Source of the DNA: Nitrospirota bacterium
GTDB taxonomy: Bacteria > Nitrospirota > Thermodesulfovibrionia > Thermodesulfovibrionales > SM23-35
Assembly: GCA_040753955.1 (NCBI GenBank)
Contig: JBFMDQ010000001.1
Coordinates: 44,668 to 108,667, forward strand
DNA length: 64,000 bases
Direction of reading: 5' to 3'
Shown here: piece by piece, positions 1-64,000 of the stretch
Position numbering within the stretch: position 1 is the first letter of the stretch
How the letters are laid out: every line of letters starts with the position of its first letter
The notes under the pieces: model-generated
Seen by the model: only the letters and a program-made list of their open reading frames with translations
Told to the model about the DNA's origin: nothing
Databases searched by the model: none
Translations under genes and position numbers: made by a program

Positions 1-150
1 TATTGCTGTAATGCCTGTCTTATAGGTGCAATCTTCTGGAACGACGAGATCAATAAACCAATGATCTGTACCCACTGTGGTTATTGCGTTAATTTCTGTC
101 CTTATGGGGTGTTGAGATTAGAAAAAAAAGGAGGCGAAAAAAATGCTTAG
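1..150 (+). CDS. 4Fe-4S ferredoxin-type protein, C-terminal fragment (5' end outside window)
   Basis: Frame 1 is open from base 1 to TAG at 148-150: ...CNACLIGAIFWNDEINKPMICTHCGYCVNFCPYGVLRLEKK. It contains a CxxCxxCxxxCP cluster motif. Its stop overlaps the ATG of the downstream AOR gene (ATGCTTAG). Confidence 0.7.
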   Translation, partial: YCCNACLIGAIFWNDEINKPMICTHCGYCVNFCPYGVLRLEKKGGEKNA

Positions 151-1906
151 AGATGATCCTGTCGCAAATGTCCTTTATGTGGATCTATCAAAAAAAAGCT
201 TCCGGGTAGAGAGAAGAGAAGACATTTTTAGAAAATACATAGGTGGTGCCGGTGTTGCTACCCAGCTCCTGCATGAGGAGTGCCCCAGGGATTGTGATGC
301 CCTCGGCCCAGAAAACCCAATTGTTTTTGCCGTGGGACCAATGACAGCCTTATTCCCTCTCGCATCGAAAACCGTGGCTATGTTTAAATCGCCTCACAGC
401 AGGAATTTAGGCGAAAGTCATTGTGGTGGGCGGAGCGCAGTTGCTATGCGCATGGCTGGATACGGAGCTATTTTAATAAAAGGTGCTTGCGATACACCCC
501 TCTACCTTGCTGTTCACGGTAATCGGGTTTATTTCCGGGATGCCTCTTCCGTGTGGGGGATAGATACCGTCACGGTCGGCCGTATTATCAGGGAAAATGA
601 GCCTGGAGCAGGATTGAGAACAATTATGAGGATTGGCAAAGCAGGAGAGAGGCTTGTGCCATACTCTTGTGTTACTACAGAAACTTACAGGCATTTTGGC
701 AGGCTGGGCCTGGGGGCGGTCTTTGGAAGTAAAAAGCTCAAAGCAGTTGTGATCTCTGGCAAACGTTCACTACCCGTAACAGATATGAGGCAGTATCGGA
801 GGTTATACGATGAGATTTACCAGGCACTCATAACCACTTCAGCGATGAAGAAATATCATGAGCTTGGAACGGCTGACAATGTTCTGCCTTTAAATGAGAT
901 CGGCGGGCTTCCCACAAAGAATCTCAAGACAGCGAAATTTGAAAGGGCATCAGAGATTTCTGGTGAGGCATTTGCAGAGAAGTACCTTGGCAGGCGGCTT
1001 GCCTGCACTCACTGTCCTGTAGGATGTATACATATAGCAGCACTTAGGGAGCCTTATGAAGATGAGTCCTATTTTTATAAGACCTCCATGTTTTCCTATG
1101 ACTATGAACCTATCTATGCCTTAGGTTCCATGTTGGGTGGATCTGATACTAAAGGCATGTTAGGGTTAATGCATCAAATAGAGAAACTGGGGTTGGATGT
1201 GATGAGTAGTGGGGTAATTCTGGCCTGGGCCACAGAGGCACAAGAACGTGGTCTTATCTCTGAGAAAGAAACTAAAGGCATTAAGCTTAACTGGGGAGAT
1301 TATAGAACCTACATAGACGCTGTAAAACTTCTCGTTGAACAACCAAATGAATTTTTCAGGGCCCTCGCTCACGGAGTTAAACATGCAGCCTCCATATACG
1401 GCGGAGAAGATTTTGCCTTGTCTTTTGGAGGAAACGAGATGCCTGGATATCATACGGGACCCGCAGCACATATAGGTGTTTTGATTGGTGCAAGACACAG
1501 CCATCTGGACAATGCCGGCTATAGTATTGACCAGAAGGCCATTCTTGCCAAGAAACAGCTTGGTCCTGAGGAACTTGCTAAAGCACTATTAAGTGAGGAG
1601 CGTTGGCGTCAGATCCTATCTAGTCTTGTTGTATGTTTCTTCGCCAGAGGAATATATCAACCTGATATTGTCTCAAAGGCTCTCAGCGTAACAGGTTTTG
1701 ACCTTGCTCCAGAGGTTCTCCACCGGATAGGAGAAGAAATACATAAAGAGAAGTACAGGTTCAAGATCGGGGAAGGTTTTTCTCTGGATAACCTCTACCT
1801 GCCCAAGCGGATCTTTGAGACTCCTTCAGCCTCAGGTAAGCTGGATGAGAAATTTATTCGAGAGGCAATCGAACATTTTAAGAAGGCGATTTTTGTTGAA
1901 AGGTAG
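143..1906 (+). CDS. aor: aldehyde:ferredoxin oxidoreductase family (tungstopterin enzyme)
   Basis: 587-aa ORF with an AOR-type N-terminus (NVLYVDLSKKSF..YIGGAGVATQLL) and the [4Fe-4S] ligand region CTHCPVGC. It is translationally coupled to the upstream ferredoxin fragment. Confidence 0.9.
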   Translation: MLRDDPVANVLYVDLSKKSFRVERREDIFRKYIGGAGVATQLLHEECPRDCDALGPENPIVFAVGPMTALFPLASKTVAMFKSPHSRNLGESHCGGRSAVAMRMAGYGAILIKGACDTPLYLAVHGNRVYFRDASSVWGIDTVTVGRIIRENEPGAGLRTIMRIGKAGERLVPYSCVTTETYRHFGRLGLGAVFGSKKLKAVVISGKRSLPVTDMRQYRRLYDEIYQALITTSAMKKYHELGTADNVLPLNEIGGLPTKNLKTAKFERASEISGEAFAEKYLGRRLACTHCPVGCIHIAALREPYEDESYFYKTSMFSYDYEPIYALGSMLGGSDTKGMLGLMHQIEKLGLDVMSSGVILAWATEAQERGLISEKETKGIKLNWGDYRTYIDAVKLLVEQPNEFFRALAHGVKHAASIYGGEDFALSFGGNEMPGYHTGPAAHIGVLIGARHSHLDNAGYSIDQKAILAKKQLGPEELAKALLSEERWRQILSSLVVCFFARGIYQPDIVSKALSVTGFDLAPEVLHRIGEEIHKEKYRFKIGEGFSLDNLYLPKRIFETPSASGKLDEKFIREAIEHFKKAIFVER

Positions 1907-2019
1907 GATGCAGATGACATCCATAAATCATAAGACATCTTATCTAAAAAGCTTTTAAAAGCTTTATATGGTAAAATAATTTTGTGACCTACGACATTCA
2001 CCCCGCTCCACAGGAAGCT

Positions 2020-3495
2020 ATGGGTGTAGACCCATGGAGGAAACTGTCCCGAAGGGTATATCCCAAAGCAACCCCGAGATTGGTCGGGGTAAAGCTGTGG
2101 AGCGGGGTTCACGAAGAGTGTGGTATATTCGGGGTGTATGGGCATCCTGAGGCAGCAAATCTTACATACCTCGGACTATATGCACTTCAGCACAGGGGGC
2201 AGGAGGGCTCGGGCATATGCTCATCCGATGGAAGGCAGCTCTTTCTTGAAAAATCTAGGGGACTCGTTTCTGACATCTTCAACGAAAAAAGACTGAGAAG
2301 GCTTCCTGGCTATATTGCAATAGGACATAACAGATATTCTACAGCAGGAAGCAGTGTCCTGAGGAATGTCCAGCCCATGGTTGCAAACTTTGCCCTTGGC
2401 ACCCTTGCAATAGCACACAATGGAAACCTCGTCAATGCTTTAGAGCTCAGGGCATCCCTCGAGGATGAAGGGGCAATATTTCAGTCCTCTTCAGATAGTG
2501 AGGTTATTATCCATCTTATAGCCCATTCAAAAGGAGATGACTTCTATGAAAGGGTTCTACATGCGCTGAAACAGATAAGTGGTGCCTTCAGCCTTCTTAT
2601 ATTGAGGGAAAAAGAACTCATTGCAGTAAGGGACCCTTATGGTGTAAGGCCACTTTCTCTCGGTATGAAAGATGGTGCATATATTGTTGCATCTGAGACC
2701 TGTGCCTTTGACCTTATAGGGGCTGTTTATATAAGGGACATGGAGCCAGGGGAGGTTCTCATTATAGGGGAGGAGGGTTTGAGGTCTCTGAGGCTGCTGA
2801 ACAGTACGAGGAGGGCCTTCTGTGTATTCGAGTTCATCTATTTTTCGAGACCTGACAGCAATATATTTGGTGGGGTGAATGTGAATGAGATGAGGAAGGA
2901 ATTTGGGAGGCAACTTGCAAGGGAGTCTCACACCGAGGCAGACCTTGTTATACCTGTGCCTGACTCCGGGGTACCTGCAGCGATAGGTTTTTCGGAGGAA
3001 AGCAAGATACCATTTGATTTTGGCCTTATAAGGAACCATTATGTTGGGAGGACATTCATAGAGCCAAAGCATAGCATAAGGCACTTCGGTGTTAAGATAA
3101 AGCTCAACCCTGTAAGAAAGCTTCTTGAGGGGAAGAGGCTGGTTGTCATAGACGACTCAATAGTGAGGGGGACAACAAGCAAGAAGATAGTGAAGATGCT
3201 GAAGGAAGGAGGGGGTGCAAAGGAGGTACATCTGAAGATAAGCTCTCCTCCTACAATCGGGCCATGCTTTTACGGTATAGACACACCTACGAGGAAGGAG
3301 CTCATTGCATCCACTCATCTCATTGAGGAGGTCCGGAAATACATAACTGCTGATTCCCTGGCCTATTTAAGCCTCCAGGGGCTCAAAAAGATAATCCCCG
3401 ATCCTCAAGATTACTGTACTGCCTGTTTTGATAACGACTACCCCCTTAGTTTCCCTGGAGAACACCTCGAGCAGATGGAATTGTTATTCAGGTAA
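2020..3495 (+). CDS. purF: amidophosphoribosyltransferase
   Basis: Catalytic N-terminal Cys motif CGIFGVYGH (TGT at 2119) and PRPP-binding [17 protein letters not shown]. The start is uncertain: the ORF track gives GTG 1984, ATG 2020 follows AGGA, and TTG 2080 is in frame. All leave a propeptide before Cys. Confidence 0.9.
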
Positions 3496-3501
3496 GAACA
3501 G

Positions 3502-4638
3502 GTGATAACTTCACCACTGAGGGACATATTCAGGATTAATCTCGGTGTAAAAAAACACGAGAGGGTTCTTCTATTTACTGACAGGCCTTCAGAAGAGGAG
3601 ATAGATGAATCAGATAAAGAGCGAAGGTTGAAGTTAAGATGTCTCTCTATATTTGCTGCCGAGATAGGCAAGAATTTCTGTAAGACAGTCCTGTTCCATG
3701 AGTATCCTGCTACAGGCAGTCATGGCGCAGAACCACCAGAAGAACTCTGGGAACCTGCCTTCGGGAGGAAGGCGGTTAAGGCCTTAAAGAAAGAGGGGCT
3801 CCTTCTTCCTATTCTTATGAAGGATGTAAAGGATAGTGATATGAAAAGGGCAGAAGACATCATCAGAAGGCATAAAAATAATGCCGTGAACTGTGTGATT
3901 GCCCTTTCAAATTATTCCACGAGCCATACGAGTTTCAGGGATTTCCTGACAAGGATTTGCGGCTGCCGATATGCGAGCATGCCTCTCTTTGATATCTCGA
4001 TGCTCGAGTGTGCCATGAATGTTGACTGGAAGGCCCTCGCAAAAAGGACGAGAGGGCTTGCAAGGGAAGTAAACAAGGCTGAGTTTATAGAAGTAAAGAC
4101 CTTAAATGGCTCCTACATCTCTTTCTCAAAAAGGGGAAGGAGGGCAAAATCGGATACAGGGATTCTTACAAGACCAGGCTCTTTTGGCAACCTTCCAGCG
4201 GGTGAGGTCTTCCTCGCACCCTTAGAAGGGACAGCCAAAGGCAGACTCATCCTCGAGTGGGCTTCAACAAGGCGGCTTAAATCTCCCATAACCCTTACTG
4301 TTAAGGACGGCTATGTCGTGGATATTGAGGGTGAAGATGAGTATGCTGAATATCTTAGAGCAAAACTTTATGGAAAGAAAGAAAATGGAAACATTGCCGA
4401 GTTTGGCATAGGCACGAATGACCATGCAACGAGGCCGAACAATATCCTTGAGTCAGAAAAGATCCTTGGAACCATACATATAGCCCTCGGCGACAACAGC
4501 TCCTTTGGCGGAAAAATCAAAACACCTTTTCATCAGGACTTCGTTTTTTTTAAGCCAACGGTGAAATTAATTCATAAGGATAGTAGCAAAAATACTATTC
4601 TTAAGTCGGGTAGACTCCTCTGCAGGGAGTGTATATGA
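3502..4638 (+). CDS. aminopeptidase, M29 (AmpS/PepS)-like
   Basis: 378-aa ORF with M29-like metal-ligand regions EFGIGTN, HIALGDN and HQDFVF. It starts 7 nt after purF and overlaps the mqnD start (ATGA). Confidence 0.6.
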   Translation: MITSPLRDIFRINLGVKKHERVLLFTDRPSEEEIDESDKERRLKLRCLSIFAAEIGKNFCKTVLFHEYPATGSHGAEPPEELWEPAFGRKAVKALKKEGLLLPILMKDVKDSDMKRAEDIIRRHKNNAVNCVIALSNYSTSHTSFRDFLTRICGCRYASMPLFDISMLECAMNVDWKALAKRTRGLAREVNKAEFIEVKTLNGSYISFSKRGRRAKSDTGILTRPGSFGNLPAGEVFLAPLEGTAKGRLILEWASTRRLKSPITLTVKDGYVVDIEGEDEYAEYLRAKLYGKKENGNIAEFGIGTNDHATRPNNILESEKILGTIHIALGDNSSFGGKIKTPFHQDFVFFKPTVKLIHKDSSKNTILKSGRLLCRECI

Positions 4639-5522
4639 GAACCCTTTCCCTCGGCTATTCACCATGCCCCAATGATACTTTTATATTCTATGCCCTCGTC
4701 CGCGGGAAAATCGATACAGAGGATATAGGTTTCAAAGAGGCCCTGCTGGATGTTGAGACCCTTAATCAGATGGCTTTGTGCTCCGAACTCGATATTACAA
4801 AGATTTCATATCATGCCTTCGGCCATCTCCGTGAAGACTACTGCCTCCTCCGCTCTGGGAGCGCAATAGGCAGAGGCTGTGGGCCTCTGGTAGTTGCAAA
4901 GGAGGACTACACCGTGAAGGACTTAAGGGAGAAAAGGACAGCAATCCCTGGCAGGCTTACAACGGCAAATCTGCTTTTACAGCTATTTTCTTCAACCTTC
5001 AACCTTCAATCTTCAAATTCCCCCTTACCCCCCTTTACTAAAGGGGGGCAGGGGGGGATTATCGAAATGCCATTTAGTAAGATTATGGATGCAGTTGTGA
5101 AGGGAGATGTGGACGCAGGACTGATAATCCATGAAGGAAGATTTACCTATCCTTCTTACGGCTTGAAGAAAGTTTTAGACCTCGGCGAGTGGTGGGAGAA
5201 TGATACAGGGTTACCTGTACCCCTCGGCGGTGTACTTGCTAAGAGGAATCTGGGAAAAGACCTGATAAAGAGGGCCGATTCAGTTATAGGAAAGAGTATT
5301 GAGTATGCATTTAAACATAGGGATGAGCCAAAGTTCTATATAAAACAGCATTCCCAGGAACTCGAAGAGGAAGTGATAGAGCAGCATATAAATTTATATG
5401 TGAATGATTATTCTTTAGATATTGGTGAGGAAGGGTTATCAGCCGTTAGAGAGCTTCTCAGAAAGGCGGAAATGAGAGGAATTATCAAAGAATCGAGGAA
5501 TGAGTTTTTATGCGTTACGTAA
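4635..5522 (+). CDS. mqnD: 1,4-dihydroxy-6-naphthoate synthase (futalosine pathway)
   Basis: N-terminus RTLSLGYSPCPNDTFIFYAL..LDVETLN..DITKISYHAF is typical of MqnD (VitK2_biosynth family). ATG 4635 follows GGGAG. The gene carries a repeat-derived in-frame insertion at 4991-5060. Confidence 0.8.
   Translation: MRTLSLGYSPCPNDTFIFYALVRGKIDTEDIGFKEALLDVETLNQMALCSELDITKISYHAFGHLREDYCLLRSGSAIGRGCGPLVVAKEDYTVKDLREKRTAIPGRLTTANLLLQLFSSTFNLQSSNSPLPPFTKGGQGGIIEMPFSKIMDAVVKGDVDAGLIIHEGRFTYPSYGLKKVLDLGEWWENDTGLPVPLGGVLAKRNLGKDLIKRADSVIGKSIEYAFKHRDEPKFYIKQHSQELEEEVIEQHINLYVNDYSLDIGEEGLSAVRELLRKAEMRGIIKESRNEFLCVT
4991..5060. repeat. composite repeat inside mqnD: 4 x heptamer TTCAAYC (4991-5018) plus C-run/G-run hairpin element (5017-5060)
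   Basis: ttcaacc ttcaacc ttcaatc ttcaaat, followed by attcccccttacccccctttactaaaggggggcagggggggatt (imperfect palindrome). Read in frame as STFNLQSSNSPLPPFTKGGQGGI. Confidence 0.85.
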
Positions 5523-7390
5523 TCCTCGGGACTGCAGGCCACATAGATCATGGTAAGAGTGCCCTCGTAAAGGCCCTGACAGGAATAGACCCTGACAGAC
5601 TTAAGGAGGAGAAGGAGAGGGGTATCACGATTGACCTCGGTTTTGCAGACCTCAGTTATCCTGATGGCCTTACTATTGGGATCGTCGATGTGCCGGGACA
5701 TGAGAGGCTCGTCAGGAACATGCTTGCAGGTGCAGGCGGGATAGACCTCGTGCTTCTCGTGATTGCCGCTGATGAAGGTATCATGCCACAGAGTCGCGAG
5801 CATTTATATATATGTGATCTTCTGAAGATCAAATCAGGTCTCATTGCGATCACAAAGGCAGATCTTGTAGAGAATGAATGGCTTGAACTTATGAAGGATG
5901 AAGTGAGGGACTTTGTAAAAGATACATTCCTCGAGGAGGCACCGATAGTGCCTGTTTCATCAAAAACGATGTTTAATATAGATCTCCTTAAAAAAGAGAT
6001 AAGAGGTGGAGCATTAAGGGTCGAACCGAAGCCAGCGAAAGGTCTTTTCAGGCTTCCCATAGATAGGGTTTTTACGCTAAAGGGATTTGGAACTGTTGTT
6101 ACAGGGACTGCTTTATCTGGTAGCATTTCCGTTGACGATGCTGTGGAAATACTTCCGAGCAATATCAAGAGCAGGGTTCGCGGGCTCCACAGCCATGGCA
6201 GACCCATACAAACGGCGTATGCAGGGCAGAGGGTTGCGATAAATCTTCAGGGAGTCGAGAAAGAGGAATTGAAAAGGGGAGATTCTGTTGTCATGCCAGG
6301 AAGACTTATTCCTACAAAGACGATTGATGCAAAGATAGAACTCCTCCGGGATGCGCCAGCCCTTAAGCGTAAAGACCCTGTCCATCTCCATCTCGGCACA
6401 TCGGAGACCATTGCAAGGGTTATCCTCTACGGCAGGGATGAACTCAAACCAGGCGGTAGTTGCTACTGCCAGTTCAGGCTTCAAGATGCAGTTATATCCA
6501 TGTCTGGAGACAGATATATCATAAGGAGGTTTTCCCCCGTCGAGACAATTGGTGGAGGGGAAGTCTTCGACCCTTCTCCACCGAGGAGGAGACATAGGGA
6601 AGGGGCTGAAGCCCTGATAGCATTTGAGAAAGGTAGCCTTAATGATAAGATTTCTTTAAAGGTACAACAGTCAGGGCTTTACGGTATTTCTACAATGGCT
6701 ATTGAGGGGTGGATAAAGGCTGAAACACTTTTAATAAAAGAATCTATAGAGATACTCAGAAGAAAGGGGATCCTGCTAAATGTAGAAGATGTACTTATTC
6801 ACAAGACCTTTTTCGATTCTTTCAGGGAAAAGGTTCTTCAGACCCTGAAGGATTTCCATGCGAAAAACCCTTTGAAACCCGGAATGCCTAAAGAGGAACT
6901 CAGAGCCACACTAAATATAGGACCTAGACTTTTCACTGGACTGATCACATCCCTCAAAGATGTTGTTATGGAGAGGGAGATAATCCGTCTCGGTACCTTC
7001 AGTACAATCTTATCCCAAGCAGAGGAGACACTGAAGGCTAAGATACTGGAGCTCCTGCAGGAAAATGGATTTCAACCTCCGACTAAGGAAGAATTGGCTC
7101 AATCTCTCAAGCTGGATCAGAAACATCTATCAGATATCTTGAAACTCATGGTGAAAGAGGGGAGTCTCGTGAGAATTAGTGATTCCATGTATTTGACTAC
7201 CACTGTCTATAATAAGATGATCGAGACCCTCAAAAATTTTTTCAGCAAAAAGTCTGAAATGACGGTAGCAGAATTCAGAGACATCCTCGGTACAACAAGA
7301 AAGTATGCCCTTCCCTTTTTGGAATACCTTGATTCAAACAAGATTACACTCAGGGTTGGGGATATAAGGAAGCTCCTGCTCAGGTTCTAA
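5510..7390 (+). CDS. selB: selenocysteine-specific translation elongation factor
   Basis: 626-aa ORF with G domain [21 protein letters not shown], an EF-Tu-like domain II, and a long C-terminal winged-helix extension typical of SelB. Overlaps the mqnD stop. Confidence 0.9.
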
Positions 7391-7965
7391 TCTGTTCCGC
7401 TTATTATCCTTTTTGCCTTAAGGAATTCCCTATTTTTTACGGACTCGAGATAGATTCTTACAAGGTTAAGGACGTTCTTGTAAAGGAGAAAGTTTGAAGA
7501 GAGTTCAAGGAATAACTCCTTTTGGCTGAATTTCGAGGCTATCTGATAAGACCTCTTGCCTTGCAACAAATAACATTCAAAAAGGCTTGCACCTGGGATG
7601 ATTATACTGCCCAAGATAAACTCCTTCCCCCTCTTTCTGGATAGGGCTTCAGGGAACATGCCGAGCATAAAAAGGGTATAGTCTCCAATGTGTTTGTGAA
7701 CCTGAAATTCCCTTGAGAAACTTGGTGCATTAAGCAGCACATCCCCTTCATAGAGCAGGTCTGCTATATCTTCGAGGGTCCTTCCTGATGCATCTTTAAT
7801 TTTACAGAGGTTATCTACATGGATAAATTCACATAAAACCTGATCTTCTATGTAGTCCACGACCTCAGTCTTCTCTGAGGGATTAAATCTGAGTCCAAAG
7901 TCCAGAGCCCTTTTGAAAAGCCTTCTGAGAGGGTGTCCTGGGTCAATATTTGTCTTTCTTAGCAT
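7387..7965 (-). CDS. hypothetical protein (no family recognised)
   Basis: 192-aa ORF of non-repetitive composition. Its TAG stop overlaps the selB TAA on the opposite strand (cTAa). Confidence 0.5.
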   Translation of the reverse strand: MLRKTNIDPGHPLRRLFKRALDFGLRFNPSEKTEVVDYIEDQVLCEFIHVDNLCKIKDASGRTLEDIADLLYEGDVLLNAPSFSREFQVHKHIGDYTLFMLGMFPEALSRKRGKEFILGSIIIPGASLFECYLLQGKRSYQIASKFSQKELFLELSSNFLLYKNVLNLVRIYLESVKNREFLKAKRIISGTD

Positions 7966-8149
7966 AAAATCTTTTATCCCTTTTGACTATGGAGCCTAGC
8001 ACAGGACTGTACTACCTTTACCCCTTCTAACGTAAGTCTATTTAAATCACTTGAGGGCTGTCAAGTACGTCTCTTGTGCCGTTTTACTTGAGGTAATAGA
8101 GGAGATATGATGTATATTAAGAAAAAATTTATATTAAGGAAGCTTATTA

Positions 8150-8854
8150 ATGAGGGTTTTGGCTACATTCGTTTCTACCTTTTTAGTCTTTATGTTTCCA
8201 GCCAAGGCACTGTCAGATATAATCGTCCACGACATTGTTGTTCCCATAGGCGAGGAGGTTATGCTCAGGGCTGAAATAAAAGGAAGATTCTTCAGCAAAG
8301 GTGGTGAGGTCGTAGAGTTCTTCGCCAATGGAAAACCTATTGGGAGAAGTCTTTCAGGCTTGGATGGTTTTGCCTTCAGACAGTTTATTCCGCCCAAAAC
8401 CGGCATATATCAAATAAAAGCGAGGGCAGGCAAGGACGAAGGTAAGGGATTACTCCTCTCCCTCAGGAGGGGCTCGAGGATTGTCTTTGTTGATGTAGAA
8501 GGTAGCCTGTTCGAGAGGTTTTCGAATAAGCCGAGGCACGGGAGCCAGAAAGTGATGAAAGATCTCCACAGAAGATTCCCAGTTGTCCTTCTCCAAACAG
8601 GGCTCCTGAACATAAAGTCCATAAAGGCATGGTTAAAGAAGAATGGATTCATAGAGTTACCCTTGATTCCCTGGAAACAGGGTGCGGTATTCAGTGAGTT
8701 TAATGAAAAGGGATTCAAAATCAAGGCAGTAATAGGAAGCAAAGATGTGATCGATTCTGCAAAGGAATACAAACCTCTTGCCCTTAGCTTCGAAGAGACA
8801 GAGGATGCAGTAGAAGTAAGGGATTGGGAGGAGATTAGAAAAAAGCTGAAGTGA
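8150..8854 (+). CDS. hypothetical secreted protein
   Basis: 234-aa ORF with a signal-peptide-like N-terminus (MRVLATFVSTFLVFMFPAKALS) and AAGGAAG upstream of the ATG. No family recognised. Confidence 0.55.
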   Translation: MRVLATFVSTFLVFMFPAKALSDIIVHDIVVPIGEEVMLRAEIKGRFFSKGGEVVEFFANGKPIGRSLSGLDGFAFRQFIPPKTGIYQIKARAGKDEGKGLLLSLRRGSRIVFVDVEGSLFERFSNKPRHGSQKVMKDLHRRFPVVLLQTGLLNIKSIKAWLKKNGFIELPLIPWKQGAVFSEFNEKGFKIKAVIGSKDVIDSAKEYKPLALSFEETEDAVEVRDWEEIRKKLK

Positions 8855-8930
8855 TTGACAGGACTACTGTTAAAGATGGATAATTGAATATGTCTCAGAG
8901 ATATAACTTTAAACTTTTCACTGTTGTTAC

Positions 8931-9007
8931 GCCCCCTTAGCTCAGTAGGATAGAGCACAGGTTTCCTAAACCTGGTGTCGCAGGTTCGATTCCTGCAGGG
9001 GGTACCA
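8931..9007 (+). tRNA. tRNA-Arg (anticodon CCT), CCA encoded
   Basis: Cloverleaf folded by hand: acceptor gccccct/agggggt, D arm gctc..gagc, anticodon stem caggt/acctg with loop ttCCTaa, T arm gcagg-ttcgatt-cctgc, then ACCA. Confidence 0.95.
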
Positions 9008-9059
9008 CTCCTCAATCCTGTTGCACTCACCCGAGATTTTCCCGTAATATACAGCAATC

Positions 9060-9845
9060 ATGAAGATCCAAGTTCTCAGAAACATTGGCAGAAGGCTTCT
9101 TAAGGAAATTCCAACCATGAGGCTTAGACCGTATACTCAAATGGTTATTGGTGTTGGTGCAGCAGGCGATAAGACCTTCCTTATAGATAAAAGGGCAGAA
9201 GAGATTATTATCTCTGGTCTTGATGAGTCAGGGGAAGCCTTAACACTTATCTCTGAAGAGATTGGTATAAAGAACATAAAAGGCGGAGGTAAGAAGATTC
9301 TTATAGACCCCATTGATGGTAGCAAGAATGCAATCTCGGGAATCCCTTTTTACTGTACATCCGTTGCAGTTGTAGATGGAAATACCTTTGGGGATATCGA
9401 ACTCGCATATGTTGTGAACCTCATAAACGGTGATGAGTTCTGGGCAGAGAAGGGCAAGGGCGCATTCTTAAATAGTAAGAGGATATATACACAAAGGGAC
9501 GACGAATTTTATCTTATTGCATACGAGGCGCAGTTCCCTTACAAAGACATCCTCCGGATCATGCCACTTCTTTCAAAATCAAGAAAAACCCGATGTCTCG
9601 GTGCTACCGCACTTGACCTTGCATACCTTGCCTTTGGTGCAATCAGCATCTTTGTCACCCCATCCCTTTCGAGGGGCTTTGACTTCGCAAGTGGCTATCT
9701 GCTTGTGAGGGAGGCCGGAGGGATATTTACGGATATTGAAGGTAATACCATCGAGACCTTCGAAGTCAGCCTTAAAAAAGGTTCCTCACTCCTCGCATCA
9801 GGAAATAAAAGACTCCACGAAAAGGCCTTGAGACTCCTGAGGTAA
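9060..9845 (+). CDS. inositol monophosphatase / fructose-1,6-bisphosphatase family (archaeal MJ0109-like)
   Basis: Metal-binding motifs LISEE and IDPIDGSKN, and a C-terminal GGIFTD motif. 261 aa. Confidence 0.8.
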   Translation: MKIQVLRNIGRRLLKEIPTMRLRPYTQMVIGVGAAGDKTFLIDKRAEEIIISGLDESGEALTLISEEIGIKNIKGGGKKILIDPIDGSKNAISGIPFYCTSVAVVDGNTFGDIELAYVVNLINGDEFWAEKGKGAFLNSKRIYTQRDDEFYLIAYEAQFPYKDILRIMPLLSKSRKTRCLGATALDLAYLAFGAISIFVTPSLSRGFDFASGYLLVREAGGIFTDIEGNTIETFEVSLKKGSSLLASGNKRLHEKALRLLR

Positions 9846-9846
9846 A

Positions 9847-9874
9847 CCCCGCACCAAAAGTTTTTGGTGCGGGG
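9847..9874. terminator. 13-bp stem hairpin between convergent genes (no external U-tract)
   Basis: ccccgcaccaaaa-gt-ttttggtgcgggg, starting 2 nt after the stop of the IMPase-family gene. The A/T run lies next to the loop rather than outside the stem, so terminator function is uncertain. Confidence 0.35.
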
Positions 9875-9956
9875 TAAATAGTTCGGTACATAGGCAGGAT
9901 ACAGCATTTCATCGGTTGTAATATTTAAATCAAGGACGGTATATTTGGATCGTACA

Positions 9957-10934
9957 TTATGAATCTTGTATCGTGTTTCCCTCTTGCACAGGGGTTTGAG
10001 GTATGGAACCTTCAACAACAGACTCGCTAGGTATTCCTGTGGAGTAGTAGTATGTGAATATGATAGCAATAACCGCAAGACCGATGTAGGTCTGAAAGGC
10101 ATAAGAGATTAGCTGATATGGAAAAGAAAGGACTATACCTATTACAGGTACCAACTTGAAGGGATAGCCGAGGAGGATCAGGAGAAAACTTATCAGGACA
10201 TATCCTCCGAAAAGGAGGGTATAAAGCCAGAATGCCCTCGGGTGCCTCACCACATAATTTATAGCCTCCTTGAGGGATTTCACAGGGCCTATACCTTTAA
10301 TGGAGAGTGCAGCAACTCCATACATGGTTATCGAGAGGATTCCGAGAAGGAGGGTGAGTGCAATTATTATCAAGATAAGAGAAAAAAAGGTACCGAGGAA
10401 GAGGGCAAGCGTTGAATCCTGACTTTTAACGAAGGATACTAATGCTGTTACGCCTCCCCCAAAGATTCCGAGAACAAAGGCGGTAGCAATCAGTATAATG
10501 CCTATCACGGCGGTAAAACCAAGCATCGGTAGAAAAAGCCTTTTTGCTTCAGAGAAGAATATGTTCATGGTAAATTTTGGAGTTTTGTCTCTGAGGGCCC
10601 TTCCGATAACACCGATAGAACCCCCAAATACATAAATGGTGAATATCGCAGCTATAAGGATGTACATCAGGAGGCCCGCGATAACGATAAGGACAAGCCC
10701 GAAATACTTAGATATGATTTCAGAAGGCTCCTTAAGCAATTTGAAGATATCTTTTATATTTGTAATTTCTGTAAGGTCAATGCCGAATATGATAAATGCT
10801 ATCGCAAGTGGTATGCCTACTAAGACAAAAAAACCGATACCGCTTAAGATCACCATGCCGAGCTGGACGAGCACAAGCTGCCAGTTCCTGTGAACCACCC
10901 TGAATCCTTCCTTTATAGCATCGATGTAACTCAT
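9957..10934 (-). CDS. polytopic membrane protein, unknown function
   Basis: ORF 9957-10976 contains about 7 hydrophobic helices. ATG at 10934 (MSYIDAIKEGF) is preferred because AGGAA lies 5 nt upstream. Confidence 0.6.
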   Translation of the reverse strand: MSYIDAIKEGFRVVHRNWQLVLVQLGMVILSGIGFFVLVGIPLAIAFIIFGIDLTEITNIKDIFKLLKEPSEIISKYFGLVLIVIAGLLMYILIAAIFTIYVFGGSIGVIGRALRDKTPKFTMNIFFSEAKRLFLPMLGFTAVIGIILIATAFVLGIFGGGVTALVSFVKSQDSTLALFLGTFFSLILIIIALTLLLGILSITMYGVAALSIKGIGPVKSLKEAINYVVRHPRAFWLYTLLFGGYVLISFLLILLGYPFKLVPVIGIVLSFPYQLISYAFQTYIGLAVIAIIFTYYYSTGIPSESVVEGSIPQTPVQEGNTIQDS

Positions 10935-11056
10935 GTTGATTCCTGTTATTGTAAGATAAATTCTCACCTTTATCAAAGAGCTATTAGCAAAAGAGACATC
11001 AATCGGTCACGACAACGATGCCCGTCTCGGTGACGTTAAACGGTAACGTGAAAAAC

Positions 11057-11083
11057 TAACCCCCTCATTCCCCCCCTACTTAG
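11057..11083. repeat. C-arm-only fragment of the C-run/G-run hairpin element
   Basis: taaccccctcattccccccctactta resembles the left arm of the elements at 5017, 27576 and 43894. No G-rich partner arm follows. Confidence 0.5.
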
Positions 11084-11154
11084 ACGAAACGAGCTTCGTT
11101 ACCCTAACCGTAGCCGCTTTAACTCTTTGCTCTTTGCTATGTACTGGAATCGGG

Positions 11155-11183
11155 TTGATAAAAATTAATAAGTTAGTTATATT
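11155..11183 (+). promoter_or_regulatory. putative sigma70-type promoter of yajC-secDF
   Basis: TTGATA, then 17 nt, then TATATT. It lies 27 nt upstream of the yajC ATG (11210), which follows GGAGG. Confidence 0.5.
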
Positions 11184-11209
11184 ATTTGAAATTTTTCGGG
11201 AGGTGTCAG

Positions 11210-11539
11210 ATGCTGATAGATATTGCATATGCAATGGGTCCAGGCCCGCAGGGTGCGGATCAAGGTTTAGGAGCATTAGGTAGTATTATCCCCCTTATCC
11301 TTATATTTGTTATCTTCTATTTCTTGCTTATCAGGCCCCAGCAGAGAAGGGCCAAGGAGCACAGAAGAATGGTAGAGAATCTCAAAAAGGGGGATAAAGT
11401 TGTCACATCAGGTGGCGTTTACGGTGTTATCGAGGCTGTTGGTGCTAATACCGTTACAGTCAAGATCGCTGAGAATGTGAAGGTAAAACTTGGCAAGACA
11501 TTCATTGCGGCACTCAGGCCCCCTTCAGAGGAAGACTGA
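11210..11539 (+). CDS. yajC: preprotein translocase subunit YajC
   Basis: LILIFVIFYFLLIRPQQRRAKEHRRMVENLKKGDKVVTSGGVYGVI matches the YajC signature. ATG 11210 has GGAGG 6 nt upstream; the ORF-track start TTG 11186 is less likely. Confidence 0.85.
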   Translation: MLIDIAYAMGPGPQGADQGLGALGSIIPLILIFVIFYFLLIRPQQRRAKEHRRMVENLKKGDKVVTSGGVYGVIEAVGANTVTVKIAENVKVKLGKTFIAALRPPSEED

Positions 11540-11580
11540 TTCGAATCGTGCTGAGAGGATGACTCTGGAGGTTTAGTTTT

Positions 11581-13203
11581 GTGAAGAAAAAGTTTCTCTG
11601 GAGGCTAATCCTCATAAGTCTAACTCTCATCCTTGCATTCATATTTTTTCTCCCTAACACCCCTGCCTTTAAGTACATGCCTGAATGGTGGAAGGAGAAC
11701 ATGCCAGCCAAGGGGATTGTACTCGGACTCGACCTTCAAGGAGGGCTTCACCTTGTATTTGAGGTTGAAGGGGATAAGGCCGTTGAAATAACCACGGAGA
11801 GATATGCCTCAACATTAAAGGATGCGCTTATAAAAAGAAAACTAACAGCTGATGTTAATAAAAGTGGGCTCAACATCATAATAAGCCCACCAACCCCTGA
11901 GATAAGAAAGGCAGTTGAGGAAGACTTCCCTGCACTCACACCCGTCGAGGCAGCGGGGAGGCTTGTATATAAACTTTCTGACAGAGAGGCACGGAGGATA
12001 AAAGACAATGCTGCTGACCAGGCACTCGAGACAATTCGTAACAGGATAGACCAGTTCGGTGTTGCAGAGCCGACCATACACAGGCAGGCCGAAAACGAGA
12101 TTGTTGTCCAGCTCCCCGGGATCAAAGACCCCAAGCGTGCTATTGACATTATAGGCAGGACTGCACTGCTCGAATTCAAGCTCGTTGATGATGAGGCTCA
12201 GGTAGCAGCAGAACTTCCCCCATCAATTTTACCTGGCGAGGAAGAGAACCTTCTAAGGCAGTTTGCTGAAAAGATACCTGAGGGTGACGAAATACTCTTC
12301 GAGAGAAAGGTCAATAGGGAGACCGGTGCGGTCAGAAAGATACCCCTCCTTCTCAAAAAACAGGCAGTCCTTACAGGAGACCTCCTGAACGATGCAAGGG
12401 TAAATATTGACCCTGCATATAATGAGCCTTATGTCTCAATCTCATTCAATGCCGCAGGTGCAAAAATCTTCGAGGAGATAACAGGGGCAAATGTAAAAAA
12501 GAGGCTTGCCATAATTCTCGATAATACTGTTTATTCAGCCCCTGTCATACAGGAGAGGATATCGGGAGGTAATGCCCAGATAACAGGAAGCTTCACAATG
12601 GGGGAGGCAAAGGACCTAAGCATTGTATTAAGGTCAGGCGCACTCCCTGCACCCCTGAAGATGCTACAGAATGTTACTGTAGGGCCTTCTCTCGGCAGGG
12701 ACTCTATCGAGGCGGGAAAGGTAGCGGGTATAATCGCCTCTATAGCTGTTGTGGTATTCATGATATTCTATTATAGGCTTTCGGGTGTCATCGCTGACTT
12801 CGCACTGCTTCTGAACATAATACTCCTCCTCGGTGCGATGGCATCACTCAATGCAACGCTCACCCTTCCTGGCATTGCCGGGATTATACTCGCCATTGGT
12901 ATGGCCGTTGATTCAAATGTCCTTATGTTCGAGAGGATGAGGGATGAACTGAGGGCAGGTAAGACTCCATGGGCAGCCGTTGATTCAGGATATCACAAGG
13001 CGTTCTGGACAATCTTTGATTCTCATGTCACTACATTAATAACAGCAGCAGTGCTCTTTCAGTTCGGCACGGGTCCGATAAAAGGATTCGCCGTAACGTT
13101 GAGCCTCGGCGTTGCCATAAATCTCTTTACCGCACTCGTTGGCACAAAAACAGTCTTTGACATTATTAATAGCAGGCGTGAAATAAAAAAGCTGAGCATA
13201 TAG
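11581..13203 (+). CDS. secD: protein translocase subunit SecD
   Basis: 540-aa ORF with one N-terminal TM helix, a periplasmic domain and a C-terminal 5-TM SecD/F region ([17 protein letters not shown]). Confidence 0.95.
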
Positions 13204-13210
13204 GAAAGCG

Positions 13211-14122
13211 ATGATAGAGCTGATAAAAAATCCAAATATTGATTTTCTTGGAAAGAGATATTATGCCTTTGCCCTTTCAGCAGTTCTTTCCATCTTAGGA
13301 ATCATCGCTATAATACAGATCGCAGGGGGGCATGCAAACCTTGGGATAGATTTTGCAGGAGGGACAGCTATACAGTTAAAGTTCGAAAAGGCTGTTGCGC
13401 TCCATGATATCAGGCTTGCCCTTGAGAATGGAGGAATAAAGGACTTTGATCTCCAGGACCTTCCAACAGAGAACAAAGTTCTCATAAGGATGAAAAAGAG
13501 CGAGGAAGAACTCGGCCGTGCTGCAGAGGCTGTAACATCTATACTCACCCAGAAGTTCCCTGACACCAGATACGTAGTTGATTCAACAACAGTCATAGGG
13601 CCGAAGGTAGGAGGAAAGCTCAGGGCAGATGCGGCAAAGGCGATCGCTGTGGCTGTTATGGGACTACTTATTTATGTCGCATTCAGGTTTCAGTTAAGGT
13701 TCGGTGTTGGTGCAACGATTGCAACCTTTCACGATGTCCTCGCTGTACTTGGATTATTTTATATCATGGGAAAGGAGATCAATCTTATTCTTGTTACCGC
13801 CCTCCTCACTATTGCCGGTTATTCCCTCACTGACACTGTTGTAGTATTTGACAGGATCAGGGAGAACCTGAAACTGAAACATAGGGAAGATGTTAAGACG
13901 ATAATGAACAGCAGTATTAATGAGGTCTTATCAAGAACAATAATAACCTCTACGACAGTACTTCTTACTTCAGTAGCGCTGTTTTTCTTCGGCGGTGAGG
14001 TCATACATGACTTCTCCCTTGCCATGATAATGGGCGTTATTGTCGGTACTTATTCATCGATATTCGTCGCAAGCCCAATGGTACTCCTATGGGGAGGTAA
14101 AAGGCCCTTTGCCAAGAAATGA
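13211..14122 (+). CDS. secF: protein translocase subunit SecF
   Basis: 303 aa, with GIDFAGGT, the SecF TM core and VVFDRIRE. Confidence 0.95.
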   Translation: MIELIKNPNIDFLGKRYYAFALSAVLSILGIIAIIQIAGGHANLGIDFAGGTAIQLKFEKAVALHDIRLALENGGIKDFDLQDLPTENKVLIRMKKSEEELGRAAEAVTSILTQKFPDTRYVVDSTTVIGPKVGGKLRADAAKAIAVAVMGLLIYVAFRFQLRFGVGATIATFHDVLAVLGLFYIMGKEINLILVTALLTIAGYSLTDTVVVFDRIRENLKLKHREDVKTIMNSSINEVLSRTIITSTTVLLTSVALFFFGGEVIHDFSLAMIMGVIVGTYSSIFVASPMVLLWGGKRPFAKK

Positions 14123-14126
14123 AAAC

Positions 14127-14198
14127 CGTAATGCGTTATGCGTGATGCGCAATGAGCTAACAAGCTGGACTTATCACGCATTACGGGTTACGCATAAC
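14127..14198. repeat. two inverted heptamer arrays (CGTAATG family)
   Basis: cgtaatg cgttatg cgtgatg cgcaatg (14127-14154) faces tatcacg cattacg ggttacg cataacg (14172-14199 region), forming a long imperfect hairpin right after secF. Confidence 0.75.
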
Positions 14199-14205
14199 GA
14201 ATTTT

Positions 14206-15957
14206 ATGCATAGGCGATGGCTTGTCAACAGAACCAACCCGGAATATATAGAATATTTGTCAAAAATTGCATCCATTTCCCCTGTTCTGGCTCAAATATT
14301 GATAAACAGGGGAATAAAGACGCCTCACGAGATATATGATTTCCTTAACCCGAGGATATCAAATCTCTCAGACCCCTTCGAGCTTGTAGGCTTAAAGACT
14401 GCTGTTGAAAGAATAAAAGAGGCGTTGAAAAGAAGTGAAAGGGTCCTCGTCCACGGCGACTACGATGCAGATGGTCTCTCTGCTACAGCTATAGTATTTC
14501 TTGCCCTGAAAGGACTCGGATTAGATGTCCATTACTTTATCCCTCACAGGATTACCCATGGATATGGTTTTAGTTTTGCTGGTGTGAAAAGGGCGAAGGA
14601 ACTCGGAGTCGAGCTGGTAATTACAGTTGACTGCGGGATAACATCCTTTGAGGCGATAGCTCTATCGAAAAGAGAAGGAATAGATGTGATTGTAACCGAT
14701 CACCATGAACCAGCTCTTAATCAACAGTCCCTATTCGGAAATCACAATTATCTACTACCCGATGCCTTTGCTATTGTTAATCCTAAACTCTCGACCACTG
14801 ACTCTCGATCCTCGGTCTTATCAGGTGCGGGGGTCGCATTTAAGCTTGCCCAGGCATTATCAACGGTTCACGGTTCACGTCCGCCTATGGCGGACACGGT
14901 TCACGAATTTTTAGACCTCGCTGCTATCGGTACAATGGCTGATGTTGTTCCTATTATCGGTGAGAACAGGATTCTCGTAAAAGAGGGGTTGAAGTTGATA
15001 GAAAATGGTGCGAGGCCAGGCTTGAGGGCACTGAGGGAGGTTTCGGGCATTGATAAGAGAGAGACTAAGTCTGATGTGCTGCCGTTCACAATAATCCCGA
15101 GAATGAATGCAGCTGGCAGGATATCAGACGCTAACAATGTTGTAAAGCTCCTGCTTACTGATTCAGATGATGGGGCAGCCGAGATATCATTTTGGCTGGA
15201 TAAACTCAATTCAGAGAGACAGCAGATAGAGGAAGAGGTTTATCGGGAAGCCCTCGACAAGCTCAATGATAAAGGTGTCCGTTCAGCCATCGTGCTTTCA
15301 GGAGAGGGGTGGCATCAGGGTGTTATTGGCATTGTGGCATCTAAAATTACAGAGATTTTTTACAGACCTACCTTTGTTATTTCCAAAGGGGGAAACACTG
15401 CCACAGGTTCGGCAAGGAGCATCCCTCCCTTTGACATCTATAAAGGTCTAACAGGCTGCAGAGAACTCCTCACAGGCTTTGGCGGTCATAAACAGGCTGC
15501 AGGGTTTAGACTGAATACTGAGGATATTTCATCCTTCGAGGAAAGGATCAACAGGATTGTGGCTGAAAGCCTTACAGAGGAGGATTTTATACCTTCCCTC
15601 GAGATAGATGCAGATGTAAAACTCTCTCACATAAACTTAAGCCTTATAAGAGAGCTCGAGATGCTCGAACCCCTTGGATTTGGAAACACCGAGCCGCTCC
15701 TGGGTTCAAAAGGGCTCGAGGTTCTCTACCCGAGGGTGGTCGGGAATAATCACATCAAGATGAAACTCAGGCAGAGGTCCTACTCCATTGATGCCATAGG
15801 GTTTGATATGGCCGAATTTTTTGATACCCTATTGAATATAGCATCAAATTCAACAGGTTCAACCTTGATCGATGCTGCATTCACGCCATTCATAAATGAA
15901 TGGGAAGGAGGCAGGGGTCTCCAGCTAAACCTGAAGGCATTCAGGCCGAGCCTGTGA
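14206..15957 (+). CDS. recJ: single-stranded-DNA-specific exonuclease RecJ
   Basis: DHH motifs VHGDYDADG, DCG and VTDHHEP, plus a DHHA1 region GGHKQAAG. Confidence 0.9.
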   Translation: MHRRWLVNRTNPEYIEYLSKIASISPVLAQILINRGIKTPHEIYDFLNPRISNLSDPFELVGLKTAVERIKEALKRSERVLVHGDYDADGLSATAIVFLALKGLGLDVHYFIPHRITHGYGFSFAGVKRAKELGVELVITVDCGITSFEAIALSKREGIDVIVTDHHEPALNQQSLFGNHNYLLPDAFAIVNPKLSTTDSRSSVLSGAGVAFKLAQALSTVHGSRPPMADTVHEFLDLAAIGTMADVVPIIGENRILVKEGLKLIENGARPGLRALREVSGIDKRETKSDVLPFTIIPRMNAAGRISDANNVVKLLLTDSDDGAAEISFWLDKLNSERQQIEEEVYREALDKLNDKGVRSAIVLSGEGWHQGVIGIVASKITEIFYRPTFVISKGGNTATGSARSIPPFDIYKGLTGCRELLTGFGGHKQAAGFRLNTEDISSFEERINRIVAESLTEEDFIPSLEIDADVKLSHINLSLIRELEMLEPLGFGNTEPLLGSKGLEVLYPRVVGNNHIKMKLRQRSYSIDAIGFDMAEFFDTLLNIASNSTGSTLIDAAFTPFINEWEGGRGLQLNLKAFRPSL

Positions 15958-15976
15958 AAAGTTAAAAGTGAAAAGT
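15956..15976. repeat. heptamer tandem repeat (KAAAAGT x3)
   Basis: gaaaagt taaaagt gaaaagt, overlapping the recJ stop codon. Confidence 0.6.
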
Positions 15977-16056
15977 TTTTAAAACATTTTACTCTTAACT
16001 TATGAGTCTTGCTAAGAAGTTCATTCATAAGTAAAACAACATCCTTATTCCATTTC

Positions 16057-16175
16057 TGTCATTCCGGGCTTGACCCGGAATCCAGGGTTTTCCGTGAAAA
16101 CGGGAACCTATTTCCTTAATAGTTCCCTGCTTCCGCAGGGACGGCGTCTGGATTCCCGCTTTCGCGGGAATGACA
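16057..16175. repeat. palindromic MITE-like element, GTCATTCC..GGAATCCAG family
   Basis: tgtcattccgggcttgacccggaatccag ... ctggattcccgctttcgcgggaatgaca. The ~28-nt terminal inverted repeats are themselves hairpins, and there are two internal hairpins. A shorter copy lies at 33196-33265. Confidence 0.75.
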
Positions 16176-16238
16176 TACAAGTTGCCTTCCTTATGTAACT
16201 CTCAACTCATCACTGTTTCTAAAGTTGTATAATAAATT

Positions 16239-18371
16239 ATGCCAGAAGAATCTATAACGATCGGTGGTCTGATTAAAAGGGTCCTTTCTTATAATCCCGA
16301 TGCAGATGTAGAAGTTCTGAAGCGGGCCTATCATTTTTCGAGTGAAGCCCACTTCAGCCAGAAAAGGGTAGAAGGCTCACCTTATATAGAACATCCCGTT
16401 GCAGTTGCATCGATCCTCGCTGATATGAAGATGGATACCGCAACCATTGCGGCAGGCCTTCTACATGACACTATCGAAGATACAGGCAAAACAAAGAAAG
16501 AAATAAAGGAACTTTTTGGCGAAGAGATTGCATTCCTTGTGGAGGCATTAACAAAGCTTTCTCGAATGGTCTTCAAGACGAAAGAGGAGGCCCAGGCAGA
16601 AAACTTCAGGAAGATGCTTTTAGCCATGTCAGAGGATGTCAGGGTAATGTTCATAAAATTTGCAGATAGGCTTCATAATATGCGAACTCTAAAACACCTT
16701 CCGGAAAATAAACGGCAGAGGATCGCATCAGAAACTCTCGAGATCTATGCACCAATAATAAACAGGCTCGGCATTGGATGGTTAAGGAATGAACTTGAAG
16801 ACCTGAGCTTTAAATCCCTCATGCCCAAACTCTATAGTGAACTCGTAAGGAAGGTTGCGAAGAGAAAGGAGGAACAGGAGGGTTATTTAAAAGAGCTTTT
16901 TAAGATAGTAAGTAACAAACTGAAAGAGGCGGGCCTTCCAGGAACAGTATCAGGAAGGATAAAGCATTACTATGGCATCTATCAGAAGATGCAGAAACAG
17001 AGGATTACATTCGAGCAGGTTCATGATGTCCTCGGCCTGAGGATAATCACGGATACAAAGGCTAACTGCTATGCAATCCTCGGCCTGATTCATTCCCTCT
17101 GGACGCCTATTCCTGGCAGATTCAAAGACTATATAGGGGTACCAAAATCAAACATGTACCAATCTCTCCACACAACTGTTATTGGGCCGAAGGGAGAAAG
17201 GGTCGAGGTTCAGATAAGGACCTCTGAGATGAACATGATTGCAGAGCATGGTATAGCATCCCACTGGAGATATAAAGAAAAGGGTGAGGTTGATGAAAAG
17301 AGCAGCAAATATATCTCATGGCTCAGAAACCTGATACAGGCGCAGAAAGAGCTGTCCGATGCAAAGGACTTCCTTGAAGCTGTTAAAGGTGAGGTCTTCC
17401 CTGATGCTGTATATGTCTTTACACCGAAGGGAGATATAAAGGAGCTCCCTGTTGGTTCAACGCCTGTGGATTTCGCCTACAGCATCCATACACAAGTAGG
17501 TCATAGATGTATTGGTGCAAAAGTAAATGGCAGAATAATACCTCTCAGGTATACCCTCAGAAGTGGCGACACAGTCGAGATAATAACCTCTCCAACACAT
17601 GGGCCAAGCAGGGACTGGCTTAAATTTGTTGTTACGCAACGCGCAAAGGGCCGGATAAAGCAGTGGATAAAGGCTGAAGAGAGGAAACAGGCTATAGAAC
17701 TGGGCCTCAGGCTCCTTGAAGGAGAGCTAAAAAGGCATGACCTCAGCCCGTCCGTCCTCAAGTCAGAAGATATGCAGAGGTTCTTAAAATCCTTTAATAT
17801 CCAGTCCCTCGAGGATCTCTATGTCTCTGTTGGCTATGGAAGATTATCAGCTCATCAGGTTGTTAACAAACTGGTGCCAGAGAAACCAGTAGAAGAGATT
17901 CCTGCTGTAAAGGTTACAAAACCTCCAAAGGAGCAGAAGGGCGTCACCATAAAGGGAGTGGATAATGTTTTATATCGTACAGCTAAATGTTGTTTCCCTG
18001 TGCCGGGTGACAGGCTTGTGGGTTTTGTAACAAGGGGCAGGGGTGCCACAATCCATCGCGAGGACTGTCCAAACCTCGAAAGGCTCGCTGTTGATAATGC
18101 AAGGCTCGTTGATGTTGAATGGAGGTCGATGGGTGATGCGACATCACCAGCGAAGCTATTTGTAGAAACTGTTGATAGACCTGGCATACTTGCAAGCCTC
18201 AGTGCCCTTATATCATCCGTTAATGTCAATATAAGCCATGTAGAGGCAAGTTCAACAGAGGACAAAAAGGCCCATATCATATTCGTCCTTGAGGTGAAGG
18301 ATAAAAGCCAGCTTTCAGGGCTTACCCAGAAGATTTCACAGATGGAGGGAGTCCTGAAAGTGAGCAGATAA
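16239..18371 (+). CDS. relA: bifunctional (p)ppGpp synthetase/hydrolase (Rel/SpoT homologue)
   Basis: HD hydrolase domain (HPVAVASIL..LHDTIEDT), synthetase domain (RIKHYYGIYQKM, SLHTTV), and TGS and ACT domains. Confidence 0.95.
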   Translation: MPEESITIGGLIKRVLSYNPDADVEVLKRAYHFSSEAHFSQKRVEGSPYIEHPVAVASILADMKMDTATIAAGLLHDTIEDTGKTKKEIKELFGEEIAFLVEALTKLSRMVFKTKEEAQAENFRKMLLAMSEDVRVMFIKFADRLHNMRTLKHLPENKRQRIASETLEIYAPIINRLGIGWLRNELEDLSFKSLMPKLYSELVRKVAKRKEEQEGYLKELFKIVSNKLKEAGLPGTVSGRIKHYYGIYQKMQKQRITFEQVHDVLGLRIITDTKANCYAILGLIHSLWTPIPGRFKDYIGVPKSNMYQSLHTTVIGPKGERVEVQIRTSEMNMIAEHGIASHWRYKEKGEVDEKSSKYISWLRNLIQAQKELSDAKDFLEAVKGEVFPDAVYVFTPKGDIKELPVGSTPVDFAYSIHTQVGHRCIGAKVNGRIIPLRYTLRSGDTVEIITSPTHGPSRDWLKFVVTQRAKGRIKQWIKAEERKQAIELGLRLLEGELKRHDLSPSVLKSEDMQRFLKSFNIQSLEDLYVSVGYGRLSAHQVVNKLVPEKPVEEIPAVKVTKPPKEQKGVTIKGVDNVLYRTAKCCFPVPGDRLVGFVTRGRGATIHREDCPNLERLAVDNARLVDVEWRSMGDATSPAKLFVETVDRPGILASLSALISSVNVNISHVEASSTEDKKAHIIFVLEVKDKSQLSGLTQKISQMEGVLKVSR

Positions 18372-18382
18372 CAATATACGTT

Positions 18383-18844
18383 ATGGGTAAGAACGGCATC
18401 GCATTTGTAGAACTTCTGATCGTAATAAGCATAATTGCGATTTTGGCTTTGTTAACTGTCCCGGTAATTAAGGCAAACAAGCTTGATGGTGCTACAAGGA
18501 TGATTTACTCTGATTTACTCCTTGCAAGGATGCAGGCGATAGCCAAGGGAAATAACTTCAGGGTTATATTCAATGCAGAAGATGGTCATACATATGATAA
18601 TCATACCTACTGGATTCATAACGATAAAAATAGTAATAGCGATATAGAGGCAGGTGAAGAGTTCACCATTAAAGACATACATAAAGATTATGAAGGAGTA
18701 ACATTTACTGTTAATAACAATGCTACCTTTAATCCGAGGGGGACTTCTAATAGTGGTACCGTTACATTAATAGATCAATCTGGTTCAAAATATGTTATAT
18801 TTTCCTGGACAGGGAGGGTAAGGATAAGTGATATGCCACCGTAA
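18383..18844 (+). CDS. type IV pilus minor pilin / pseudopilin, GspH/FimT-like
   Basis: Prepilin-like N-terminus MGKNG|IAFVELLIVISIIAILA with Glu at +5, followed by the GspH-type segment TRMIYSDLLLARMQAIAKGNNFRV. Confidence 0.7.
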   Translation: MGKNGIAFVELLIVISIIAILALLTVPVIKANKLDGATRMIYSDLLLARMQAIAKGNNFRVIFNAEDGHTYDNHTYWIHNDKNSNSDIEAGEEFTIKDIHKDYEGVTFTVNNNATFNPRGTSNSGTVTLIDQSGSKYVIFSWTGRVRISDMPP

Positions 18845-19235
18845 AAACCCGAATGGTTTCACATTAGTAGAGGTTCTCATAGCCCTGGCCATCCTATCCA
18901 TAGGTCTTCTTGCACTCGCTGGATTGCAGGTAGTAGTGATAAAGGCCAATGCAGGCTCTAAGAATCTGACATCAGCAGTTATCTTAGCAGAAGCAAAGAT
19001 AGAGGAACTGAAAAGGAATGGGTTTGGGAGCCTGACAAATGGCAACTTTCAAGACCCGAATAACCCTGTTAATGAGACCGGTCAGGCAGGGGGCATTTTC
19101 ACAAGATCCTGGGTAATTGATAATTATTTCGGTTCAGCAGATATGAAACAGATAATTGTGACCTTAACATGGACAGATTCCTTAGGGAATCATAACATCC
19201 CTGTAACAACAGTATTTTCGAGGGCTGTGGATTGA
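18828..19235 (+). CDS. type IV pilus minor pilin, PilV-like
   Basis: NPNG|FTLVEVLIALAILSIGLLAL prepilin cleavage/methylation motif. GTG start overlaps the upstream gene by 17 nt. Confidence 0.7.
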   Translation: MICHRKNPNGFTLVEVLIALAILSIGLLALAGLQVVVIKANAGSKNLTSAVILAEAKIEELKRNGFGSLTNGNFQDPNNPVNETGQAGGIFTRSWVIDNYFGSADMKQIIVTLTWTDSLGNHNIPVTTVFSRAVD

Positions 19236-19236
19236 A

Positions 19237-19998
19237 ATGGATAAAAAGGGGTTTACCCCGTCAGATAGAGAACATCTAACGGGGTTTACATTAGTAGAGT
19301 TGATGATTGCTATGGTAATTTCACTCATTGTCCTTGCAGGTATTTATAATGTCTTTATATCATCCAATAGGAGCTATTTTATTCAGGAGTCCCTAACTGA
19401 TATGCAACAGAATGCAAGGGCATCAATAGAATTTATGGCAAGGGAACTGATAAATGCAGTTGTAATAGAGGAGATCGATACAACAGCAGGTAATAGCAGT
19501 ATAACCTTTTATACAGATGGAGACGATGTAGATGTGGGCGTATCTACAGGCAGCAACACAAATACCACCTTAAATGACACAACTAAATCATGGACTCCTA
19601 ACGAATGGCAGAATAAGATAGTAGCGATTGTCGATGGCGCCGGAAAAGGTCAGACAAAACCCATCAGCTCAAACACCTCTAACCAATCGACATTGTCTGA
19701 AAATTGGACAACAGTTCCAGACAGTACATCCGTTTATCATGTTGACGTTGAGAAGAAAGGGTTTTCAAGAACAAGTAATGATAATGTCCTTCGTTATACA
19801 AAGGGTGGCAGTGTAAATCAGCCATTTACTGACAATATAACCAATCTAACCTTGACAGCGGATGACCCAGATATTAATAACATAAAGAAGATAGATATCC
19901 AGTTGACCGCAAGGACATCGAGGACAGACCCTAACATGAATAACCAATACCACTATTATACTGTTAATACCTCAGTAAAGTTGAGGAATCGGGATTAA
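19237..19998 (+). CDS. type IV pilus minor pilin, PilW-like
   Basis: HLTG|FTLVELMIAMVISLIVLAGIYNVF prepilin motif. 253 aa with a Thr/Asn-rich body. Confidence 0.65.
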   Translation: MDKKGFTPSDREHLTGFTLVELMIAMVISLIVLAGIYNVFISSNRSYFIQESLTDMQQNARASIEFMARELINAVVIEEIDTTAGNSSITFYTDGDDVDVGVSTGSNTNTTLNDTTKSWTPNEWQNKIVAIVDGAGKGQTKPISSNTSNQSTLSENWTTVPDSTSVYHVDVEKKGFSRTSNDNVLRYTKGGSVNQPFTDNITNLTLTADDPDINNIKKIDIQLTARTSRTDPNMNNQYHYYTVNTSVKLRNRD

Positions 19999-20011
19999 GG
20001 GGGTGAGTCTC

Positions 20012-21181
20012 ATGTTAAAAGACAAAAGGGGCATAGCCTTAGTAGCAGCCTTGCTGGTCCTTTTAGCCCTTTCAATAATAGGGGTAGTTGCTGTAAACAC
20101 GACGGTGACTGACACAAAGATTTCGGGGAATCTAAAGGATATTAAGCAGGCATTTTACCTCGCAGATGCAGGTATAAGTCATGCAGGTTATCTTCTTCAA
20201 CAAAATATAGGTAGCTGGGACACTTATCTCCCGTCTCCCTTTATAGATACTACTATTTTAGGGGCTGGCAGCTATAGCGTTACTATCAGCAATATTGGAA
20301 CTACTGTAAAGAAAGTGGTGTCAACCGGAATAGCCTCAACAGAGGCTAAGGCAGTAATTGAGGCAGTATTTATTAGAGCGCCATTCAGTCCTGATAATGC
20401 AATAATCACCAATGGAAATATAGAAATTTCGGGAAATCCGACCATAGCTGGTTCAAATGGAGGTGTTCATTCCAATAAAGACCTTGAAATCAGAGGGAGC
20501 CCGAATATTGCCCAGACCGCTTCAGCCTCCGGGACTGCCTCTCCTTCTCCGCCATACATAAGTGGCGCTCCAACACTGGATATCCCAACAATTAACCCGA
20601 CCCAGTTTGCCAGCTACGCTGACTATCAACTAAAGTCAGATGGTAAGGTCTACAGGACAGGCTCTACGCTGCCGGAAGGTACGTCAGGCGGAACATGGTA
20701 TGGCTGGGATTACAGCGAAGGCAAATGGACTTTAAGTGGTAATGATACCCCTCCTCCTGGGATGCTATATATAGAAGGAGATGCGCGTGTATCAGGAAAC
20801 CCGGGAAGTGCCTCTGAACCGTGGCAAACAACCCTTGTTGCCACAGGGAATATTGAGCTATCCGGAAATCCTATCATCGCTGATTATAAGGATCCTTCAG
20901 ATCCAATAGGGGTTCAAAATCTCTTATTCGTTGCCGGCCTGGGGCTAAAGATAAGTGGTAACGCGACTCAAACCTTTGATGGGATTATAGCTGCCCATGG
21001 AAATATAGAGGTTAGTGGGAATCCCAATCTTAATGGATACATAATAGCGGAGAATGCGACTGGAATCGGGACTGAAAATAAGGTTTCTGGAAATATGACT
21101 ATTACTTACAATGGTGATATGGCCTCCCCCTTTATCAGCAATACAGTTAGTATGATAGCCTGGCGTAAGGTTAACGAGTAA
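20012..21181 (+). CDS. PilX N-terminal domain protein with C-terminal SGNP-repeat (beta-helix-like) region
   Basis: KRGIALVAALLVLLALSIIGVVAVNT is a PilX-type hydrophobic N-terminus. Six copies of a [IVL]SGN[PAM] motif follow (EISGNPTIAG, RVSGNPGS, ELSGNPIIA, KISGNATQ, EVSGNPNLNG, KVSGNMTI). ATG 20012 is better spaced from AAGGGGG than GTG 20003. Confidence 0.6.
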   Translation: MLKDKRGIALVAALLVLLALSIIGVVAVNTTVTDTKISGNLKDIKQAFYLADAGISHAGYLLQQNIGSWDTYLPSPFIDTTILGAGSYSVTISNIGTTVKKVVSTGIASTEAKAVIEAVFIRAPFSPDNAIITNGNIEISGNPTIAGSNGGVHSNKDLEIRGSPNIAQTASASGTASPSPPYISGAPTLDIPTINPTQFASYADYQLKSDGKVYRTGSTLPEGTSGGTWYGWDYSEGKWTLSGNDTPPPGMLYIEGDARVSGNPGSASEPWQTTLVATGNIELSGNPIIADYKDPSDPIGVQNLLFVAGLGLKISGNATQTFDGIIAAHGNIEVSGNPNLNGYIIAENATGIGTENKVSGNMTITYNGDMASPFISNTVSMIAWRKVNE

Positions 21182-21222
21182 GAATCGATTAAATAGGTTT
21201 AATAGGAAATTGAGCATTCTTT

Positions 21223-21446
21223 ACCCTGTTGTTGCATAAATTGTTATAACCGAATAGGCTAAACCCTGTTAGAAAAGATTTTCTAACAGGGTAAATCTAT
21301 TGATACCAAGCATCTATGTCATTTTTGAAAGTTATCACAGGATTTCACTTTTAGTGAGCTTTATGAATAAAGCCTAATTTGCTACAAACATAGAATTATC
21401 ACCATTTTATGAGTTTTGTGTGCATGTATTATTGCAACAACAGGGT
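21223..21446. repeat. 224-bp element bounded by a perfect 14-bp inverted repeat, with a central 14-bp-stem hairpin sharing the ACCCTGTT motif
   Basis: accctgttgttgca (21223-21236) pairs with tgcaacaacagggt (21433-21446). Inner hairpin: accctgttagaaaa-ga-ttttctaacagggt (21263-21292). It lies between the convergent pilX-like and feoB genes. Confidence 0.55.
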
Positions 21447-21472
21447 TTATATATTCGAGGTATTTAAACCAG

Positions 21473-23455
21473 CTATATCCCTAAAGGCGAGGCGAGGCGA
21501 TAAACCACCATTCCACTACCAAATGAGATAAAGAGCATGAACATAAGCGAGATGAGGAACCATCTCCAGCTTCCCATTTCCTGCTTCATCACGACTGCTG
21601 TTGCTGCACATGGAATAAAGAGCATTAGCACGACGAGGAATGAGAGAGCCGATGCATGGCTCATTACTCCTGGCAGGATACTCCTTAGCCCCTCTTCCCC
21701 AACCCCATAGAGCACACCGAGAGTTGCTATCGAGTTCTCCTTAGCAACAAAGCCCGCCAGCAGGGCAATCATCATCTTCCAATCCAATCCTATAGGAGCT
21801 CCCAAAGGTTCAACGAGACGGCCTAACCATCCAAGGATATTATTTTCAATTCTTCCACCAGGAAAGTTAGACATGATCCACAGTAATATCGAGAAGCCAA
21901 GAATAACTGTCCCAGCGCGTTTCACGAAGGCTGCTGTCCTTTTCCATACGGCAATCCCTATCGTCCTAAGATTTGGCCTGTGATATAGAGGGAGCTCCAT
22001 TATGAAAGGCATGGGTTCTCCTTTTAAGAAAAACCTGCTTACTATAATCCCTATAATTCCCAGGGATAAAATATTTATAGCTACAAGTGACCATGAGACA
22101 ATAGTTGCCTTTCCCCCGAAAATAGCAGCCGTAACGAATGCCAGGATAGCAAGCCTTGCAGTGCATGGAACAAAGGGCGTAAGTAATATCGTAAGAAGCC
22201 TTGCCTTCCTTGACTCCACTATTCTTACTCCCAGAACCGCTGGGACGTTGCACCCGAAGCCAAGAAACATCGGGAGAAAGCTCTTCCCATGAAGCCCAAT
22301 TATGTGCATGAATCTATCCATCACAAAGGCTGCCCTCGCCATGTACCCGATATCCTCAAGAAACGCCATGGAGGTGAAGAATATAAGGAGTATAGGTAGG
22401 AATGTAAGGACGGCTCCGGCACCTCCTATAACGCCACCTATTACTATTCCACTGACCCATCCAGGAGCCCCGGAAAGGAAGGGCCCGATCCATCTCGCAA
22501 AAAATTCTACAAGCCATTCCAGCAATCCCTGTATGGGTGATCCCACTTTATAGGTCAAAAAGAAGATAATTGCGAACATCCCTAAAAGTATTGGTATGCC
22601 CAATATTGGACGTATGAGCACATGATCTATCCGATCTGTCAAGAGAACCTGCCCCTTTTTAAACTGCGAAACGGAGGAACGGATAACAGCCTCTATCCAA
22701 TCATATCTGCCGTGAACAACAGCAAGCAAAGAGTCCTCATGACCCCGAAGTTGCAAAACTACCTCCTCCCATTTATCTACTGGGAGAATCTGTTCCAGCA
22801 TCCCTGAAACATCAGGATCGCCCTCCATCAGCTTTGTAACAGCCCAGCAGGTAGTATATGGGTATGAGATGTATTCACCAACCTTTTCCATGAGCGTTAG
22901 GAAAACATCCATATGATCTTGAAAGACCTCGGGAACGGAGGGGTTATATTCCAGATTCCCGTTTGAAAGGGATATTATTTCCTGGACAAGTTCCTTTATC
23001 CCCCTATTTTTTGTGGCGACCATAGGGACGACCGGTATTCCAAGGGACTTCTTAAGAGACTCTACATCTATGAGAATCCCTTGCTCCTGAGCCACGTCCA
23101 TCATGTTCAAAGCAACTATGACCGGAGGCTTTAGAAGGAGAAGTTCGGAGAGTAGATAAAGGCTTCTTTCTAAAGCTGATGCATTGGCTATAAGAATTAC
23201 AACATCGGGTCGCTCTTTTATTATAAAATCCCTCGCTATCCTCTCCTCTTCGGAGAAGGCCGTGAGGCTGTATGTTCCAGGAAGGTCAATTATTCCCATC
23301 TCAGCTTCCCCTGAGATGATAACCCCTTCCTTTTTTTCAACCGTCTTTCCAGGCCAGTTCCCAACGTGTTGCGATAATCCCGTGAGAATATTAAAGACTG
23401 TGGATTTGCCAACGTTCGGTTGCCCTGCAAGGGCTACAAGAAGTTTCTTTCCCAC
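21473..23455 (-). CDS. feoB: ferrous iron transporter FeoB
   Basis: 660 aa with an N-terminal G domain GQPNVGKST..DLPGTYSL..NMMD and a polytopic C-terminal permease. Confidence 0.95.
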   Translation of the reverse strand: MGKKLLVALAGQPNVGKSTVFNILTGLSQHVGNWPGKTVEKKEGVIISGEAEMGIIDLPGTYSLTAFSEEERIARDFIIKERPDVVILIANASALERSLYLLSELLLLKPPVIVALNMMDVAQEQGILIDVESLKKSLGIPVVPMVATKNRGIKELVQEIISLSNGNLEYNPSVPEVFQDHMDVFLTLMEKVGEYISYPYTTCWAVTKLMEGDPDVSGMLEQILPVDKWEEVVLQLRGHEDSLLAVVHGRYDWIEAVIRSSVSQFKKGQVLLTDRIDHVLIRPILGIPILLGMFAIIFFLTYKVGSPIQGLLEWLVEFFARWIGPFLSGAPGWVSGIVIGGVIGGAGAVLTFLPILLIFFTSMAFLEDIGYMARAAFVMDRFMHIIGLHGKSFLPMFLGFGCNVPAVLGVRIVESRKARLLTILLTPFVPCTARLAILAFVTAAIFGGKATIVSWSLVAINILSLGIIGIIVSRFFLKGEPMPFIMELPLYHRPNLRTIGIAVWKRTAAFVKRAGTVILGFSILLWIMSNFPGGRIENNILGWLGRLVEPLGAPIGLDWKMMIALLAGFVAKENSIATLGVLYGVGEEGLRSILPGVMSHASALSFLVVLMLFIPCAATAVVMKQEMGSWRWFLISLMFMLFISFGSGMVVYRLASPLGI

Positions 23456-23715
23456 TATTGTCCGATCCCGCCCTTTTCGTCCCCAACCCTGGTTATCATT
23501 ATCCTTGATGCCTGACCCCTTCCAATAGCGATTCTTGTACCATTAGTTATGACCAGCAGAGGTCCCCTGTTGTTTCTAAGGACCTTGAGCCATATCCCTG
23601 GAGCAATACCCATTGCAGCAAGTCTACTTATTAGCCCGTATCCTCCTGAAATGGAATGTACAATCCCTTCCTCTCCTTCCATGAGAGAGGTAAGGGGTAG
23701 CAGATCAACTTTCAT
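23455..23715 (-). CDS. feoA: ferrous iron transport protein FeoA
   Basis: 86-aa SH3-like FeoA (LTSLMEGEEGIV..RLAAMGIAPG). Its stop overlaps the feoB start, and GGAGAAG lies upstream. Confidence 0.85.
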   Translation of the reverse strand: MKVDLLPLTSLMEGEEGIVHSISGGYGLISRLAAMGIAPGIWLKVLRNNRGPLLVITNGTRIAIGRGQASRIMITRVGDEKGGIGQ

Positions 23716-24038
23716 GGATTCTTCTCCTTTACCTTCATTTCTTTTGACATTTCTTACAGTATCCCCTTATCTCGAGTGTGTGGCTTACTCCTCAAAAGTG
23801 GTTCCTCCTGAATTCTTTCAAGGTCTTCAGAATAAAACTCTAGTATTTCTTCGCATGCGATGCAGAACATATAATAAAGAGATTCAGGGTCAAAATGGAA
23901 TACTAAATTTTGTTTTTATGTGTCAAGAGGGCAATTGCACCAAGAAGTACCTCTTTTTCCGTGACATAAAGTCTGGTCTGAGAATGCACTTGACAAAAAT
24001 TCCTTATGAGGCAAAGATAGTTTATTGGAGGTTTATTT

Positions 24039-25232
24039 ATGATAAAGAAAATTGTCCTTGCCTACTCAGGGGGTCTTGATACATCTGTGGCTATAAAATG
24101 GCTAAAAGAGAAATATAACGCTGAGGTTATTGCATTCTATGCAGACTTGGGCCAGGGAGAGAACCTCGAAGAAGTAAGAGAAAAGGCATTGAAGACAGGT
24201 GCATCAAAGGTTTATATAGAAGACCTTAAGGAAGAATTCGTAAAAGACTATATATTCCCGATGCTCAGGGCTAATGCAGCTTACGAAGGCACCTATCTGC
24301 TCGGGACATCAATAGCAAGGCCATTTATCGCAAAAAAGCAGATAGGGATTGCAGAAAAGGAAGGTGCTGAGGCAGTTGCACACGGTGCTACAGGGAAAGG
24401 TAATGACCAGGTAAGGTTTGAACTGACATATTATGCACTAAAGCCTGAAATAAAGGTTATAGCACCGTGGAGGGAGTGGCCATTCAACTCAAGGCAGTCC
24501 CTGATTGAATATTCTGAGAGGCATGGTATCCCTGTTACAGCAACAAAGGAAAGGCCTTATAGTGTTGACAGAAACCTATTTCACATCAGCTATGAGGGAG
24601 GGATCTTGGAAGACCCCTGGCAGGAACCACCACCTGATATGTACACGATGATTACGCCACCTGAGAAGGCACCTGATATGCCTGTATATATTGATATCTC
24701 TTATGAGAGGGGCAACCCCGTCGCAATCAATAATGAAGTTATGTCTCCTGCGACTTTGCTTGAAAAATTGAATTCCATTGCTGGTAAAAATGGTGTTGGA
24801 AGAGTGGATATGGTAGAAAACAGGTATGTGGGGATTAAATCCAGGGGTGTTTATGAAACCCCTGGTGGCACAGCTCTTCATATTGCCCACAAGGCATTAG
24901 AGTCTATAACCCTCGACAGGGAGATAATGCACCTCAAGGACTCCATTATAATGCGCTATTCGGAGCTCATATATTATGGATACTGGTTTTCTCCTGAAAG
25001 GTTTGCTATCCAGAACTTTATAGATGATATACAGAAAGATGTCACTGGCACCGTCAGGGTCAAGATATATAAGGGAAATTGCTATGTTGTCGGAAGAAAA
25101 TCTCCAAATTCCCTTTATCACCCCGGGCTTGCGACATTTGAGGCAGGAATTGCATATAATCAGAAAGATGCGGAGGGTTTTATAAAGCTCAATGCCCTAA
25201 GGTTGAAGTTAAGGAAATTGAAAAAAGAGTAA
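24039..25232 (+). CDS. argG: argininosuccinate synthase
   Basis: [17 protein letters not shown]-PPase motif, [13 protein letters not shown] and SVDRNL. Confidence 0.95.
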
Positions 25233-25233
25233 A

Positions 25234-26319
25234 ATGTCAGACCTTAGATACTGGATTGCACTATCCATGCTACAAGATATAGGACCTATTGGGGCTAAGA
25301 AACTGCTCTCTGTATTTGGAACACCTGAAAGAATTTTCGATGCAGAGGTTGATGACCTCCTTTCTGTAGAAGGGATAGGGATAAACAAGGCAAAAAATAT
25401 AAAAGAATTTTCATCCTGGGAGGTTGTGGATAAAGAGGTTAAGGTCTTAGAGAAAAAGAGGATAAAGACTGTAAATCTCAATGGGTCTTCATATCCAGAA
25501 ATGCTCAGGGAAATAGATGATGCACCTGTTGTCATTTATATCAGGGGTGATATTCAGCCTCAGGATAGATATACAATAGCAATTGTCGGTTCACGCAAGC
25601 CTACCTCCTATGGGACATCTGTTGCAGAAAATATTTCAGAGGAGCTTGCATCCATGGGGTTTACTATCGTTAGCGGTATGGCAAGGGGCATTGATGCCAT
25701 ATCGCACAGGGGAGCGTTAAGAGCAGGCGGAAGGACCATTGCAGTGCTCGGATCAGGACTTGATGTACCTTATCCTCCAGAGAACAAGGGTTTGATGGAT
25801 AAAATTACAAACTCCGGTTATGTTATCAGTGAGTTTCCCTCTGGGACCCCTCCTGATAGAGAAAACTTTCCCCGGAGAAATAGACTGATAAGTGGCCTTT
25901 CTCTTGGTGTGCTCATAGTAGAGGCTACCTCTGACAGCGGCTCCCTGATCACGGCAGGATATGCCCTCGAACAGGGTAGAGAGGTCTTCGCGGTTCCTGG
26001 TAACATAACTTCATCTGCATCAGAAGGCACGAACGAACTGATCAAAAGAGGTGCGATACTCACACGGAAGGCGGAGGATATTGTTGAGGAGCTCGCACCC
26101 GTTTTGAAAGGATTTATAAGATCAAAAGAAAGGGCAAAGATAGAAGTTACGGAAGAAGAAAAGAACCTCTGTAACCTGCTCTCTGGAGAGCCAAAGCATG
26201 TAGATGACATCTCTCGGGAGAGTAGATTACCGGCATCAAAGGTACTCGGAATCCTTCTTAACTTAGAGATGAAAGGTGCTGTAAGGCAAACAACAGGGAA
26301 AGGGTTTTATCTGGTATGA
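25234..26319 (+). CDS. dprA: DNA processing protein DprA (Smf)
   Basis: IAIVGSRKPTSYG..SGMARGIDAISHRGAL..VVEA..SGSLITA Rossmann-like DprA core, with a C-terminal winged helix. Confidence 0.9.
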   Translation: MSDLRYWIALSMLQDIGPIGAKKLLSVFGTPERIFDAEVDDLLSVEGIGINKAKNIKEFSSWEVVDKEVKVLEKKRIKTVNLNGSSYPEMLREIDDAPVVIYIRGDIQPQDRYTIAIVGSRKPTSYGTSVAENISEELASMGFTIVSGMARGIDAISHRGALRAGGRTIAVLGSGLDVPYPPENKGLMDKITNSGYVISEFPSGTPPDRENFPRRNRLISGLSLGVLIVEATSDSGSLITAGYALEQGREVFAVPGNITSSASEGTNELIKRGAILTRKAEDIVEELAPVLKGFIRSKERAKIEVTEEEKNLCNLLSGEPKHVDDISRESRLPASKVLGILLNLEMKGAVRQTTGKGFYLV

Positions 26320-28688
26320 ACTCCTCGGGATCGAGTCGCAACGATCTTGTCATTGTTGAGTCACCTGCAAAGGCAAAGACCCTCCATAAGATACTCGGTA
26401 AGGGATTTGCAGTCAAGGCATCTATTGGTCATATAAAGGACCTTCCTGAGAAAGAGCTTGGGGTTGATGTGGAGAGTAACTTTAAGCCTCATTACGTTGT
26501 AATCCCTGGTAAAGAAAAAGTTATTAAGGAGCTTAAGAAGGCATCAAAAGAGGCTGATAAGATATTTCTTGCCCCCGACCCTGATAGGGAGGGAGAAGCA
26601 ATAGCATGGCATATTGCTTATGAAATCTCAAATATCATCCCGAAACAAGTTCGGGATCAAAATTTAAAAGGAAAGATACACAGGATTACCTTTAATGAAA
26701 TAACAGAGCGGGCTGTGCGAGAAGCAATAAAGAACCCTGGCAGGATAGATATGAACAAGGTCGAGGCCCAGCAGGCCCGGAGGATACTTGACAGGCTTGT
26801 CGGTTACGGACTCAGCCCCCTTCTATGGAAGAAGGTTAGGAAAGGCCTTAGCGCAGGGAGGGTACAGTCCGTTGCAGTAAAGCTGATTGTAGACAGAGAG
26901 CGAGAGATAAGGGCATTCAAACCCGAAGAATACTGGAGTATAAACGCAGAATTTGAAGGGTCTAAACCTCCCAGGTTCTGGGCAAGACTTTACAAGATAG
27001 ACTCCAGACTCCAGACTATAGGCTCCAGATTTTTGATACCCAATGAAAATACTGCAACGGCTATTGTTAATGACTTAAAAGACAGAGAGTTTGTACTGAG
27101 CAAAATAGAGCGCAAGCAGAGGAAGAGGATGCCTTATCCTCCCTTTATCACAAGCACTATACAGCAGGAAGCAGCAAGGAGACTGAGATTCCCGGCAAAA
27201 AAGACAATGATGATAGCACAGCAGCTCTACGAGGGAGTGGAACTTGCTGAAGAGGGTTCAGTGGGACTCATTACCTATATGAGAACAGACTCCTTCAGGG
27301 TTGCCCCTGATGCACAGGAGTGGGCGAGGGAATTCATCATGAGGGTTTATGGAAGAGATTACACACCTGAGAAACCTCCTGTTTATAAAACCAAAGGATC
27401 TGTACAGGATGCACATGAGGCGATAAGGCCGACATATCCTGAGAAAAGACCAGAGGATATAAAACAATTTCTTTCAAAAGACCAATATGCCCTTTATACG
27501 TTGATATGGAATCGGTTTATATCAAGCCAGATGGCACCAGCCCAGCTTGAACAAACGACCTTTACAATCAATACAAATCCCCCCTTACCCTCAAATAATC
27601 CCCCCACCCCCCCTTTAGTAAAGGGGGGCGAGGGGGGATTTGCCGAGTTCAGGGCATCAGGAACGGTAGTCCGTTTCGATGGCTTCATGGCCTTGTATAC
27701 AGAAGGAAGGGATGAGGCAGAAGAGGAAGAAGGACTGGCATTGCCTGCATTAAAAGAGGGGGAGACATTAACACTTCTAAATCTACAACCAAGACAGCAT
27801 TTCACACAGTCGTCACCACGTTATACGGAGGCGACACTCATTAAGGCCCTTGAGGAAAAAGGTATTGGTAGACCGAGCACCTATGCAACAATCCTCTCCA
27901 CCATCCAGGAGAGGAAATATGTCCATAAGACTGACGGCAAGTTTTCCCCCACAGAGCTTGGCATTGTTGTAAATGACTTTCTCGTTGAAAGATTCCCCGA
28001 ACTCATAGATGTGGATTTTACTGCAAAAATGGAAGATGAGCTTGACCGGATTGAAGACGGAAAGATAAGATGGGTAAAGGTTGTAAAGGATCTTTACAAC
28101 CCTTTCAGCCGTGACCTCACAGAGGCTATAAAAACTACAGGCAGGGTAAGACCAGAGGATATACCTACTGAAACCATATGCGAGGTGTGCGGCCTTCCCA
28201 TGGTCATAAGGTGGGGAAGACACGGAAGATTTCTGGCATGCTCTGGATTTCCAAAATGTAAAAATACAAAACCCATGGAAAGTCAGCAGTCAGCCGTCAG
28301 CAGTCAGCAGTCAAATGAGATATGTGATAAGTGTGGCTCACCTATGTTAATAAAGTCGGGGCGATATGGAAAATTCCTTGCCTGTTCAAGATATCCTGAG
28401 TGCAAAAATACAAGACCTCTGTCAACGGGTTTGAGATGTCCACAGGATGGAGGAGATATAGTAGAAAGGCATTCAAGAAAAGGGAAACCTTTCTGGAACT
28501 GTGGTAACTATCCAGCGTGCCAATTCGTTTTATGGAATAAACCTATACCCGGAAAATGTCTTCAGTGTGGTGCAGATTTCCTTCTTGAGAAAAGAGGTAA
28601 GGCAGGAAAGTTGATACATTTCTGCCATAATAAGAAATGCGGATACAAAGGGGAAGTAAAAGAGGAAGTGGTCGGCCATTTATTATAG
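26316..28688 (+). CDS. topA: DNA topoisomerase I
   Basis: Toprim LVIVESPAKAKT..DPDREGE, active-site Tyr region GLITYMRTDS, and four C-terminal Cys4 zinc ribbons. Carries two repeat-derived in-frame inserts (27576-27640, 28281-28315). Confidence 0.95.
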   Translation: MNSSGSSRNDLVIVESPAKAKTLHKILGKGFAVKASIGHIKDLPEKELGVDVESNFKPHYVVIPGKEKVIKELKKASKEADKIFLAPDPDREGEAIAWHIAYEISNIIPKQVRDQNLKGKIHRITFNEITERAVREAIKNPGRIDMNKVEAQQARRILDRLVGYGLSPLLWKKVRKGLSAGRVQSVAVKLIVDREREIRAFKPEEYWSINAEFEGSKPPRFWARLYKIDSRLQTIGSRFLIPNENTATAIVNDLKDREFVLSKIERKQRKRMPYPPFITSTIQQEAARRLRFPAKKTMMIAQQLYEGVELAEEGSVGLITYMRTDSFRVAPDAQEWAREFIMRVYGRDYTPEKPPVYKTKGSVQDAHEAIRPTYPEKRPEDIKQFLSKDQYALYTLIWNRFISSQMAPAQLEQTTFTINTNPPLPSNNPPTPPLVKGGEGGFAEFRASGTVVRFDGFMALYTEGRDEAEEEEGLALPALKEGETLTLLNLQPRQHFTQSSPRYTEATLIKALEEKGIGRPSTYATILSTIQERKYVHKTDGKFSPTELGIVVNDFLVERFPELIDVDFTAKMEDELDRIEDGKIRWVKVVKDLYNPFSRDLTEAIKTTGRVRPEDIPTETICEVCGLPMVIRWGRHGRFLACSGFPKCKNTKPMESQQSAVSSQQSNEICDKCGSPMLIKSGRYGKFLACSRYPECKNTRPLSTGLRCPQDGGDIVERHSRKGKPFWNCGNYPACQFVLWNKPIPGKCLQCGADFLLEKRGKAGKLIHFCHNKKCGYKGEVKEEVVGHLL
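27576..27640. repeat. C-run/G-run hairpin element inside topA (extra left arm)
   Basis: aaatccccccttaccc tcaaat aatcccccccaccccccctttagtaaaggggggcgaggggggatt. Read in frame as NPPLPSNNPPTPPLVKGGEGGF. Confidence 0.85.
28281..28315. repeat. heptamer tandem repeat inside topA (AGTCAGC x5)
   Basis: agtcagc agtcagc cgtcagc agtcagc agtcaaa. Read in frame as SQQSAVSSQQSN, between two zinc-ribbon modules. Confidence 0.85.
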
Positions 28689-29212
28689 GGATCGGTGGTG
28701 CCCATAGCAAGGTTGGAAAGACTACTGTTGCCTGCCAAATCCTTAAAAGACTTGGCGGATGGGGTGCTATAAAATACACCAAGACTTTATTCTATAGCTC
28801 TATAGTCGATAGCCCCGGGATATTGAGACAGAAAAATAAGGACACCAGCAGGCTCCTCGATGCCGGCACCCACGAAGTTCTCTGGGTTCAGTCACCGCCT
28901 GACTGCCTGAAAGAGATCCTTCAGATAGCCGTTGACAGGCTTTCACACTTGAAGGGAATCATCCTTGAAGGAAACAGTGCAATTGAGGTCCTAAGACCCG
29001 ATGCTGTAATATTTATATCTGGAAATAAGGAACTCAAGAGGAGTGCGGACGAAATCCTCAGAATAGCTGATGCTGTTATTTTCGATAAAGATCTCCCGTC
29101 AGGAACACCTGAGGGCGCTGAAAGATTTCGTAGCGATGACGTGGAAGGATATACAAATTTCATAACAGGACTTATGATTGAACGCAAAAACAAGAAAACG
29201 GCTCAAGGGTAA
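28637..29212 (+). CDS. MobB-like P-loop NTPase
   Basis: Walker A GIGGAHSKVGKTT. By eye it aligns with MobB landmarks (IKYTK vs IKHT, KDTSRLLDAG, GIILEGNS vs LILVEGFK, DDVEGYTNFI). ATG 28637 overlaps the topA end by 52 nt. The stop lies 3 nt before the RNA ligase ATG. Confidence 0.6.
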   Translation: MRIQRGSKRGSGRPFIIGIGGAHSKVGKTTVACQILKRLGGWGAIKYTKTLFYSSIVDSPGILRQKNKDTSRLLDAGTHEVLWVQSPPDCLKEILQIAVDRLSHLKGIILEGNSAIEVLRPDAVIFISGNKELKRSADEILRIADAVIFDKDLPSGTPEGAERFRSDDVEGYTNFITGLMIERKNKKTAQG

Positions 29213-29215
29213 GAG

Positions 29216-30334
29216 ATGGGAATATCTACCCCCTCCTTCATGAAGAAGTACTTTACGGATGAAGAAATAACAAAACTTCAAAAGAAGAACGCCCTGCATA
29301 CAGGTCAATTTAACGAACTCATCCTCATAAGGCTCACAAAGGACTACAAAGATTACCCGAGGGGCACTGTTTTTTATAAGGGTGGTTTCATACCGGGCTA
29401 TCCAAGGATAATGAGGGTTTTACACCTGAAGAATGGAATAAACCGCTACTTCAAAGACAGATTCTATGTTGAGGAGAAGGTGGATGGCTACAATGTCAGG
29501 ATAGCAATGATAGATGGAAATCCCTTTGCCTTTACAAGAGGGGGATTCATCTGTCCCTTCACAACAAACAGGATTCCGGACCTGATTGACCTGAATTTTT
29601 TTCATAAATATCCGGGATACATAATCAACGGGGAGGTTGTAGGCCCTGGCAGTCCATATAATACAGAGGTTATTCCTTATATCAAAGAAGATGTGGTCTT
29701 CTTCTCCTTCGACCTCTTCGACGAAGGTGGCAGAAATCTTTCTGCAGAGGAGCGTTACAGAACCCTTGAGCAATTTAAAATTCCACACGTAAGGAAATGG
29801 GGGCCCTTCAGTATATCAGATGTGGATACCGTAAGAGAAGTCGTCCTTGAACTGGACAGAGACGGAAGAGAAGGTATAGTAGCTAAACCAATCCCCGATG
29901 GAAGGCCGATCAAATATGTCACACTTTCATCATGCCTCAGGGATTTACAGGCCACGGCTAATCTTATAACAGAGCTCCCAGCAGGTTTTTATATACAGAG
30001 GATACTCAGGGCCATCTTCTTCTGTTATGAATTTGGGATTTCTTTAGATGACCACTACCTCCTTGAGTCTGCGAAGGCACTTTACCTATCACCTGAGAGG
30101 GTCTTAAAAGAGGTAGCAGACGGTGGAAACGTAAGAGAATCTTTCCAGATTAAAATTAGAAATAAAAACACCACATATGAGTTAATGGAGCATCTTAATA
30201 GATCTGGTGTTAGCACAAAACTCCTTTCTGTAGAGAAGACCGACGATTACTACAGTTCGAAATTTCACAGGATTTATACCAGGGGAACAAGGGAAATCCG
30301 CCATAGACTGATGGGGCATGGATTCTTTGACTAA
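29216..30334 (+). CDS. ATP-dependent RNA ligase, Pab1020/Rnl3 family
   Basis: Nucleotidyltransferase motif I EEKVDGYNVR (KxDG lysine), followed by FTRGGFICPFTT, INGEVVG, FFSFDLF, REGIVAKP and IKYV. The 372-aa length matches the archaeal homodimeric ligase family. Confidence 0.75.
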   Translation: MGISTPSFMKKYFTDEEITKLQKKNALHTGQFNELILIRLTKDYKDYPRGTVFYKGGFIPGYPRIMRVLHLKNGINRYFKDRFYVEEKVDGYNVRIAMIDGNPFAFTRGGFICPFTTNRIPDLIDLNFFHKYPGYIINGEVVGPGSPYNTEVIPYIKEDVVFFSFDLFDEGGRNLSAEERYRTLEQFKIPHVRKWGPFSISDVDTVREVVLELDRDGREGIVAKPIPDGRPIKYVTLSSCLRDLQATANLITELPAGFYIQRILRAIFFCYEFGISLDDHYLLESAKALYLSPERVLKEVADGGNVRESFQIKIRNKNTTYELMEHLNRSGVSTKLLSVEKTDDYYSSKFHRIYTRGTREIRHRLMGHGFFD

Positions 30335-30341
30335 AAATCAT

Positions 30342-30992
30342 CTACTTAGTCTTTCCTGAAAGCAGACCTGATCTTTTTATTGCCCCCTGTAGATAATCTT
30401 TAAATTTCTCCGGGAATAACCATTTTATACCTAACTTCTCTGCCCATTTTATTAAGCCCTGATCTGCTGTAATCAGCAGGGCATCCAATTCCATTGCAAG
30501 TAGTAGAAGGTCAACATCCTCCTTGCTGTCTATTATACCTTCCCTCAAGGCATCTCGATATTTCCGCCTCAGGTCTTGAATAATCTCATCTGGGCTTCTC
30601 TTTTCAACACTTCTTACAGCCTTTTCCGCAATTCTTAACCCCTTATTCACCCTCTCCCTTATATCCTCTATCAATTCGTATAAAAGAAAGGCCGGGCATT
30701 TTAATTCGTGTTTTTTTGGCGGCTTCTGGTGGAGTATCACAAGTAAGTCCTCGGGTATCTTATCCTTTTCAACAAAATACAGAAGCTCCTCAAAAATAGA
30801 TGGGGGCATGTAAAACTCGAGTATATGGATCTGGGCTGCTAAGAAAAGGAACGCCTCAAGGGCCTCTGTAGGCGTATCTCCGAGACTCTTCCTTACATCA
30901 GGATTTACAAATAGGCTGGTATCCAATACAACCCTGTAAGGGTAGAAGGTTCCTTCAGGCTCGCCCGAAGACAATGTTTCTTTGGCATCCAA
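30342..30992 (-). CDS. PIN-domain protein, 'RNA ligase partner' (MJ_0950-like)
   Basis: PIN acidic residues in VVLDTSLF, FEEL and DVDLLLLAMELDALLITADQGL. About 216 aa. It is convergent with the ligase gene, with stops 7 nt apart. Confidence 0.6.
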   Translation of the reverse strand: MDAKETLSSGEPEGTFYPYRVVLDTSLFVNPDVRKSLGDTPTEALEAFLFLAAQIHILEFYMPPSIFEELLYFVEKDKIPEDLLVILHQKPPKKHELKCPAFLLYELIEDIRERVNKGLRIAEKAVRSVEKRSPDEIIQDLRRKYRDALREGIIDSKEDVDLLLLAMELDALLITADQGLIKWAEKLGIKWLFPEKFKDYLQGAIKRSGLLSGKTK

Positions 30993-31221
30993 AATTTAAG
31001 GCCTCATTCTAATATCTCTGTCATCTATAGATTATCAATAAAGGGGGCTTAAAAGTAAACCCCTTTAGAAAAATTTCCTACTTTCTTTCTAACGGGCATG
31101 AATAGAAAAACGATGCTTCTCAATGACTTTTTCTGACTTCTCTGATATATTTTCAATGTTATAGTTATCCTTTCACCTTTTATGTGTTCAGACCCTTGAG
31201 GTTAAAATTCAGGAGGTCTTT

Positions 31222-31563
31222 ATGGAATGTGTATTCTGCAGGATTATAGAGAAGGAACTACCAGCAAAGATAATATATGAAGATGATCTTTCAGTCGCTT
31301 TTGAGGATGTTAACCCCCAGTGTCCTGTTCATACTATTTTGATACCTAAAAAACATATCTCCACAAACCTTGATATAAAAGAAGAAGACAACGCCCTTAT
31401 TGGCCATTTGTTCCAAGTCGCTAACAGGATTGCAAGGGATAAGGGTATAGCAGAGCGTGGCTTCAGGCTTGTGATGAACTGCAATCCCGAGTCAGGGCAA
31501 ACGATATACCATTTACACCTTCATCTTCTCGGCGGCCGCAGGATGTACTGGCCACCAGGATAG
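31222..31563 (+). CDS. HIT-family (Hint-type) nucleotide hydrolase
   Basis: [16 protein letters not shown] and the histidine triad HLHLHLLGG. 113 aa. Confidence 0.9.
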
Positions 31564-31649
31564 TGGTGCCGAAGGCGGGATTTGAACCCGCACGGGTTTC
31601 CCCACACGCCCCTCAAACGTGTGTGTCTACCAGGTTCCACCACTTCGGC
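31564..31649 (-). tRNA. tRNA-Leu (anticodon GAG), class II, CCA encoded
   Basis: Reverse complement: gccgaag..anticodon stem cacgt/gcgtg with loop ttGAGgg, long variable arm, T arm gcggg-ttcaaat-cccgc, acceptor cttcggc, then ACCA. The 3' end abuts the HIT stop codon. Confidence 0.9.
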
Positions 31650-31689
31650 TAAATTAATATTACTATAAAAATTTAGGGGTTTTCAAACC

Positions 31690-31735
31690 AATACCCCACC
31701 AAACCTCCCCGTAAGGGGAGGACAAGGAGGGGTTA
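31690..31735. repeat. structural variant of the C-run/G-run hairpin element
   Basis: aataccccaccaaacctcccc-gtaa-ggggaggacaaggaggggtta. It has the same outer-run/inner-run/loop architecture as the other copies but different primary sequence. It lies between the ppiD-like stop and tRNA-Leu. Confidence 0.6.
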
Positions 31736-31752
31736 GAATATCCTTTCGTCTA

Positions 31753-32427
31753 TCATGAGATAGACTTTGTGTTAATCCTGATCTTTATCTCTTTTTTAAG
31801 GCCATCAACATAGGACTTTAGTGCCTTTTCTTTCCTTTCATTAAGCATTGCCTCACTTAGCATCTTCTTCAACCTTTCGTCACCGGGTAACTTTTTCAAG
31901 TCAGAATTTATATCTGGCACATCAACAGAGAGCTCTATCAAGCGTCTCATTTTATTAAGTGTAAGTTCCAGACGTTTTGAGTTCTCATATGCCTCTACGG
32001 TAATCCTATTCAGCCTCAGTCTGTTAAGATATATGTCCTTATCAAAAACCCCATTTTTCATAAAGGCTGGTTCATGTGTTATTGCTTCGTGAAGCTCCTC
32101 ATCGCTTATACCAATCCCTGCATTTTTTGCAGCTATAAGGAGTACCTTTTCATCTATCATAGAGTCGAGGACCTTTTCCTTCAGGTTCATCTTTTTCTCC
32201 ATCTCCTCATCAAACTTATCTCTGTATATCTCTCTGTAAAAACGGGAGACATTCTCATAAGTCCTCCAGTATTCCTCAGCCGTTATCTTGTATCTTCCAA
32301 CCTCTGCTACAATCCCACGACCGCCTGTTTTATCCACAGTGCCTATACCCCAGAATATGAAAGAAAGAATAACTATAAAAAATAGTACATAAAAATACTT
32401 TGCATGCTTTCGCATCATCTTGAGCAT
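31753..32427 (-). CDS. SurA N-terminal-domain / PpiD-like periplasmic chaperone (no PPIase domain seen)
   Basis: N-terminal membrane anchor MRKHAKYFYVLFFIVILSFIFWG followed by a helical chaperone-like region. 224 aa. Confidence 0.5.
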   Translation of the reverse strand: MLKMMRKHAKYFYVLFFIVILSFIFWGIGTVDKTGGRGIVAEVGRYKITAEEYWRTYENVSRFYREIYRDKFDEEMEKKMNLKEKVLDSMIDEKVLLIAAKNAGIGISDEELHEAITHEPAFMKNGVFDKDIYLNRLRLNRITVEAYENSKRLELTLNKMRRLIELSVDVPDINSDLKKLPGDERLKKMLSEAMLNERKEKALKSYVDGLKKEIKIRINTKSIS

Positions 32428-32431
32428 CTAA

Positions 32432-32839
32432 CTAATACCTTCCTGTAAAATAATCATTCAAGATCTCCCTGTGGTCAAAGGCTATCTGATCGGGAAGTGT
32501 TTCTTTTTTAAAGATGCCGATCTCTTTTGCATCATCTCCAGCAATAGCTATGCCTTTAGCCTTTGCTATATAGACCGTTGTTATCGTATGATGCCTGGGG
32601 TCTCTCTTCGGATCAGAATAAGTATGAAACTGCCTTATTAGTTCAACATCGAGCCCGGTTTCCTCTTTTGCCTCCCGCACAGCAGCAGATTCAAGGTTCT
32701 CCCCATAGCCTACGAAACCTCCGGGCAAAGCCCACCCCTCAGGCAGATTCTTTCTTCTTATAAGAATAATGCCCCTTTTATACTCTATTATAATGTCTAC
32801 TGTGGGAATTGGGTTTCTGCGGTTACTGCTGGTTTTCAA
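32432..32839 (-). CDS. NUDIX hydrolase
   Basis: Nudix box [24 protein letters not shown]. Confidence 0.85.
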
Positions 32840-33062
32840 GTCTTATTTCTATGTCCCTTTCGGGGACTATTGTTGATACGGCATGCTTGTAAATGAGGGA
32901 CTGGGTATTTTCTTTTAAAAGGATTACAAAACTGTCAAAGCCTTTTATTACGCCCTTTAATCTCACCCCATTGGTAAGATAGACAACTACAGGCGTCTTA
33001 TCCTTCCTGAGCTGGTTAAGATAGTTGTCTTGAAGGTTTTGGCTCTTCGCTATATTGGTCAT
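32823..33062 (-). CDS. hfq: RNA chaperone Hfq
   Basis: [40 protein letters not shown] contains the Sm1/Sm2 motifs. Confidence 0.95.
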
Positions 33063-33089
33063 AGTCTTCTCCTTTTAATTTTTCCCCTT

Positions 33090-33118
33090 ACCATAAAGTA
33101 TTTTTCTTAATATTGCAA
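33090..33118 (-). promoter_or_regulatory. putative sigma70-type promoter of hfq
   Basis: On the minus strand: TTGCAA (33118-33113), 17 nt, TATGGT (33095-33090), then AAAGGAG and the hfq ATG at 33062. Confidence 0.35.
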
Positions 33119-33195
33119 GCATTTGTATTATATTGTAAGTAGCAAAACGTTAGGGGGGTTACAAGCACCTGAGAATGCTGTAACTCATCAGTCTC

Positions 33196-33265
33196 TGTCA
33201 TTCCTGTGCAGGCAGGAATCCAGTCCCCTTACCATTTTCTGGATTCCCGCTTTCGCGGGAATGAC
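33196..33265. repeat. short copy of the GTCATTCC..GGAATCCAG palindromic element
   Basis: tgtcattcctgtgcaggcaggaatccag-16 nt-ctggattcccgctttcgcgggaatgac. The right arm is identical to that of the 16057-16175 copy. Confidence 0.75.
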
Positions 33266-33406
33266 GAAAGAACCCCCATAGAATCTATTAAAATTACCAG
33301 ACCAAGACGAACATTCAGCTCCATCGATTCTAACCTCCTGAATTAAAGAGATATTCTTGAGAAAGACTCTTTTTTGCCCCCCTAAAGATTTGCTACTTCC
33401 TATTAT

Positions 33407-33448
33407 ATTTGGTTATTGGTGATTGTAATTTGGAATTGGGTATTTTGG
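33407..33448. repeat. GGTTATTGG / AATTTGGAAT short-repeat cluster
   Basis: atttggttattggtgattgtaatttggaattgggtattttgg. The same words occur at 44447-44496 and, reverse-complemented, inside hemC at 37233-37267. Confidence 0.6.
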
Positions 33449-33468
33449 CCTTACTATTGACTTGTCTG

Positions 33469-34452
33469 TCACAATAGCTCATTGAGGGTATGTTGTGCCC
33501 TCATGAAAATCTCATTGCTGTCGTAAATCCCTGTTATATCAACCCATTGAATACCTTCTTCTTTTTTGAACCATGTAAACTGTCTTTTAGCATATCTCTT
33601 TGTCCCTCTTTTTATAAGCCTGATAGCTTCTTCTAAGGTAATCCCCCCATTAAGGTACATTGCGATTTCTTTATATCCGATTGCCTGCATTGGCGTTCTG
33701 TCAGGATTCATCTCCATGATATTTTTCACTTCTTCCACGAGACCTGTGTCAATCATCTCATCAACCCGGATTTCTATCATCCTGTAAAGCTCTTTTCTAT
33801 CCCTGCGAAGACCTATTTTTATAAACTCATATTGAAGAGGCTTAGTGAGTTCTTTCTGCATCTCTGACATACTCGAATCGCTCTTTAAACAGACCTCTAA
33901 GGCCCTTATGATCCTTCGTGTATCATTAGGGGTTACTCTACTTGCAGCCTCTGGGTCGAGTTCTTTTAAATAACCGTATAGAGAACCTTTTCCTTCCTTT
34001 TCCATGGAAAGGAGTTCTTCCCTCAATGTCCGGTCGGCAGAAGGGCCGCTAAAAATGCCTCTCGTCATTGCCTTAATATAAAGGCCCGTGCCACCAACCA
34101 CGATTGGAATTTTTCCTTTTCTATGTAGCCCCCCAATGATGGGTACTACTGCCTCAATATATTTCCCTGCGCTGTATGCCTCCCACGGATCAACTATATC
34201 AATCATGTGGTGTTTGACCATAGCCCTTTCTCCGATTGTCGGCTTCGCAGTGCCAATATCCATATGTCTGTAAATCTGCATCGAATCCGCACTGATTATC
34301 TCGGTATTGAGGGCCTTTGCCAGAAGGATTGAGACACCGGTCTTCCCAACACCGGTAGGGCCGAGGAGGAGGATGACCTTCTTTATTCTTTCTTTTTGTT
34401 TTGAAATTCCTTCAGGCATAATTCCCTTATATTTATTAGGTTCTTCTCCCAA
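33469..34452 (-). CDS. miaA: tRNA dimethylallyltransferase
   Basis: P-loop GPTGVGKT, SADSMQIY and the rest of the MiaA core. 327 aa. Confidence 0.95.
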   Translation of the reverse strand: MGEEPNKYKGIMPEGISKQKERIKKVILLLGPTGVGKTGVSILLAKALNTEIISADSMQIYRHMDIGTAKPTIGERAMVKHHMIDIVDPWEAYSAGKYIEAVVPIIGGLHRKGKIPIVVGGTGLYIKAMTRGIFSGPSADRTLREELLSMEKEGKGSLYGYLKELDPEAASRVTPNDTRRIIRALEVCLKSDSSMSEMQKELTKPLQYEFIKIGLRRDRKELYRMIEIRVDEMIDTGLVEEVKNIMEMNPDRTPMQAIGYKEIAMYLNGGITLEEAIRLIKRGTKRYAKRQFTWFKKEEGIQWVDITGIYDSNEIFMRAQHTLNELL

Positions 34453-34619
34453 TCGGAGATGATCTACTTATTATAGCCTTTGTTTTTGGGAAATATGGGC
34501 TCATCCCGGATTATAGTGCAAAGAAAAGAGCATTCTTCTCACACCAAATTCCATGGAGAGCCAGAATATAGTCAAATTGAGTTTTAAAAGTGGATATTGT
34601 AAAATGTTTTTGCCAGGAG

Positions 34620-34639
34620 GGGCGGTTCGCGAACCGCCC
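34620..34639. repeat. perfect 20-nt palindrome GGGCGGTTCGCGAACCGCCC
   Basis: gggcggttcg|cgaaccgccc. It lies just upstream of the ATG at 34647. Confidence 0.7.
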
Positions 34640-34646
34640 TACAACT

Positions 34647-34826
34647 ATGGTTGAAATGAAAGACAGGGTGGTAGAAGAGATCAAGAAAAAGGCTGTTAAA
34701 GGTAAACTTCCCTGTCCCACCGCGAGGACAATCGCAGAGGAACTCGGCGTTTCCTATAAGGCTGTTGGTGAGGCTGCTGACAAGCTTAATGTGAAGATCA
34801 CAGACTGCCAGCTCGGCTGTTTCTGA
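34647..34826 (+). CDS. small conserved-looking protein (59 aa), unknown function
   Basis: MVEMKDRVVEEIKKKAVKGKLPCPTARTIAEELGVSYKAVGEAADKLNVKITDCQLGCF. Its TGA overlaps the ccsA-like ATG (TGATG), so the two genes are translationally coupled. The ORF-track start GTG 34590 would read through the palindrome. Confidence 0.45.
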   Translation: MVEMKDRVVEEIKKKAVKGKLPCPTARTIAEELGVSYKAVGEAADKLNVKITDCQLGCF

Positions 34827-35641
34827 TGGGAACAATTCTCTTTGAACTGGCCCTGACCTTTTATTTCGCCGCAACCATTGTAGGCATTATAGAGCTTTTC
34901 AAAGGCAGAAAGATTACATCCCGGATTATGCTGTCCTTCGTCCTCATCGGTTTCGCTTTACATACGGCAAACATTATCTATCGCTATGTCGTTGCAGGCC
35001 ATATTCCTATAACAAATTTTCATGAGGCAACATCTTTTTTTTCCTGGTGCATTGTTCTTATTTTCTTCATTCTCCAATTCAGGTATAGAGTTAGCCTCCT
35101 TAGCTCTTTCGTAATGCCGATTGTATTTGTTCTGATGCTTTCATCTTCAATGCTGCCAAAAGAGATAAAACCCTTAAGCCCCGCGCTTCAGAGTTACTGG
35201 CTTGGAGTACATACGGTTATTGCCTTTCTTGGTAATGCTGCTTTTGCACTGGCTTCTGGAGTAGGAACCATGTACCTTGTCCAGGAACACTATGTGAAAT
35301 CTAAACACCTCGGAGGGCTCTTTGTGAGATTGCCGAGCCTCCAGACCCTCGATGAGTTGAATTATAGACTGATAACCTTGGGATTCCCCCTTCTTACACT
35401 CGCAATAATCACAGGTTCCTTATGGGCAGAGAGCGCCTGGGGAAGCTACTGGAGGTGGGATCCGAGAGAGGTTTGGTCACTTATAACATGGTTTATATAC
35501 GCTATTGTTCTCCATGCCCGGCTTACAGCTGGGTGGAGGGGCAGAAGGGCCGCTATATTGTCTATAATCGGTTTTCTAACAATTCTTGTTGCCTTTTTCA
35601 GTATTAAATTACTTCGGAAGGGTCTCCACGTCTTCCTATGA
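34826..35641 (+). CDS. cytochrome c assembly protein, CcsA/ResC (HemX-like) family
   Basis: Eight-TM protein with the Trp-rich heme-handling motif WGSYWRWDPREVW. It sits upstream of hemA, as hemX does in hemAXCDBL-type operons. Confidence 0.8.
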   Translation: MGTILFELALTFYFAATIVGIIELFKGRKITSRIMLSFVLIGFALHTANIIYRYVVAGHIPITNFHEATSFFSWCIVLIFFILQFRYRVSLLSSFVMPIVFVLMLSSSMLPKEIKPLSPALQSYWLGVHTVIAFLGNAAFALASGVGTMYLVQEHYVKSKHLGGLFVRLPSLQTLDELNYRLITLGFPLLTLAIITGSLWAESAWGSYWRWDPREVWSLITWFIYAIVLHARLTAGWRGRRAAILSIIGFLTILVAFFSIKLLRKGLHVFL

Positions 35642-36915
35642 AGGTCTTTGTAGCAGGACTCAATCATAAGACTGCTGATATTGATGTCAGGGAGAAAGTG
35701 GCATTCAATGGCTCCAGACTCGAAGATGGCCTGATAAGGTTCAAAGAACTCCCTGAGATTGAAGAGGTTTTGATACTATCTACCTGTAACAGGGTGGAAC
35801 TATATGCAAATGTGAGGGATACTTTAAAGGCATCTGAATCTATAAAGATTCTTCTATCAGAATTCCACAATATAAACAGGGAGTTGCTGGATAAAGCCGT
35901 CTATATCTATGATGATGTTAATGCAGTGAGACACATCTTCAGAGTTGCATCGAGCCTCGACTCCATGGTCATTGGTGAACCTCAAATCCTCGGGCAGTTG
36001 AAAAAGGCATTTGAGTTAGCCCTCGAGAAAAAGACTATGGGTATCCTTCTGAACAGACTGATGAAGAAGGCAATCTCTGTTGCCAAAAGGGTGAGGAGAG
36101 AAACAAGAATAGCTGAACACGCAGTCTCTGTGAGTTTTGCAGCTGCTGAACTCGCAAAGAAGATCTTTACTGATCTCTCAGGGAAGGTATTCATGCTTTT
36201 AGGTGCAGGCGAGATGGCTGAACTTGCAGCAAGGCATCTAATGAGCAGTGGCGTGAAGGAAGTTATTGTAGCAAACAGGAGATACGAGCGTGCCTGTGAG
36301 ATCGCAAAGGAATTCAACGGGAGACCTGTTAAGTTTGATGATTTTCTGCAGGAGATGGTACCCTCCGATATAGTCATCTGCTCAACAGGAGCCCAGAACT
36401 ATGTTTTGACAAAAAGCCAAGTACAGAAAGTGATGAAGGAGAGGAAGCAGAAGCCGGTCTTTATAATTGATATCTCCGTTCCGAGAAACGTTGACCCAGA
36501 AGTAAACGATTTGGACAATGTCTATCTTTACAATATTGATGACCTGCAGGGTATTGTTGATAAAAATAAATTTGAAAGGCAGAAAGAGGCGGAGAAGGCA
36601 GAAAAGATAGTTGAAGAAGAAATCGAGCCCTTTCTTAAGTGGCAATCCTCTCTCGACTCTGTACCAACCATTGTAGCCTTGAGGGAGAAGGCAGAGGAGA
36701 TTAAAAAGGAGGAGCTCGAGAAGCTTTTAAATAGGTTCCCTGATATGGAGGAAAAACAGAGAAAGGCTTCTGAATATATGGCTACTGCAATCGTCAATAA
36801 ACTCATCCATCAACCTACTGTGGCTCTGAAAGAGTACTCTGAAGATAGAGATCTTATGATAGCAGTGATAAAAAGGCTTTTTGCTATTGATGAAGAAAGG
36901 GATGAAGATAAATAA
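35638..36915 (+). CDS. hemA: glutamyl-tRNA reductase
   Basis: GLNHKTA..REK, catalytic-Cys motif STCNRVE, and NADPH site GAGEMA. ATGA overlap with the upstream gene. Confidence 0.95.
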   Translation: MKVFVAGLNHKTADIDVREKVAFNGSRLEDGLIRFKELPEIEEVLILSTCNRVELYANVRDTLKASESIKILLSEFHNINRELLDKAVYIYDDVNAVRHIFRVASSLDSMVIGEPQILGQLKKAFELALEKKTMGILLNRLMKKAISVAKRVRRETRIAEHAVSVSFAAAELAKKIFTDLSGKVFMLLGAGEMAELAARHLMSSGVKEVIVANRRYERACEIAKEFNGRPVKFDDFLQEMVPSDIVICSTGAQNYVLTKSQVQKVMKERKQKPVFIIDISVPRNVDPEVNDLDNVYLYNIDDLQGIVDKNKFERQKEAEKAEKIVEEEIEPFLKWQSSLDSVPTIVALREKAEEIKKEELEKLLNRFPDMEEKQRKASEYMATAIVNKLIHQPTVALKEYSEDRDLMIAVIKRLFAIDEERDEDK

Positions 36916-37891
36916 AATATCCATTGGTACACGGGGCAGCAAGCTCGCACTCCTTCAGGCAGAATGGGTAAAATCAGAGCTTCATAAGATACACCCGGAA
37001 ATCGAAATAAGGCTCATTAAAATAAAGACAACAGGAGACAAGATCCTTGATGTGCCACTGGCAAAGGTTGGGGGAAAGGGGCTTTTTGTTAAGGAGATAG
37101 AGGAAGCCCTTTTCAGGGGGGAAGTTGATATGGCAGCACACAGCATAAAGGATGTGCCAACGGTTCTCCCGGAAGGACTTCATATTGCCGCTATATGTAA
37201 AAGGGAAGACCCGAGGGATGCCTTAATATCGAAAATTCTAAATTCTAAATTCCAAATTCCAAATTTTAGGAGTCTACCTTCTGGTGCAACCATAGGAACA
37301 AGCAGTCTCAGGCGTTCATGTCAGTTGAGCCACATTAGACCAGATTTAAAAATTGTGCAGCTCAGGGGAAATCTCGATACGAGACTCAGGAAACTCGATG
37401 AAGGCCATTTTGATGCAATCATCGTAGCTGTTGCAGGTATAAAGAGGTCAGGATGGGCTGAAAGGATAACAGAAATCCTTGAACCCGAGATATGCCTTCC
37501 TGCAACAGGTCAGGGTGCTATAGGGATAGAGTGCAGGATTGATGATGAGGTCATGAATAATATAGTTGGAGCATTAGACCATAAAGAAACATCGATATGC
37601 GTGAGGGCCGAGAGGGCCTTTCTTAAGAGACTCGCAGGAGGATGTCAAGTGCCTATCGCTGCCTATGCACGGATAGTCAGACAGGAGTCAGGAGTCAAGA
37701 GTCAAGAGTCAAATGTAAATAATAACTTCTCACTTCTTATGGATGGTCTTGTAGGGAGTGTCACTGGTGATAAGATCGTAAGAGGCCGTATGGAAGGAAG
37801 GCCCGAAGAACCCGATGCCCTCGGCATCAAACTTGCTGGGGACTTGCTTGCACGAGGAGCGAAGGAGATACTTGCCGAGGTGTACGGGTGA
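36902..37891 (+). CDS. hemC: porphobilinogen deaminase (hydroxymethylbilane synthase)
   Basis: IGTRGSKLALLQA, GTSSLRR, and the cofactor-Cys region GGCQVPIAAY. The start is uncertain (36881, 36890 or 36902). Contains two heptamer-repeat inserts. Confidence 0.9.
   Translation: MKINKISIGTRGSKLALLQAEWVKSELHKIHPEIEIRLIKIKTTGDKILDVPLAKVGGKGLFVKEIEEALFRGEVDMAAHSIKDVPTVLPEGLHIAAICKREDPRDALISKILNSKFQIPNFRSLPSGATIGTSSLRRSCQLSHIRPDLKIVQLRGNLDTRLRKLDEGHFDAIIVAVAGIKRSGWAERITEILEPEICLPATGQGAIGIECRIDDEVMNNIVGALDHKETSICVRAERAFLKRLAGGCQVPIAAYARIVRQESGVKSQESNVNNNFSLLMDGLVGSVTGDKIVRGRMEGRPEEPDALGIKLAGDLLARGAKEILAEVYG
37233..37267. repeat. heptamer tandem repeat inside hemC (AAATTCY x5)
   Basis: aaattct aaattct aaattcc aaattcc aaatttt. 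Read in frame as (K)ILNSKFQIPNF. Confidence 0.85.
37674..37712. repeat. heptamer tandem repeat inside hemC (GAGTCAR x4 plus a degenerate unit)
   Basis: tagtcag acag gagtcag gagtcaa gagtcaa gagtcaa. Read in frame as VRQESGVKSQES. Confidence 0.85.
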
Positions 37892-37900
37892 AGTTTTCTT

Positions 37901-38173
37901 TTATTCTATTTCTTCTTCCCCTTCTACCTCCTCAAGTTGCTCTCTTTTCTCCTGGCAGTCTCTGCAGTAGATCGCAAAGGGAAGGACTTTAAGCCTCTCT
38001 TCATTTATATCCTCTCCGCAATCCTCGCACTTGCCGTAAGTTCCCTCATCAAGTTTTCTCAAGGCCTCGTCTATCTTGAGGAGTGTCTCTCTATGAGTGC
38101 TTAATTGTTTAAGGCTGACATCTTGTGATAGGTTAACAATTGACCAGTCTCCGTTATCCAAGGCTGTATCCAC
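37901..38173 (-). CDS. DksA/TraR-family C4 zinc-finger protein (minimal extent; probably extends to 38365)
   Basis: CEDCGEDINEERLKVLPFAIYCRDCQ C4 finger. The first canonical start is GTG 38173, but the frame is open for 68 more codons that encode a Lys-rich tail plus a coiled coil typical of DksA-like proteins. Confidence 0.75.
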   Translation of the reverse strand: MDTALDNGDWSIVNLSQDVSLKQLSTHRETLLKIDEALRKLDEGTYGKCEDCGEDINEERLKVLPFAIYCRDCQEKREQLEEVEGEEEIE

Positions 38174-38366
38174 GAGTTGTTTCGTCTCGCCCCTTATATG
38201 CCTGGATATCTCGGCCTTCGCCTCTTTTACGATCTCTTCTCTTCTCCTGATAAGGGCCCTTCTTAGTATAGTCTTTCTTTCCTTTTGCTCTTTACTTCTA
38301 ACTTTTCTTGTTACTGATTTCTTTCTCTTGGCCTTAGTTTCCTTTTTCTCTTGGCTCCTTTTAATC

Positions 38367-40255
<1,889 letters not shown>

Positions 40256-40259
<4 letters not shown>

Positions 40260-41014
40260 TTTACCTCTGCCTCTTCTTGTTGAATCTTCTCCTCAGCCTT
40301 GAGCTTCTCTGCCTCTTCCGCCATAGTCTTTGACAGAATCTCTTTGCCTTCAAGTATAGCATCTGCTATCTTCGAGGTTATAAGTTTTATGGCCCTTATA
40401 GCATCATCATTGCCCGGTATCACATAGTCAACCTCATCAGGGTCACAGTTCGTGTCAACTATTGCAACTATCGGCACAGCGAGCTTCCCTGCCTCAGCCA
40501 CAGCAATCTTCTCTTTTTTCGGATCTACTATGAACAAAGCCCCTGGAAGGCATGCCATATCTTTAATGCCTGAGAGATTTTTTTCTAATTTAGCCCTTTC
40601 CCTCTCGATAGAAGCGACCTCTTTTTTGGGAAGAAGCTCTAAAGTGCCGTCCTCCTTCATAGTCTCAATCTTTTTTAGTCTTTCAATACTCTTCTTTATT
40701 GTCGAGAAATTTGTAAGCATACCTCCAAGCCAACGCTGGTTAACATAAAAAGCCCCTGCACGGATTGCCTCCTCCTGAATGGCATCCTGTGACTGTTTCT
40801 TTGTACCGACAAGGAGTACCGACGCCCCTGTCGAGGCCAACCCTTTTATGAAATTATAGGCATCTTCAAGCCCTTTAAGTGTCTTCTGGAGGTCAATGAT
40901 GTAGATACCGTTTTTCTCTCCAAAGATGTATTTCTTCATCTTAGGATGCCATCGCTTTACCTGATGGCCAAAGTGTACACCCGCCTCGAGAAGTTCCTTA
41001 ATTGTAGTTACCAT
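40256..41014 (-). CDS. rpsB: 30S ribosomal protein S2
   Basis: [29 protein letters not shown] 41014 follows AGGAGGAG. The ORF-track extension to 41266 is non-coding read-through. Confidence 0.95.
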
Positions 41015-41287
41015 ATTTTTCTTTTCTCCTCCTGTTCCCTTCAACCCTTTTTCCAGAATTGAAAAACCTAACACAAAAATATCTTTTTTGCAAGGGGGCG
41101 ACTTTCCAAAAAAATTCTTGACTTTTGCCTTTGATTGTGACAGTTTTAAAAGTATCAAAAATAAAAACCCGCATGGTGAATCTGTGGGCCAAAACTCCAG
41201 AAGGAGGTGATAATTCAAAAACAGTGGTGTGCCTGACCAGAGGTGGTATTTTTTATGAAATAACAAAACAACAGAAGGAGGTGAATT

Positions 41288-42292
41288 ATGAAGAAAGAGG
41301 TTATTTTAAGTAAGAAACTCGAAAGTGAGTTAGAATTTCATGGAGTAAGCAGGAGAGACTTCCTGAAATATTGCGCTGCAACAGCAGCCGTACTTGGTCT
41401 TTCCGAATTTGAGTTTACAACCAAAGTCGCTCATGCATTAGGAGCTACCTCCAAGAAACCTCCAGTAATCTGGCTTGAGGGACAAGATTGCGCTGGGTGC
41501 ACTATCTCTTTTACCCAAATCCTTAATCCACCTGCTGCTTCTATTATTCTGGATAAGATATCCCTTAGATATCATGAGACTGCTATGGCAGCTTCGGGTG
41601 GTCTCGCTGAAAAGGTATATCACGACACCATAAAAGAAGGTGGCTATGTTTTAATAGTTGAAGGCTCGATTCCTTCTGCTGATGACCGCTTCTGTATGGT
41701 AGGTGGACGCCCCTTCAAGCAGATCGTAGAAGAAGCAGCTAAGAAAGCAGGTGCCATAATTGCCGTTGGAGCCTGTGCTACCTATGGTGGTATCCCAGCA
41801 GCTACTCCAAGCAAAGGCATAGGGCTTAACAAGGCCTTGCCTGGTAAGGCAGTTATCAATCTTCCTACCTGTCCAGTTCATCCAGATCACCTGGCAGGAA
41901 CCGTCCTATACTTCCTTACCACCGGAAAAGCACCTGAACTGGATAAAATCGGACGCCCTGTGATGTATTTCAGGGAATCGGTCCATGATAATTGCAGACG
42001 CCGCGCACATTTCGATGCAGGGAGATTTCTTACGGATTGGAATGACCCAAAACAAAAAGAATGGTGCATGTTTAAGAAGGGTTGTAAAGGACCAATGACT
42101 TTCTCAGATTGCCCTATCCGTAGATGGAATGATGGAATAAATTTCTGCATCGATTGCGGTGCTGTTTGTATGGGCTGTGCTGAGCCAGGTTTTTATGCCG
42201 AAATGTCGCCTCTTTATACAGCTGAGAGCGAGATCTCGAAGAGAATATGGGCTATGAGAGAAGCCGGTTTAATTCCCAAGAAAGAAAGTTAA
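41288..42292 (+). CDS. [NiFe] hydrogenase small subunit (periplasmic, Tat-exported)
   Basis: Twin-arginine signal [18 protein letters not shown], the proximal-cluster motif CAGCTIS, and Cys clusters in the C-terminal half. No C-terminal TM anchor is apparent. Confidence 0.9.
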
Positions 42293-42309
42293 AAAGGAGG
42301 TGAGAATAA

Positions 42310-43872
42310 ATGGGTAAGAAAATTACTATAGATCCAATTACCAGGATTGAAGGACACCTGAAGATTGAAGTAGAAATTGAAGATGGTAAGGTTAAGGATG
42401 CCTGGAGTAGTGGTACAATGGCTCGTGGATTTGAGGCCATGCTCATTGGGAAAGATCCAAGGGATGCCTCCTTTGTAACCAGTCGCTTCTGCGGGGTCTG
42501 CTATAGTGTGCACCAGATAACTTCCGCACGTGCTCTGGATGAAGCCTTTGGGGCTAAGGTTCCATGGGGAGGAACCCTCATCAGGAACCTGGTCATGGGT
42601 GCAGAGTATATCTATGACCATCTGATTCATTTTTACCAGTTGAGCGCCCTTGATTATATTGATATCATGGCCATCGCCAAATACAAAGGTAAGGATAAGG
42701 ATCTGTTGGCTGTTAAGGATAAGATTGTGGGCTTAGTAAAGGCAAAAGACACCTATCCGCTCACCCCAAGATATGAACCAGATGAATTTACTGTCAAAGA
42801 CTCAGATATAGTAATCACTGCAGTTAAGCATTATATTGATGCCCTGAAGATACATGCCCAGGCCAGGAACATGGGGGCTATATGGGGCGGCCGGACTCCT
42901 CATTATCAGAATATCGTAGTCGGAGGTGTCACCTCCTATCCCGATATAAATCAGGTAGCCCGTTTTCGCACTATGCTCGATGAGCAGGCCAGGTTTATCA
43001 ATGAGGTGTACATCCCGGACGTGTTGCTCTTCGGAACCGGTCCGCTATGGCCACTGGCCGAGCTTGGTGTAGGTGGAGGCCATTACAATTATCTCTCTTA
43101 TGGTGCCTTTGAGAAGGATCCGGCAGGTAAAGAGTTAGTCTTTCCTGCAGGCGTTATCGTGGGCCTGGATCCTGCGGATATCAAAGTTGAGCCATTTGAT
43201 CCCAAGAAGGTCACTGAATCGGTGAAATATGCCTGGTATAAGGAAAAGAAGCCAGTTCACCCTTATGATGGCGAGCAGGTATTTAATCTTGAAAAGAAGG
43301 AGGCATATTCCTTTGTCAAGGCCCCTCGCTACGACGGCAAATCAATGGAGGTTGGCCCACTTGCACGGATGCTTGTAGCCAAAAATCCTACTCTTATCGA
43401 TTTGGTCAAAAAGGGTGCAAAACCCGGTGCAGTTGCCCGCCATGCTGCCCGTGCAATTGAGACCAAGCTTGTAGTGGATGCCTGCTATAACTGGTTAGAC
43501 CAGCTACTCACCGAGATGACCAAACCGGGATTTAAGGTTCACGACACCGCACATTGGGATCCACCCGAAAGTGGCATGGGTGCTGGATTTTATGAAGCAC
43601 CTCGAGGTGCCTTAGGACACTGGGTCAAGATCAAAAACAAAAAGACCGAGAATTATCAGTGCGTGGTCCCTTCGACCTGGAATGCCTCGCCTCGCGACGA
43701 AAAAGGCGTCCGTGGGCAATACGAGGAAGCCCTCATTGGTGCTCCGGTACCAGATCCTGAAAACCCGATCAATGTAGTACGGATAATCCGCTCCTTTGAT
43801 CCCTGTCTGGCTTGCGCTATCCACATTATCGATCCGAAAACGAATGAAATCAGAAAATTCATTATCGAATAG
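42310..43872 (+). CDS. [NiFe] hydrogenase large subunit
   Basis: N-terminal RIEGHLKIEV, RFCGVC and C-terminal DPCLACAIH Ni-Fe ligand motifs. Both C-terminal ligands are Cys codons (tgt, tgc), so this is not a Sec-containing enzyme. Confidence 0.95.
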   Translation: MGKKITIDPITRIEGHLKIEVEIEDGKVKDAWSSGTMARGFEAMLIGKDPRDASFVTSRFCGVCYSVHQITSARALDEAFGAKVPWGGTLIRNLVMGAEYIYDHLIHFYQLSALDYIDIMAIAKYKGKDKDLLAVKDKIVGLVKAKDTYPLTPRYEPDEFTVKDSDIVITAVKHYIDALKIHAQARNMGAIWGGRTPHYQNIVVGGVTSYPDINQVARFRTMLDEQARFINEVYIPDVLLFGTGPLWPLAELGVGGGHYNYLSYGAFEKDPAGKELVFPAGVIVGLDPADIKVEPFDPKKVTESVKYAWYKEKKPVHPYDGEQVFNLEKKEAYSFVKAPRYDGKSMEVGPLARMLVAKNPTLIDLVKKGAKPGAVARHAARAIETKLVVDACYNWLDQLLTEMTKPGFKVHDTAHWDPPESGMGAGFYEAPRGALGHWVKIKNKKTENYQCVVPSTWNASPRDEKGVRGQYEEALIGAPVPDPENPINVVRIIRSFDPCLACAIHIIDPKTNEIRKFIIE

Positions 43873-44428
43873 CGACTCAAGAAAAATAAAGAAAATCCCC
43901 CCTTACCCCCCTTTAGCAAAGGGGGGGAGGGAGGATTATATATCTCAAAAAGAAGGGAAACTTCTTTCACTCCAAAAATTTGTCATCCTCGGAGTAGGTA
44001 ATCTTTTACTATCTGACGAAGGGGTTGGCGTTCACATAGCTAATGAACTTATGAAGATGGAACTGCCACCAGAGGTTTCGGTTGTTGAAGGTGGGACAAA
44101 TGGATTTCATCTCATCAATGTGATAACAGAAGCTGACAGACTCATCGTGATTGATGCTGTCAAAGGAGGTGGTGCTCCCGGTTCTATCTATCGTTTCGAC
44201 ATTAATGATGTCCGAAACTGCCCATCCGGTTTTAAGACATCAGTTCACCAGATCGGTATTTTAGAGGTCATAGATTTGTCAGGGCTGATCGGAAAGACCC
44301 CTCAAACCACAGTTATCGGTGTCGAACCTAAGTCTCTGGAGTTGGGAATGGAATTATCCCCCGAAATTAAGGCAAAGATTCCGAGGATTATTGAATTGAT
44401 ATTTGAAGAACTAAAAAAGTCAGGATAG
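43844..44428 (+). CDS. hydrogenase maturation endopeptidase (HyaD/HybD family)
   Basis: The conserved core starts near 43976 (KFVILGVGNLLLSDEGVGVHIANEL..VIDAV). No ATG/GTG/TTG lies between the repeat and the core. The nearest in-frame ATG is 43844, inside the large-subunit gene, and the ORF track starts at 43796. Confidence 0.8.
   Translation: MKSENSLSNSDSRKIKKIPPYPPLAKGGREDYISQKEGKLLSLQKFVILGVGNLLLSDEGVGVHIANELMKMELPPEVSVVEGGTNGFHLINVITEADRLIVIDAVKGGGAPGSIYRFDINDVRNCPSGFKTSVHQIGILEVIDLSGLIGKTPQTTVIGVEPKSLELGMELSPEIKAKIPRIIELIFEELKKSG
43894..43937. repeat. C-run/G-run hairpin element between the hydrogenase large subunit and protease genes
   Basis: aaatccccccttacccccctttagcaaagggggggagggaggatt. 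The frame of the downstream protease gene stays open through it (IPPYPPLAKGGRED). Confidence 0.85.
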
Positions 44429-44446
44429 GCTCTTGGCATTTGAGTC

Positions 44447-44496
44447 TGGTTATTGGTGCCTGGTTATTGGAATTTATTGGAATTTGGTTATTGGGG
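44447..44496. repeat. GGTTATTGG / AATTTGGAAT short-repeat cluster
   Basis: tggttattggtgcctggttattggaatttattggaatttggttattgggg, located upstream of hypC. Confidence 0.65.
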
Positions 44497-44509
44497 TTTA
44501 TAATATAAT

Positions 44510-44746
44510 ATGTGCCTTGCAGTCCCTTCTAAGATAATCAGTATTAAATACACTACAGCAATTGTGGATGTCTACGGTGCAAGGCGGGCTATAAGCCTTC
44601 TCCTCCTGGAAGACGAAGTAAATGTGGGTGATTATGTTCTTGTCCATGCTGGTTTTGCAATCCAGAAGGTTCAGGAGGAATATGCAGAGGAGACCCTCGA
44701 ACTCTTCAAACAGTGGATTGAAGAAGAACGGAAAGCCCCGAACTAA
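44510..44746 (+). CDS. hypC: hydrogenase assembly chaperone HypC/HupF
   Basis: MCLAVPSKII N-terminus with the essential Cys2. 78 aa. Confidence 0.9.
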   Translation: MCLAVPSKIISIKYTTAIVDVYGARRAISLLLLEDEVNVGDYVLVHAGFAIQKVQEEYAEETLELFKQWIEEERKAPN

Positions 44747-44793
44747 ATAATCCTACAATATTACCCATCTGTTAAAATCTTAATAAGGCATTT

Positions 44794-47076
44794 ATGTCAA
44801 TATCTGACTTCATAGAATCCTTAAAAAAAGACAGGAGATTTAATCTCCAGGTTGCAGAACATAAATACATTCCTCCCATGAGGCCAGGATATGGGGAGCT
44901 TACTTTATTTGACAGGCTCAGAGATGTATTGAGAAGGCGAGGCATAGAGCTATTTTACAGCCACCAGGTCGAGGCTATTAATTTAATAAGGCAGGGAGAG
45001 AATGTCGTTGTTATGACCCCTACGGCAAGCGGTAAGAGCCTCATATATAACATTCCTGTGCTTGAATCCATCATCGAAAACCCTGAGTATAGGGCATTGT
45101 ATATATTCCCGTTAAAGGGACTTGAACAGGACCAGGTAAAAAACCTTAATGAGCTTTTTTATTCCGTGATGACACCCTCCCCTACTCCTCCCATTATTTA
45201 TAAACCCCCTCCCCGCTCAAAATCCCCCCTGCAATTTGCAGAAATCTACGATGGGGACACAACAGCCTACAGGAGAAAGAAGATAAGAGAGGAAATACCT
45301 AACGTTATTTTTACAAACCCTGATATGCTCCATCTTGCATTAAATCCCTTTCATAAAAAATGGGAAACCTTCTTCAAGAATTTGAGATATGTGGTTATTG
45401 ATGAGATACATACTTACAGGGGTGTATTTGGCTCAAATGTTGCCCATGTGATGAGGAGGCTGAGGAGAATATGTAAATACTGGGGTTCTAACCCCCAATT
45501 TATTGCAGCCTCTGCAACTATAGCCAATCCATCTCAACTTGCTGAAGAACTCATTGGATTACCTTTTAAGGTTGTGGCTCAAAGTGGGGCACCACAGGCA
45601 GGGAGACATTTTATATTTATTAATCCCATTGACAGCCCTTATACAGAAACGACAAGGCTTTTTATAAGATGCCTGAATGCAGGGCTCAGAACAATCGTCT
45701 TTACAAAGGCAAGAAAGATAACAGAGCTTATCTATTCATGGACAATGAACCAGGCACCTGAGCTTGAGGGCAGGATAAGCCCTTACCGCGCTGGTTTTCT
45801 TCCGAGAGAAAGGAGAGAGATAGAACAGAGATTATTCAGTGGAGAGCTCTTAGGTGTTGTATCAACAAGCGCACTTGAGCTCGGAATTGATATAGGAGGG
45901 CTTGACTGCTGTATACTCTGCGGTTATCCAGGCTCTGTGGCAAGCACCTGGCAAAGGGCAGGTCGTGTTGGAAGAGGTGGACAGGAATCAATGATTGTGA
46001 TGATTGCTATTCAGGATGCCCTTGACCAGTATTTCATGCGTCATCCTGAGGCATTCTTTGAAAAAAGTCATGAGGCAGCAGTCATAGACCCTGAAAATAG
46101 AAATATCCTTAAAAGACATATTCCATGTGCCTCTTCAGAGGTTTACCTGAGAGAATACGACGAGACATATGATGTAAAAAAGCTTATGCCTTTGATTGAT
46201 GAGCTTGTTAAAGAAGGGATTTTAAATCCTGGCAGGAAAGGAGACATATGGTTCTCCAGAAGAAGAATGCCCCACAGGGAGGTTGGTATCAGGGCGATCG
46301 GTGAGCCATTTGATATTATTGATGAATCAGGGAAGGCAATTGGGGAGCTAAGTGGTATAAGGGTTTTCAGGGATGCCTTTCCTGGGGCTATCTATCTCCA
46401 CAGGGGAAGGCAGTATCATGTTACAGAGCTTGATTTAGAAAGGAAAAGGGTGATATGCAGTGAGGTTGACGTAAATTATTACACCCAGGCATTGAGCAAA
46501 GAAGAGACAGAAGTAATAAAAGAGAAGGAGATGAAGAATTACAGGGGCCTTTCAGTTCGCTGGGGAACCCTTAAAACAACCCAGAAGATAACAGGCTATG
46601 AGAAAAAGAGGATCTTTGACAGGGTCAGGATTTCAAGACATGGCCTCGATATGCCTGATTGCATATTCGAGACAGAAGGACTCTGGATCAAAATAGATAA
46701 GACAATAAAATCTTTTGTCGAATCAAAAGGTTTTGATCTTGCAGGGACCCTCCATGCTGTTGAGCATACTGTAATAGCATGTATACCACTATTTGCCCTC
46801 TGTGACAGAGGAGACATTGGCGGATTGAGTTATACCTTTTATCCTGAATTTAAACAACCTGCAATATTCATTTATGATGGATACGAAGGTGGGATAGGGC
46901 TAACAAAGAGGGCGACTGAGGTTATCGGGGATTTGCTGATGGCAACCCTGAAGGTCATTGATGAATGTCCTTGCGAAGAAGGTTGCCCTTCCTGTGTGCA
47001 GGACCCACAGTGTGGTTCAGGCAACCAGCCACTGGATAAAGAAGGGGCAAAAAATCTACTTAAAAGATGGCTCTAA
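44794..47076 (+). CDS. DEAD/DEAH-box helicase with C-terminal DUF1998/MrfA Zn-binding domain (YprA/MrfA-like)
   Basis: Motif I TPTASGKS, motif II VIDEIH, motif VI QRAGRVGRG, and a C-terminal CPCEEGCPSCVQDPQCGSGN cysteine cluster. Contains a C-rich insert at 45171-45232. Confidence 0.85.
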   Translation: MSISDFIESLKKDRRFNLQVAEHKYIPPMRPGYGELTLFDRLRDVLRRRGIELFYSHQVEAINLIRQGENVVVMTPTASGKSLIYNIPVLESIIENPEYRALYIFPLKGLEQDQVKNLNELFYSVMTPSPTPPIIYKPPPRSKSPLQFAEIYDGDTTAYRRKKIREEIPNVIFTNPDMLHLALNPFHKKWETFFKNLRYVVIDEIHTYRGVFGSNVAHVMRRLRRICKYWGSNPQFIAASATIANPSQLAEELIGLPFKVVAQSGAPQAGRHFIFINPIDSPYTETTRLFIRCLNAGLRTIVFTKARKITELIYSWTMNQAPELEGRISPYRAGFLPRERREIEQRLFSGELLGVVSTSALELGIDIGGLDCCILCGYPGSVASTWQRAGRVGRGGQESMIVMIAIQDALDQYFMRHPEAFFEKSHEAAVIDPENRNILKRHIPCASSEVYLREYDETYDVKKLMPLIDELVKEGILNPGRKGDIWFSRRRMPHREVGIRAIGEPFDIIDESGKAIGELSGIRVFRDAFPGAIYLHRGRQYHVTELDLERKRVICSEVDVNYYTQALSKEETEVIKEKEMKNYRGLSVRWGTLKTTQKITGYEKKRIFDRVRISRHGLDMPDCIFETEGLWIKIDKTIKSFVESKGFDLAGTLHAVEHTVIACIPLFALCDRGDIGGLSYTFYPEFKQPAIFIYDGYEGGIGLTKRATEVIGDLLMATLKVIDECPCEEGCPSCVQDPQCGSGNQPLDKEGAKNLLKRWL
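45171..45232. repeat. C-rich (C-arm-like) repeat segment inside the helicase gene
   Basis: gacaccctcccctactcctcccattatttataaaccccctccccgctcaaaatcccccctgc. Read as TPSPTPPIIYKPPPRSKSPLQ, between helicase motifs Ia and Ib. No G-rich partner arm. Confidence 0.55.
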
Positions 47077-47168
47077 GGTGCGGAGGCTTGACAATATCTT
47101 TGAGCAAATGTCAACTTATTTAGGACATTTTCACTGTAACATATTGTAATAGGTAAGTTTTTCTAAAA

Positions 47169-47239
47169 GTTCCCCTCTATTAAGAGGGGAAGAGAAAAAG
47201 GGATATGTCCCATTAGTTCCCCTCTAATAAGAGGGGTTA
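47169..47239. repeat. two tandem copies of a TTCCCCTCT-loop-AGAGGGG hairpin
   Basis: gttcccctctattaagaggggaag (47169-47192) and gttcccctctaataagaggggtta (47216-47239), downstream of the helicase. Confidence 0.7.
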
Positions 47240-47335
47240 GTGGTGTAACAGATGGGAGGATTAGGAATGCAAAAGTTTTTCGGGAAACTAAACTGTTACA
47301 GCATCTTTAACCACGCACCTATAGGAGGTATTTAT

Positions 47336-49816
47336 ATGATAAAACTGAGATGGTCTATAGCCTTATTCCTTATATTTATTTTTTCAGGGAGTGTATTTGC
47401 CCAGGAGATTCAGATGGTTCCAATAACGCCTGCATATCAGCAGTTACCCTTTGGTTTTGCCCAACCTCTTCCACCTATACAAGGCCAGTGGCCAACCTTA
47501 CAACAGCCACCACCTCAGCCACCTCCCGTACAACCGGTTCCGCCACCTACTCGGCCTCCTTCTGTAGAAAAACCCTCAGAGTTTGAGCAGTATATCTCTG
47601 AGCAGGTGTTAGAAATTAATGAATTTCAGCTTGAGATTCTTAAAAGATTCGAGGGGATTACCTTCCAGTATTCGGCAAAGAATTTACCAAAGGATAAAAT
47701 CGCAATTCCTGTTAAAGTCATTAAGATTGCCAAGCGGATAGAAAGAGAGGTAGAAAGAGAGGAAAAATGGATCAAAGTGAAAAAAGAGAAAGAAGGGGTC
47801 AAAAAAGAAGCAGAGATAAAAGAATTTGAAATTACTCCCACCCCAATAATATTTGACGCAGGGTTCTTAATTGGGACACCTGAAGCAATAGTTGGTGCAT
47901 TTAAAATATTAGGTATAAAAAGCCCATTTGCAGTATCTACTGATATAAAGCAATTTGGCTACGACCTCTTCAGGCAGCCTCCATCCACCTTTGCCCCTGT
48001 TGATAATATACCTGTGGGCCCTGATTATGTCCTTGGTCCTGGGGATGAGATAAGAATGACTATATGGGGGAAGATCGAGGGTCAGTGGTCAGTCGTGGTT
48101 GACAGGGATGGCAATATCAGCCTTCCAAAAGTTGGTATCCTTGGGGTTACGGGACTTACCTTTAAAGAATTAAAAGAGCTCTTGCATAAAGAGTTTTCGA
48201 AATACTACACAGGCTTTGAGATGAATGTGAGCATGGGTCCATTAAGGACAATAAGGGTCTATGTTGTCGGTAATGCAGAAAGACCAGGGGCATACACCGT
48301 TTCTTCCCTTTCAACCCTTGTCAATGCCTTATTTGAGGCAGGTGGTCCGAGTAAGACAGGGACTATGAGGGATATACAGGTTAAGAGGAATGGCAAGACC
48401 ATTGTCCATTTTGATATATATGATTTTTTATTAAAGGGTGATAAGACAAAAGATATAAGGCTTATGCCAGAGGATGTGATATTTATACCACCAGTGGGGC
48501 CTCTTGTTGCCATCGCAGGTAGCGTCAATAACCCTGCTATATATGAGCTTAAAGGGGAGACAGCGATTTCCCAATTGATAGAATTGGCTGGCGGGTTGAG
48601 CGACATTGCATTTAAGGGTAGGGTTCAGATCGAGCGGATTGTTGATAATTCTCGCCAGATAGTATTTGAATCCGACCTTGCTGGAGCAAATGATATGAAA
48701 GTTCAATCTGGGGATGTGGTAAAAATATACCAGATTGTTCAAGACAAAAGAATTGTAAGGATTTCCGGCGCTGTACAGAGGGAAGGTGAGTATGGGTTAA
48801 AGTTAGGAATGACTGTAAAGGATTTAATTTTAATGGCAGGCGGGCTTAAGTATTATACATACAAAAAAGAGGCAGAATTGACGAGGGTGCATGTCACAGA
48901 AGAAGGCCCGGTAACCGAGAAGATCATAATCAATCTTGAAAAGGCCTTAGCAGGGGAACCTGAAAGCAATGTTCTGCTTAAGGAGGAGGACTACCTCTTT
49001 GTCCGTGCCGTCCCAGAGTGGCAGCTTTATCGGACAGTGACCATATCTGGTGAGGTTAAATTTCCTGGCACCTATACCATCAAAAAAGGTGAAAAACTAT
49101 CCTCCCTGATCGAAAGGGCAGGGGGCTATACAGACAATGCATATCTTGGAGGAGCTGTATTTATAAGAGAGAGGGTAAGAGAATTACAGCAGAGACAACT
49201 TGATGAGATGGTGGAGAGGCTTGAAAGGGAGTTGTTAGGAAGGGGTGCAGCAGAGATAGCGGCTACCTTATCCCCTGAGGAGGCAAAGATTAAGGAATAT
49301 GAAATCAAACAAAAAAGAGACTTTGTAGCCGCTCTGAAAGGCGTGAAGGCAAAGGGCAGGATGGCTATAAAGATAGACCAGCCTGAGTTTCTGAAAAAGA
49401 CACCTTATGACGTAGAGCTTGAGGAAGATGATAGCCTGTTTATCCCATCAAATCCTCAGAGTATTCAGGTCATAGGGTCTGTATATAACCAGACAGCCTT
49501 TGTTTATGATAAAGACAAGGGTTATTCCAGATATATTGATTTAGCCGGTGGATATACAGAGAATGCTGATAAAAAGAGTGTATATATACTTAAGGCTGAT
49601 GGGACCGCTGTGAGACCCGGGGGTGGTTTCCTCGGTATATCCTGGAGCAAGGATTCCAATAGGTGGGAATTTGGAGGTCAGGAATTGGAGCCAGGGGATA
49701 CTATAGTAGTTCCTGAAAAACTTGAAAGGATTGCCTGGGTGCGTGAGATTAGGGATTTAACACAGATACTCTATCAGATGGCGGTAACAGCAGGAGTGTT
49801 GATTGTTATGTTTTAA
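47336..49816 (+). CDS. polysaccharide export protein (Wza-like Poly_export domain plus multiple SLBB domains)
   Basis: Signal peptide MIKLRWSIALFLIFIFSGSVFAQ after AGGAGG, a Pro-rich linker, PVGPDYVLGPGDEIRMTIWG, and repeated SLBB-like units (RVYVVGNAERPGAY, VRISGAVQREGEY, VTISGEVKFPGTY, IQVIGSVYNQTAF). The ORF track starts at 47252. Confidence 0.8.
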   Translation: MIKLRWSIALFLIFIFSGSVFAQEIQMVPITPAYQQLPFGFAQPLPPIQGQWPTLQQPPPQPPPVQPVPPPTRPPSVEKPSEFEQYISEQVLEINEFQLEILKRFEGITFQYSAKNLPKDKIAIPVKVIKIAKRIEREVEREEKWIKVKKEKEGVKKEAEIKEFEITPTPIIFDAGFLIGTPEAIVGAFKILGIKSPFAVSTDIKQFGYDLFRQPPSTFAPVDNIPVGPDYVLGPGDEIRMTIWGKIEGQWSVVVDRDGNISLPKVGILGVTGLTFKELKELLHKEFSKYYTGFEMNVSMGPLRTIRVYVVGNAERPGAYTVSSLSTLVNALFEAGGPSKTGTMRDIQVKRNGKTIVHFDIYDFLLKGDKTKDIRLMPEDVIFIPPVGPLVAIAGSVNNPAIYELKGETAISQLIELAGGLSDIAFKGRVQIERIVDNSRQIVFESDLAGANDMKVQSGDVVKIYQIVQDKRIVRISGAVQREGEYGLKLGMTVKDLILMAGGLKYYTYKKEAELTRVHVTEEGPVTEKIIINLEKALAGEPESNVLLKEEDYLFVRAVPEWQLYRTVTISGEVKFPGTYTIKKGEKLSSLIERAGGYTDNAYLGGAVFIRERVRELQQRQLDEMVERLERELLGRGAAEIAATLSPEEAKIKEYEIKQKRDFVAALKGVKAKGRMAIKIDQPEFLKKTPYDVELEEDDSLFIPSNPQSIQVIGSVYNQTAFVYDKDKGYSRYIDLAGGYTENADKKSVYILKADGTAVRPGGGFLGISWSKDSNRWEFGGQELEPGDTIVVPEKLERIAWVREIRDLTQILYQMAVTAGVLIVMF

Positions 49817-51266
49817 GTGTGCAATTCTTATTGTCAGTACTTTAATGATTGTCCCATGTGCTATGGCTTCCCCATATCTGCCCGTGGGGGATGAAGCCTA
49901 TGATATCCTGCACCACCTCGAGGCAGAAGGGGTCATACAAAGCGGATTACTAACAACAAAGCCCCTTAGCCATAAGGAAATAGCAAGGCTTGTGTTTGAG
50001 GCAGAGAGGAATTCTGTCGATAAAAGTTTATTTATTCAAAGACTGGTTAAGACATTAAAAGAAAGATTTGAGGATGAGATTGGTGATGCTAAGTATATAA
50101 AACCCATTGATCTCTTCTATGGCAGGTATATATATGCGGATTCAGATATTCAGGCATTATACTACAACAATGATGGAGACCATTATGAAAAAGGTTCCAA
50201 TCTTAGGTCAGGCTTTTCTTCAAGGGCAGAGTTAGAGTGGGTGTCAGTTTATATCAATCCAGAGGTCAGGTATTCAGATAGTGATACAGATCTGGTAATG
50301 AAGAGGGGATACGGAGTTCTGAGTTTTTTAGGAGCGGGCCTTGCATTGGGCAAGGATTCTCAATGGTGGGGGCCAGGATACCATGGATCGATACTCCTTT
50401 CAAACAATACTGAACCAATGACAATGTTGAGGCTTACCAATTCACAGCCTGTACTGCTTCCATGGATTTTTAAATACCTTGGTCCGTTCAGATTTACCTT
50501 CTTTGCTACAAGGCTTGAGAAGGAAAGAAACGATTTCCCGGAGCCATATTTATGGGGGATGCGTTTTAATTTTAAGCCGCATCCATACCTTGAGATAGGA
50601 CTTCAAAGAACAGCCCTCTTAGGTGGAAAGGGGCGTTCGGAGGATTTAGGGACATGGCTAAAAAGCCTCACGGGAAAGGGGGAAAATGTACCCGGCGTTG
50701 AGGCAGGTGACCAGAAGGCAGGTTTTGATATAAAATTAACCCTGCCATTTAAATGGCAGCCATTACAGGTATATGCAGAGGCTGCTGGAGAAGATGAGGC
50801 AGGAGGATTGCCTTATAAGTGGGCATATCTCACGGGTATATATCTACCGAGGATACTCAGCCTTGAGAGAATCAGTATGAGGGGAGAATATGCCACTACC
50901 CATGTGGAAGGTTCACCGAATGTCTGGTATACTCACGGTATTTATACTGATGGCTACAAATACAAAGGCAGGATAATAGGGCATCACATGGGAACAGATT
51001 CGAAGGATATTTTTTTAGAGGTATCATACCTCATACCTGAGCGTAATGGAAGAATATCTATTTTTTATGACCGGGAAGAGCATAACCTTTCAGGGACAGT
51101 AAGAGAGAAGAAGGATGAGGTTGATGTGAGGGTAGATATTAAATTGGCTAAGGATTTGAAGGTAAAGACATCATATGGATATGGGAAGATTAAAAATATA
51201 GGAAATATCCCTGCTGAGGATAGAAAAATAAATATAATCATTGGTATGATAAGTTATAATTTTTAG
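49803..51266 (+). CDS. wzi: capsule assembly protein Wzi family (outer-membrane beta-barrel)
   Basis: Signal peptide ...IVPCAMA|SPY. The N-terminal helical bundle PVGDEAYDILHHLEAEGVI..LTTKPLSHKEIARL is typical of Wzi, and a beta-rich body follows. Confidence 0.7.
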   Translation: MLCFKCAILIVSTLMIVPCAMASPYLPVGDEAYDILHHLEAEGVIQSGLLTTKPLSHKEIARLVFEAERNSVDKSLFIQRLVKTLKERFEDEIGDAKYIKPIDLFYGRYIYADSDIQALYYNNDGDHYEKGSNLRSGFSSRAELEWVSVYINPEVRYSDSDTDLVMKRGYGVLSFLGAGLALGKDSQWWGPGYHGSILLSNNTEPMTMLRLTNSQPVLLPWIFKYLGPFRFTFFATRLEKERNDFPEPYLWGMRFNFKPHPYLEIGLQRTALLGGKGRSEDLGTWLKSLTGKGENVPGVEAGDQKAGFDIKLTLPFKWQPLQVYAEAAGEDEAGGLPYKWAYLTGIYLPRILSLERISMRGEYATTHVEGSPNVWYTHGIYTDGYKYKGRIIGHHMGTDSKDIFLEVSYLIPERNGRISIFYDREEHNLSGTVREKKDEVDVRVDIKLAKDLKVKTSYGYGKIKNIGNIPAEDRKINIIIGMISYNF

Positions 51267-51285
51267 TCAAAATAAGTGGGGTTTT

Positions 51286-51732
51286 ATGGACGAGAAGGCT
51301 TTAGTAGAAATGGTGAGAGGGGTAGTAAGAGAGGAACTAAATACCTTTAGACAGGAAGTAGCCACAAAGGAAGACCTGAAGGCATTTGCAACAAAGGAAG
51401 ATATCAAGGTATTTGCAACAAAAGAAGATTTTGGCAACTTTTTATTAAGATTCGATGCCAGGATGAAACAATTTCAAGAAGGTGTTCAATTGACGCTCAA
51501 AGAATTCGGGCATGACATACAGGAGATAAAGCTGAAACTATCTCTGGAGTATGGTTCATATAGCAGTGTAATGTCTTTAATAGATCAGGCAGTAGGCATT
51601 ATGCAGCGGAGTGAACATGAACAGGTTTTACATCGCCAGCAGACAGTAAGGGAATTGGTTGAGCTTGAAAAAAGGATTGAGAGAATTGAGGAATTCAAAA
51701 AGAAAGTCCTCGAAAAGATAGCAGAGGTATAA
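51286..51732 (+). CDS. coiled-coil protein with ATKED[LI]K[AV]F triple repeat, unknown function
   Basis: 148-aa ORF with a 27-nt tandem repeat x3 at 51361-51441 and a heptad-rich C-terminus. Confidence 0.55.
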   Translation: MDEKALVEMVRGVVREELNTFRQEVATKEDLKAFATKEDIKVFATKEDFGNFLLRFDARMKQFQEGVQLTLKEFGHDIQEIKLKLSLEYGSYSSVMSLIDQAVGIMQRSEHEQVLHRQQTVRELVELEKRIERIEEFKKKVLEKIAEV

Positions 51733-51734
51733 AG

Positions 51735-52946
51735 ATGGAAGAGAAAAATAAACAGATTAATGATGACGAGATAAACCTTCTTGACTACATTGTTGTCCTC
51801 GCAAAGCGTAAAGGTCTTATCGTCGGCATTACCTTAGGTGCTGCCATAATCACCGCTATCATAAGCCTTATCATGCCGCCGATATATAGAGCAGAGACAA
51901 AGATACTTCCACCACAGCAGAGCAGTTCAAGTATGGCCCAGTTTATGAGTCAGTTTGGTGGTGCTGCAGGTCTGGCCGGAGGTGCCCTCGGCATCCCCGG
52001 CATAAAGACCCCGAATGACCTCTATATAGGGTTATTAAAAAGCAGACCTGTCCTTGATAACATTATTGACAGGTTCAACCTGATGGGGCTTTATAAGACT
52101 GAAAGCCGTGAGGGTGCAAGGCGGGGTATTGCTGGTGCACTGAAGCCTAAGGACGACAAAAAGAGCGGCATAATAACCATTTGGGTTGAGGATAAAGACC
52201 CCAAAAGGGCTGCTGAATTGGCAAATGCCTTTGTGGAGGAGCTTGGAAATCTAAATAATGTACTCGCTGTCACCGAGGCTGCACGAAGAAGGCTTTTCTT
52301 TGAGGAGCAATTGAAGGATGTAAAAGAATCCCTCATAAAGGCAGAGGAGTCTATGAAAGGGTTTCAAGAGAAGACAGGTGCCATCAAGATAGATGAGCAG
52401 GCAAAGGCAGTAATAGTAGGCATTGCAAACCTGAGGGCACAGATTGCTGCAACAGAGGTAGGGCTGAAGGTAATGAGGACATATGCAACGCCCCATAACC
52501 CGGACCTACAGAGGGCAGAGGAAGAGCTAAGGGGTCTAAGGGTAGAGTTAAGCAAGCTTGAGGCAAAAGGTGGTGGCCAAAATCCAGACCCCCTCATGCC
52601 AACGGGTAGAATACCAGGAGTGGGAACAGAGTATGTAAGAAAGCTCAGGGATTTTAAATACAACGAGGCCCTTTATGAAATCCTGCTTAAACAGTTTGAG
52701 GCTGCAAAACTCGATGAGGCCAAGGATGCTGCAATAATTCAGGTAATAGAGAAGGCAATACCGCCAGAAAAAAGGGTAAAGCCAAAAAGAAAACAGATGG
52801 TAATGATTGCGTTGGTCACAGGGTTCTTTATTTCAGTATTTGCAGCATTTTTTTTGGAATATATAGAGAAGTCATCGAAGGGCCCTGACAATAAAGAGCG
52901 ATTTGAAACACTCAAGAGATATGCTAATTTCCGTTTCAAGAGATAG
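51735..52946 (+). CDS. polysaccharide chain-length determinant (Wzz/GumC-type co-polymerase, no kinase domain)
   Basis: Wzz N-terminal motif EINLLDYIVVLAKRKGLIV..PPIYRAETKIL, a long coiled-coil periplasmic region, and a C-terminal TM helix. Confidence 0.8.
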   Translation: MEEKNKQINDDEINLLDYIVVLAKRKGLIVGITLGAAIITAIISLIMPPIYRAETKILPPQQSSSSMAQFMSQFGGAAGLAGGALGIPGIKTPNDLYIGLLKSRPVLDNIIDRFNLMGLYKTESREGARRGIAGALKPKDDKKSGIITIWVEDKDPKRAAELANAFVEELGNLNNVLAVTEAARRRLFFEEQLKDVKESLIKAEESMKGFQEKTGAIKIDEQAKAVIVGIANLRAQIAATEVGLKVMRTYATPHNPDLQRAEEELRGLRVELSKLEAKGGGQNPDPLMPTGRIPGVGTEYVRKLRDFKYNEALYEILLKQFEAAKLDEAKDAAIIQVIEKAIPPEKRVKPKRKQMVMIALVTGFFISVFAAFFLEYIEKSSKGPDNKERFETLKRYANFRFKR

Positions 52947-52951
52947 ATTGT

Positions 52952-53716
52952 GTGAAAAGATTTGCATTGGTGCTGCCCTTCCTTTTATTAATTGTCTCTG
53001 CCAATGAATCTTTAGCAGCCGAAGACTCCCTGATTACCCAGGACATTGCAATCATAAAAAGGGATTACAGAAATTTTTATCTTGATAAAGATAATCTGGC
53101 TAAATTAGGTGTAGGTATTGCAGGTGCAGGTATTTTTGCAAATACATCAATGGATGGTGACATACAGGAATTTTATCAGGACAATATAAGGGGTGAAACA
53201 ACCGATAGTATGTCCAAAATACTAAAGCTTCCCGGTAATGTCTTTGTAACAATACCTCTGCTTTTTAGTGCACGTATCTTTTTAAAGGAGATGCCAGCAG
53301 GCAAATGGGCGCAGAAATCCCTCAGGGCAATAATTGTGGGTGCACCTGCCGGGCTATTTATTCAAAGGGCAATCGGGGCATCAAGACCATCAGAAGATGA
53401 TTCAAAATGGAGACCCCTTAAGGATGCCGATGGACTTAGCGGCCATGTCTTTATCGGTGCAGTGCCTTTTATAACTGCTGCCAAAATGAATGATAACCCA
53501 TATATTAAGGGTATTCTGTATGGACTTTCTGTTTTACCAGGACTATCAAGGATAAATGATAATAAGCATTACTTCTCGCAGGCTGCACTTGGCTGGTATC
53601 TTGCATTTTTAAGTTGTAGTGCCATTGAAAAAACAGAATCTAAAAATAGAACAAAATTTCTGATTACTCCTCTTTCAGGTAATGGTGTAGCTGTATTTGT
53701 AGGTCATGTTTTTTAA
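52952..53716 (+). CDS. PAP2-superfamily phosphatase-like membrane protein
   Basis: PAP2 motifs in order: ..GASRPSEDD, LSGH, LSRINDNKHYFSQAALG. Signal peptide present; GTG start. Confidence 0.65.
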   Translation: MKRFALVLPFLLLIVSANESLAAEDSLITQDIAIIKRDYRNFYLDKDNLAKLGVGIAGAGIFANTSMDGDIQEFYQDNIRGETTDSMSKILKLPGNVFVTIPLLFSARIFLKEMPAGKWAQKSLRAIIVGAPAGLFIQRAIGASRPSEDDSKWRPLKDADGLSGHVFIGAVPFITAAKMNDNPYIKGILYGLSVLPGLSRINDNKHYFSQAALGWYLAFLSCSAIEKTESKNRTKFLITPLSGNGVAVFVGHVF

Positions 53717-53729
53717 GTCTGATTTCTGA

Positions 53730-53944
53730 CCCAGATTATTCATAAATTTTTCTGATTGAACTGAGGATAGAGTATTCTCGCTCATTCTCGTCCCGCACCA
53801 TGATATGGTGCGAGACTCCGAGGCTTTTGCCTCTTTATTATTAAAAATAGGCTTAAGGGTCCTGAATCAAGTTCAGGATCGGCAAAAGAAACCGCTCAAA
53901 TACTCTATCCTCAATTGGTGTGCCCATTTTATGAATAATCTGGG
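53730..53944. mobile_element. MITE (outer element, TIR CCCAGATTATTCAT)
   Basis: cccagattattcat (53730-53743) pairs with atgaataatctggg (53931-53944). Flanks are ctga / ctaa. It contains the 148-bp inner element. The TIR is related to that of the MITE at 56610-56836. Confidence 0.65.
53764..53911. mobile_element. 148-bp MITE (AGGATAGAGTAT TIR family), nested copy A
   Basis: aggatagagtat...atactctatcct termini. The ~100-nt core is near-identical to 62661-62802, including the hairpins ggcttttgcc/ggcaaaag and tcctgaa-tcaag-ttcagga. Confidence 0.8.
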
Positions 53945-53954
53945 CTAAAGGGGT

Positions 53955-53981
53955 AAAAGGGGCAGTTAAACTGCCCCTTTT
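53955..53981 (-). terminator. rho-independent (bidirectional) terminator after atpE
   Basis: aaaaggggcag-ttaaa-ctgcccctttt. GC-rich stem flanked by A and T runs, 20 nt downstream of the atpE stop. Confidence 0.7.
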
Positions 53982-54000
53982 ATGATGATGCGTATACGCA

Positions 54001-54354
54001 TTAGTGAAGTAGCTTTCCGAAAGGATTCACAAAGAGGATGATGAGAACCACAACCAGGGCATAGATTGTTAGTGACTCCATCAGTGCAAGACCGATGATG
54101 AGGGTTGTTGTGATCTTACCTGTTGTGCCCGGATTTCTGGCTATTCCTTCGCATGCCTTACTTGTGCCAATGCCCATACCAATGCCTGAGCCAATGGCAC
54201 CAAGTCCTATTCCGATACCGCAGCCGAGTGCAGCCAGTGCATAATAAAGGATGTTTGAACCCTTTTCGGGTGCAGCCTCCTCAGCAAAACATAAAGGCGC
54301 TAATACCCATAAAAGTGCGAGGGTAAGCAGAATTACAGTCTTAGTCTTCTTCAT
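54001..54354 (-). CDS. atpE: F0 ATP synthase subunit c with N-terminal signal-like extension
   Basis: [35 protein letters not shown] forms the c-subunit hairpin. ATG 54354 follows AAAGGAGGG. An extra N-terminal hydrophobic segment [24 protein letters not shown]|EE precedes it. Confidence 0.9.
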
Positions 54355-54388
54355 TATTTTTCTCCCTCCTTTCAATAGTAATTTTTAA

Positions 54389-55087
54389 TTAATGTGCCTC
54401 TTCAACAGCACCGGCAAAATAACATACTGACAAAAGTGTAAAGACAAAGGCCTGGACAACGGCGACGAGGACACCGAGTCCTAAAATCAAAGTCGGGAAA
54501 ATCCATGGGGCAATAATCGCAAGGATTAAAAGTAATACATGTTTTGCAGTCATATTGCCAAACAACCGGATTGTAAGGGTAAAGGGCCTTGCGAGGTGGC
54601 TGATAAACTCTACAACGAACATCAGTATCATGAGCGGGAGCGCAACTATAGAACGGATGGGACCAAGAAAATGGTATATGTATTTAATCCCGTGAATCCT
54701 TATCCCATAAAATTGGTATGCTATAAAGACAGGTACCGCCATAGCTGCATTTGTATTTACATTGGCTGTAGCTGAAGCGAATCCCGGTATCAGACCCATG
54801 AAATTACAGAGAAGTATGAATATAAATATCGTGCAGATGAAAGAAAATACTTGTCTGCCCCAACGGTGGCCTATATTGTCCTCTACTAATTTTAAGATTG
54901 CCTCTGTTATCACCTCCATGAAATTCTGAATGCCTCTTGGTACTAAACGGACAGATGTTCTTATGATAAGGGCTACAACTATTAAAATTATAGATGCAAG
55001 AAAGGCGTGGCTCACATTATGCGGTATTACCTCAGGATTAATAATGGCATCCATTAAAAGGGTCTCGTGTAAAGCTTCTACTGCCAT
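54389..55087 (-). CDS. atpB: F0 ATP synthase subunit a
   Basis: Essential Arg motif TLTIRLFGNMTAKH. Polytopic, 232 aa. Confidence 0.9.
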   Translation of the reverse strand: MAVEALHETLLMDAIINPEVIPHNVSHAFLASIILIVVALIIRTSVRLVPRGIQNFMEVITEAILKLVEDNIGHRWGRQVFSFICTIFIFILLCNFMGLIPGFASATANVNTNAAMAVPVFIAYQFYGIRIHGIKYIYHFLGPIRSIVALPLMILMFVVEFISHLARPFTLTIRLFGNMTAKHVLLLILAIIAPWIFPTLILGLGVLVAVVQAFVFTLLSVCYFAGAVEEAH

Positions 55088-55167
55088 AGGTACCTCCTCG
55101 GAGAAAAATCGGTGTTATACTACATAAGCCCTCTCTAAAAGTCAAGAGTTAAATATATCTATTTTTA

Positions 55168-56568
55168 TCAGGAAAAAGGTTCCTTAAGCTCTGAAATCAC
55201 CTTATTGAGTTTACCTTCAACAAGCTCCCTTATCTCCCTAAGAGAATCTTCATCTTTTGCCTCGAACCTCAGCACAAGTGCTGGCTGGGTGTTTGAAGCC
55301 CTTATAAGTCCCCATCCTTTATCGAAATTAATCCTTATGCCGTCAATGTCATTAAAAGGGTAATCCCTGAATACCTCCTTCGCCCTCTCGACTATTTTGA
55401 ACTTTATATCATCAGGACATCCGAGTCTTATCTCAGGGGTTGAGACGCTTTTTGGGACATCGCTGAGCAGTCTCTCTATAGAATAAGGGCTTCCCCTCTT
55501 AGAGAGTATCTCGAGAAGTCTCAGGCTTGTGTACACAGCATCATCATATCCAAAGTACCTGTCAGCAAAGAATATATGCCCGCTCATCTCTCCACCGAGG
55601 AGTGCACCCGCCTCCTTCATCTTATGTTTTATGAGTGAGTGACCGGCCTTCCACATAATAGGATTCCCTCCGAGCCTTTCTATTTCATCATACATTACCT
55701 GAGAACATTTAACCTCGCCAACAAAAATTGGTTTCTCCTTAATTCCTTTTGACTTCTGGCTGTCAATGATGTCTCGTGCGAATATGATCATCAGTCTGTC
55801 TCCCCATACAACCTCGCACTTATCACTCACAACTCCTATCCTGTCAGCATCTCCGTCATAACCGATACCAATGTCCGCACCTGAGGATACGACCTTTGCA
55901 ATAAGGTCTTTTATATTCTCCATTACTGTGGGGTCTGGATGATGGTTCGGGAAGTTTCCATCAGGCTCGCAATAAAGTTCTATTACTTCACAACCGAGTT
56001 CTCTCATGAGTTGTGGTGCAACGAGGCCGGCTGTACCGTTACCAGCATCAATTACAACCTTTATCCTGCTAAGGGGAGGGAAACCTCTCTTGAGGTGCTC
56101 CATATATTTCGGGATTATCTCATAAACTTCGGCCTTTCCTTCCCCTTCTATAAAATCACACCCATCACATATCTTTCTTATATCCTGTATCTTTTCACCA
56201 TAAAGGGTCTCTTTACCTACACTCAGCTTCAGGCCATTGAATTCAGGTGGATTGTGGCTTCCCGTAATCATTACCCCACCGTCAACTGGGAGGTGAAATA
56301 GAGAAAAATATTGTAAGGGAGTTGGGCATACGCCAATATCTACAACATCAATGCCACTACCAAGGAGTCCTCGTGAGAGGGCCTCAAATATGACAGAAGA
56401 ACTCAGCCTTACATCTCTTCCAATGCTTACCTTTATCTTTTCTTTTTTAAGGGTGCCCCTCAGATAAACTGCGAATGCCCTTCCTATTTTTTCGATAACC
56501 TCCTCTGTAAGGTCCTTCCCCCATATCCCTCTTACATCATACTGTCTGAAGATTGCAGGATTTATCAT
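55168..56568 (-). CDS. phosphomannomutase/phosphoglucomutase
   Basis: Active-site TGSHNPPEFNG, Mg site GYDGDADR, and sugar loop GGEMSGH. Confidence 0.9.
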   Translation of the reverse strand: MINPAIFRQYDVRGIWGKDLTEEVIEKIGRAFAVYLRGTLKKEKIKVSIGRDVRLSSSVIFEALSRGLLGSGIDVVDIGVCPTPLQYFSLFHLPVDGGVMITGSHNPPEFNGLKLSVGKETLYGEKIQDIRKICDGCDFIEGEGKAEVYEIIPKYMEHLKRGFPPLSRIKVVIDAGNGTAGLVAPQLMRELGCEVIELYCEPDGNFPNHHPDPTVMENIKDLIAKVVSSGADIGIGYDGDADRIGVVSDKCEVVWGDRLMIIFARDIIDSQKSKGIKEKPIFVGEVKCSQVMYDEIERLGGNPIMWKAGHSLIKHKMKEAGALLGGEMSGHIFFADRYFGYDDAVYTSLRLLEILSKRGSPYSIERLLSDVPKSVSTPEIRLGCPDDIKFKIVERAKEVFRDYPFNDIDGIRINFDKGWGLIRASNTQPALVLRFEAKDEDSLREIRELVEGKLNKVISELKEPFS

Positions 56569-56609
56569 AGCTAATTCCTACTTTTTAATTACTAATCTCT
56601 GCCTCCTAA

Positions 56610-56836
56610 CCCAGTTAATTCATGCAACACACACAGATGATAGAAAACCAATATGTTCAAAGAAGTCATGCAATGCCCACAATACACTCTGTATTTATTA
56701 AAACAGGGGACGTAGCTACAAGCAACGTCCCAGGTGAGTAATTCACTTTAAGTTCAGTCACAGCAAGGAATTCCGCCTTTTCAGGACGTTGATGATATCT
56801 ACGTCCTTCAAAAGAAAAATTTATGAATTAACTGGG
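56610..56836. mobile_element. 227-bp MITE with perfect 14-bp TIRs and CTAA target-site duplication
   Basis: cccagttaattcat (56610-56623) pairs with atgaattaactggg (56823-56836). ctaa is present on both flanks. Two internal GGACGT-N11-ACGTCC hairpins. The right TIR abuts the PBP1A stop codon. Confidence 0.75.
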
Positions 56837-59152
56837 CTAATCAAAATTAAGGTTTATTTGATCTTCCTTTATCCTCCAGATAGAAGTAGAAGGCGCAAAT
56901 TTTTTCGGCTCCGTGCCTTCCTTAAAATATTCTTTTATACCTGCTGCCTCGACCACTGATAAAAGCCCTGTTGCCGGGTCTATAATGCAACTTACGATAC
57001 CGTCATCAGGTAGAGAGAATTCTTGAGGTTCGCCCTTTAATACATCCTTCATAAAAGATACCCAGATAGGAGATGCTGCACGCGCGCCTGTCTCCTGAGG
57101 ACCGAGGGGTCTCATGTCGTCAAAACCAACCCAGACAACAGCAACTAAATCCGGGGAATAGCCTGCAAACCATGCATCTCTGAATTCGTTTGTTGTCCCT
57201 GTCTTTCCGGCGACAGGCCGACCGAGTGCTTTAGCCCTCCATCCCGTACCATATTTTACAACATCCTCCATCATTGAGGTTATCAGGAAAGCAGTCTGGG
57301 GACTTATAACCTGCTCTGCCTCTGGTTCATTGCTTTCGAGAACCCTCCCCTTTGAATCTATGATATATTTAATTGTGATGGGTTTTTTTACCCTCATACC
57401 ATTGCTTGCAAATACATCAAAACATAAAGCAAGTTCCATGGGGGTAATGCTCATTGAGCCCAGTGAGATGGTCAGATCTCCCGGCATCTCACCCTGAAGA
57501 CCTAAGGTTCTCGCAAAATCTATCACGCTATTTACCCCAATTGCTTCAACCAATTTTACTGTAACTACGTTTCTTGAATATGCTAATGCCTCTCTCAGAC
57601 GTGTTGGCCCGTAAAATTTATGGTCGTAGTTTTCGGGGCTCCATTCACCTTTTGGTCCCCCCCGGTAGGTTACGGGTTCGTCTGCTATGATGCTTGCTGG
57701 AGTAAAGCCATGGTCTATTGCAGCTGCATATATGATAGGCTTGAACGCAGAACCTGGCTGGCGCTTTGCATTTACAGCCCTGTTAAATTCGCTCTTTACA
57801 AAATCATATCCGCCAATCATTACCTTGATGAACCCGGTGCTCGGCTCTAAGGCAACAATAGCCCCTTCTACCTCCGGCTCCTGCTCAAGGGAAAGCCGGA
57901 TATCATTGTCCTTGATACTTTTAATGCCTACCTTAACAACATCTCCAGATTTGAGTATCTGCGTCAACCTAAAATTTTCCAAAATTTTGCCTGTACCCTT
58001 CTTTGGGTCGAGAACCTTAGATGCCCATCTTGCATCCTCAATCAAGAGTTTTCCTACAATACCTCTCGTCTTTATCAGGGCTTCTTTTTCGGTAACCTTA
58101 AGAACAACTCCAGAGGAAATATCCCGGGTACTTGCAATTACAGGAGGTATGAGTTCCTTGCCTTTCAATTCCTTTTTGATATCAACGTCCTTCCTGTGTT
58201 CTAATGGCCCTCGCCATCCTCTTCTTTTGTCGAGTTCCCTGAGACCCTCCTGGAGCGCCTTCGATGCCGATAATTGTGCATTTCTATCTAATGTGGTATA
58301 TACCTTTAATCCTCCTCTATATACGAGTTCTGCGCCATATTTTTCTTCAAGATATTTTCTTATGTACTCCATGAAATAGTTATGGGCTTCTGTTCCCTTC
58401 TTTACGCTTGAAAGATAAAAGGGCTGTTTTAATGCATTCTCTTTCTCAGATTTTTTGATGTATCCCTCTTCCTCCATCCTTGAAAGAACGATCTGCTGTC
58501 TCTCTCTGGCTTTTGTAAGGTTATTGTATGGAGAATATAATGAGGGTGCCTTTATGAGGCCCGCAATGAGTGAAGCCTCAGGTAGGGTTATATCCTTTAC
58601 TGACTTTCCAAAATATACCCTTGAAGCCATCTCAACACCATATGCACCATGGCCAAAATAGACTTTGTTCAGATAAAGTTCAAGTATCTCTTCCTTATTA
58701 AGGCTTTTTTCTATCTTTATCGCAAGTGCTGCCTCCCTGAGCTTTCTCTTTAGAGTCTTTTCCGGTGTAAGGAACATTATCTTTGCAAGCTGTTGTGTTA
58801 TTGTGCTTCCACCCTCTTTTAACTCTGCATAGAGAATGTCTTTAATGAGTGCCCTTGTTATCGCAATATAGTCAATACCTTTATGCCTCCAGAACCTCGA
58901 ATCTTCAACTGCTATTGCAGCATTTACCATATTTTCCGGCATCTTGTGTAGGGGAACAAATATACCTTTTTCTACCTTTAGCTCTCCTACAAGGACATCA
59001 TCAGCAGCATATATCTTTGTGCCTGCTGCAGGCCTGTATTGCTTCAGGTCTTCAACAGAAGGTATTCCCTTTTCGATTGCAAAATAACTTCCGGCAGAGG
59101 CTCCAAGGATGATGGAGAGGGCTATAAAAATAAGAATAAATTTAAATCGCAT
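56837..59152 (-). CDS. mrcA: penicillin-binding protein 1A (bifunctional transglycosylase/transpeptidase)
   Basis: GT51 motifs EDSRFWRHKGID, GGSTITQQ and RKLRE. Transpeptidase motifs SAFKP, SRN and KTGT. Confidence 0.95.
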   Translation of the reverse strand: MRFKFILIFIALSIILGASAGSYFAIEKGIPSVEDLKQYRPAAGTKIYAADDVLVGELKVEKGIFVPLHKMPENMVNAAIAVEDSRFWRHKGIDYIAITRALIKDILYAELKEGGSTITQQLAKIMFLTPEKTLKRKLREAALAIKIEKSLNKEEILELYLNKVYFGHGAYGVEMASRVYFGKSVKDITLPEASLIAGLIKAPSLYSPYNNLTKARERQQIVLSRMEEEGYIKKSEKENALKQPFYLSSVKKGTEAHNYFMEYIRKYLEEKYGAELVYRGGLKVYTTLDRNAQLSASKALQEGLRELDKRRGWRGPLEHRKDVDIKKELKGKELIPPVIASTRDISSGVVLKVTEKEALIKTRGIVGKLLIEDARWASKVLDPKKGTGKILENFRLTQILKSGDVVKVGIKSIKDNDIRLSLEQEPEVEGAIVALEPSTGFIKVMIGGYDFVKSEFNRAVNAKRQPGSAFKPIIYAAAIDHGFTPASIIADEPVTYRGGPKGEWSPENYDHKFYGPTRLREALAYSRNVVTVKLVEAIGVNSVIDFARTLGLQGEMPGDLTISLGSMSITPMELALCFDVFASNGMRVKKPITIKYIIDSKGRVLESNEPEAEQVISPQTAFLITSMMEDVVKYGTGWRAKALGRPVAGKTGTTNEFRDAWFAGYSPDLVAVVWVGFDDMRPLGPQETGARAASPIWVSFMKDVLKGEPQEFSLPDDGIVSCIIDPATGLLSVVEAAGIKEYFKEGTEPKKFAPSTSIWRIKEDQINLNFD

Positions 59153-59202
59153 CTTTAAATTATACCCTCATACATTAGACCTGTCAAAATGGAGGTCAAA
59201 AT

Positions 59203-59233
59203 AAAAAGGGGCGTATGGAATACGCCCCTTTTT
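59203..59233 (-). terminator. rho-independent (bidirectional) terminator after groEL
   Basis: aaaaaggggcgta-tggaa-tacgccccttttt. Confidence 0.75.
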
Positions 59234-59290
59234 ATCGACTATTGACTCCTGACGGTTCGACTGAGCTCGCCGAAGTCTCCCGGCTAATCT

Positions 59291-60919
59291 TTAGTACATC
59301 TCTCCTCCCATGCCACCGGGCATCTTCGGAGCCTTTTCTTCCTCTGGAATCTCTGTGACCATTACAGAGGTCGTCAGCATCAATGCTGCAACTGATGAGG
59401 CATTCTGCAGTGCATATCTTGTGACCTTTGTGGGGTCAATAATTCCTCTCTCCATCATGTTCACATATTCCTCTTTGTCTGCGTCAAAGCCAAAGTTGAT
59501 CTCTTTTGAGTGCTTTACCTTTTCGACTACTACTGAACCCTCGAGGCCTGCATTATTGACTATCTGCTTGATCGGTTCTTCAAGTGCCTTTCTTACAATC
59601 TCAATACCCACCTGCTGATCGCCCTCGAGTTTAAGATTTTTAAGCGCGGGTAGACATCTAATAAATGCAACACCTCCACCAGGTACGATACCTTCTTCAA
59701 CAGCCGCCCTTGTTGCATTTAATGCGTCCTCAACCCTTGCCTTTCTCTCTTTCATCTCTGTTTCTGTAGCAGCGCCAACATTTATTACTGCAACACCACC
59801 AACAAGCTTTGCAAGCCTTTCCTGAAGCTTCTCCCTGTCATAGTCGGATGTTGTCTCTTCTATCTGTGTCTTTATCTGTTTAACCCTTCCCTGAATCTTT
59901 GCCGAGTCTCCAGCACCTTCAACAATGGTTGTATTTTCCTTGTCTATAGTAATTTTCTTTGCCCTTCCAAGGTCAGACATCTTTACATTCTCAAGCTTTA
60001 TGCCGAGGTCCTCTGATATCATTGTCCCGCCTGTGAGGACTGCGATATCCTCGAGCATTGCCTTGCGTCTTTCGCCAAAGCCTGGAGCCTTTACAGCACA
60101 TACCTGAAGTGTCCCACGGAGTTTATTCACCACGAGTGTGGCGAGGGCTTCACCTTCAACCTCTTCTGCAACAATTAATAAAGGTTTCCCCATCTTTGCA
60201 ATCTGCTCGAGTATCGGGAGAAGGTCCTTCATACTCGATACCTTCTTCTCATGGATGAGAATGAACGCATCCTCGAGGGTACATTCCATCCTTTCAGCGT
60301 CGGTGATGAAATATGGAGATATATAACCCCTGTCAAACTGCATGCCCTCAACAACATCAAGAGTTGTTGCCATGCCTTTTGCCTCCTCGACCGTGATTAC
60401 ACCATCTTTACCAACCTTATCCATTGCTTCTGCAATGAGCTCTCCAATAGATGCATCGTTGTTTGCCGAGATTGTGCCGACCTGAGCAATCTCCTTCTTC
60501 TCCTGAACGGGTTTGCTGAGCTTCTTAAGCTCCTCGACAACTACTTCTACTGTTTTTTCAATTCCTCTTTTAAGGTCCATTGGATTTGCGCCTGCAGCAA
60601 CATTCTTAATCCCTTCTCTGTAAATAGCATGTGCAAGGACAGTTGCTGTCGTTGTCCCATCACCCGCTACATCAGATGTCTTTGATGCAACCTCCCTTAC
60701 AAGCTGGGCGCCCATATTTTCGTATGGATCTTTGAGTTCTATCTCTTTTGCAACCGTAACGCCATCCTTTGTGATTGTAGGCGCACCAAATTTCTTGTCG
60801 AGGATTGCATTTCTTCCCCTTGGGCCAAGTGTTGCCTTTACTGCATCGGTAAGTAAAGCTACTCCTTTGAGTATAGAGTTTCTTGCTGCCTCATCAAAAA
60901 TAAGCTGTTTAGCTGCCAT
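59291..60919 (-). CDS. groL: chaperonin GroEL
   Basis: [29 protein letters not shown]-terminal GGMGGEMY. Confidence 0.98.
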
Positions 60920-60945
60920 TTATAACCCTCCTGTTCATAGAATTT

Positions 60946-61242
60946 TTAGCTTTCAATGATCCCTAAAATGTCTTCTTCCCTGATGATGAGATACTCTTCC
61001 TCATCAATCCTGATCTTTGAGCCTGAATACTTGTCAAAAAGTATAGTATCCCCAACCTTAACCTCCATTGGTTGACGTTTGCCATCATCAGTAACTCTGC
61101 CAGGACCTACTGCTACCACTGTTCCCTTTTGAGGTTTCTCCTTAGCCGTATCGGGAATATAAAGGCCCCCTGTTGTCTTTTCTTCTTCTGAGGAATACTT
61201 AACAAATACCCTGTCTCTAAGCGGTTTGAATTTCATACCCAT
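60946..61242 (-). CDS. groES: co-chaperonin GroES
   Basis: [34 protein letters not shown]. Confidence 0.95.
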
Positions 61243-61276
61243 TCGCTCCTTTCTTCATATAAGATTTTTGATTTTA

Positions 61277-61303
61277 TTAGCACTCAATACGAAAGAGTGC
61301 TAA
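61277..61303 (-). promoter_or_regulatory. CIRCE operator (HrcA binding site)
   Basis: TTAGCACTC-aatacgaaa-GAGTGCTAA, a perfect match to the 9-N9-9 CIRCE consensus, 35 nt upstream of the groES ATG. Confidence 0.9.
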
Positions 61304-61474
61304 TAATATAATTAGCGGAGGATAGAGAAGGCAAGGATTTTAAAAGGTTGAAAATCACAAAAAAATCTTGATAATTTCTTTTTTATTTAAAAATCTTTTA
61401 TTTTCTAATTTTTTTTATTAATATCTAAAAGGTTTTCTTTTCCAGCCCTTGATCTTTGGAAGATCTACTTTGTA

Positions 61475-62149
61475 CTATAACCACCTTTTAGTTCTTCTCG
61501 GCAGCCAGAGTCTTATTGTCAGGAGACCCGCAAGGAAACCTCCTATATGGGCAAACCACGCAACCCCACCCTCCTTAACAAGACCTGTGCTTATCAGGCC
61601 GTTAACGAATTGTATAACAGCCCAGAATCCGATAACTATAAAGGCAGGGATCTTCACAACTTGTACAAAGAAACCCAAAAATATCAGTGTATATACCCCT
61701 GCCCTGGGAAAAAGTAGTAAATATGCACCGAGGACACCAGAAACGGCGCCGCTTGCTCCAATCATGGGTATAAACGAATGGGGCTCTGTGATTGCATGGG
61801 CATAGGCAGAGGCAATTCCACAGAAGATGTAAAAGACAATAAACCTTAAATGGCCTAATTTGTCTTCTATGTTGTTGCCGAATATCCATAGGTAAAGCAT
61901 GTTGCCTGCGAGGTGAAAAACTCCTCCATGCAAAAACATGGCAGAGAAGATTGTCAGTGCTGGATGTATCGGCTGGACCGCCTCGAAGGTCAGGATGTAA
62001 TTAGGGATTGCACCGTAAGCATAGGCAAGCTTTTCCATGTCAGATGGAGATGCGACTTGGAATAAGAATATAAGTAAGTTGAGTGTGATAATCCCTATCG
62101 TTACATAAGGGAGTGTATGGGTAGGATTATCATCTTTATAAGGAATCAA
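61475..62149 (-). CDS. rhomboid-family intramembrane serine protease
   Basis: Six TM helices, the HxxGN-type motif (FHLAGNMLYLW), catalytic GASGAVSG, and the downstream His in WFAHIGGFLAG. Confidence 0.85.
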   Translation of the reverse strand: MIPYKDDNPTHTLPYVTIGIITLNLLIFLFQVASPSDMEKLAYAYGAIPNYILTFEAVQPIHPALTIFSAMFLHGGVFHLAGNMLYLWIFGNNIEDKLGHLRFIVFYIFCGIASAYAHAITEPHSFIPMIGASGAVSGVLGAYLLLFPRAGVYTLIFLGFFVQVVKIPAFIVIGFWAVIQFVNGLISTGLVKEGGVAWFAHIGGFLAGLLTIRLWLPRRTKRWL

Positions 62150-62570
62150 TCGTCTTTACCTCTATTCCATTTTTTTCTAAAAGTCCTGTTGTCACACCTT
62201 TACCTGCCCTTTTTTCACCAGAGACCCATACATACGTTACCCCGCATGACGGACTCCCATCTTTAAAGATGGCCCTTTTTATCCTGAACATACCAGCAAT
62301 CCTGAGGACCTCCTCTGCTCCTTTAACTAAACTCTCTGTATAATTAATGCCATCTCTGTCTACGACCTCAGATTTTTGATCCAGAACAATTCTACCATTG
62401 CCTTTGGTAAACTGTACAGGTGGTCTTGGAGTCGGAAGACCTCCGAGTTGCTCGGGGCAGACAGGAATGGCCTTACCTGATGATACGAGTTCGACTATCC
62501 TTCTGTCTTCGCTATTTGTCCCATTACATCTCGTGTTAAAGCCTGCAAGGCACGCGCTAACGAGGAACAT
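62136..62570 (-). CDS. DUF523 family protein (YbbK-like)
   Basis: LVSACLAGFNTRCNG..PVCPEQLGGLPTPR..SPSCG signature. 144 aa. Overlaps the rhomboid start by 14 nt. Confidence 0.75.
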   Translation of the reverse strand: MFLVSACLAGFNTRCNGTNSEDRRIVELVSSGKAIPVCPEQLGGLPTPRPPVQFTKGNGRIVLDQKSEVVDRDGINYTESLVKGAEEVLRIAGMFRIKRAIFKDGSPSCGVTYVWVSGEKRAGKGVTTGLLEKNGIEVKTIDSL

Positions 62571-62660
62571 AACAAATTATACCAAAATGGAAGCATCTCT
62601 TTTTTCGTGACGAAAGTTAACGATATTTGTAATCTATTTGTAATCTATTAGTATAGAGGT

Positions 62661-62802
62661 AGGATATAGTATCTTCGCTCATTCTCGTCCCTCGATAAAC
62701 TCAGGACTCCGAGGCTTTTGCCTCTTTATTATTTAAAAATAGGCTTAAGGGTCCTGAATCAAGTTCAGGATCGGCAAAAGAAACCGCTCAGATATATATC
62801 CT
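62661..62802. mobile_element. 142-bp MITE (AGGATA..TATCCT TIR family), copy B
   Basis: Near-identical to 53764-53911, except for one internal hairpin (gcaccatgatatggtgc in copy A, tcgataaactcag in copy B) and the terminal 10-12 nt. Confidence 0.8.
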
Positions 62803-62923
62803 GCCATCACGGATTTGGAGATGCTTACTACCAAAACTTCATACTTGCATTTTGCCTTTGGATATGCTAAAGTCATCCCGATAATAATCCCGACAATAAA
62901 GGTCTAAAACAATAAAAAATTCC

Positions 62924-64000
62924 ATGGGGGTTATGATGGATAACAGAAGGATAGCTCTAATATTTCTGGTTATTGTTTTCATGATCATCCCTGTACATGC
63001 CAATGCTACAAAAGGCACTCTTTCAGATGAGGCCAAGATGTGTCTGGGTTGCCACTCAACTAAGGAAATGACCAGGGCTTTAGAAAGCAAAGAGATTTTA
63101 TCTTTATATATTGATGGCAAGGAGTTTTCGGATTCTATCCATAATATGTTTAGCTGCTCGGGCTGTCATCCAGATATCTCAATGGAAAAACACCCCCTGG
63201 TAAAGAAAATCAGCAGCAAAAAGGAATATTCAAAGAACGCCTCAAAAGTATGCAAGAACTGTCATCCCGATCAAGTGCTCAAGAAAAAACCCATGCATGG
63301 AAGTGTAGTAGCCCAGCCAAAGGCACCTGCGTGTGCCGAATGCCACGGCTCACACGATATAAAACGGATAGCAGAGTTGAAGGCCCCTCTAACTGAAAGC
63401 CAGTATTGCCTCATCTGCCATAAATATGACTTCAGTATACCACTGAAGAGTGGTGAATTTTTATCCCTTTATGCAGATGAGTCAGTTATTAGAAGATCTA
63501 TACACACTAAGCTTCAATGTGGTGCCTGTCATGCAGGTTTTTCAAAAGTCGAACACCCCATAAGGGTTTTTAAAAGCAAGCGCGACCATTCAATTACTGC
63601 TACAGAAGGGTGCGGAAAGTGTCATCCTGATGCACAAGAACAATACAAAGGCAGCATACACCATATCGTCTTGAGGGAAAACAATCTCAAGGCATCTGTA
63701 TGCATAGATTGCCATGGCTCCCACTCAGCAGTAAAGGTAGATAGGAATTTAGGTTTAATATCTTGCGATAAATGCCATGGGGATGTAAATGCCGCATACA
63801 AATTGAGCGTTCATAACACTGCAAGGATTAAAGGGAAAGAGGATGCTCCGATCTGTTCTACCTGCCATAAGTCACATGATATTGAAGTGACGGCAATGAC
63901 AATGAAGATGAAGGATAAGTGCCTGGAGTGTCACAAAGATGCTGAAAAGGCTCATAAAAAGTGGCTCTCCAATCCTCCTTTTAAGCTCTCCTCCTTTGCA
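62924..64000 (+). CDS. multiheme c-type cytochrome (at least 11 CXXCH), 3' end outside window
   Basis: My own translation; the ORF track misses it because it has no stop in the window. MGVMMDNRRIALIFLVIVFMIIPVHA signal peptide, then CLGCH, CSGCH, CKNCH, CAECH, CLICH, CGACH, CGKCH, CIDCH, CDKCH, CSTCH and CLECH. The frame is open to base 64000. Confidence 0.85.
   Translation, partial: MGVMMDNRRIALIFLVIVFMIIPVHANATKGTLSDEAKMCLGCHSTKEMTRALESKEILSLYIDGKEFSDSIHNMFSCSGCHPDISMEKHPLVKKISSKKEYSKNASKVCKNCHPDQVLKKKPMHGSVVAQPKAPACAECHGSHDIKRIAELKAPLTESQYCLICHKYDFSIPLKSGEFLSLYADESVIRRSIHTKLQCGACHAGFSKVEHPIRVFKSKRDHSITATEGCGKCHPDAQEQYKGSIHHIVLRENNLKASVCIDCHGSHSAVKVDRNLGLISCDKCHGDVNAAYKLSVHNTARIKGKEDAPICSTCHKSHDIEVTAMTMKMKDKCLECHKDAEKAHKKWLSNPPFKLSSFA

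Follow-up and report, generated by a model that had tools for sequence, protein, structure and literature searches.

Hairpin copies and their host genes

The window, the whole 64,000-nucleotide stretch of Nitrospirota bacterium DNA that was analysed, carries three full copies of a GC-rich hairpin repeat of about 45 bases. Each is a two-tier palindrome with the pattern AATC6-nnn-C6TTTAnnAAAG6-nnn-G6ATT. Two lie within mqnD and topA, and the third lies between the gene of the NiFe hydrogenase large subunit and that of a HycI-type protease.

4635–5522, plus strand: mqnD (1,4-dihydroxy-6-naphthoate synthase), host gene; Pfam PF02621, E=2e-76; P0001 is 100% identical
5014–5062, unstranded: hairpin copy 1 (A-H-A', 45 nt), in frame in mqnD; SPLPPFTKGGQGGI
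26316–28688, plus strand: topA (DNA topoisomerase I), host gene; Pfam Toprim, Topoisom_bac and 3 Zn ribbons
27576–27594, plus strand: additional left outer arm beside copy 2; AATCCCCCCTTACCCTCAAAT
27594–27642, unstranded: hairpin copy 2 (A-H-A'), in frame in topA; NPPTPPLVKGGEGGF; covariance E=4e-20
43844–44428, plus strand: hydrogenase maturation protease (HycI family); the start at 43844 is putative, inferred
43892–43940, unstranded: hairpin copy 3, right outer arm degenerate; covariance E=6e-18

The basic unit is 32 nt long and consists of an outer arm A (AATCCCCCC), 2–4 variable bases and an inner hairpin H (C6-TTT-nnn-AAA-G6). In the window it takes the form of a self-complementary singlet, A-H-A', of 44–45 nt. 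We found 12 matches to the core pattern in the window against 0.09 expected. All three full copies fold into two-tier hairpins (z-scores -3.3 to -4.1), and a covariance model trained on 26 copies scored them at E = 1e-18 to 1e-21 on either strand (copy 1: 68.9 bits, E=3e-21). Sequence, pattern search, folding and covariance model thus bear out the full copies that the initial annotation had placed at these sites, and the duplicated left arm that it had noted in topA is present as well.

The element can be read without a stop in four of its six frames, and its length is divisible by three. As had been claimed, the host frame stays open through all three copies, two forward frames are in use, and antisense ORFs exist at 27494–27805 and 43656–43970. 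The element translates to PLPPFTKGGQGGI in mqnD, PPTPPLVKGGEGGF in topA and IPPYPPLAKGGRED in the protease leader. In the long protease ORF, Pfam PF01750 spans aa 79–204. Copy 3 is preceded by the first in-frame ATG (43844), and no canonical start occurs between this copy and the conserved ILGVGN motif; copy 3 is therefore probably translated as part of the leader.

The smaller and variant members proposed in the initial annotation fared differently.

11057–11083, plus strand: partial unit without the G arm, AACCCCCTCATTCCCCCCC; synteny breakpoint with L121
31690–31736, unstranded: sibling two-tier hairpin, intergenic; ACCCCACC-AAA-CCTCCCCGTAAGGGGAGG-ACAA-GGAGGGGT
45171–45232, plus strand: C-rich segment of 18 aa in the MrfA/YprA-like helicase that B. 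subtilis MrfA lacks

None of the three supposed fragments was supported. The sequence at 11057–11083 has only the A arm and the C-run (covariance E > 10), and 33376–33387 is one terminus of a different MITE, ~270 nt in length. The helicase insert at 45171–45232 gives no covariance model match and is not recognisable as the element; it is possibly a decayed copy. As for the two variants, 47166–47241 contains two other hairpins instead (covariance E = 0.5–1.8), and 31690–31736 is a weak covariance match only (E = 0.004). The latter is an indel polymorphism, missing from a 96%-identical relative.

Insertion, turnover and heptamer arrays

Judging by the alignments, the hairpins of mqnD and topA are real insertions in variable loops, because orthologues of solved structure and many close relatives do without them. 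MqnD of T. thermophilus and A. fulgidus, both of solved structure, lacks 18 aa at the site of copy 1, which is missing from P0005, P0010, P0037, P0104 and P0112 as well. TopA of E. coli (4rul) and 6ozw lacks ~19 aa at the site of copy 2. Many Thermodesulfovibrionales orthologues have a short form at the identical site (a 282-aa MqnD; 'ESSGRPYEF' in TopA). This agrees with the earlier view that the segments are not ancestral residues.

These loops are insertion hot spots. We observed dozens of distinct insert states in MqnD and TopA, multiple and nested copies among them, and both presence/absence and rebuilt copies distinguish genomes that are 96% identical. In the 96%-identical relative a 102-bp MITE sits inside the hairpin loop, and a differently nested hairpin takes the place of topA copy 2 (L126). 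The differences from the 96%-identical relative resemble replacements more than simple insertions; for the hairpin itself neither a target-site duplication nor a clean empty site was recovered. Two further palindromes also vary.

26637–26657, unstranded: small unrelated hairpin in topA, ATCCCGAAACAAGTTCGGGAT; net +15 nt
34620–34639, unstranded: perfect 20-nt palindrome, GGGCGGTTCGCGAACCGCCC; missing from the relative

At the first of these sites, a heptamer array (AATCTCA) stands in for the hairpin in topA of the relative. Heptamer arrays are also found in the window: seven against 0.1 in dinucleotide shuffles, with no tandem arrays at periods 8–10. One is in mqnD, two are in topA, two in hemC and two are intergenic.

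4990–5016, plus strand: CTTCAAC x3.9, immediately beside copy 1; translated as SSTFNLQSSN; conserved in L121, L123 and L125
14127–14154, plus strand: CGTAATG x4, intergenic
15954–15977, plus strand: AAAAGTT x3, at a gene end
26999–27029, plus strand: AGACTCC x4.4 in topA; region variable against 6ozw
28281–28313, plus strand: AGTCAGC x4.7 in the topA Zn-ribbon linker; ESQQSAVSSQQS
36881–37891, plus strand: hemC (porphobilinogen deaminase), host gene; its arrays match two inserts relative to E. coli 1ah5
37233–37265, plus strand: AAATTCC x4.7 in hemC; 6-aa insert relative to E. coli
37679–37712, plus strand: GAGTCAA x4–5 in hemC; 15-aa insert relative to E. coli

The arrays are therefore as real as the initial annotation held, but their supposed link to the hairpins did not stand: within 25 nt we counted 3 adjacencies against 3.6 expected, which is not above chance. 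Nearly each array has a unit of its own (111 distinct units in 151 arrays), and the arrays change rapidly. In the relative, the Zn-ribbon linker array is longer by 3 units (+21 nt, in frame), and the hemC array at 37679–37712 has a different unit, AAACTCA. The heptamer arrays are a phenomenon separate from the hairpins. They share 7-nt tandem units in about 4–5 copies with cyanobacterial STRR and with the 'four tandem heptanucleotide' elements of Geobacter metallireducens (PMC2700814), but here there is no single dispersed consensus and the host is a Nitrospirota bacterium.

With host frames always open and the peptide PP[FL]xKGGxGG recurring, one might suppose that the inserts are removed from mRNA or protein, as introns or inteins are, or that selection maintains them in the hosts as a functional peptide module. 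We find this hardly credible. It is the palindrome's composition that keeps the frame open, and the same peptide arises from both strands and from intergenic copies too. Additionally, the inserts contain no intein or intron motifs, match no Rfam family, and at 45 nt are far too small; they are unrelated to host function, and orthologues manage without them.

Spread across phyla and the DUF559 cassette

The initial annotation had called for a genome scan for further copies. We searched species-representative genomes for the exact core pattern, leaving the AATC6 arm out, and found at least 120 loci in at least 12 phyla, a few of them from isolates. The arm was present in 104 of 142 units although it lay outside the search pattern. 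In Nitrospirota, 22 of 38 copies (58%) fall within long ORFs, as opposed to 14 of 170 (8%) elsewhere (p=9e-11); outside Nitrospirota and Nitrospinota the copies are chiefly intergenic. In the other phyla they mostly form REPIN-like inverted doublets (H-A' / 15–30 nt / A-H), in which C5 and C6 unit types alternate and whose spacers hold a conserved motif (~AAGCGGTTATA) common to different genomes. Nested and tandem copies occur. Within one genome the stems are invariant while loop and spacer bases are hypervariable, which is explained better by selection on structure or an unusual copying mechanism than by recent amplification of a master copy.

In 2 of the at least 120 loci, an ORF of the DUF559 family lies precisely between H-A' and A-H. 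Nitrosomonas ureae and a Desulfobaccales MAG have the identical geometry, and bracketing by 32-nt units was observed at the DNA level in 4 lineages. The gene, which fills the doublet spacer in many genomes, has ~115 codons and a Vsr-like PD-(D/E)xK fold (closest solved structure: the N. gonorrhoeae endonuclease-like protein 3HRL), and the cassette measures ~0.5 kb. Catalytic-type residues are invariant across the alignment; of the copies in the two original loci, one is frameshifted and the other has no canonical start. Between the end of the H-A' unit and the start codon lie 10–65 nt, and A-H starts at the stop codon, so that the units may be read as terminal inverted repeats of the cassette. 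Thus, the earlier statement that no mobilising gene is visible holds for the window, but a candidate partner exists elsewhere.

A unit-encoded tail, (I/N)PPxPP[FL]xKGG, ends 75 of 120 DUF559 homologues, a count biased by a query that itself contained tails; PPFEKGGxGGF stands at the N-terminus of 20 of the 120. With a tail-free core alignment as query, H-A' was present at 35 of 77 metagenome loci (-52 to -82 nt) and A-H at 24 of 75 (+20 to +72 nt), with units on both sides at 15 of 72, a weaker result than the tail count. A unit on at least one side accompanied 30 of the 40 best metagenome matches and 14 of the bottom 40 (p=6e-4). Most unit-negative DUF559 loci, distant genes included, have the same two-tier architecture with other stems, and the stem of the window hairpin at 31690–31736 is similar in type to those flanking other DUF559 subfamilies. 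Neither the window nor ~55 kb of the close relative contains a DUF559 gene, and A-H-A' singlets of the window type were never observed flanking a gene.

Stable folding, invariant stems with variable loops and spacers, the mainly intergenic position outside Nitrospirota and a G-rich arm 10–30 nt upstream of DUF559 start codons would all suit structures that serve the host (terminators, mRNA stabilisers or sites bound by a conserved protein), doubling as ribosome-binding site or terminator of DUF559 and reaching genes by accident. We regard this as improbable: no T-run follows the hairpin, most Nitrospirota copies are within ORFs, copies come and go or are rebuilt between 96%-identical genomes, and they nest or stand in tandem without an Rfam counterpart.

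A candidate mobiliser and its known counterparts

We lean, by a modest degree, towards reading the palindromes as a widespread REP-like selfish repeat family with the DUF559 cassette as mobiliser. Gene-less doublets and singlets would then relate to the cassette as REPINs and REPs do to the RAYT gene, or MITEs to an IS. We infer that the genome encodes a DUF559 nuclease outside the analysed region. It could recognise the hairpin as duplex or extruded cruciform and nick or cut there, and repair would then copy units to new sites. The open frames would yield a proline/glycine-rich peptide suited to a flexible loop. Copies in permissive surface loops of essential proteins may thus be translated, harmless and able to survive, given the stop-free frames, the length in multiples of three and the loop-compatible peptide; Nitrospirota seem unusually tolerant. 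Such loops might later gather more insertions, along with nested hairpins and heptamer arrays prone to slippage. We know of no DUF559 protein for which nuclease activity or transposition has been demonstrated.

The bracketing could also have arisen the other way round, with DUF559 cassettes as secondary, homing-type invaders of doublet spacers, much as some IS elements target REPs, and with hairpins spread separately by another enzyme or by template-switching of replication. This is rather unlikely in our view, even if the gene sits exactly at the spacer position of gene-less doublets, the spacer motif conserved across genomes suggests that doublets are not simply fresh products of gene deletion, and duplicated partial gene ends adjoin the cassettes of L093 and E. 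coli ycjD. The Vsr/DUF559 clade ('VSR, DUF559, DUF2726') also includes a homing endonuclease, I-Bth0305I (PMC3424549). Against this, lineage-specific stems track DUF559 subfamilies, as expected of enzyme and repeat co-evolving (a homing enzyme also tracks its target), and no other gene recurs near the units: the top family reaches 5 of the at least 120 loci, and all such families are housekeeping.

Distinctly improbable is a classical REP/REPIN moved by a RAYT (Y1 HUH) or IS200/IS605-type enzyme elsewhere, with DUF559 incidental. Size, imperfect palindromy, inverted doublets and extragenic bias outside Nitrospirota do match REPINs (PMC3116915). However, the ends are AAT/ATT and there is no conserved 5' tetranucleotide of the GTAG/CGTC type; all-against-all ORF clustering of the loci returned only housekeeping families as recurrent, and the gene bracketed in fixed geometry is DUF559. 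The unit sequence also crosses phyla, unlike RAYT systems, which one preprint reports as lineage-restricted and vertically inherited (bioRxiv 10.1101/2022.05.22.493013).

Among known systems, the initial annotation had pointed to Rickettsia palindromic elements (mentioned in PMC1458961 and PMC10969869). The likeness is one of behaviour and holds for in-frame palindromes tolerated in loops of housekeeping proteins with no transposase nearby; the present element, of 44–45 nt, occurs across phyla and has a gene as its candidate partner. RPEs are 100–150 bp long and are known only from Rickettsia. MITEs likewise have terminal inverted repeats around a gene (long form) or a short spacer, and nested insertions, but here we found no DDE or other recognised transposase and no target-site duplication, and the short form is 44–80 nt.

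In E. coli, a two-tier GC hairpin (CCCCTCGCC-CCTCTGGGGAGAGG-GTTAGGGTGAGGGG) stands immediately downstream of the DUF559 gene ycjD and has a median of 16 dispersed copies per genome. We take it to be a repeat of the 'box C' type (Bergler 1992; Bachellier 1999); its stem differs and it lies on one side of ycjD only. I-Bth0305I and the Vsr repair nuclease share the fold clade of DUF559 and offer a precedent for a selfish site-specific nuclease (PMC3424549), but I-Bth0305I is encoded within a group I intron of a phage whereas no intron is involved here, and DUF559 activity is putative.

With members in at least 12 phyla, most of them between genes except in Nitrospirota and Nitrospinota, the family has its closer analogue in REP/REPIN. 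REP, BIME and REPIN elements with their RAYT transposases (Bertels & Rainey 2011, PMC3116915) share ~30-nt imperfect palindromes in tens to hundreds of mostly extragenic copies, frequent inverted doublets with a short spacer, a small nuclease-type gene bracketed by inverted units, and repeats specific to each enzyme subfamily. They differ in that DUF559 (PD-(D/E)xK, Vsr-like) is bracketed here rather than an HUH Y1 transposase, the unit is two-tiered (arm plus inner hairpin) without a GTAG/CGTC tag, and it is near-identical across phyla, with mostly genic copies in Nitrospirota. Y and Z units alternate in BIMEs, comparable to the C5 and C6 types in our doublets. We found no description of a hairpin-bracketed DUF559 cassette in the literature; this apparently undescribed arrangement mirrors REP–RAYT with a different enzyme.

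Hairpin copies in the window and in its genes

The core pattern of the hairpin element, a two-tier GC palindrome of 44-45 nt, was matched 12 times in the window (three sites, on both strands and in two registers) against 0.09 expected. The initial annotation had described three full copies, and we recovered all of them by direct sequence, pattern, folding and a covariance model. Each is composed of an outer arm A (AATCCCCCC), an inner hairpin H (CCCCCC-TTTAnnAAA-GGGGGG) and A' (GGGGGGATT), the reverse complement of A:

5014-5062: full copy (A-H-A') in mqnD
27594-27642: full copy (A-H-A') in topA, with an extra half left arm at 27576-27594
43892-43940: full copy (A-H-A') in the leader of a HycI-type hydrogenase protease gene

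The covariance model, built from 26 copies of many genomes, picked out exactly these three (E = 1e-18 to 1e-21), and folding gave a two-tier hairpin for every full copy (z-scores relative to shuffles, -3.3 to -4.1). The window copies match units of other loci column for column, a unit being the 32-nt half element A-H or H-A' (AATC5-6 / 2-4 nt / C5-6 TTT nnn AAA G5-6). There are 3 copies in the 64 kb window and 214 in 946 kb of other genomes' loci. At gathering thresholds, Rfam reported two tRNAs only in the whole window and no match to the hairpin family.

The other copies listed fared less well. The variant at 31690-31736 obtained a marginal covariance-model score (E = 0.004), the hairpin pair at 47166-47241 no significant one, and the supposed fragments at 11057, 33376 and 45171 no match; the sequence at 33376 was rejected, being the end of an unrelated ~270-nt inverted-repeat element. 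The original observation was largely right.

All three copies lie in ORFs or in an ORF leader. Reading frames and alignments with orthologues confirmed that the host ORFs are kept open and that the insertion is in frame. The hairpin encodes PLPPFTKGGQGGI in MqnD, PPTPPLVKGGEGGF in TopA and IPPYPPLAKGGRED in the protease leader, and peptides such as SNSPLPPFTK and GGQGGIIEMPFSK would span the MqnD insert junctions. In the alignments, MqnD of T. thermophilus (2czl) and A. fulgidus (1zbm) shows an 18-residue gap exactly at the hairpin site, and TopA of E. coli (4rul) and 6ozw a gap of ~19 residues between TTLTV and GAGDF. Since these proteins of solved structure do without the segment, the hairpins are insertions. 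Judging from the alignment and the TopA fold, the TopA site would be the tip of the domain II beta-hairpin. An AlphaFold2 model of MqnD (18-sequence alignment) was unusable for loop mapping because its mean pLDDT was 45; loop placement was taken from the alignments to solved structures. As for the protease, ATG 43844 is the one canonical start codon in frame ahead of the conserved ILGVGN motif, and it precedes the hairpin, so the leader copy is probably translated too.

Two of the three frames on either strand lack stops and encode PP[FL]xKGG, and intergenic copies give the same peptides; the open frames are therefore a by-product of composition. In-frame units are also carried by a Nitrospiraceae MetRS (L107 2614-4639; two units, SNPPSPPFTKGGQGGI and SPSPLFTKGGLGGF) and a Nitrospinota LeuRS (L036 6657-7995; one unit, EIPPHPPLEKGGWGDL).

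Turnover of host loops, heptamer arrays and other repeats

MqnD orthologues (n=18) have the short 282-aa form or, at one point, the element, two nested hairpins or very different inserts. The hairpin tip of TopA varies over 120 orthologues, with "ESSGRPYEF" at one extreme and strings of several copies, such as NPPTPPLEKGGEGGFEKGEGGAIS, at the other. The host loops are insertion hot spots.

When the window was compared with a relative (GCA_030019415.1; ~96% nucleotide identity), the length differences were mostly small hairpins and heptamer arrays. The relative has a 102-bp inverted-repeat MITE (L121 10405-10506; ends CCCCGTTAGAAAG...CTTTTCTAACGGGG, TTTA duplicated) exactly in the loop of the mqnD palindrome, where it adds 34 codons and keeps the frame; hairpin loops thus seem to serve other small elements as insertion targets. 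In place of the topA hairpin the relative has a differently nested two-tier hairpin, and it lacks both the 31690 hairpin and a perfect palindrome of 20 nt at 34620. At 26637 in topA a 21-nt hairpin occupies the place of part of the relative's heptamer array, and the array at 28281 differs by three units, that is 21 nt, so that the frame is kept. Because an independent Logan assembly (L127) reproduces the relative's version, the differences in hairpins and arrays are ongoing turnover and no assembly artefact. As regards a target-site duplication, the AAT/ATT ends belong to the palindrome, and the comparison gave no clean filled/empty pair for the hairpin. Gene content also differs between the genomes: a radical-SAM gene (L121 14374-15315) is missing from the window at 8906, and ~1.1 kb inside feoB plus a 236-nt stretch (window 21946-23041 and 23657-23893, against L126) are missing from the relative.

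The heptamer arrays described earlier are real (7 in the window against 0.1 expected), and period 7 dominates in the 946 kb of element-bearing loci. Their modal length is ~4.3 units. The 151 arrays contained 111 distinct heptamers, among which we found no shared consensus, only a roughly two-fold TCA/TGA enrichment. Genic arrays make up 48% in Nitrospirota versus 12% elsewhere, and both arrays of hemC coincide with inserts relative to E. coli. The claim that arrays stand next to hairpins did not hold: at ≤25 nt, 3 cases were observed against 3.6 expected. Within 100 nt of hairpin units there were 15 arrays against 7.9±2.5, an excess that we read as a shared preference for variable regions. Since physical linkage of arrays and hairpins found no support, we dropped the idea that repeated insertion and excision had left the arrays behind as stacked 7-bp target-site duplications. 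We treat the arrays as a second, co-resident source of loop insertions. Cyanobacterial STRRs are one of their nearest precedents. Another is provided by G. metallireducens, whose genes and intergenic stretches hold "four tandem heptanucleotide" elements (PMC2700814). In three loci (L110 5187-5247, L069 6218-6281 and L002 1750-1823) adjacent arrays have units that are roughly reverse complements, and such pairs would form long hairpins together.

The window also holds other repeats:

33132-33403: ~270-nt element with 27-nt terminal inverted repeats (AAGTAGCAAAACGTTAGGGGGG ... CCCCCCTAAAGATTTGCTACTT), absent from the relative
16061-16171: intergenic cluster of three small hairpins (ATTCCGGGCTTGACCCGGAAT, TCCCTGCTTCCGCAGGGA, ATTCCCGCTTTCGCGGGAAT)
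53759-53916 and 62661-62794: ~140-170-nt repeat with internal inverted repeats, two copies 90-98% identical

The first of these contains ATTCCCGCTTTCGCGGGAAT, an ATTCCC-N8-GGGAAT palindrome that we take to be of the Neisseria dRS3 kind; its copy at 33243-33262 is identical to the one at 16061-16171. The hairpins of the latter cluster are a second hairpin repeat family of the genome. A related copy of the ~140-170-nt repeat lies in another Thermodesulfovibrionales contig (L122 7195-7351).

Spread of the units and their association with DUF559 genes

Further copies exist well beyond the window. Species-representative genomes, scanned with the pattern CCCCCCTTTANNAAAGGGGGG, from which the AATC6 arm was left out, yielded at least 120 loci. 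The matches listed come from Nitrospirota, Nitrospinota, many Thermodesulfobacteriota, Beta- and Gammaproteobacteria, Planctomycetota, Acidobacteriota, Ignavibacteria/Bacteroidota, Aminicenantes, Dehalococcoidia, CPR and others, with a few isolates among them; the family is pan-phylum. The AATC6 arm was found in 104 of 142 oriented units. Outside Nitrospirota the commonest form is the 32-nt half unit, often in inverted doublets, in which 15-30 nt separate a C5-type unit from a C6-type one. About 30 doublets (H-A'/15-30 nt/A-H or A-H/.../H-A') were counted in other genomes and none in the window, where only singlets occur. Among the 214 instances, 22 of 38 Nitrospirota copies lie inside long ORFs versus 14 of 170 elsewhere (Fisher p = 9e-11), so that 156 of the 170 copies in other phyla are non-genic; for Nitrospinota the count is 4 of 6. 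Across units the stems are invariant and the loop and spacer bases hypervariable.

The initial annotation had seen no mobilising gene. This stands for the window, in that no transposase was present in the 25 of 79 Pfam families listed for 51 further window ORFs, but a candidate now exists elsewhere. All-against-all BLAST clustering of the 120 loci revealed no recurrent gene family beside the units: the commonest occurred in 5 loci, and the commonest neighbours were housekeeping genes only (P-type ATPase, GTPases, ABC ATPase, aminoacyl-tRNA synthetases). Two ORFs, however, had units on both sides, one in a Burkholderiales MAG and one in a Nitrospirota MAG, and both encode DUF559 (PF04480, E = 7e-36), a domain with a Vsr-like PD-(D/E)xK nuclease fold. 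In both, an H-A' unit ends just before the start codon and an A-H unit begins at the stop, which is the doublet orientation with a gene instead of the spacer. DUF559 is a very large family of "unknown function" that includes E. coli YcjD.

Among 120 DUF559 homologues, which include four Nitrosomonas ureae proteins as well as Methylobacter, Methylomonas and Luteimonas proteins, 75 end in (I/N)PPxPP[FL]xKGG, a count biased upward because the query contained such tails, and 20 start with PPFEKGGxGGF. The same bracketing is seen at DNA level in N. ureae and in a Desulfobaccales MAG. The N. ureae cassette (L128 2940-3400) is placed exactly between hsdM and hsdS of a type I restriction-modification operon, its upstream unit read through by HsdM and its end overlapped by hsdS.

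With a tail-free alignment of the DUF559 core (A3) we obtained 80 metagenome loci. H-A' preceded the gene (-52 to -82 nt) in 35 of 77 and A-H followed it (+20 to +72 nt) in 24 of 75; of 72 loci, 39 had either unit and 15 had both. Among the 40 most similar DUF559 genes, 30 had a canonical unit on one side or both, versus 14 of the 40 others (p = 6e-4). Most unit-negative loci have the same two-tier layout with other stems (e.g. CCCCTCCTTTAGGAGGGG-TTA-GGGGAGATTT), and the 31690 variant of the window resembles these. Downstream of the DUF559 gene ycjD in E. coli K-12 (L211, NC_000913.3 1351000-1351800) come a partial second copy of the gene's 3' end and then a two-tier GC hairpin, which occurs at 16 places in the median E. 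coli genome (5,426 genomes). This hairpin is presumably the old "box C" repeat.

The hairpin core also occurs on at least 120 stretches of IMG/VR viral or proviral contigs (L332, L212-L291), one of which carries a DUF559 gene with two tandem H-A' units before it; such contigs are a possible vehicle for the spread of units between phyla. A tblastn search with the DUF559 consensus found no DUF559 in the 64 kb window and ~55 kb of the relative, so the link to this genome is by family membership only.

The solved structure nearest to DUF559 is an uncharacterised N. gonorrhoeae protein, 3HRL. Literature searches found nothing that ties DUF559 to repeats, nothing relevant on ycjD/boxC and no report of Vsr with flanking REP; the element's own sequence strings matched HIV polypurine-tract papers only.

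A proposed partnership and its nearest models

The units form a dispersed, fast-turning-over family and serve as the inverted termini of DUF559 cassettes. We suppose that unit copying is set off by the action of a DUF559 nuclease on the hairpin, as in REP-RAYT, and that genic copies would persist where the length is divisible by three, the frame open and the site a flexible loop; Nitrospirota may tolerate them unusually well. Put generally, DUF559 proteins, E. coli YcjD included, might be the cognate nucleases of pan-bacterial two-tier GC hairpin repeats, each subfamily with its own stem and with long-unexplained repeats such as the E. coli box-C-like element within the class. In that case a partnership of the REP-RAYT type would have arisen a second time and independently, with a Vsr-like PD-(D/E)xK nuclease as its basis, and in Nitrospirota and Nitrospinota it would break the extragenic rule and remodel loops of essential proteins. 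We put this forward tentatively, as a possibility that falls somewhat short of an even chance.

In gene-less doublets of different genomes (L023, L026, L079, L091, L111), each made of a C5/G5 unit and a C6/G6 unit, the spacers share a motif, approximately AAGCGGTTATA or its complement. The main alternative would make DUF559 a homing-type parasite of doublets that were there before it, and the conserved spacer motif favours this alternative somewhat. The Vsr/DUF559 clade includes a homing endonuclease (PMC3424549).

If the cognate-nuclease link holds, DUF559 would gain a function and a directly testable substrate, and the partnership, if confirmed, would be a substantial discovery. DUF559 is among the commonest uncharacterised bacterial domains and is found in E. 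coli K-12. The link would also account for GC-rich hairpin repeats that litter genomes and for the source of countless spurious 'PPxxKGG'-type hypothetical proteins in MAG annotation, and would mean that REP-RAYT-type partnerships arose more than once, with unrelated enzymes. Nitrospirota would then be a natural experiment in which surface loops of TopA, MqnD, HemC, MetRS and LeuRS are continually rewritten by selfish 45-nt inserts, nested inserts and heptamer arrays, which bears on protein loop gain and on ortholog-based phylogenomics of these lineages. In annotation, the units mark spurious ORFs for masking and reveal insert-bearing genes.

The label "RPE-like selfish DNA" is apt for behaviour, although REP/REPIN is the closer model. 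RPE-1 to RPE-8 are about 100-150 bp long and belong to the genus Rickettsia. Like them, our element is inserted in frame into protein-coding genes and leaves the host ORF open, but it is set apart by its length (44-45 nt), its host (Thermodesulfovibrionales) and the lack of an Rfam match. It shares terminal inverted repeats with MITEs, as a spacer or a gene lies between H-A' and A-H, each the reverse complement of the other, but the sole gene-bearing form encodes DUF559 and no known transposase family. The heptamer arrays resemble STRRs in their 7-nt period, far above chance, but lack a few consensus units common to many arrays (111 distinct units in 151 arrays).

With REP/REPIN sequences the element has in common a short (about 20-40 nt) imperfect palindrome, many dispersed copies and, in other genomes as opposed to the singlets of the window, inverted doublets able to form a long hairpin; the REPIN/BIME layout is that of the C5/C6 doublets outside Nitrospirota. 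The extragenic rule, in contrast, is broken in the window and in Nitrospirota, while it is kept in other phyla, and the hairpin ends in (A)AAT...ATT(T) without a GTAG/CGTC-type tetranucleotide at its 5' foot. Finally, the flanked gene is DUF559 (ORF clustering of the 120 loci brought up no other recurrent one), whereas REP-RAYT systems have a RAYT (Y1 HUH) transposase.

Follow-up and report, generated by a model that had tools for sequence, protein, structure and literature searches.

Two unrelated repeats, a heptamer array and a palindrome, probably share an insertion-tolerant loop of the menaquinone enzyme MqnD in a Nitrospirota bacterium

In the 64,000-nucleotide stretch of Nitrospirota DNA analysed here (the window), the menaquinone biosynthesis gene mqnD contains a short heptamer array that runs directly into a palindrome, and both are translated as part of a single loop of the enzyme. 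The reading that we favour, and consider probable, is that this loop tolerates insertions and has come to hold two unrelated repeats, which were spread by inheritance and by recombination. The anatomy of the insert, the existence of the palindrome family, the placement of the loop, its nature as a hotspot of insertions and the recombination tract are established by the comparisons given below. The features of mqnD are as follows.

4635..5522, + strand: mqnD (1,4-dihydroxy-6-naphthoate synthase) coding sequence, intact, with matches to the PF02621 profile and the Thermus structure
4991..5018, + strand: imperfect four-unit heptamer array TTCAACC/TTCAACC/TTCAATC/TTCAAAT, in-frame in mqnD, encoding STFNLQSSN
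5016..5060, + strand: 45-nt C6/G6 palindrome (AAT...ATT) of a widespread family, in-frame in mqnD as NSPLPPFTKGGQGGI
5019..5057, + strand: net gain of 39 nt, i.e., 13 codons (SPLPPFTKGGQGG), over the 14-aa loop found in orthologues that lack the palindrome

The open reading frame matches PF02621 (VitK2_biosynth) with E = 1.6e-76 and 257.6 bits (cut-off 26), and the match extends over positions 1-251 of the 252 in the profile, which places it within this family. Searched with phmmer, it matches Thermus TTHA1568 (2czl/3a3u) with E = 1.2e-80, and its match to AF1704 has a value of 3.9e-55. The close relatives of the protein are found in Thermodesulfovibrionales, an identical protein is present in a Nitrospirota MAG, and the GLIIHE.RF motif is invariant in an alignment of 120 MqnD sequences. 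Outside the loop the window MqnD is thus typical, with the conserved core and the Thermus fold kept, and its activity has probably been retained despite the insert. The gene is a single-copy core biosynthetic gene set in a tight nicX-like/mqnD/selB order, in which neighbouring start and stop codons overlap: the M29/NicX-like gene upstream shares an ATGA with the beginning of mqnD, and selB starts at 5510, before mqnD has ended.

The sequence at 4991-5060 is as the preliminary description gave it, with four heptamers running into the palindrome in-frame within an intact mqnD. The palindrome has the form AATTCCCCCTTACCCCCCTTTA-c-TAAAGGGGGGCAGGGGGGGATT, and the complementarity of its two 22-nt arms is 86%. 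Across both repeats the reading frame encodes ...LFSSTFNLQSSNSPLPPFTKGGQGGIIEMPF..., the in-frame peptide of the repeats being STFNLQSSNSPLPPFTKGGQGGI and the predicted insert peptide PLPPFTKGGQGG; three perfect units, (TTCAACC)3, are translated as FNLQPST. It was initially proposed that heptamers and palindrome together add about 23 codons. This number does not hold, and the extra length depends on the proteins chosen for comparison: it amounts to 18 residues that have no counterpart in either solved structure (Thermus and Archaeoglobus), and it shrinks to 13 residues (39 nt) when the window protein is set beside 282-aa orthologues from its own order, which are the proper comparison for the size of the insert, rather than the solved structures. 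The segment from TTANLLLQL to MPF is 9-11 aa long in most MqnD proteins, 13-14 aa in most Thermodesulfovibrionia (the 282-283-aa forms) and 27 aa in the window, that is 14 + 13. When 5019-5057 is deleted, the junction ...TCAAAT|ATTATC... reads as FSSTFNLQSSNIIE, a normal 14-aa loop that resembles YDSIFNIQYSNILV, the loop of P0113. The heptamers are not the source of the added codons either, since the orthologue P0100 (L087; 67% identical) carries the array without the palindrome, in a 14-aa loop (FTSAFNLQPSTLFV) whose DNA is CCTTTAA CCTTCAA CCTTCAA CCTTATT. Therefore, the length is added by the palindrome only, and the heptamers occupy ordinary loop codons common to most orthologues of the order.

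MqnD has an α/β fold that is periplasmic-binding-protein-like. The AlphaFold2 model of the window protein, obtained with a 120-sequence alignment (pLDDT 89.6, pTM 0.88; a model built from 24 sequences reached a pLDDT of 49 and was set aside), has 2czl as its top Foldseek match (TM 0.96, rmsd 2.0 Å). In the model the insert follows helix 110-121 and precedes strand 141-144, and pLDDT falls below 50 at residues 126-139 and nowhere else. Judged from the fold topology, the loop 122-140, being a helix-to-strand connection, should lie opposite the ligand cleft and the strand-to-helix loops that form it, and according to the model it appears to be the one insertion-tolerant surface loop of MqnD.

This loop is an insertion hotspot, and at least five different repeat types occupy it across different lineages. 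Other lineages carry heptamers of the units TCAGCNN (TCAGCGG/TCAGCTC), TATCAGC, GAACTCC and CAGAACT, which give 7-residue-periodic peptides, e.g., LTPNSKLQTPNS, as well as other palindromes (CGCAAGGGGGAC..GTCCCCCTTGCG, TGCAGGGGAAAC..GTTTCCACTGCA and GTCATTCC..GGAATGAC) and GAYRNT-type peptides. The GTCATTCC..GGAATGAC element is present in the window too, at 33197-33265. Insertions may also be nested: the hairpin loop of L001 holds a 102-nt element whose ends are inverted repeats (CCCGTTAGAAA...TTTCTAACGGGG) and which is flanked by a TTTAC duplication, the hairpin loop of L003 holds a second mini-palindrome, and in L002 a small hairpin is nested within the heptamers. A protein-database search for cassette alleles with the loop segment alone returned two irrelevant fragments only.

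The palindrome belongs to a family with the consensus AATC6-N3-C6-TTTNNNAAA-G6-N3-G6ATT. The form AATC6-N(1-4)-C6-TTT-NNN-AAA-G6-N(1-4)-G6ATT is common to the three copies of the window, two copies in L013 and one in L017, and since the spacers vary, not every element has a length divisible by 3. In the window the G-run motif has 11 matches vs. 1.65 expected, and these resolve into three full palindromes, the mqnD copy and the two following.

27597..27640, + strand: palindrome copy 2, in-frame in topoisomerase I (NNPPTPPLVKGGEGGF), at a gap relative to the TopA structure 6ozw
43894..43937, + strand: palindrome copy 3, between the NiFe-hydrogenase large subunit (ends 43872) and a HycI-type maturation protease

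The third copy is most likely intergenic. A partial extra left arm lies beside the topA copy, at ~27578-27592. Beyond the window, at least 120 metagenome contigs carry the 21-nt palindrome core, and among the matches listed most copies share the outer arms, the AAT/ATT ends and the terminal sequences AATCCCCCC...GGGGGGATT of the window copies. The element is an inverted repeat throughout, and its AAT/ATT flanks may be part of it or an AATATT target. Since ORFs of 600 nt or more contain 30 of 89 evaluable metagenome copies, vs. 61% of random 45-nt segments from the same contigs, the family is depleted in genes, yet far from excluded from them. Intragenic copies encode NPPxPP[FL]xKGGxGG[FI]; two frames are stop-free (N-P-P-x-P-P-F-x-K-G-G-x-G-G-[FI] or I-P-P-x-P-P-L-x-K-G-G), and the third has TAG or TAA at the hairpin loop. 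Neither the sequence of the C6/G6 palindrome nor its peptides were found in the literature search, and the family is large and apparently undescribed. A scan of viral contigs gave only 5 copies and did not point to a phage vector. Among the alleles compared there was no filled/empty site pair differing by the palindrome alone, and the sole presence/absence pair for the mqnD palindrome (L003/L210) is the recombination tract described below; the family may be mobilised in a REP/MITE-like way.

Heptamer arrays are likewise not confined to mqnD, and the window holds the following others in coding sequence.

26999..27029, + strand: heptamer array AGACTCC, ~4.4 units, in-frame in topA
28281..28313, + strand: heptamer array AGTCAGC, 4.7 units, in-frame in topA (SQQSAVSSQQS)
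37233..37265, + strand: heptamer array AAATTCY, 4.7 units, in-frame in hemC, at a 6-aa gap relative to E. coli HemC
37682..37712, + strand: heptamer array GAGTCAR, ~4 units, in-frame in hemC, at a 15-aa gap relative to E. coli HemC

Under a strict definition the window contains 4 period-7 arrays, whereas 30 dinucleotide shuffles gave 0, and it has none with a period of 6 or 8-12; TRF reports at least six period-7 arrays with ~4 or more units. The same period stands out in 1.23 Mb of related loci, with 21 period-7 arrays vs. at most 2 for periods 5, 6, 8, and 9. Both repeats fused inside the otherwise typical MqnD thus represent genome-wide classes, as had been suggested, and both exceed chance in the window. 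Each window array is built from its own unit; TTCAACC was considered as a dispersed genomic motif and rejected, with 16 matches in the window vs. 9.9 expected. The class is dynamic, since a complete turnover of arrays in other genes is seen between related genomes that are ~94% identical. The arrays were probably made by polymerase slippage, as a published hypothesis holds for such repeats. A literature search for heptamer repeats in Nitrospirae gave general heptamer papers only.

The history of the mqnD allele can be followed in its relatives. The heptamer-plus-palindrome cassette occurs in three lineages (the window allele with P0002, P0004 beside P0040, and P0003 beside P0083/P0033), which are not grouped in a neighbour-joining tree of mqnD built with the loop excluded and without bootstrap support. 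Independent of this tree is the DNA comparison of L003 (P0004) with L210 (P0040), both derived from JGI samples with adjacent accession numbers. They are identical over ~2.3 kb except for L003:1076-1253 and four positions within 1654-1658, near the 3′ end of mqnD. The first of these differing segments (~178 nt) comprises both repeats together with ~30-45 nt on either side, where synonymous differences are scattered, and it is 81% identical to the window allele, while the rest of the gene is 75% identical. Since the sister taxa of P0004 and P0040 have a plain loop, P0004 is likely the recipient of the tract. Another pair, L002 and L211, is ~94% identical over 7 kb and 36-52% identical at the loop. 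It was initially proposed that the two repeats travel together as one composite unit. They have indeed moved together in mqnD, being joined in three lineages and within the L003 tract; however, because diverged mqnD flanks were transferred along with the cassette, the comparison indicates short-patch homologous recombination of an mqnD segment and not composite transposition.

On the favoured reading, a decaying four-unit heptamer array fills the 14 ordinary MqnD loop codons, and a REP/MITE-like 45-nt palindrome has added a net 39 nt at ...CAAAT|ATT.... A copy inserted in the loop would be tolerated because its two stop-free frames are read as a Pro/Gly-rich peptide, so that the palindrome is predicted to form a disordered excursion (PPxPP[FL]xKGGxGG) on a functional enzyme. 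Selection would funnel all surviving mqnD insertions into the same few codons, whereby the two repeats become neighbours and may adjoin without forming one transposon. Once formed, the loop allele is passed on by inheritance, and it has also been copied between lineages by short-patch recombination through the flanking mqnD homology. The same repeats are seen in-frame in loops or linkers of topA and hemC in the window and of CarA, TatD, AroC, a NuoG-like protein and MurD in metagenomes.

The question arises whether the two repeats meet more often than by chance. A heptamer array lies within 45 nt of 9 of 129 palindromes among the metagenome copies, vs. 1.5-1.7 expected under a uniform expectation, an excess of about 5-fold (P ~8e-5), and periods 5, 6, and 8-10 are without excess near palindromes. 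Five arrays stand 0-2 nt from a palindrome, all of them inside long ORFs, namely in the genes of CarA, TatD, AroC, a NuoG/formate-dehydrogenase-like subunit and MurD, where the composites are in-frame and located at linkers or profile insertions. These observations would fit a mechanistic coupling, which may take three forms. A strong hairpin might stall replication, so that heptamers slip at its base; arrays might serve as insertion targets; or a 7-nt duplication, giving a +1 shift, might be selected to restore the frame after a palindrome of non-multiple-of-3 length inserts, which the variable spacers of the family would at times provide. Yet a shared permissive loop predicts the same confinement to genes without any coupling, since both repeats are expected to survive only in the same few permissive codons. 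Moreover, the mqnD array stands alone in L087, other units occupy the loop without palindromes, and most arrays genome-wide have no palindrome. Coupling is hence unlikely as the explanation of the fusion in mqnD, even though the association within genes, which is significant but partial, provides a testable lead on the origin of the repeats.

It is still somewhat less likely, in our estimation, that one process makes both the arrays and the C6/G6 palindromes, rewriting coding segments of low constraint, and that the filled alleles then spread in a homing-like manner. The targets of such a process would be enzyme loops, linkers and signal peptides in Thermodesulfovibrionia, and its spread would proceed by gene conversion with co-converted flanks. 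If this were true, the mqnD cassette would act selfishly within its loop, rather than being carried passively.

The hairpin could instead be kept for a function in the nicX-mqnD-selB operon, exerted as RNA or DNA, e.g., by binding a protein, by making translation pause or by influencing mRNA stability, or MqnD could gain a new interaction through its Pro/Gly loop. Folded as RNA, the 5016-5060 segment forms a very stable stem (-34.8 kcal/mol, z = -4.6 vs. shuffles), and its CCC and GGG codons are kept in four lineages, though the gene prefers other codons for Pro and Gly. Four-fold sites in the hairpin are identical in 34 of 40 cases between distant pairs, vs. 48% gene-wide, which was at first read as selection on the hairpin. 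This reading was withdrawn, since the history of the recombined tract is shorter than that of the remaining mqnD sequence, so that the excess conservation is confounded; the flanking four-fold sites within the tract, counted by hand on the alignment, are also ~64-71% identical. An Rfam scan of the window found two tRNAs only and no family at the hairpin, and there is no intrinsic terminator in 4400-5700, the hairpin being devoid of a terminator tail. The palindrome family also occurs in unrelated genes and at intergenic sites, and nested insertions of 30-100 nt are tolerated in the hairpin loop. A functional role of this kind is therefore doubtful.

A composite mobile element, in which heptamers and palindrome insert as one transposable block, would account for the joint presence of the fusion in three lineages that are not grouped in the tree and for the recurrence of the in-frame architecture in CarA, TatD, AroC, the NuoG-like protein and MurD. 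Several observations speak against it. The array units adjoining palindromes differ at every site (TTCAACC, GACGAGT, TTTTGGA, CTGACTY, GTGAATY, GCTGATT), 120 of 129 palindromes (93%) have no heptamer array nearby, the TTCAACC array of L087 has no palindrome, and elsewhere in the window the two remaining palindromes and five arrays stand apart from each other. Together the differing units, the lone palindromes and the lone arrays argue against a fixed-sequence composite, which is largely refuted, and transfer between lineages brings diverged mqnD flanks, a signature of homologous recombination. Hence, a composite element is very unlikely. The favoured reading, i.e., a permissive loop that received two unrelated repeats, accommodates the co-transfer through recombination of the filled allele.

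Finally, the array itself may be considered as a possible switch. The unit number is four in the window allele, L001, L003, and L087, and three with a nested hairpin in L002; the four-unit alleles, up to ~25% diverged in DNA, differ by point changes only, and the reading frame is intact in all five. In mqnD only two neighbouring units are identical, and the array looks old and decaying. Neither a long near-perfect tract nor copy-number polymorphism, as expected of a phase-variable simple sequence repeat, was found in the five alleles compared. The proposal that slippage by 7 nt would frameshift mqnD is right as arithmetic, 7 not being a multiple of 3, but a slippage switch is not supported by four units in four of five alleles, and that mqnD, and by polarity selB, is turned on and off at a contingency locus is highly improbable: coding-region heptanucleotide phase variation is known elsewhere (neuO) and the turnover of arrays outside mqnD at ~94% identity speaks for it, but here there are just two perfect neighbouring units, the count of four is conserved in four of five alleles in spite of substitutions, every allele seen is in frame, and the gene is single-copy and core in a tightly overlapping operon.

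The neuO tracts are long and perfect, with documented copy-number polymorphism. Coding-region heptanucleotide phase variation of this type was described for neuO of E. coli K1 (PMC13001214), and the mqnD array resembles it in having a 7-nt unit inside an ORF, with the frame kept at some copy numbers only. However, the mqnD array consists of four imperfect units with a conserved count, and it gives no sign of phase variation. Closer to the heptamers are the heptameric simple sequence repeats and the cyanobacterial STRR (Mrazek 2007; Calothrix and Nostoc heptamers, cited in PMC4692102), of which the described cases are mainly intergenic. They share with the arrays described here the specific excess of period 7, the many different units per genome, and the variation of length and sequence between close relatives. 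In contrast, the window arrays are in-frame in MqnD, TopA, and HemC, arrays occur also in signal peptides, and they impose a 7-residue periodicity on the peptide.

The palindrome is comparable with REP elements, including the intragenic GTAG/CGTC REPs, which are 20-45-nt palindromes (Di Nocera et al., 2013; PMC3733652). REPs are G+C-rich, present in many copies and often transcribed, and a minority of them are intragenic, notably in replication and repair genes (PMC3733652), as is the copy in topA of the window. The C6/G6 family is likewise a short, G+C-rich, imperfect, multi-copy palindrome, with 3 copies in the 64 kb and at least 120 metagenome contigs, although the window copies and most of the metagenome copies listed end in AAT/ATT, and the GTAG/CGTC end tetranucleotide is absent. 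The likeness to the Rickettsia palindromic elements (RPE; Ogata et al. 2000, 2002; summarised in PMC10969869) concerns the relation to the host gene. RPEs are of ~100-150 bp, restricted to Rickettsia and regarded as selfish palindromes that insert in-frame in unrelated housekeeping genes, where they are translated at positions compatible with the fold, and they are also present in intergenic DNA (PMC10969869), as is the C6/G6 palindrome. In-frame insertion in housekeeping genes with a conserved peptide is found here as well (MqnD, TopA and 30 of 89 metagenome copies). The C6/G6 family differs from RPEs in its length of 45 nt, its C6/G6 runs, its Pro/Gly peptide and its unrelated sequence, and the host is a free-living Nitrospirota, with copies on many environmental contigs. 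It differs also in the documented nested insertions and in the recombinational spread of a filled allele; nature offers an instance of the latter in P0004 and P0040, where short-patch recombination has carried the allele with the insertion. The family accounts for the recurrent PPxPP[FL]xKGGxGG peptides, and the arrays for the 7-residue-periodic segments, in proteins of metagenome-assembled genomes, which is useful for annotators, and the repeats mark insertion-tolerant loops of MqnD, TopA, HemC, AroC, MurD, and CarA. Thus, short selfish repeats that settle in-frame within core enzymes, a phenomenon for which Rickettsia is the best-known case, are now met in free-living environmental Nitrospirota.

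The heptamers and the palindrome have repeatedly colonised core enzymes in the genome of the window, TopA and HemC, and the copies concerned are listed here by window position.

26316-28688: topA (topoisomerase I), with three in-frame repeat insertions
26999: heptamer array, in frame in topA
27597: palindrome copy, in frame in topA
28281: heptamer array, in frame in topA
36881-37891: hemC, with two heptamer arrays

In HemC, gaps of 6 and 15 amino acids relative to the E. coli protein lie within the segments encoded by heptamers. An intergenic hairpin made of heptamers is also present (14127-14200), in which the units CGTAATG, CGTTATG, CGTGATG and CGCAATG are followed by their inverted complement, CGCATTACGGGTTACGCATAACG. 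The array lies directly 3′ of the secF stop codon at 14122.

Segments coded by heptamers are replaced wholesale between close relatives, as was seen when positions 2150-2300 and 2620-2700 of one locus (L002) were compared with its relative L211, the two genomes being about 94% identical. Wholly different arrays encode the N-terminal segments of a pilus-assembly protein and a secretin, which are hydrophobic and signal-peptide-like in both relatives, and in L211 these two adjacent genes have in common the near-identical segment LLLSLILNxAFLxFNSYA. Between the window and its closest relative, L001, similarity stops after window position 10938, and L001 has an inserted radical-SAM gene (14374-15315) separating genes that lie side by side in the window (8906).

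Other small repeat families were found as well.

Window 33197-33265: different palindromic repeat, GTCATTCCTGTGCAGGCAGGAATCCAG / CTGGATTCCCGCTTTCGCGGGAATGAC
L001, about 10405-10506: 102-nt element, terminal inverted repeats CCCGTTAGAAA...TTTCTAACGGGG

The former family also occurs as an in-frame insertion in the loop of another MqnD, P0118 (L088, about 5146-5337), where it translates as VIPRPP...SRLRTAGMT. In L001, the closest relative, the 102-nt element is nested within the loop of the palindrome and flanked by a TTTAC duplication. A lone hairpin of the window (21263-21292, arms ACCCTGTTAGAAAA/TTTTCTAACAGGGT) nearly matches the arms of this element, and together they suggest a further family of small mobile elements with hairpin loops as its target.

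The 21-nt palindrome core is present in five IMG/VR viral contigs (L212-L216), and in some metagenome contigs the core stands in head-to-tail tandem with a 36-39-nt period (L175 58-160; L162 3121-3177). The heptamer excess, in turn, extends beyond Nitrospirota, since long, perfect arrays (GGTTCAA x16, TCTTCTA x11) lie close to mqnD in Desulfuromonadales MAGs.

L036 18308-18422: heptamer array near mqnD
L051 2463-2538: heptamer array near mqnD
L022 1626-1669: heptamer array near mqnD

Follow-up and report, generated by a model that had tools for sequence, protein, structure and literature searches.

The topA gene of a Nitrospirota bacterium very probably carries a short palindromic repeat that lodged in frame within its coding sequence and that is translated and tolerated instead of being removed. 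The gene lies in a stretch of 64,000 nucleotides, the whole of which was analysed and is called the window here. A non-coding repeat would have settled at the tip of a beta-hairpin of TopA and, since the element is free of stops in four of its six frames, the ribosome would read through it. The enzyme would thereby have gained a flexible excrescence of about 20 residues, on a turn that appears permissive for almost any length. We infer from the reading frame that the insert is actually translated.

The host gene is in good condition. Its product contains the Toprim and Topoisom_bac domains and three Zn_ribbon_Top1 domains (Pfam; E-values from 1e-21 to 2.5e-124), has a PDB match at 6e-169, and keeps the catalytic motifs VESPAKA14, DPDREGE88 and ITYMRTDS319, so that the Toprim domain, the catalytic tyrosine motif and the C-terminal zinc ribbons of a type IA topoisomerase I are all present. 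Outside the loop, dN/dS against four orthologues ranges from 0.13 to 0.19, which indicates purifying selection, and the gene order argG-dprA-topA is conserved in all 11 orthologous loci examined. TopA is usually essential. An earlier note on this DNA had placed a hairpin element at 27576-27640; its letters are exact and lie inside one unbroken open reading frame, but the 65 nt that it delimited are not divisible by three, and the insert amounts to 54 nt (18 codons) when the window locus is compared with a short-loop orthologue (ESSGRPY). Relative to the canonical turn of five residues, the locus is 20 codons longer. The features are collected in the table, where L-numbers denote orthologous loci; W stands below for the window allele of topA.

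Table. Features of the window connected with the hairpin repeat (positions count from the first letter of the window).
Feature	Position	Strand	Basis or context
topA, type IA DNA topoisomerase I, 790 aa	26316..28688	+	uninterrupted ORF; Pfam domains; synteny
Hypervariable TopA loop, residues N419-A443	27570..27644	+	PDB alignments, 120 orthologues, distant TopAs
Outer left arm, truncated, AAATCCCCCCTTACCC	27575..27590	+	1 base off the start of the single element in L125/L133
Spacer TCAAAT, from outer arm remnant to inner element	27591..27596	+	aligns with ACTGAT (L134) and ACCAAT (L127)
Complete inner C6/G6 hairpin, 44 nt, AATCCCCCCACCCCCCCTTTAGTAAAGGGGGGCGAGGGGGGATT	27597..27640	+	inverted repeat, fold; translation NPPTPPLVKGGEGG(F)
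Second full copy, intergenic	5018..5062	.	ends 5 nt before ATG at 5068; four CTTCAAC heptamers precede
Third full copy, intergenic	43894..43939	.	22 nt past the stop of ORF 42310..43872
Pro-rich in-frame insert SVMTPSPTPPIIYKPPPRSKSPLQ, MrfA/YprA-like helicase	45163..45234	+	mostly gaps against B. subtilis YprA 6znp

The 25 residues of the loop read NTNPPLPSNNPPTPPLVKGGEGGFA and are followed by E; the stretches of the window TopA that run across the insert are LVKGGEGGFAEFR and PPLVKGGEGGFAEFR, and the loop-deleted form would read ..FTIESSGRPYEF.. instead. The inner hairpin is built of two arms of 20 nt each (27597-27616 and 27621-27640), 85% complementary and separated by a gap of 4 nt. Folded as RNA, the segment 27560-27660 reaches -42.1 kcal/mol (z = -3.85), a stability equalled by none of 200 shuffled sequences. 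Upstream of the inner element, W shares an extra left segment and a homologous junction with L134 and L127. These two long alleles, which come from distant lineages, retain in addition a segment on the right, which pairs with the left one and which W lacks. For the arm and a half on the left, replication slippage or a second partial insertion had been proposed, and the recurrence of the left segment and of its junction in L134 and L127 makes the second insertion the better fit. The window allele would then be composite: a second copy, now the inner element, inserted into an older one, and the older, outer copy afterwards lost its right arm, so that an arm and a half remain on the left. This order of events is the one we infer from the aligned alleles.

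Solved structures give the insert a defined place in the enzyme. It aligns to a gap in three TopA chains, flanked by TTLTVG416 and G418DFRLKARG in E. coli, by ..VLRTK388 and 391KYRFKG in T. maritima, and by chain positions 431 and 439 in S. mutans. TopAs of other phyla with 44-55% identity have a tight turn there (..DIxAGDYLFRATG). The claim that the flanks are contiguous or nearly so in other TopAs is thus borne out by the structures and by these sequences, and the segment is not conserved in distant TopAs. The alignments place the insert in domain II, the arch region of the enzyme, on the tip of a beta-hairpin, where it is probably exposed at the surface. An AlphaFold2 model built from an alignment of 25 close homologues was too poor for placement (mean pLDDT 45.8, pTM 0.24), and the predicted exposure therefore relies on solved structures, to which the sequence was aligned, and on the tolerance of the loop to changes in length.

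The element belongs to a dispersed family. Its 21-nt core CCCCCCTTTAGTAAAGGGGGG occurs again at 5028-5048 and 43906-43926 with at most two mismatches, making three full copies in 64 kb where chance predicts 0.00 core matches (100 shuffles). Both intergenic copies have the same outer arms as the topA copy, AAT(T)C5-6..G6-7ATT, and the proposal that the topA insert is an in-frame copy of a dispersed hairpin repeat is upheld by these three copies with matching arms. The minus strand of the copy at 43894..43939 scores as terminator-like, as does the antisense strand of the topA hairpin. The consensus can be written AATC6-N1-3-C6-TTTANNAAA-G6-N2-3-G6ATT, for a length of about 44 nt. In 1.08 Mb of sampled loci, 237 core-like sites were found, about 17% of the cores lying inside long open frames. 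Among species-representative genomes, the core is present in more than 120 stretches, a lower bound; its hosts are free-living, mostly anaerobic bacteria of many phyla, as well as viral contigs. Among the matches listed, 110 of the 132 core matches conserve the outer arm AATC(n)/G(n)ATT. The copy at 5018 and three Nitrospirota loci adjoin heptamer arrays, an association with the element that is not significant (4 of 201, against 2.1 at random positions).

When the core falls in an open frame, the peptide encoded is Pro/Gly-rich, of the form PP[L/F]xKGG. Besides topA, in-frame cores are found in MetRS, CobQ, KdsB and PurL of other phyla, and in an Eco57I-like methylase, a radical SAM protein and a GH3 enzyme. 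The inserts have a foreign nucleotide character, retaining the CCC and GGG codons of the element: CCC makes up 71% of the proline codons within inserts against 16% outside, and GGG 62% of the glycine codons against 19%. In the literature, the string AATCCCCCC and six insert peptides returned no relevant match.

A second variable loop is encoded in the window itself. At one and the same site, orthologues of the MrfA/YprA-like helicase have inserts such as PPFAKGGRG and PSPLVGEGKGEG. The helicase neighbours the element copy at 43894, and its closest homologue is 87% identical and sits on a 5.7-kb contig, too distant for a near-isogenic comparison of filled and empty sites at that copy. Judging from these sequences, the Pro-rich insert of the helicase is most probably the remnant of another insertion of the hairpin element, in a second hypervariable loop.

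At the TopA turn, the loop varies from 7 to 45 residues among 120 Nitrospirota orthologues, of which 18 have short loops devoid of hairpin, such as ESSGRPY, ETNDRLY and ESRERPY. The inserts fall into at least five unrelated classes. The reading frame is kept and stops are absent in all 120 orthologues and in all 27 loci of the order compared as DNA, in a sample where frameshifted alleles are under-represented because gene callers list intact open reading frames only. Many orthologues have decayed or non-palindromic inserts, and deletion remnants such as DADGGFA, EAGNPPIPPGGEEGFA and INTTPLSYEL persist in frame. Placed on the core tree, the loop classes come out as polyphyletic, and the insert classes are distributed in conflict with the phylogeny of the gene. 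The insert is not confined to this genome: related inserts are patchily shared among TopAs of 71-78% identity inside the order. This patchiness could reflect an old polymorphism shuffled by recombination instead of repeated insertion.

Two pairs of close alleles illustrate the turnover. The nearest relative, L001, has a topA 96% identical to W in nucleotides, yet a different palindrome occupies the same spot, and 28 of the 218 substitutions that separate the two over 7 kb are gathered in 27540-27659. The loci L130 and L131, from ERZ27256988 and ERZ27256843, form the one near-isogenic pair of filled and empty alleles in the comparison; they are 98.8% identical and differ solely at the loop, with 54 nt in the filled allele and 18 nt in the empty one. 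The 54 nt take the place of 18 unrelated nucleotides, with neither a target-site duplication nor a clean insertion signature, a pattern that recombination between alleles explains at least as well as transposition does. The lack of a flanking duplication in this pair also sets the element apart from a MITE.

Removal of the insert, as a tiny intron, by ribosomal bypassing or by protein splicing, is scarcely conceivable. A strong GC hairpin within an essential gene does bring it to mind, bypass elements being short, GC-rich, hairpin-forming mobile inserts, with a topoisomerase subunit gene among the classic cases. However, every allele is in frame and free of stops, partial deletion remnants included, which would be needless if the insert were excised and on account of which a programmed bypass is rejected. 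Over 27300-27900, an Rfam search at E <= 10 returned generic hairpins only, the best at 22 bits against a gathering score of 77, and with no curated family near threshold a self-splicing intron or other structured RNA is rejected too. An intein requires at least about 130 residues, an N-terminal Cys or Ser, a C-terminal His-Asn and a downstream nucleophile; the 25 residues of the loop begin with N, end with A, lack nucleophile and His-Asn features and are about five-fold shorter than any mini-intein, and this solution is rejected as well. The earlier note had seen in topA a test case for tolerance or removal, and intact frames together with purifying selection favour tolerance. It is very improbable that the copy stems from faulty assembly, or that it is a pseudogene in decay with another topA as backup. 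Assemblies do tend to go wrong at palindromes and homopolymer runs, the view of the genome is limited to 64 kb, and the exact window junction CCCCCCTTACCCTCAAATAATCCCCCC has no match in JGI metagenomes; against this, equivalent inserts are found in dozens of independent assemblies, and L001 and L002 are identical at the loop, one coming from an NCBI MAG and the other from an independent Logan assembly. Decay is contradicted by the intact reading frame, by a dN/dS of 0.19 against a relative at a dS of 0.09 and by a dprA-topA position conserved in all relatives. As for the second topA evoked by the earlier note, nothing similar occurs in the 64-kb window, which was the scope of the search.

It is improbable, to a lesser degree, that the hairpin owes its presence to selection for its own function, as a cruciform sensitive to supercoiling or an RNA hairpin or attenuator, either of them tuning topA expression, or as a Pro/Gly loop modulating the enzyme or shielding it from an inhibitor, the repeated occupation of the turn then reflecting selection and not mere permissiveness. 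The hairpin nucleotides are indeed far better conserved than the synonymous sites of the host (42 of 44 nt are identical between W and L129, though the dS of the gene is about 1), the same turn holds strong hairpins of types A and B in many lineages (fold z from -4.5 to -8), the motif PP[LF]xKGG is confined to this one site among the 120 TopAs, and the antisense strand resembles a terminator. Yet a consensus common to intergenic copies across phyla need not reflect selection at topA, and the short non-hairpin loops and many decayed inserts are under equal purifying selection. Elements in frame in unrelated enzymes, among them the window helicase, argue for a general, gene-independent process; as the helicase and the enzymes of other phyla behave alike, targeting specific to TopA was down-weighted. 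There remains a more serious, if still rather unlikely, proposition, according to which no new insertion took place here and an old balanced or neutral loop polymorphism of the order recombined between strains, while other copies in the genome homogenised the hairpin through gene conversion. It agrees with the junctions E[A/T]G-N..GGF-[A/T]E that filled alleles share in distant backgrounds, with the replacement without target duplication in L130 and L131, with a divergence between W and L001 limited to some 100 nt around the loop, and with the chimera-like W, whose left side resembles the L125/L134 type and whose right side the L129/L130 type. Even so, each of at least four classes at the turn would still need its original insertion, and nested and partially duplicated copies speak for activity of the element at the site. 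This proposition bears on the spread of alleles, not on the identity of the insert, and is compatible with a repeat that lodged in topA and is tolerated.

If the tolerated repeat is the right explanation, the TopA turn would be one permissive loop among several that the housekeeping proteins of this lineage possess, where hairpin repeats of several families would time and again be gained, duplicated, decayed, deleted and exchanged among strains. Candidates for the mobilising agent are a hairpin-specific transposase acting in trans, and exchange with other copies or alleles through recombination or gene conversion. More speculatively, and as a tentative proposal, the C6/G6 hairpin may be an undescribed micro-element, compatible with coding sequences across phyla, that actively colonises permissive turns in housekeeping enzymes and replaces its target without duplication. 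Such an element, of about 44 nt with four of six frames open, would always encode PP[L/F]xKGG and have TopA, MetRS, PurL, CobQ, KdsB and the MrfA-like helicase among its targets; it would be recent enough for polymorphism at 98.8% identity, and phage-like contigs would be its possible carriers. It would, if real, constitute a general engine of loop innovation in the proteins of free-living bacteria.

These observations suggest that selfish DNA in protein-coding genes extends past the obligate intracellular Rickettsia to free-living Nitrospirota and several other phyla. At one defined turn of a usually essential enzyme, they provide a natural series of alleles (filled, nested, decayed, deleted and empty) that makes testable the tolerance of a type IA topoisomerase arch to foreign Pro/Gly segments, the entry and exit of tiny hairpin repeats in coding DNA, and the use of inserts as raw material for new loops. 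Segments of the PPLxKGG type are bound to turn up in many proteins from MAGs, and annotation and alignment pipelines should flag them as derived from repeats.

Several known systems share traits with the window element. Bypass hairpins, known from T4 gene 60 and from the 'byps' of Magnusiomyces mitochondria, are likewise short and GC-rich and reside inside essential coding sequences, a topoisomerase gene being one classic host; they break the frame or bear stops and are skipped, whereas the frame is always preserved here. The small dispersed repeats of cyanobacteria, reportedly described by Elhai et al. in 2008, are said to be self-nested hairpins of 21-27 nt embedded in tandem heptamers. The very small nested hairpins and the heptamer neighbours at 5018 and at three Nitrospirota loci recall them, but the sequence and the host group are others, and the heptamer association is not enriched here. 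REP and REPIN elements, mobilised by RAYTs, are short, abundant and hairpin-forming, often near gene ends, and nested or clustered (PMC3116915). REPs seldom overlap coding regions (PMC3116915), in contrast with the share of cores found here in long open frames; REPINs are doublets of inverted REPs, and REP sequences are lineage-specific, whereas the window consensus is shared across phyla. Multicopy nucleotide sequences of Geobacter also occur within genes (Aklujkar et al., PMC2996986, PMC2700814). Their families appear to differ in sequence, the strings AATCCCCC, CCCCCCTTT and GGGGGGATT being absent from those Geobacter supplements that were searched, and neither structural placement nor allele turnover is described there.

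The closest parallel is with the Rickettsia palindromic elements, or RPEs (Ogata et al. 2000), of about 100-150 bp and, according to the passages devoted to them in a review (PMC10969869), restricted to Rickettsia. In both cases, a dispersed palindromic repeat without a gene of its own lies in frame in unrelated housekeeping genes, and orthologues free of the insert exist. RPEs are read through as an added peptide at sites where the fold can accommodate it, as the window element probably is. Traits of the RPE kind that are found here are a multi-copy family, a stable hairpin, an insert in frame without stop and insert-free orthologues. The window element differs from RPEs by its length of about 44 nt, its C6/G6 runs, its Pro/Gly peptide and its lack of sequence similarity to them, by the presence of its core in free-living bacteria from many phyla as well as viral contigs, and by multi-class turnover and nesting at one site. 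With 44 nt and a Nitrospirota host, it is thus RPE-like in action, and not an RPE.

The product of the window's topA gene matches solved bacterial topoisomerase I chains with E = 6e-169. An earlier note had described this gene as interrupted in frame by a hairpin element at 27576-27640, and both the quoted sequence and these coordinates are correct on re-reading. The insert region folds as RNA with a predicted energy of -42.1 kcal/mol, equalled by none of 200 shuffles. In HMMER alignments it lies opposite a gap in E. coli (..TTLTVG416 / G418DFRLKARG..), T. maritima (..VLRTK388 / 391KYRFKG..) and S. mutans (431 / 439), which bears out the further claim that its flanks are contiguous or nearly so in other TopAs. 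TopAs of other phyla, at 44-55% identity, carry a five-residue turn at this site (..DIxAGDYLFRATG..). The 30-kDa E. coli fragment 1CY9 (domains II+III) includes the site, which by the domain limits published for the E. coli enzyme lies in the latter half of domain II, the torus arch. An AlphaFold model of TopA is too poor to inform placement (pLDDT 45.8), so that surface exposure of the loop is something we infer. At its 3' end, topA overlaps by 52 nt a conserved 191-aa ORF (28637-29212); this ORF has no Pfam match, contains a P-loop-like GIGGAHSKVGKTT motif and precedes a gene for a Pab1020-type RNA ligase, an arrangement kept in several relatives.

Features of the topA insert and of a second in-frame insert in the window
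Feature	Position (nt)	Strand	Remarks
topA ORF, 790 aa, uninterrupted	26316..28688	+	Toprim, Topoisom_bac and three topoisomerase zinc-ribbon domains (Pfam)
Variable loop, residues N419-A443	27570-27644	+	read NTNPPLPSNNPPTPPLVKGGEGGFA
Truncated left arm AAATCCCCCCTTACCC	27575-27590	+	first part of the topA loop DNA
Spacer TCAAAT	27591-27596	+	separates the arm remnant from the complete palindrome
Complete palindrome AATCCCCCCACCCCCCCTTTAGTAAAGGGGGGCGAGGGGGGATT	27597-27640	+	20-nt arms, 85% complementary
Pro-rich in-frame insert, MrfA/YprA-like helicase (44794..47076)	45163-45234		mostly opposite gaps in B. subtilis YprA

That the insert is a copy of a recurring hairpin element is confirmed by two further window copies of its 21-nt core (5028-5048 and 43906-43926; chance expectation 0.00) with the same outer arms. 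Both are intergenic, one stopping 5 nt short of a start codon and the other starting 22 nt past a stop codon. Searching a single genome of each species with the degenerate core CCCCCCTTTANNAAAGGGGGG gave more than 120 stretches among the matches listed; by record title, these came from Nitrospirota, Thermodesulfobacteriota and other 'delta' lineages, Nitrospinota, Planctomycetota, Acidobacteriota, Ignavibacteriae and several Proteobacteria. An AATC(n) or G(n)ATT outer arm, absent from the search pattern, stands beside 110 of 132 core matches (loci L003-L122). Since both arms occur in only 26 of them, and one arm only in 84, the commonest form is an asymmetric 'three-quarter' element, AATC6-N3-C6TTTANNAAAG6. 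The core also occurs in 40 viral-contig stretches, and phages could be vehicles of its cross-phylum spread. No Rfam family matches the hairpin.

Several observations accompany these copies. IMG/VR contig 3300035670_001258, classed as virus, holds at least 12 cores, five of them in an intergenic array (2240-2480) about 51 nt apart and alternating with a second hairpin, GGTGGCGGCGAAGCCGCC. In the window, four tandem CTTCAAC heptamers (4990-5017) immediately adjoin the element copy at 5018-5062, and such arrays also lie beside the element in Nitrospirota loci L008, L013 and L015; overall, heptamer arrays near the element are not enriched (4/201 vs 2.1 at random positions). A lone left-arm-like AACCCCCTCATTCCCCCCC without a right arm is found at 11060-11076, between genes.

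In-frame lodging of the element is a general behaviour, not peculiar to topA. Of the 237 core-like sites in the loci recovered with the degenerate core, 40 are flanked on each side by 80 or more codons of open frame. Hosts confirmed by Pfam, from various phyla (L109, L094, L074, L114, L019, L078, L004, L018), include MetRS (its catalytic domain broken into two parts), CobQ, KdsB, PurL (two genomes), an Eco57I-like methylase, a radical SAM protein and a GH3 glycosidase; the core in these proteins is always read PP[L/F]xKGG. The insert of the window's helicase looks like a centre-deleted remnant of PSPLxGEGKGEG type, and the 120 homologues of this enzyme have a hypervariable loop at the same site, rich in hairpin-derived peptides of several families (NPPIPPLAKRGEGE, SPHPPFAKGGRG, PSPLVGEGKGEG, PRPPLNLRGGEGG and also PPFAKGGRG).

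The 120 best TopA homologues (71-93% identity) all belong to Nitrospirota or Thermodesulfovibrionales. They align nearly without gaps outside the loop, which itself ranges from 7 to 45 residues. The C6/G6 hairpin of PPLxKGG type (class A, defined by regular expression and including two deletion remnants, P0049 and P0086) accounts for 27 of them. A second strong hairpin, ACCCCCCTCTATCCCCCC..GGGGGGAATTAAAGGGGGG (class B, peptide TPLYPPLPRGELKGG), is found in 9 and a weaker palindrome, AGCTTGCAAGCTGGCCAGCC.. (class C, peptide SLQAGQPVSL), in 19; other long loops, mostly non-palindromic, number 47, and short loops such as ESSGRPY, ETNDRLY and ESRERPY 18. These classes are thoroughly intermixed on a neighbour-joining tree made without the loop. 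The eleven DNA loci fetched are orthologous, as the order argG-dprA-topA is common to all of them, and none of the 120 proteins has a PP[LF]xKGG motif at a second site.

Turnover at the loop is recent. The locus of the closest relative, a Thermodesulfovibrionales MAG, is syntenic with the window over 22 kb; at 96% nucleotide identity in topA, it has a class B palindrome where the window has class A. Across a 7-kb alignment of the two, 28 of 218 substitutions fall within 27540-27659, and background divergence is regained at most 60 nt from either side. Two metagenomic alleles, 98.8% identical and without a difference across 1.2 kb upstream, differ solely by 54 nt (GCAGGT + element + TGCA) against 18 unrelated nt (ACTAACGACAGACTTTAT); no target-site duplication was found in this filled/empty pair. 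Orthologues also hold in-frame deletion remnants (DADGGFA, EAGNPPIPPGGEEGFA, INTTPLSYEL). Between argG and dprA, adjacent in the window, the closest relative carries an AT-rich inverted-repeat insert of about 160 nt (AATAACCA...TGGTTATT; 8760-8905 of its locus), probably an unrelated MITE-like element.

The 'one and a half left arms' of the earlier note had been ascribed to replication slippage or a second partial insertion. Two distant long alleles, L134 (P0005 class; AATACAACTCCTTCTTTATCC-ACTGAT-) and L127 (P0024; AATCTCCCCACCCCACCAAT-), share a homologous extra left segment and junction, and retain an extra right part (GAAAAAGGTGAGGGGGGAGCAATT...) predicted to pair with that segment around the inner hairpin, which points to one element inserted into another. 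The window's outer left arm is unusually intact, one base off the single element of loci L125 and L133; its outer right arm is missing and its end resembles that of short alleles (..GGATTTGCC/GAG). These traits argue that the window allele arose from a nested allele by deletion or recombination. Of the two suggestions, a second insertion fits better, and slippage alone is less likely.

The element retains its own nucleotide identity. Pro codons are CCC in 71% of cases within inserts and in 16% elsewhere in these genes, and Gly codons are GGG in 62% and 19%, respectively; the window hairpin and that of locus L129 agree at 42 of 44 positions, with a dS of about 1 between their genes. Such uniformity could reflect young copies, homogenisation against a genomic family or constraint on the hairpin itself.

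Whether the insert is tolerated or removed had been raised by the earlier note, and tolerance is favoured, with the frame kept in all alleles and purifying selection on the gene. Five or more unrelated insert classes, with nested and partly deleted derivatives, are all in frame and free of stops, as are all 27 DNA loci of the order across the loop; this would be needless under splicing or bypass, and all indications point to translation. An intein or self-splicing intron was rejected, the insert being much too small and featureless. Four of the element's six frames are open, and their peptides (PPLVKGG, PPFSKGG, PPFTKGG, PPLLKGG) are exactly those seen in host proteins. Outside the loop, topA is under purifying selection, filled or empty alike (dN/dS 0.19, 0.15, 0.13 and 0.13 for four orthologues, 0.16 for the filled/empty pair). 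A functional reading specific to topA is weakened by the helicase loop and the other enzyme hosts, which favour frequent arrival plus permissive loops. Judged from sequence comparison, the insert is probably a translated repeat element that the enzyme tolerates at a permissive turn; the order of events at the loop is proposed less firmly.

A weak negative is that no description of this C6/G6 hairpin family was found in the searchable literature. Small size, hairpin shape and nesting are common to the topA element, REP/REPIN-RAYT systems (PMC3116915) and cyanobacterial SDRs. The target duplication of MITEs is lacking in the filled/empty pair. Among described phenomena, the Rickettsia palindromic element, inserted in frame in many unrelated genes at fold-compatible positions, comes closest; a recent MITE review explicitly left open whether such behaviour occurs elsewhere (PMC10969869). 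The topA element departs from the sequence and size definition of that family. Our results support its inclusion among palindromic repeats that lie in frame in essential genes and are tolerated there, and the topA loop offers an unusually rich comparative setting.

Follow-up and report, generated by a model that had tools for sequence, protein, structure and literature searches.

A HARP-Rnl3 pair behind topA in a Thermodesulfovibrionales bacterium: probably a housekeeping RNase P with an optional RNA ligase companion

The window analysed here is a 64-kb stretch of DNA from a metagenome-assembled genome of an uncultured Thermodesulfovibrionales bacterium (Nitrospirota), with a GC content of about 44%. 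The ORF listing of the window confirms the four ORFs that an earlier note on this DNA had described, with their coordinates and spacings. The first one, a P-loop NTPase ORF (28637-29212, + strand, 191 aa), overlaps the stop of topA by 52 nt, and its own stop lies 3 nt before the ATG of an Rnl3 (Pab1020-family) ATP-dependent RNA ligase (29216-30334, + strand, 372 aa) that contains EEKVDGYNVR. The third is the PIN protein HARP (30342-30992, - strand, 216 aa), and between the converging stop codons of the ligase and HARP there is a spacer of 7 nt, AAATCAT (30335-30341). A divergent intergenic region of 229 nt (30993-31221) separates HARP from a Hint-type HIT hydrolase (31222-31563, + strand, 113 aa). 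A consensus scan of that region gave promoter-like hexamers for HARP (31059-31011, - strand) and for HIT (31123-31151, + strand), which are suggestive only, since the site counts are not above shuffled expectation; a GC hairpin lies at 31044-31063.

The ligase had been assigned to the Pab1020/Rnl3 family, and profile search bears this out: it matches TIGR01209 with 321 bits (cut-off 136.9), and also PF09414 and PF18330 Lig_C. Pab1020 of Pyrococcus abyssi (PDB 2VUG) gives a full-length match (E=2e-72, 247 bits), followed by 8UCE, 3QWU and MthRnl 5D1O; with all of them the window ligase shares nucleotidyltransferase motifs and a dimerisation domain at the C-terminus. The motif I lysine is K88 (KVDGYN), the other motifs are INGEVVG (137), FFSFDLF (162), EGIVAK (219) and IKYVT (232), and the C-terminal Lig_C dimerisation region is present. 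Its sequence is that of a full-length member of the Pab1020/Rnl3 family.

The 216-aa protein matches the TIGRFAMs model "RNA ligase partner" (TIGR03875) with 205.9 bits (cut-off 95.3) and PF08745 PIN_5 with 203.8 bits, so the earlier description of it as this partner and as a PIN metallonuclease with an intact acidic site stands. The function of the partner was at that time held to be unknown anywhere. This is no longer tenable, because the family is HARP, an RNase P made of protein alone, without RNA, which trims tRNA precursors; it was first found as Aquifex Aq_880, its structures have been solved (7E8K, 7E8O, 7F3E, 7OG5), and it cleaves the 5' side of pre-tRNA in vitro (PMC9051087, PMC8405995). 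The PDB chains that match the window protein are named "RNA-free ribonuclease P": 7e8k (E=5e-66), 7e8j, 8kd9/7f3e (Aq880) and 7og5. Its alignment with PbHARP (7e8k, 225 bits) is ungapped over nearly the whole protein, and it has the C-terminal helix region of Aq880, PbHARP and TcHARP (7F3E, 8KD9, 7E8K, 7E8O, 7E8J), while a 19-residue N-terminal extension makes it longer than Aq880. The predicted active-site residues are D24/T25/S26, D155/S156/E158/D159 and D177. All four essential aspartates (D24, D155, D159, D177) are kept when mapped on D7/D138/D142/D160 of Aq880 (PMC8405995), and so are the tRNA-elbow arginines R120, R127, R142 and R146 in the inserted helical domain, with D151/D155/D173 and R116/R123/R138/R142 of PbHARP as reference (PMC9051087).

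Is HARP the main or only RNase P in this bacterial class? We infer that it may be. Aquifex, the host of Aq880, has no RNP RNase P; for the window genome 64 kb were read, and neither rnpA nor rnpB is present within them. On the other side, the Thermodesulfovibrionia DNA that was sampled has 15 tRNA genes, 13 of them with an encoded 3'-CCA, and one HARP cuts CCA-containing substrates about 10-fold slower (PMC12153264), which together argue for a co-existing RNP enzyme. Four other bacterial HARPs of conserved sequence formed oligomers and left pre-tRNA unprocessed in the assays used (PMC9945441).

The linkage of HARP and Rnl3, usually convergent, was published in 2025 (Seshadri & Gopalan, mBio, PMC12153264). 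In that survey 89% of the HARP-positive genomes have the ligase and all ligase-positive genomes have HARP; the bacterial cases are co-localised in 127 of 164, a share of 80% is given for the bacterial pairs, and 132 table rows are "Convergent", among them Dissulfurispira thermophila of the Thermodesulfovibrionia (Table S1). The window pair has the same families (PF08745/TIGR03875 and TIGR01209/PF18330) and the same convergent, abutting layout, and nothing essential differs; only its placement behind topA and a P-loop gene is absent from that paper. It is a clean but ordinary example of the known pair. Together with our neighbourhood comparison, the survey confirms that ligase and partner are syntenic in other bacteria. 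The cut-then-ligate and toxin/antitoxin ideas of the earlier note are likewise already proposed there. The observation of the note is confirmed; its interpretation is outdated and partly supported. New with respect to the published pair are the linkage to topA and the P-loop gene, the HIT gene in the closest relative only, the constraint on HARP, the ligase-free operon and the ligase losses.

Do the two flanking genes belong to the pair? One could imagine a module of four genes, in which ligase and nuclease cooperate with HIT and with a MobB-like P-loop protein that might, for example, serve as a kinase or NTPase on RNA ends. The 3-nt spacing suggests co-transcription of the P-loop and ligase genes, which adjoin each other at all pair-bearing loci of the window's clade. 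However, of 80 related species about 70 have the P-loop gene behind argG-dprA-topA, and in 57 of them, where the sequence continues for 2.5 kb or more past this gene, ligase and HARP are clearly absent; HARP or the ligase follows it in one clade only, and the pairs in the two other genomic contexts, the lapB-like one and a third, are without it. The P-loop gene is thus a neighbour of topA and no member of the module, and the ligase was inserted directly behind it. The protein itself has no Pfam or NCBIfam match at E<=0.01, and Pfam MobB reaches only E=0.1 and 12.9 bits against a cut-off of 26.6. It carries a Walker A, a KDT...AGA and an hhhhEGN motif, the latter two presumably resembling the GKDS...AGA and hhhhEGFK of MobB. 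A Foldseek search with its confident AlphaFold (AF2) model (pLDDT 89) hits P-loop NTPases of the SIMIBI class; MobB (PF03205; PDB 1NP6, 4NKR) comes behind MeaB, HypB, SRP GTPases and LpxK in the ranking, and the predicted fold is not that of a polynucleotide kinase. The label "MobB-like" therefore holds at the level of the fold class and not of the family. The window family is linked with topA and not with molybdenum-cofactor genes; its more than 600 homologs are all Nitrospirota-type, and the family is restricted to Thermodesulfovibrionia.

The HIT protein matches PF01230 with 90 bits and is closest to HinT/purine nucleoside phosphoramidase models, with 122 bits for NF007965, below the cut-off of 206; its HxHxHxx motif is HLHLHLL. 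It adjoins HARP only in L004, the closest relative (95% identical), and in no other pair-bearing locus. It is an unrelated neighbour of ordinary Hint type whose synteny is not conserved, and the aprataxin-like role once considered for it finds no support. The suspicion that the MobB and HIT linkage might be coincidental proved right, and the module of four genes, refuted by synteny, is scarcely conceivable. The HIT gene also enters a hypothetical cycle in which Rnl3 under stress mainly 5'-adenylylates pre-tRNA leaders as a protective cap, HARP removes the capped leaders later, and HIT might take off the AMP. The basis of this hypothesis is Rnl3 of Palaeococcus pacificus, which adenylylates its substrate strongly and ligates weakly (PMC12153264); the window ligase matches the 8uce-family structures, and HIT does adjoin the pair here. 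We consider such a cycle very unlikely, given that HIT adjoins HARP nowhere but in the window and in the 95% relative, that aprataxin features are absent, and that the ligase is dispensable, as described below.

The relatives tell more about the ligase. In most of them HARP closes a nadD-rsfS-lapB-like operon that has no ligase, and the adjacent ligase is missing at 6 of 7 such loci. Behind topA, three loci (L009, L010, L011) have HARP 30-60 nt behind the P-loop gene and no ligase, and two others keep remnants, residues 4-53 only (L005) or residues 4-86 only (L007). On a tree of topA and argG these five fall on different branches with intact pairs in between, so at least three branches have seen the ligase deleted or truncated, in the sense of loss from the cassette at this site, while HARP is intact there with 86-91% identity. 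All cultured Thermodesulfovibrio have HARP and no ligase. HARP is moreover the most constrained gene of the block, with dN 0.06-0.14 and the lowest dN/dS (0.03-0.08), compared with dN 0.09-0.38 for argG, topA and Rnl3, and its cluster representatives are 81-100% identical among the best 120. The ligase, where present, is under purifying selection too (dN/dS 0.09-0.19 against relatives).

These data bear directly on the suggestion that HARP is a VapC-like toxin cutting tRNA or other RNA and Rnl3 the antidote that reseals it, or that the two form a cycle of reversible RNA damage. HARP does belong to a VapC-like structural group, one fifth of PIN proteins are toxins of TA systems (PMC12153264, PMC6380272), and the window pair resembles VapBC-type pairs in having a PIN metallonuclease beside a second gene. 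But loss of an antidote should kill or select for loss of the toxin, and the HARP lineages without ligase largely refute this reading; they also speak against an obligatory cut-and-reseal cycle. Unlike VapC, HARP persists without its partner under housekeeping-level constraint and usually sits in the nadD-rsfS operon; its partner is no small upstream antitoxin in an autoregulated co-directional operon but an enzyme of 372 aa encoded on the other strand; and in E. coli and yeast HARP makes up for a lost RNase P and does not kill the cells (PMC12153264). No PADLOC model matches HARP or the ligase. A toxin with its antidote is thus extremely improbable.

All topA loci with the pair or with HARP form one clade on the tree of topA and argG, and therefore the two genes moved together, in a single event, to their place behind topA and the P-loop gene, at the root of the clade to which the window belongs. 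The horizontal acquisition proposed earlier finds no support for the recent past: GC is flat, without an anomaly, the neighbours are housekeeping genes, with no mobile-element genes among those nearby, and the two genes co-diverge, the ratio of ligase dN to HARP dN being about 2-2.7 in each of the three contexts. The junction is conserved as well: 7 of 9 loci with the pair, drawn from three contexts, have stop-to-stop gaps between -4 and +11 nt. A sequence scan found no terminator-like site at the window junction, and the 7-nt spacer leaves no room for one, so that transcription of either gene must extend into the other.

Such a junction would suit a coupled pathway, a bacterial counterpart of the proposed archaeal route of C/D-box sRNA circularisation, in which HARP cuts tRNA-linked or other structured RNA to a 5'-phosphate and, after 3' trimming, Rnl3 circularises or re-joins it. 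The ends left by metal-dependent PIN nucleases suit Rnl3 ligation, so the chemistry is compatible. The published co-occurrence and co-localisation, the selection on the ligase and, at locus L085, a tRNA-Leu(CAG) gene that precedes the ligase on its strand by about 160 nt point the same way. Nevertheless, C/D-box sRNAs, the best documented in vivo substrates of archaeal Rnl3 and the only concrete substrate proposed, do not apply to a bacterial host without C/D-box sRNPs, and no conserved candidate substrate RNA was found next to the pair at the pair-bearing loci. Repeated loss of the ligase with HARP kept makes the pathway at most an accessory branch of HARP function, and a T. kodakarensis ligase knockout is cited as growing without defect (in PMC12153264). 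On balance this pathway appears unlikely.

The explanation that we consider probable is that of the known HARP-Rnl3 pair, with HARP a housekeeping RNase P, Rnl3 its optional companion, and the P-loop and HIT genes unrelated neighbours. By homology to Aq880, PbHARP and TcHARP, HARP would dimerise via the inserted helical domain and build larger oligomers up to dodecamers. One dimer would grip the tRNA elbow through the conserved arginines, while the active site of a neighbouring dimer (D24, D155, D159, D177 and Mg2+) would hydrolyse the bond 5' of tRNA nucleotide +1, giving a tRNA with 5'-phosphate and a leader with 3'-OH. The Rnl3 homodimer, ATP-dependent, would be adenylylated at K88 and pass the AMP to an RNA 5'-phosphate; attack of the same RNA's 3'-OH on the activated end would then circularise single-stranded RNA. 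On this view Rnl3 is an optional companion; where present, it abuts HARP tail-to-tail, only a few bases away, and diverges along with it. The strong co-occurrence across phyla and the very close convergent junction suggest some functional tie, which this explanation leaves unspecified; cooperation, for example Rnl3 acting on HARP-made 5'-P RNAs, is a hypothesis. Because the ligase has been lost repeatedly with HARP unaffected, HARP is independent of the ligase, and the ligase is no antidote of HARP. HARP itself behaves in this class like a core gene with a housekeeping role.

Four genes make up the locus under study: a P-loop ORF (28637-29212, plus strand), a 372-aa ligase gene (29216-30334, plus), a gene for a 216-aa PIN protein (30342-30992, minus) and one for a 113-aa HIT protein (31222-31563, plus). 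Between the P-loop stop and the ligase ATG there are 3 nt, the stops of the ligase and PIN genes converge with 7 nt between them (AAATCAT), and 229 nt separate the divergent PIN and HIT genes; the positions and spacings of the earlier note were all reproduced exactly. What is the PIN protein? In the profile search it scored far above both cut-offs, with 205.9 bits against TIGR03875 'RNA ligase partner' (cut-off 95.3) and 203.8 bits against PF08745 PIN_5 (cut-off 27), and its residues 20-204 span profile positions 1-203 of 205. NCBI names it 'RNA ligase partner protein'. Seven distinct PDB sequences match it, and every one of them is named 'RNA-free ribonuclease P'. The top match is PbHARP (7E8K/7E8O, E=5e-66), which aligns without gaps across residues 20-205, followed in order by TcHARP (7E8J), Aq880 (8KD9/7F3E) and the protein of H. 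halophila (7OG5). When the protein is aligned to 8kd9/7f3e and 7e8k, the essential aspartates of Aq880, D7, D138, D142 and D160 (PMC8405995), correspond to D24, D155, D159 and D177, and T8, S9, S139 and E141 of Aq880 are also kept, as T25, S26, S156 and E158. The acidic PIN tetrad, whose absence the earlier note named as a refutation, is present, as judged against solved structures instead of a model. In the crystal structure of PbHARP with pre-tRNA, the tRNA elbow is bound by R116, R123, R138 and R142, and mutation of these residues abolishes or strongly reduces cleavage (PMC9051087); their counterparts in the ungapped alignment are R120, R127, R142 and R146, in the inserted spike/protruding-helix domain. 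Judged by its sequence, the protein belongs to the HARP family (homolog of Aquifex RNase P, Aq_880), the bacterial and archaeal protein-only RNase P. The earlier view that the partner has no known function in any organism is wrong, because PIN_5/TIGR03875 is the structurally and biochemically characterised HARP. By analogy with the family, the HARP studied here would form homo-oligomers, anywhere from dimer to dodecamer, and cleave the 5' leaders of pre-tRNAs, giving 5'-P and 3'-OH ends. Since four bacterial HARPs with conserved sequence showed no pre-tRNA activity in vitro (PMC9945441), such activity should not be taken for granted. Two HARP cluster representatives, P0182 (350 aa) and P0197 (337 aa), are 85-87% identical to the window HARP and carry an extra CBS domain (PF00571); they are either real HARP-CBS fusions or merged gene calls.

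The assignment of the ligase to the Pab1020/Rnl3 family holds. It scored 321 bits against TIGR01209 (cut-off 136.9), its domains are the nucleotidyltransferase PF09414 (73 bits) and the Pab1020 C-terminal region PF18330 (57 bits), and the alignment with Pab1020 of Pyrococcus abyssi (2VUG, E=2e-72, residues 9-372) runs from one end to the other. Further Rnl3 structures, the 8UCE family, 3QWU and MthRnl 5D1O, also align with it. The motif I lysine is K88, in KVDGYN, and the downstream motifs III, IIIa, IV and V are INGEVVG at 137, FFSFDLF at 162, EGIVAK at 219 and IKYVT at 232; the motif residues have identical or similar counterparts in the Pab1020 alignment. From what is known of the family, Rnl3 is expected to adenylylate itself at K88 and to circularise single-stranded RNA with 5'-P and 3'-OH ends in an ATP-dependent manner, and the characterised members suggest that it would prefer RNA over DNA.

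Do the P-loop and HIT genes belong to the same module? To this end, 19 homologs of the P-loop protein were aligned, the alignment was used to gather 80 species-level genome loci, and argG, dprA, topA, the P-loop gene, Rnl3, HARP and HIT were located in each of them by tblastn. In about 70 of the 80 loci, argG-dprA-topA is followed by the P-loop gene, and HARP and/or the ligase is also present in only a dozen. In 57 loci the sequence continues for 2.5 kb or more past the P-loop gene, and neither HARP nor the ligase was found in them. Besides the window, HIT lies beside the pair only in L004, a 95%-identical relative. Since the P-loop gene stays with topA irrespective of HARP and ligase, and HIT accompanies them only in L004, both are bystanders: the former is a class-specific neighbour of topA outside the HARP-Rnl3 module, and the latter is an incidental neighbour. 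The earlier suspicion that these linkages may be coincidental is thus borne out by synteny.

The description of the P-loop protein as MobB-like stands in part. It has no Pfam or NCBIfam match at E<=0.01; its match to Pfam MobB (PF03205; E=0.1, 12.9 bits) falls below the gathering score of 26.6, and a precomputed PF03205 match was found on 3 of the 120 homologs listed. What it does have in common with MobB is the fold. Its AlphaFold (AF2) model (pLDDT 89) was matched by Foldseek to MeaB, HypB, SRP54/FtsY and LpxK, and also to MobB 1np6 (21% identity) and 4nkr with probability 1.00, so that the model predicts a SIMIBI-class P-loop NTPase. A role as polynucleotide kinase was considered and rejected, given the SIMIBI fold, the lack of any RNA-end kinase among the Foldseek matches and the synteny that ties the gene to topA. 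The family as a whole (window 28637-29212; loci L004-L083) is uncharacterised, about 180 aa long and restricted to Thermodesulfovibrionia, with the motifs Walker A GIGGAHSxxGKT, WGAIKYTK, KDTxRLLDAGA and hhhhEGNSA; its gene almost always comes directly after argG-dprA-topA and often overlaps the topA stop. For the HIT protein, profile matches agree with a Hint-type hydrolase: it is a single HIT domain with best matches to HinT/purine nucleoside phosphoramidase models. Neither aprataxin-specific features nor a linkage to the ligase was found for it, and with a plain Hint-type domain and adjacency to the pair only in L004, the proposed aprataxin-like removal of 5'-AMP is not supported.

The pairing of HARP with Rnl3 is known from the literature. 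Seshadri and Gopalan (mBio 2025) mined more than 1 million genomes, of which 751 were HARP-positive; 89% of these carry the ligase, the ligase-positive genomes are all HARP-positive, and the two genes are co-localised in 127/164 bacterial cases, 'typically bidirectional' (PMC12153264). Their Table S1 has 132 'Convergent' rows, including the Thermodesulfovibrionia member Dissulfurispira thermophila, and lists the cultured Thermodesulfovibrio species as all HARP-positive and ligase-negative (PMC12153264). Toxin-antitoxin function, circularisation of HARP-made ends by the ligase and ligase-mediated 5'-adenylylation were already discussed there (PMC12153264). In the window the two genes lie on opposite strands and well within 5 kb of each other, and the arrangement is repeated in nine further loci (L001, L004, L006, L008, L012, L023, L031, L085 and L086), which together with the published table establishes the synteny of the pair in other bacteria. 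The pair, the biochemical identity of the partner and the speculative models that couple them are therefore already in the literature, and what made the locus attractive to interpret (an uncharacterised partner, a novel cut-and-reseal module and four linked genes) cannot be maintained: the partner is a characterised RNase P, the pairing and the hypotheses are published and two of the four genes are bystanders.

In most loci the spacer between the two stops is -4 to +11 nt, and the idea of a conserved non-coding element at this junction was rejected. A scan of the junction in the window found no terminator-like site. Given this and a spacing of just 7 nt, the HARP and ligase transcripts probably overlap at their 3' ends. 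Only L001 (7712-7906) and L006 (9737-9891), two relatives that carry the pair, have a 155-195-nt palindromic insertion between the ligase and HARP stops. Its inverted arms are long (AGGGAGGATATAGTTTTTGAGCG ... CGCTCAAAATACTATATCCTTCC), and it resembles either a bidirectional terminator or a palindromic element of the MITE/REP type. The terminator scan also gave a minus-strand call inside topA (window 27600-27635), a 36-nt GC-rich near-perfect palindrome, CCCCTCGCCCCCCTTTACTAAAGGGGGGGTGGGGGG, whose 16-bp stem has 11 GC pairs and which falls in the Pro/Gly-rich insert PPTPPLVKGGEGGF of topA.

Was the pair recently imported? Recent horizontal transfer or a mobile island was rejected, as the GC content across the locus is flat, the neighbours are housekeeping genes (relA/spoT, pilins, feoB, argG, dprA and topA upstream; surA-N-like, nudix, hfq, miaA, ccsA, hemA and hemC downstream) and there is no integrase or transposase among the ORFs scanned. 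Elsewhere in the window, the 760-aa DEAD/Helicase_C protein at 44794-47076, with an MrfA Zn-binding domain (MZB) and an HRQ1 winged-helix domain, is an MrfA-like repair helicase with no relation to the HARP-Rnl3 pair. The right-hand end (62600-64000, about 1.4 kb) has no ORF of at least 100 aa, no Rfam match and no direct repeats, and holds two weak inverted repeats only.

The history of the pair can be followed within Thermodesulfovibrionia. In a neighbour-joining tree of topA+argG for 59 loci, all loci with HARP at the topA/P-loop site form one clade, which indicates a single arrival at that site. Among eight sampled homologs on long contigs, HARP ends a nadD-rsfS-lapB-like operon in seven (L084, L085, L087-L091) and lies in a third genomic context in one (L086). 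L085 and L071 belong to one MAG, and in L071 the topA/P-loop locus is empty. A convergent ligase accompanies HARP in L085 and L086, again with a very tight junction (-4 and +11 nt), and is absent in the other six. At the topA site, within the clade of the window itself, the ligase is cleanly gone from L009, L010 and L011, where the HARP stop lies 30-60 nt past the P-loop gene, and remnants of it are left in L005 (residues 4-53) and L007 (residues 4-86). Wherever it has been deleted or truncated, HARP is intact and 86-91% identical. The branches of ligase loss are interleaved on the tree with lineages that keep the ligase; that is, it has been lost from the cassette repeatedly. L010 and L011 (contigs 30934 and 30933 of MAG MFD00709.bin.1.4) are two slightly different dprA-topA-P-loop-HARP copies, both without ligase, and probably reflect strain heterogeneity in the bin, not duplication. 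A tRNA-Leu recurs beside the cassette: tRNA-Leu(GAG) in the window (31564-31649, minus) abuts the HIT stop, tRNA-Leu(CAG) in L085 (9010-9093) precedes the ligase by about 160 nt in the same orientation, and a tRNA-Leu in L084 (7657-7743) comes directly after HARP, with the ligase missing there. This may be coincidence, or may mark an ancestral cassette boundary.

The substitution rates give a quantitative description of the two genes. Against its relatives, HARP has dN of 0.06-0.14 and dN/dS of 0.03-0.08, below argG, dprA and topA, and the best 120 HARP cluster representatives all share 81-100% identity with the protein of the window. HARP is thus under housekeeping-level constraint. For the intact ligase, dN is 0.11-0.38 and dN/dS 0.09-0.19. 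The ratio of ligase dN to HARP dN is about 2-2.7 in all three genomic contexts, and this steadiness fits long co-residence and co-divergence, not recent import.

Then what does the loss pattern say about the proposed functions? It argues strongly against the ligase as an antidote to HARP, because a toxin should not outlive its antidote, and HARP persists intact where the ligase is deleted or truncated. The layout gives no support to a type II, VapBC-like system either: there is no small co-directional antitoxin upstream of HARP, the partner being a 372-aa ligase on the opposite strand, and HARP is kept intact in the ligase-less loci and is also present in the ligase-negative Thermodesulfovibrio. 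The pattern also argues against an obligatory cut-and-reseal cycle, since the ligase was lost repeatedly and HARP was kept. An accessory role of the ligase would agree with it. A defence system was rejected as well: of the four proteins, HIT alone was matched by PADLOC, and that match was a generic HIT one. As for substrates, these bacteria are not known to have C/D-box sRNAs, and the published archaeal model based on such sRNAs cannot apply to them.

There is a further question of concern, whether HARP is the only RNase P of these bacteria. Its extreme conservation and housekeeping operon context fit with Daniels et al. 2019 (PMC6380272), who reported HARP without RnpA in a few Nitrospirae genera. 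Neither rnpB nor rnpA was found in the 64-kb window or the sampled loci, and the Rfam matches are two tRNAs only in the window and tRNAs only in nine loci. In this search, regex matches to the CR-I and CR-V motifs were dismissed as chance, and ORFs sized like yidC, mnmE and jag are actually groEL, PBP1, phosphoglucomutase and atpB/E. An A at position -1 precedes 8/15 unique tRNA genes of the window and loci, a small sample with several orthologous genes; the reported values are 38/44 in the HARP-only A. aeolicus and 15/49 in T. indicus (PMC12439589). Encoded 3'-CCA is relevant to the possible presence of an RNP RNase P beside HARP. It is found in 13/15 of the Thermodesulfovibrionia tRNA genes sampled, including both in the window, while about one-fifth is reported for the HARP-only Hydrogenobacter. 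One HARP is reported to cleave CCA-containing substrates about 10-fold more slowly (PMC12153264), so that the high frequency of encoded CCA argues against HARP as the only RNase P. A broader scenario is that HARP serves here as the main or sole RNase P, as in Aquificaceae, that Rnl3 works on tRNA-pathway RNAs, such as HARP products that it would circularise or repair, and that the overlapping 3' ends cross-regulate the tail-to-tail cassette. We regard this combination as quite unlikely. If it is true, it would give a bacterial route of RNA circularisation or repair in organisms without C/D-box sRNAs.

As a discovery the locus is of small value, being a correct observation of a known system from which two false members, the P-loop gene and HIT, have been removed. 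The gain lies in the comparison: in a single bacterial class, HARP shows the behaviour of a core housekeeping gene, and the ligase that of an accessory which is discarded time and again. The range of published hypotheses becomes narrower, against toxin/antitoxin and against an obligatory HARP-ligase cycle. The Thermodesulfovibrionia offer a natural ligase-plus/ligase-minus series for asking about the role of bacterial Rnl3 and the benefit that it brings to a HARP-bearing bacterium.
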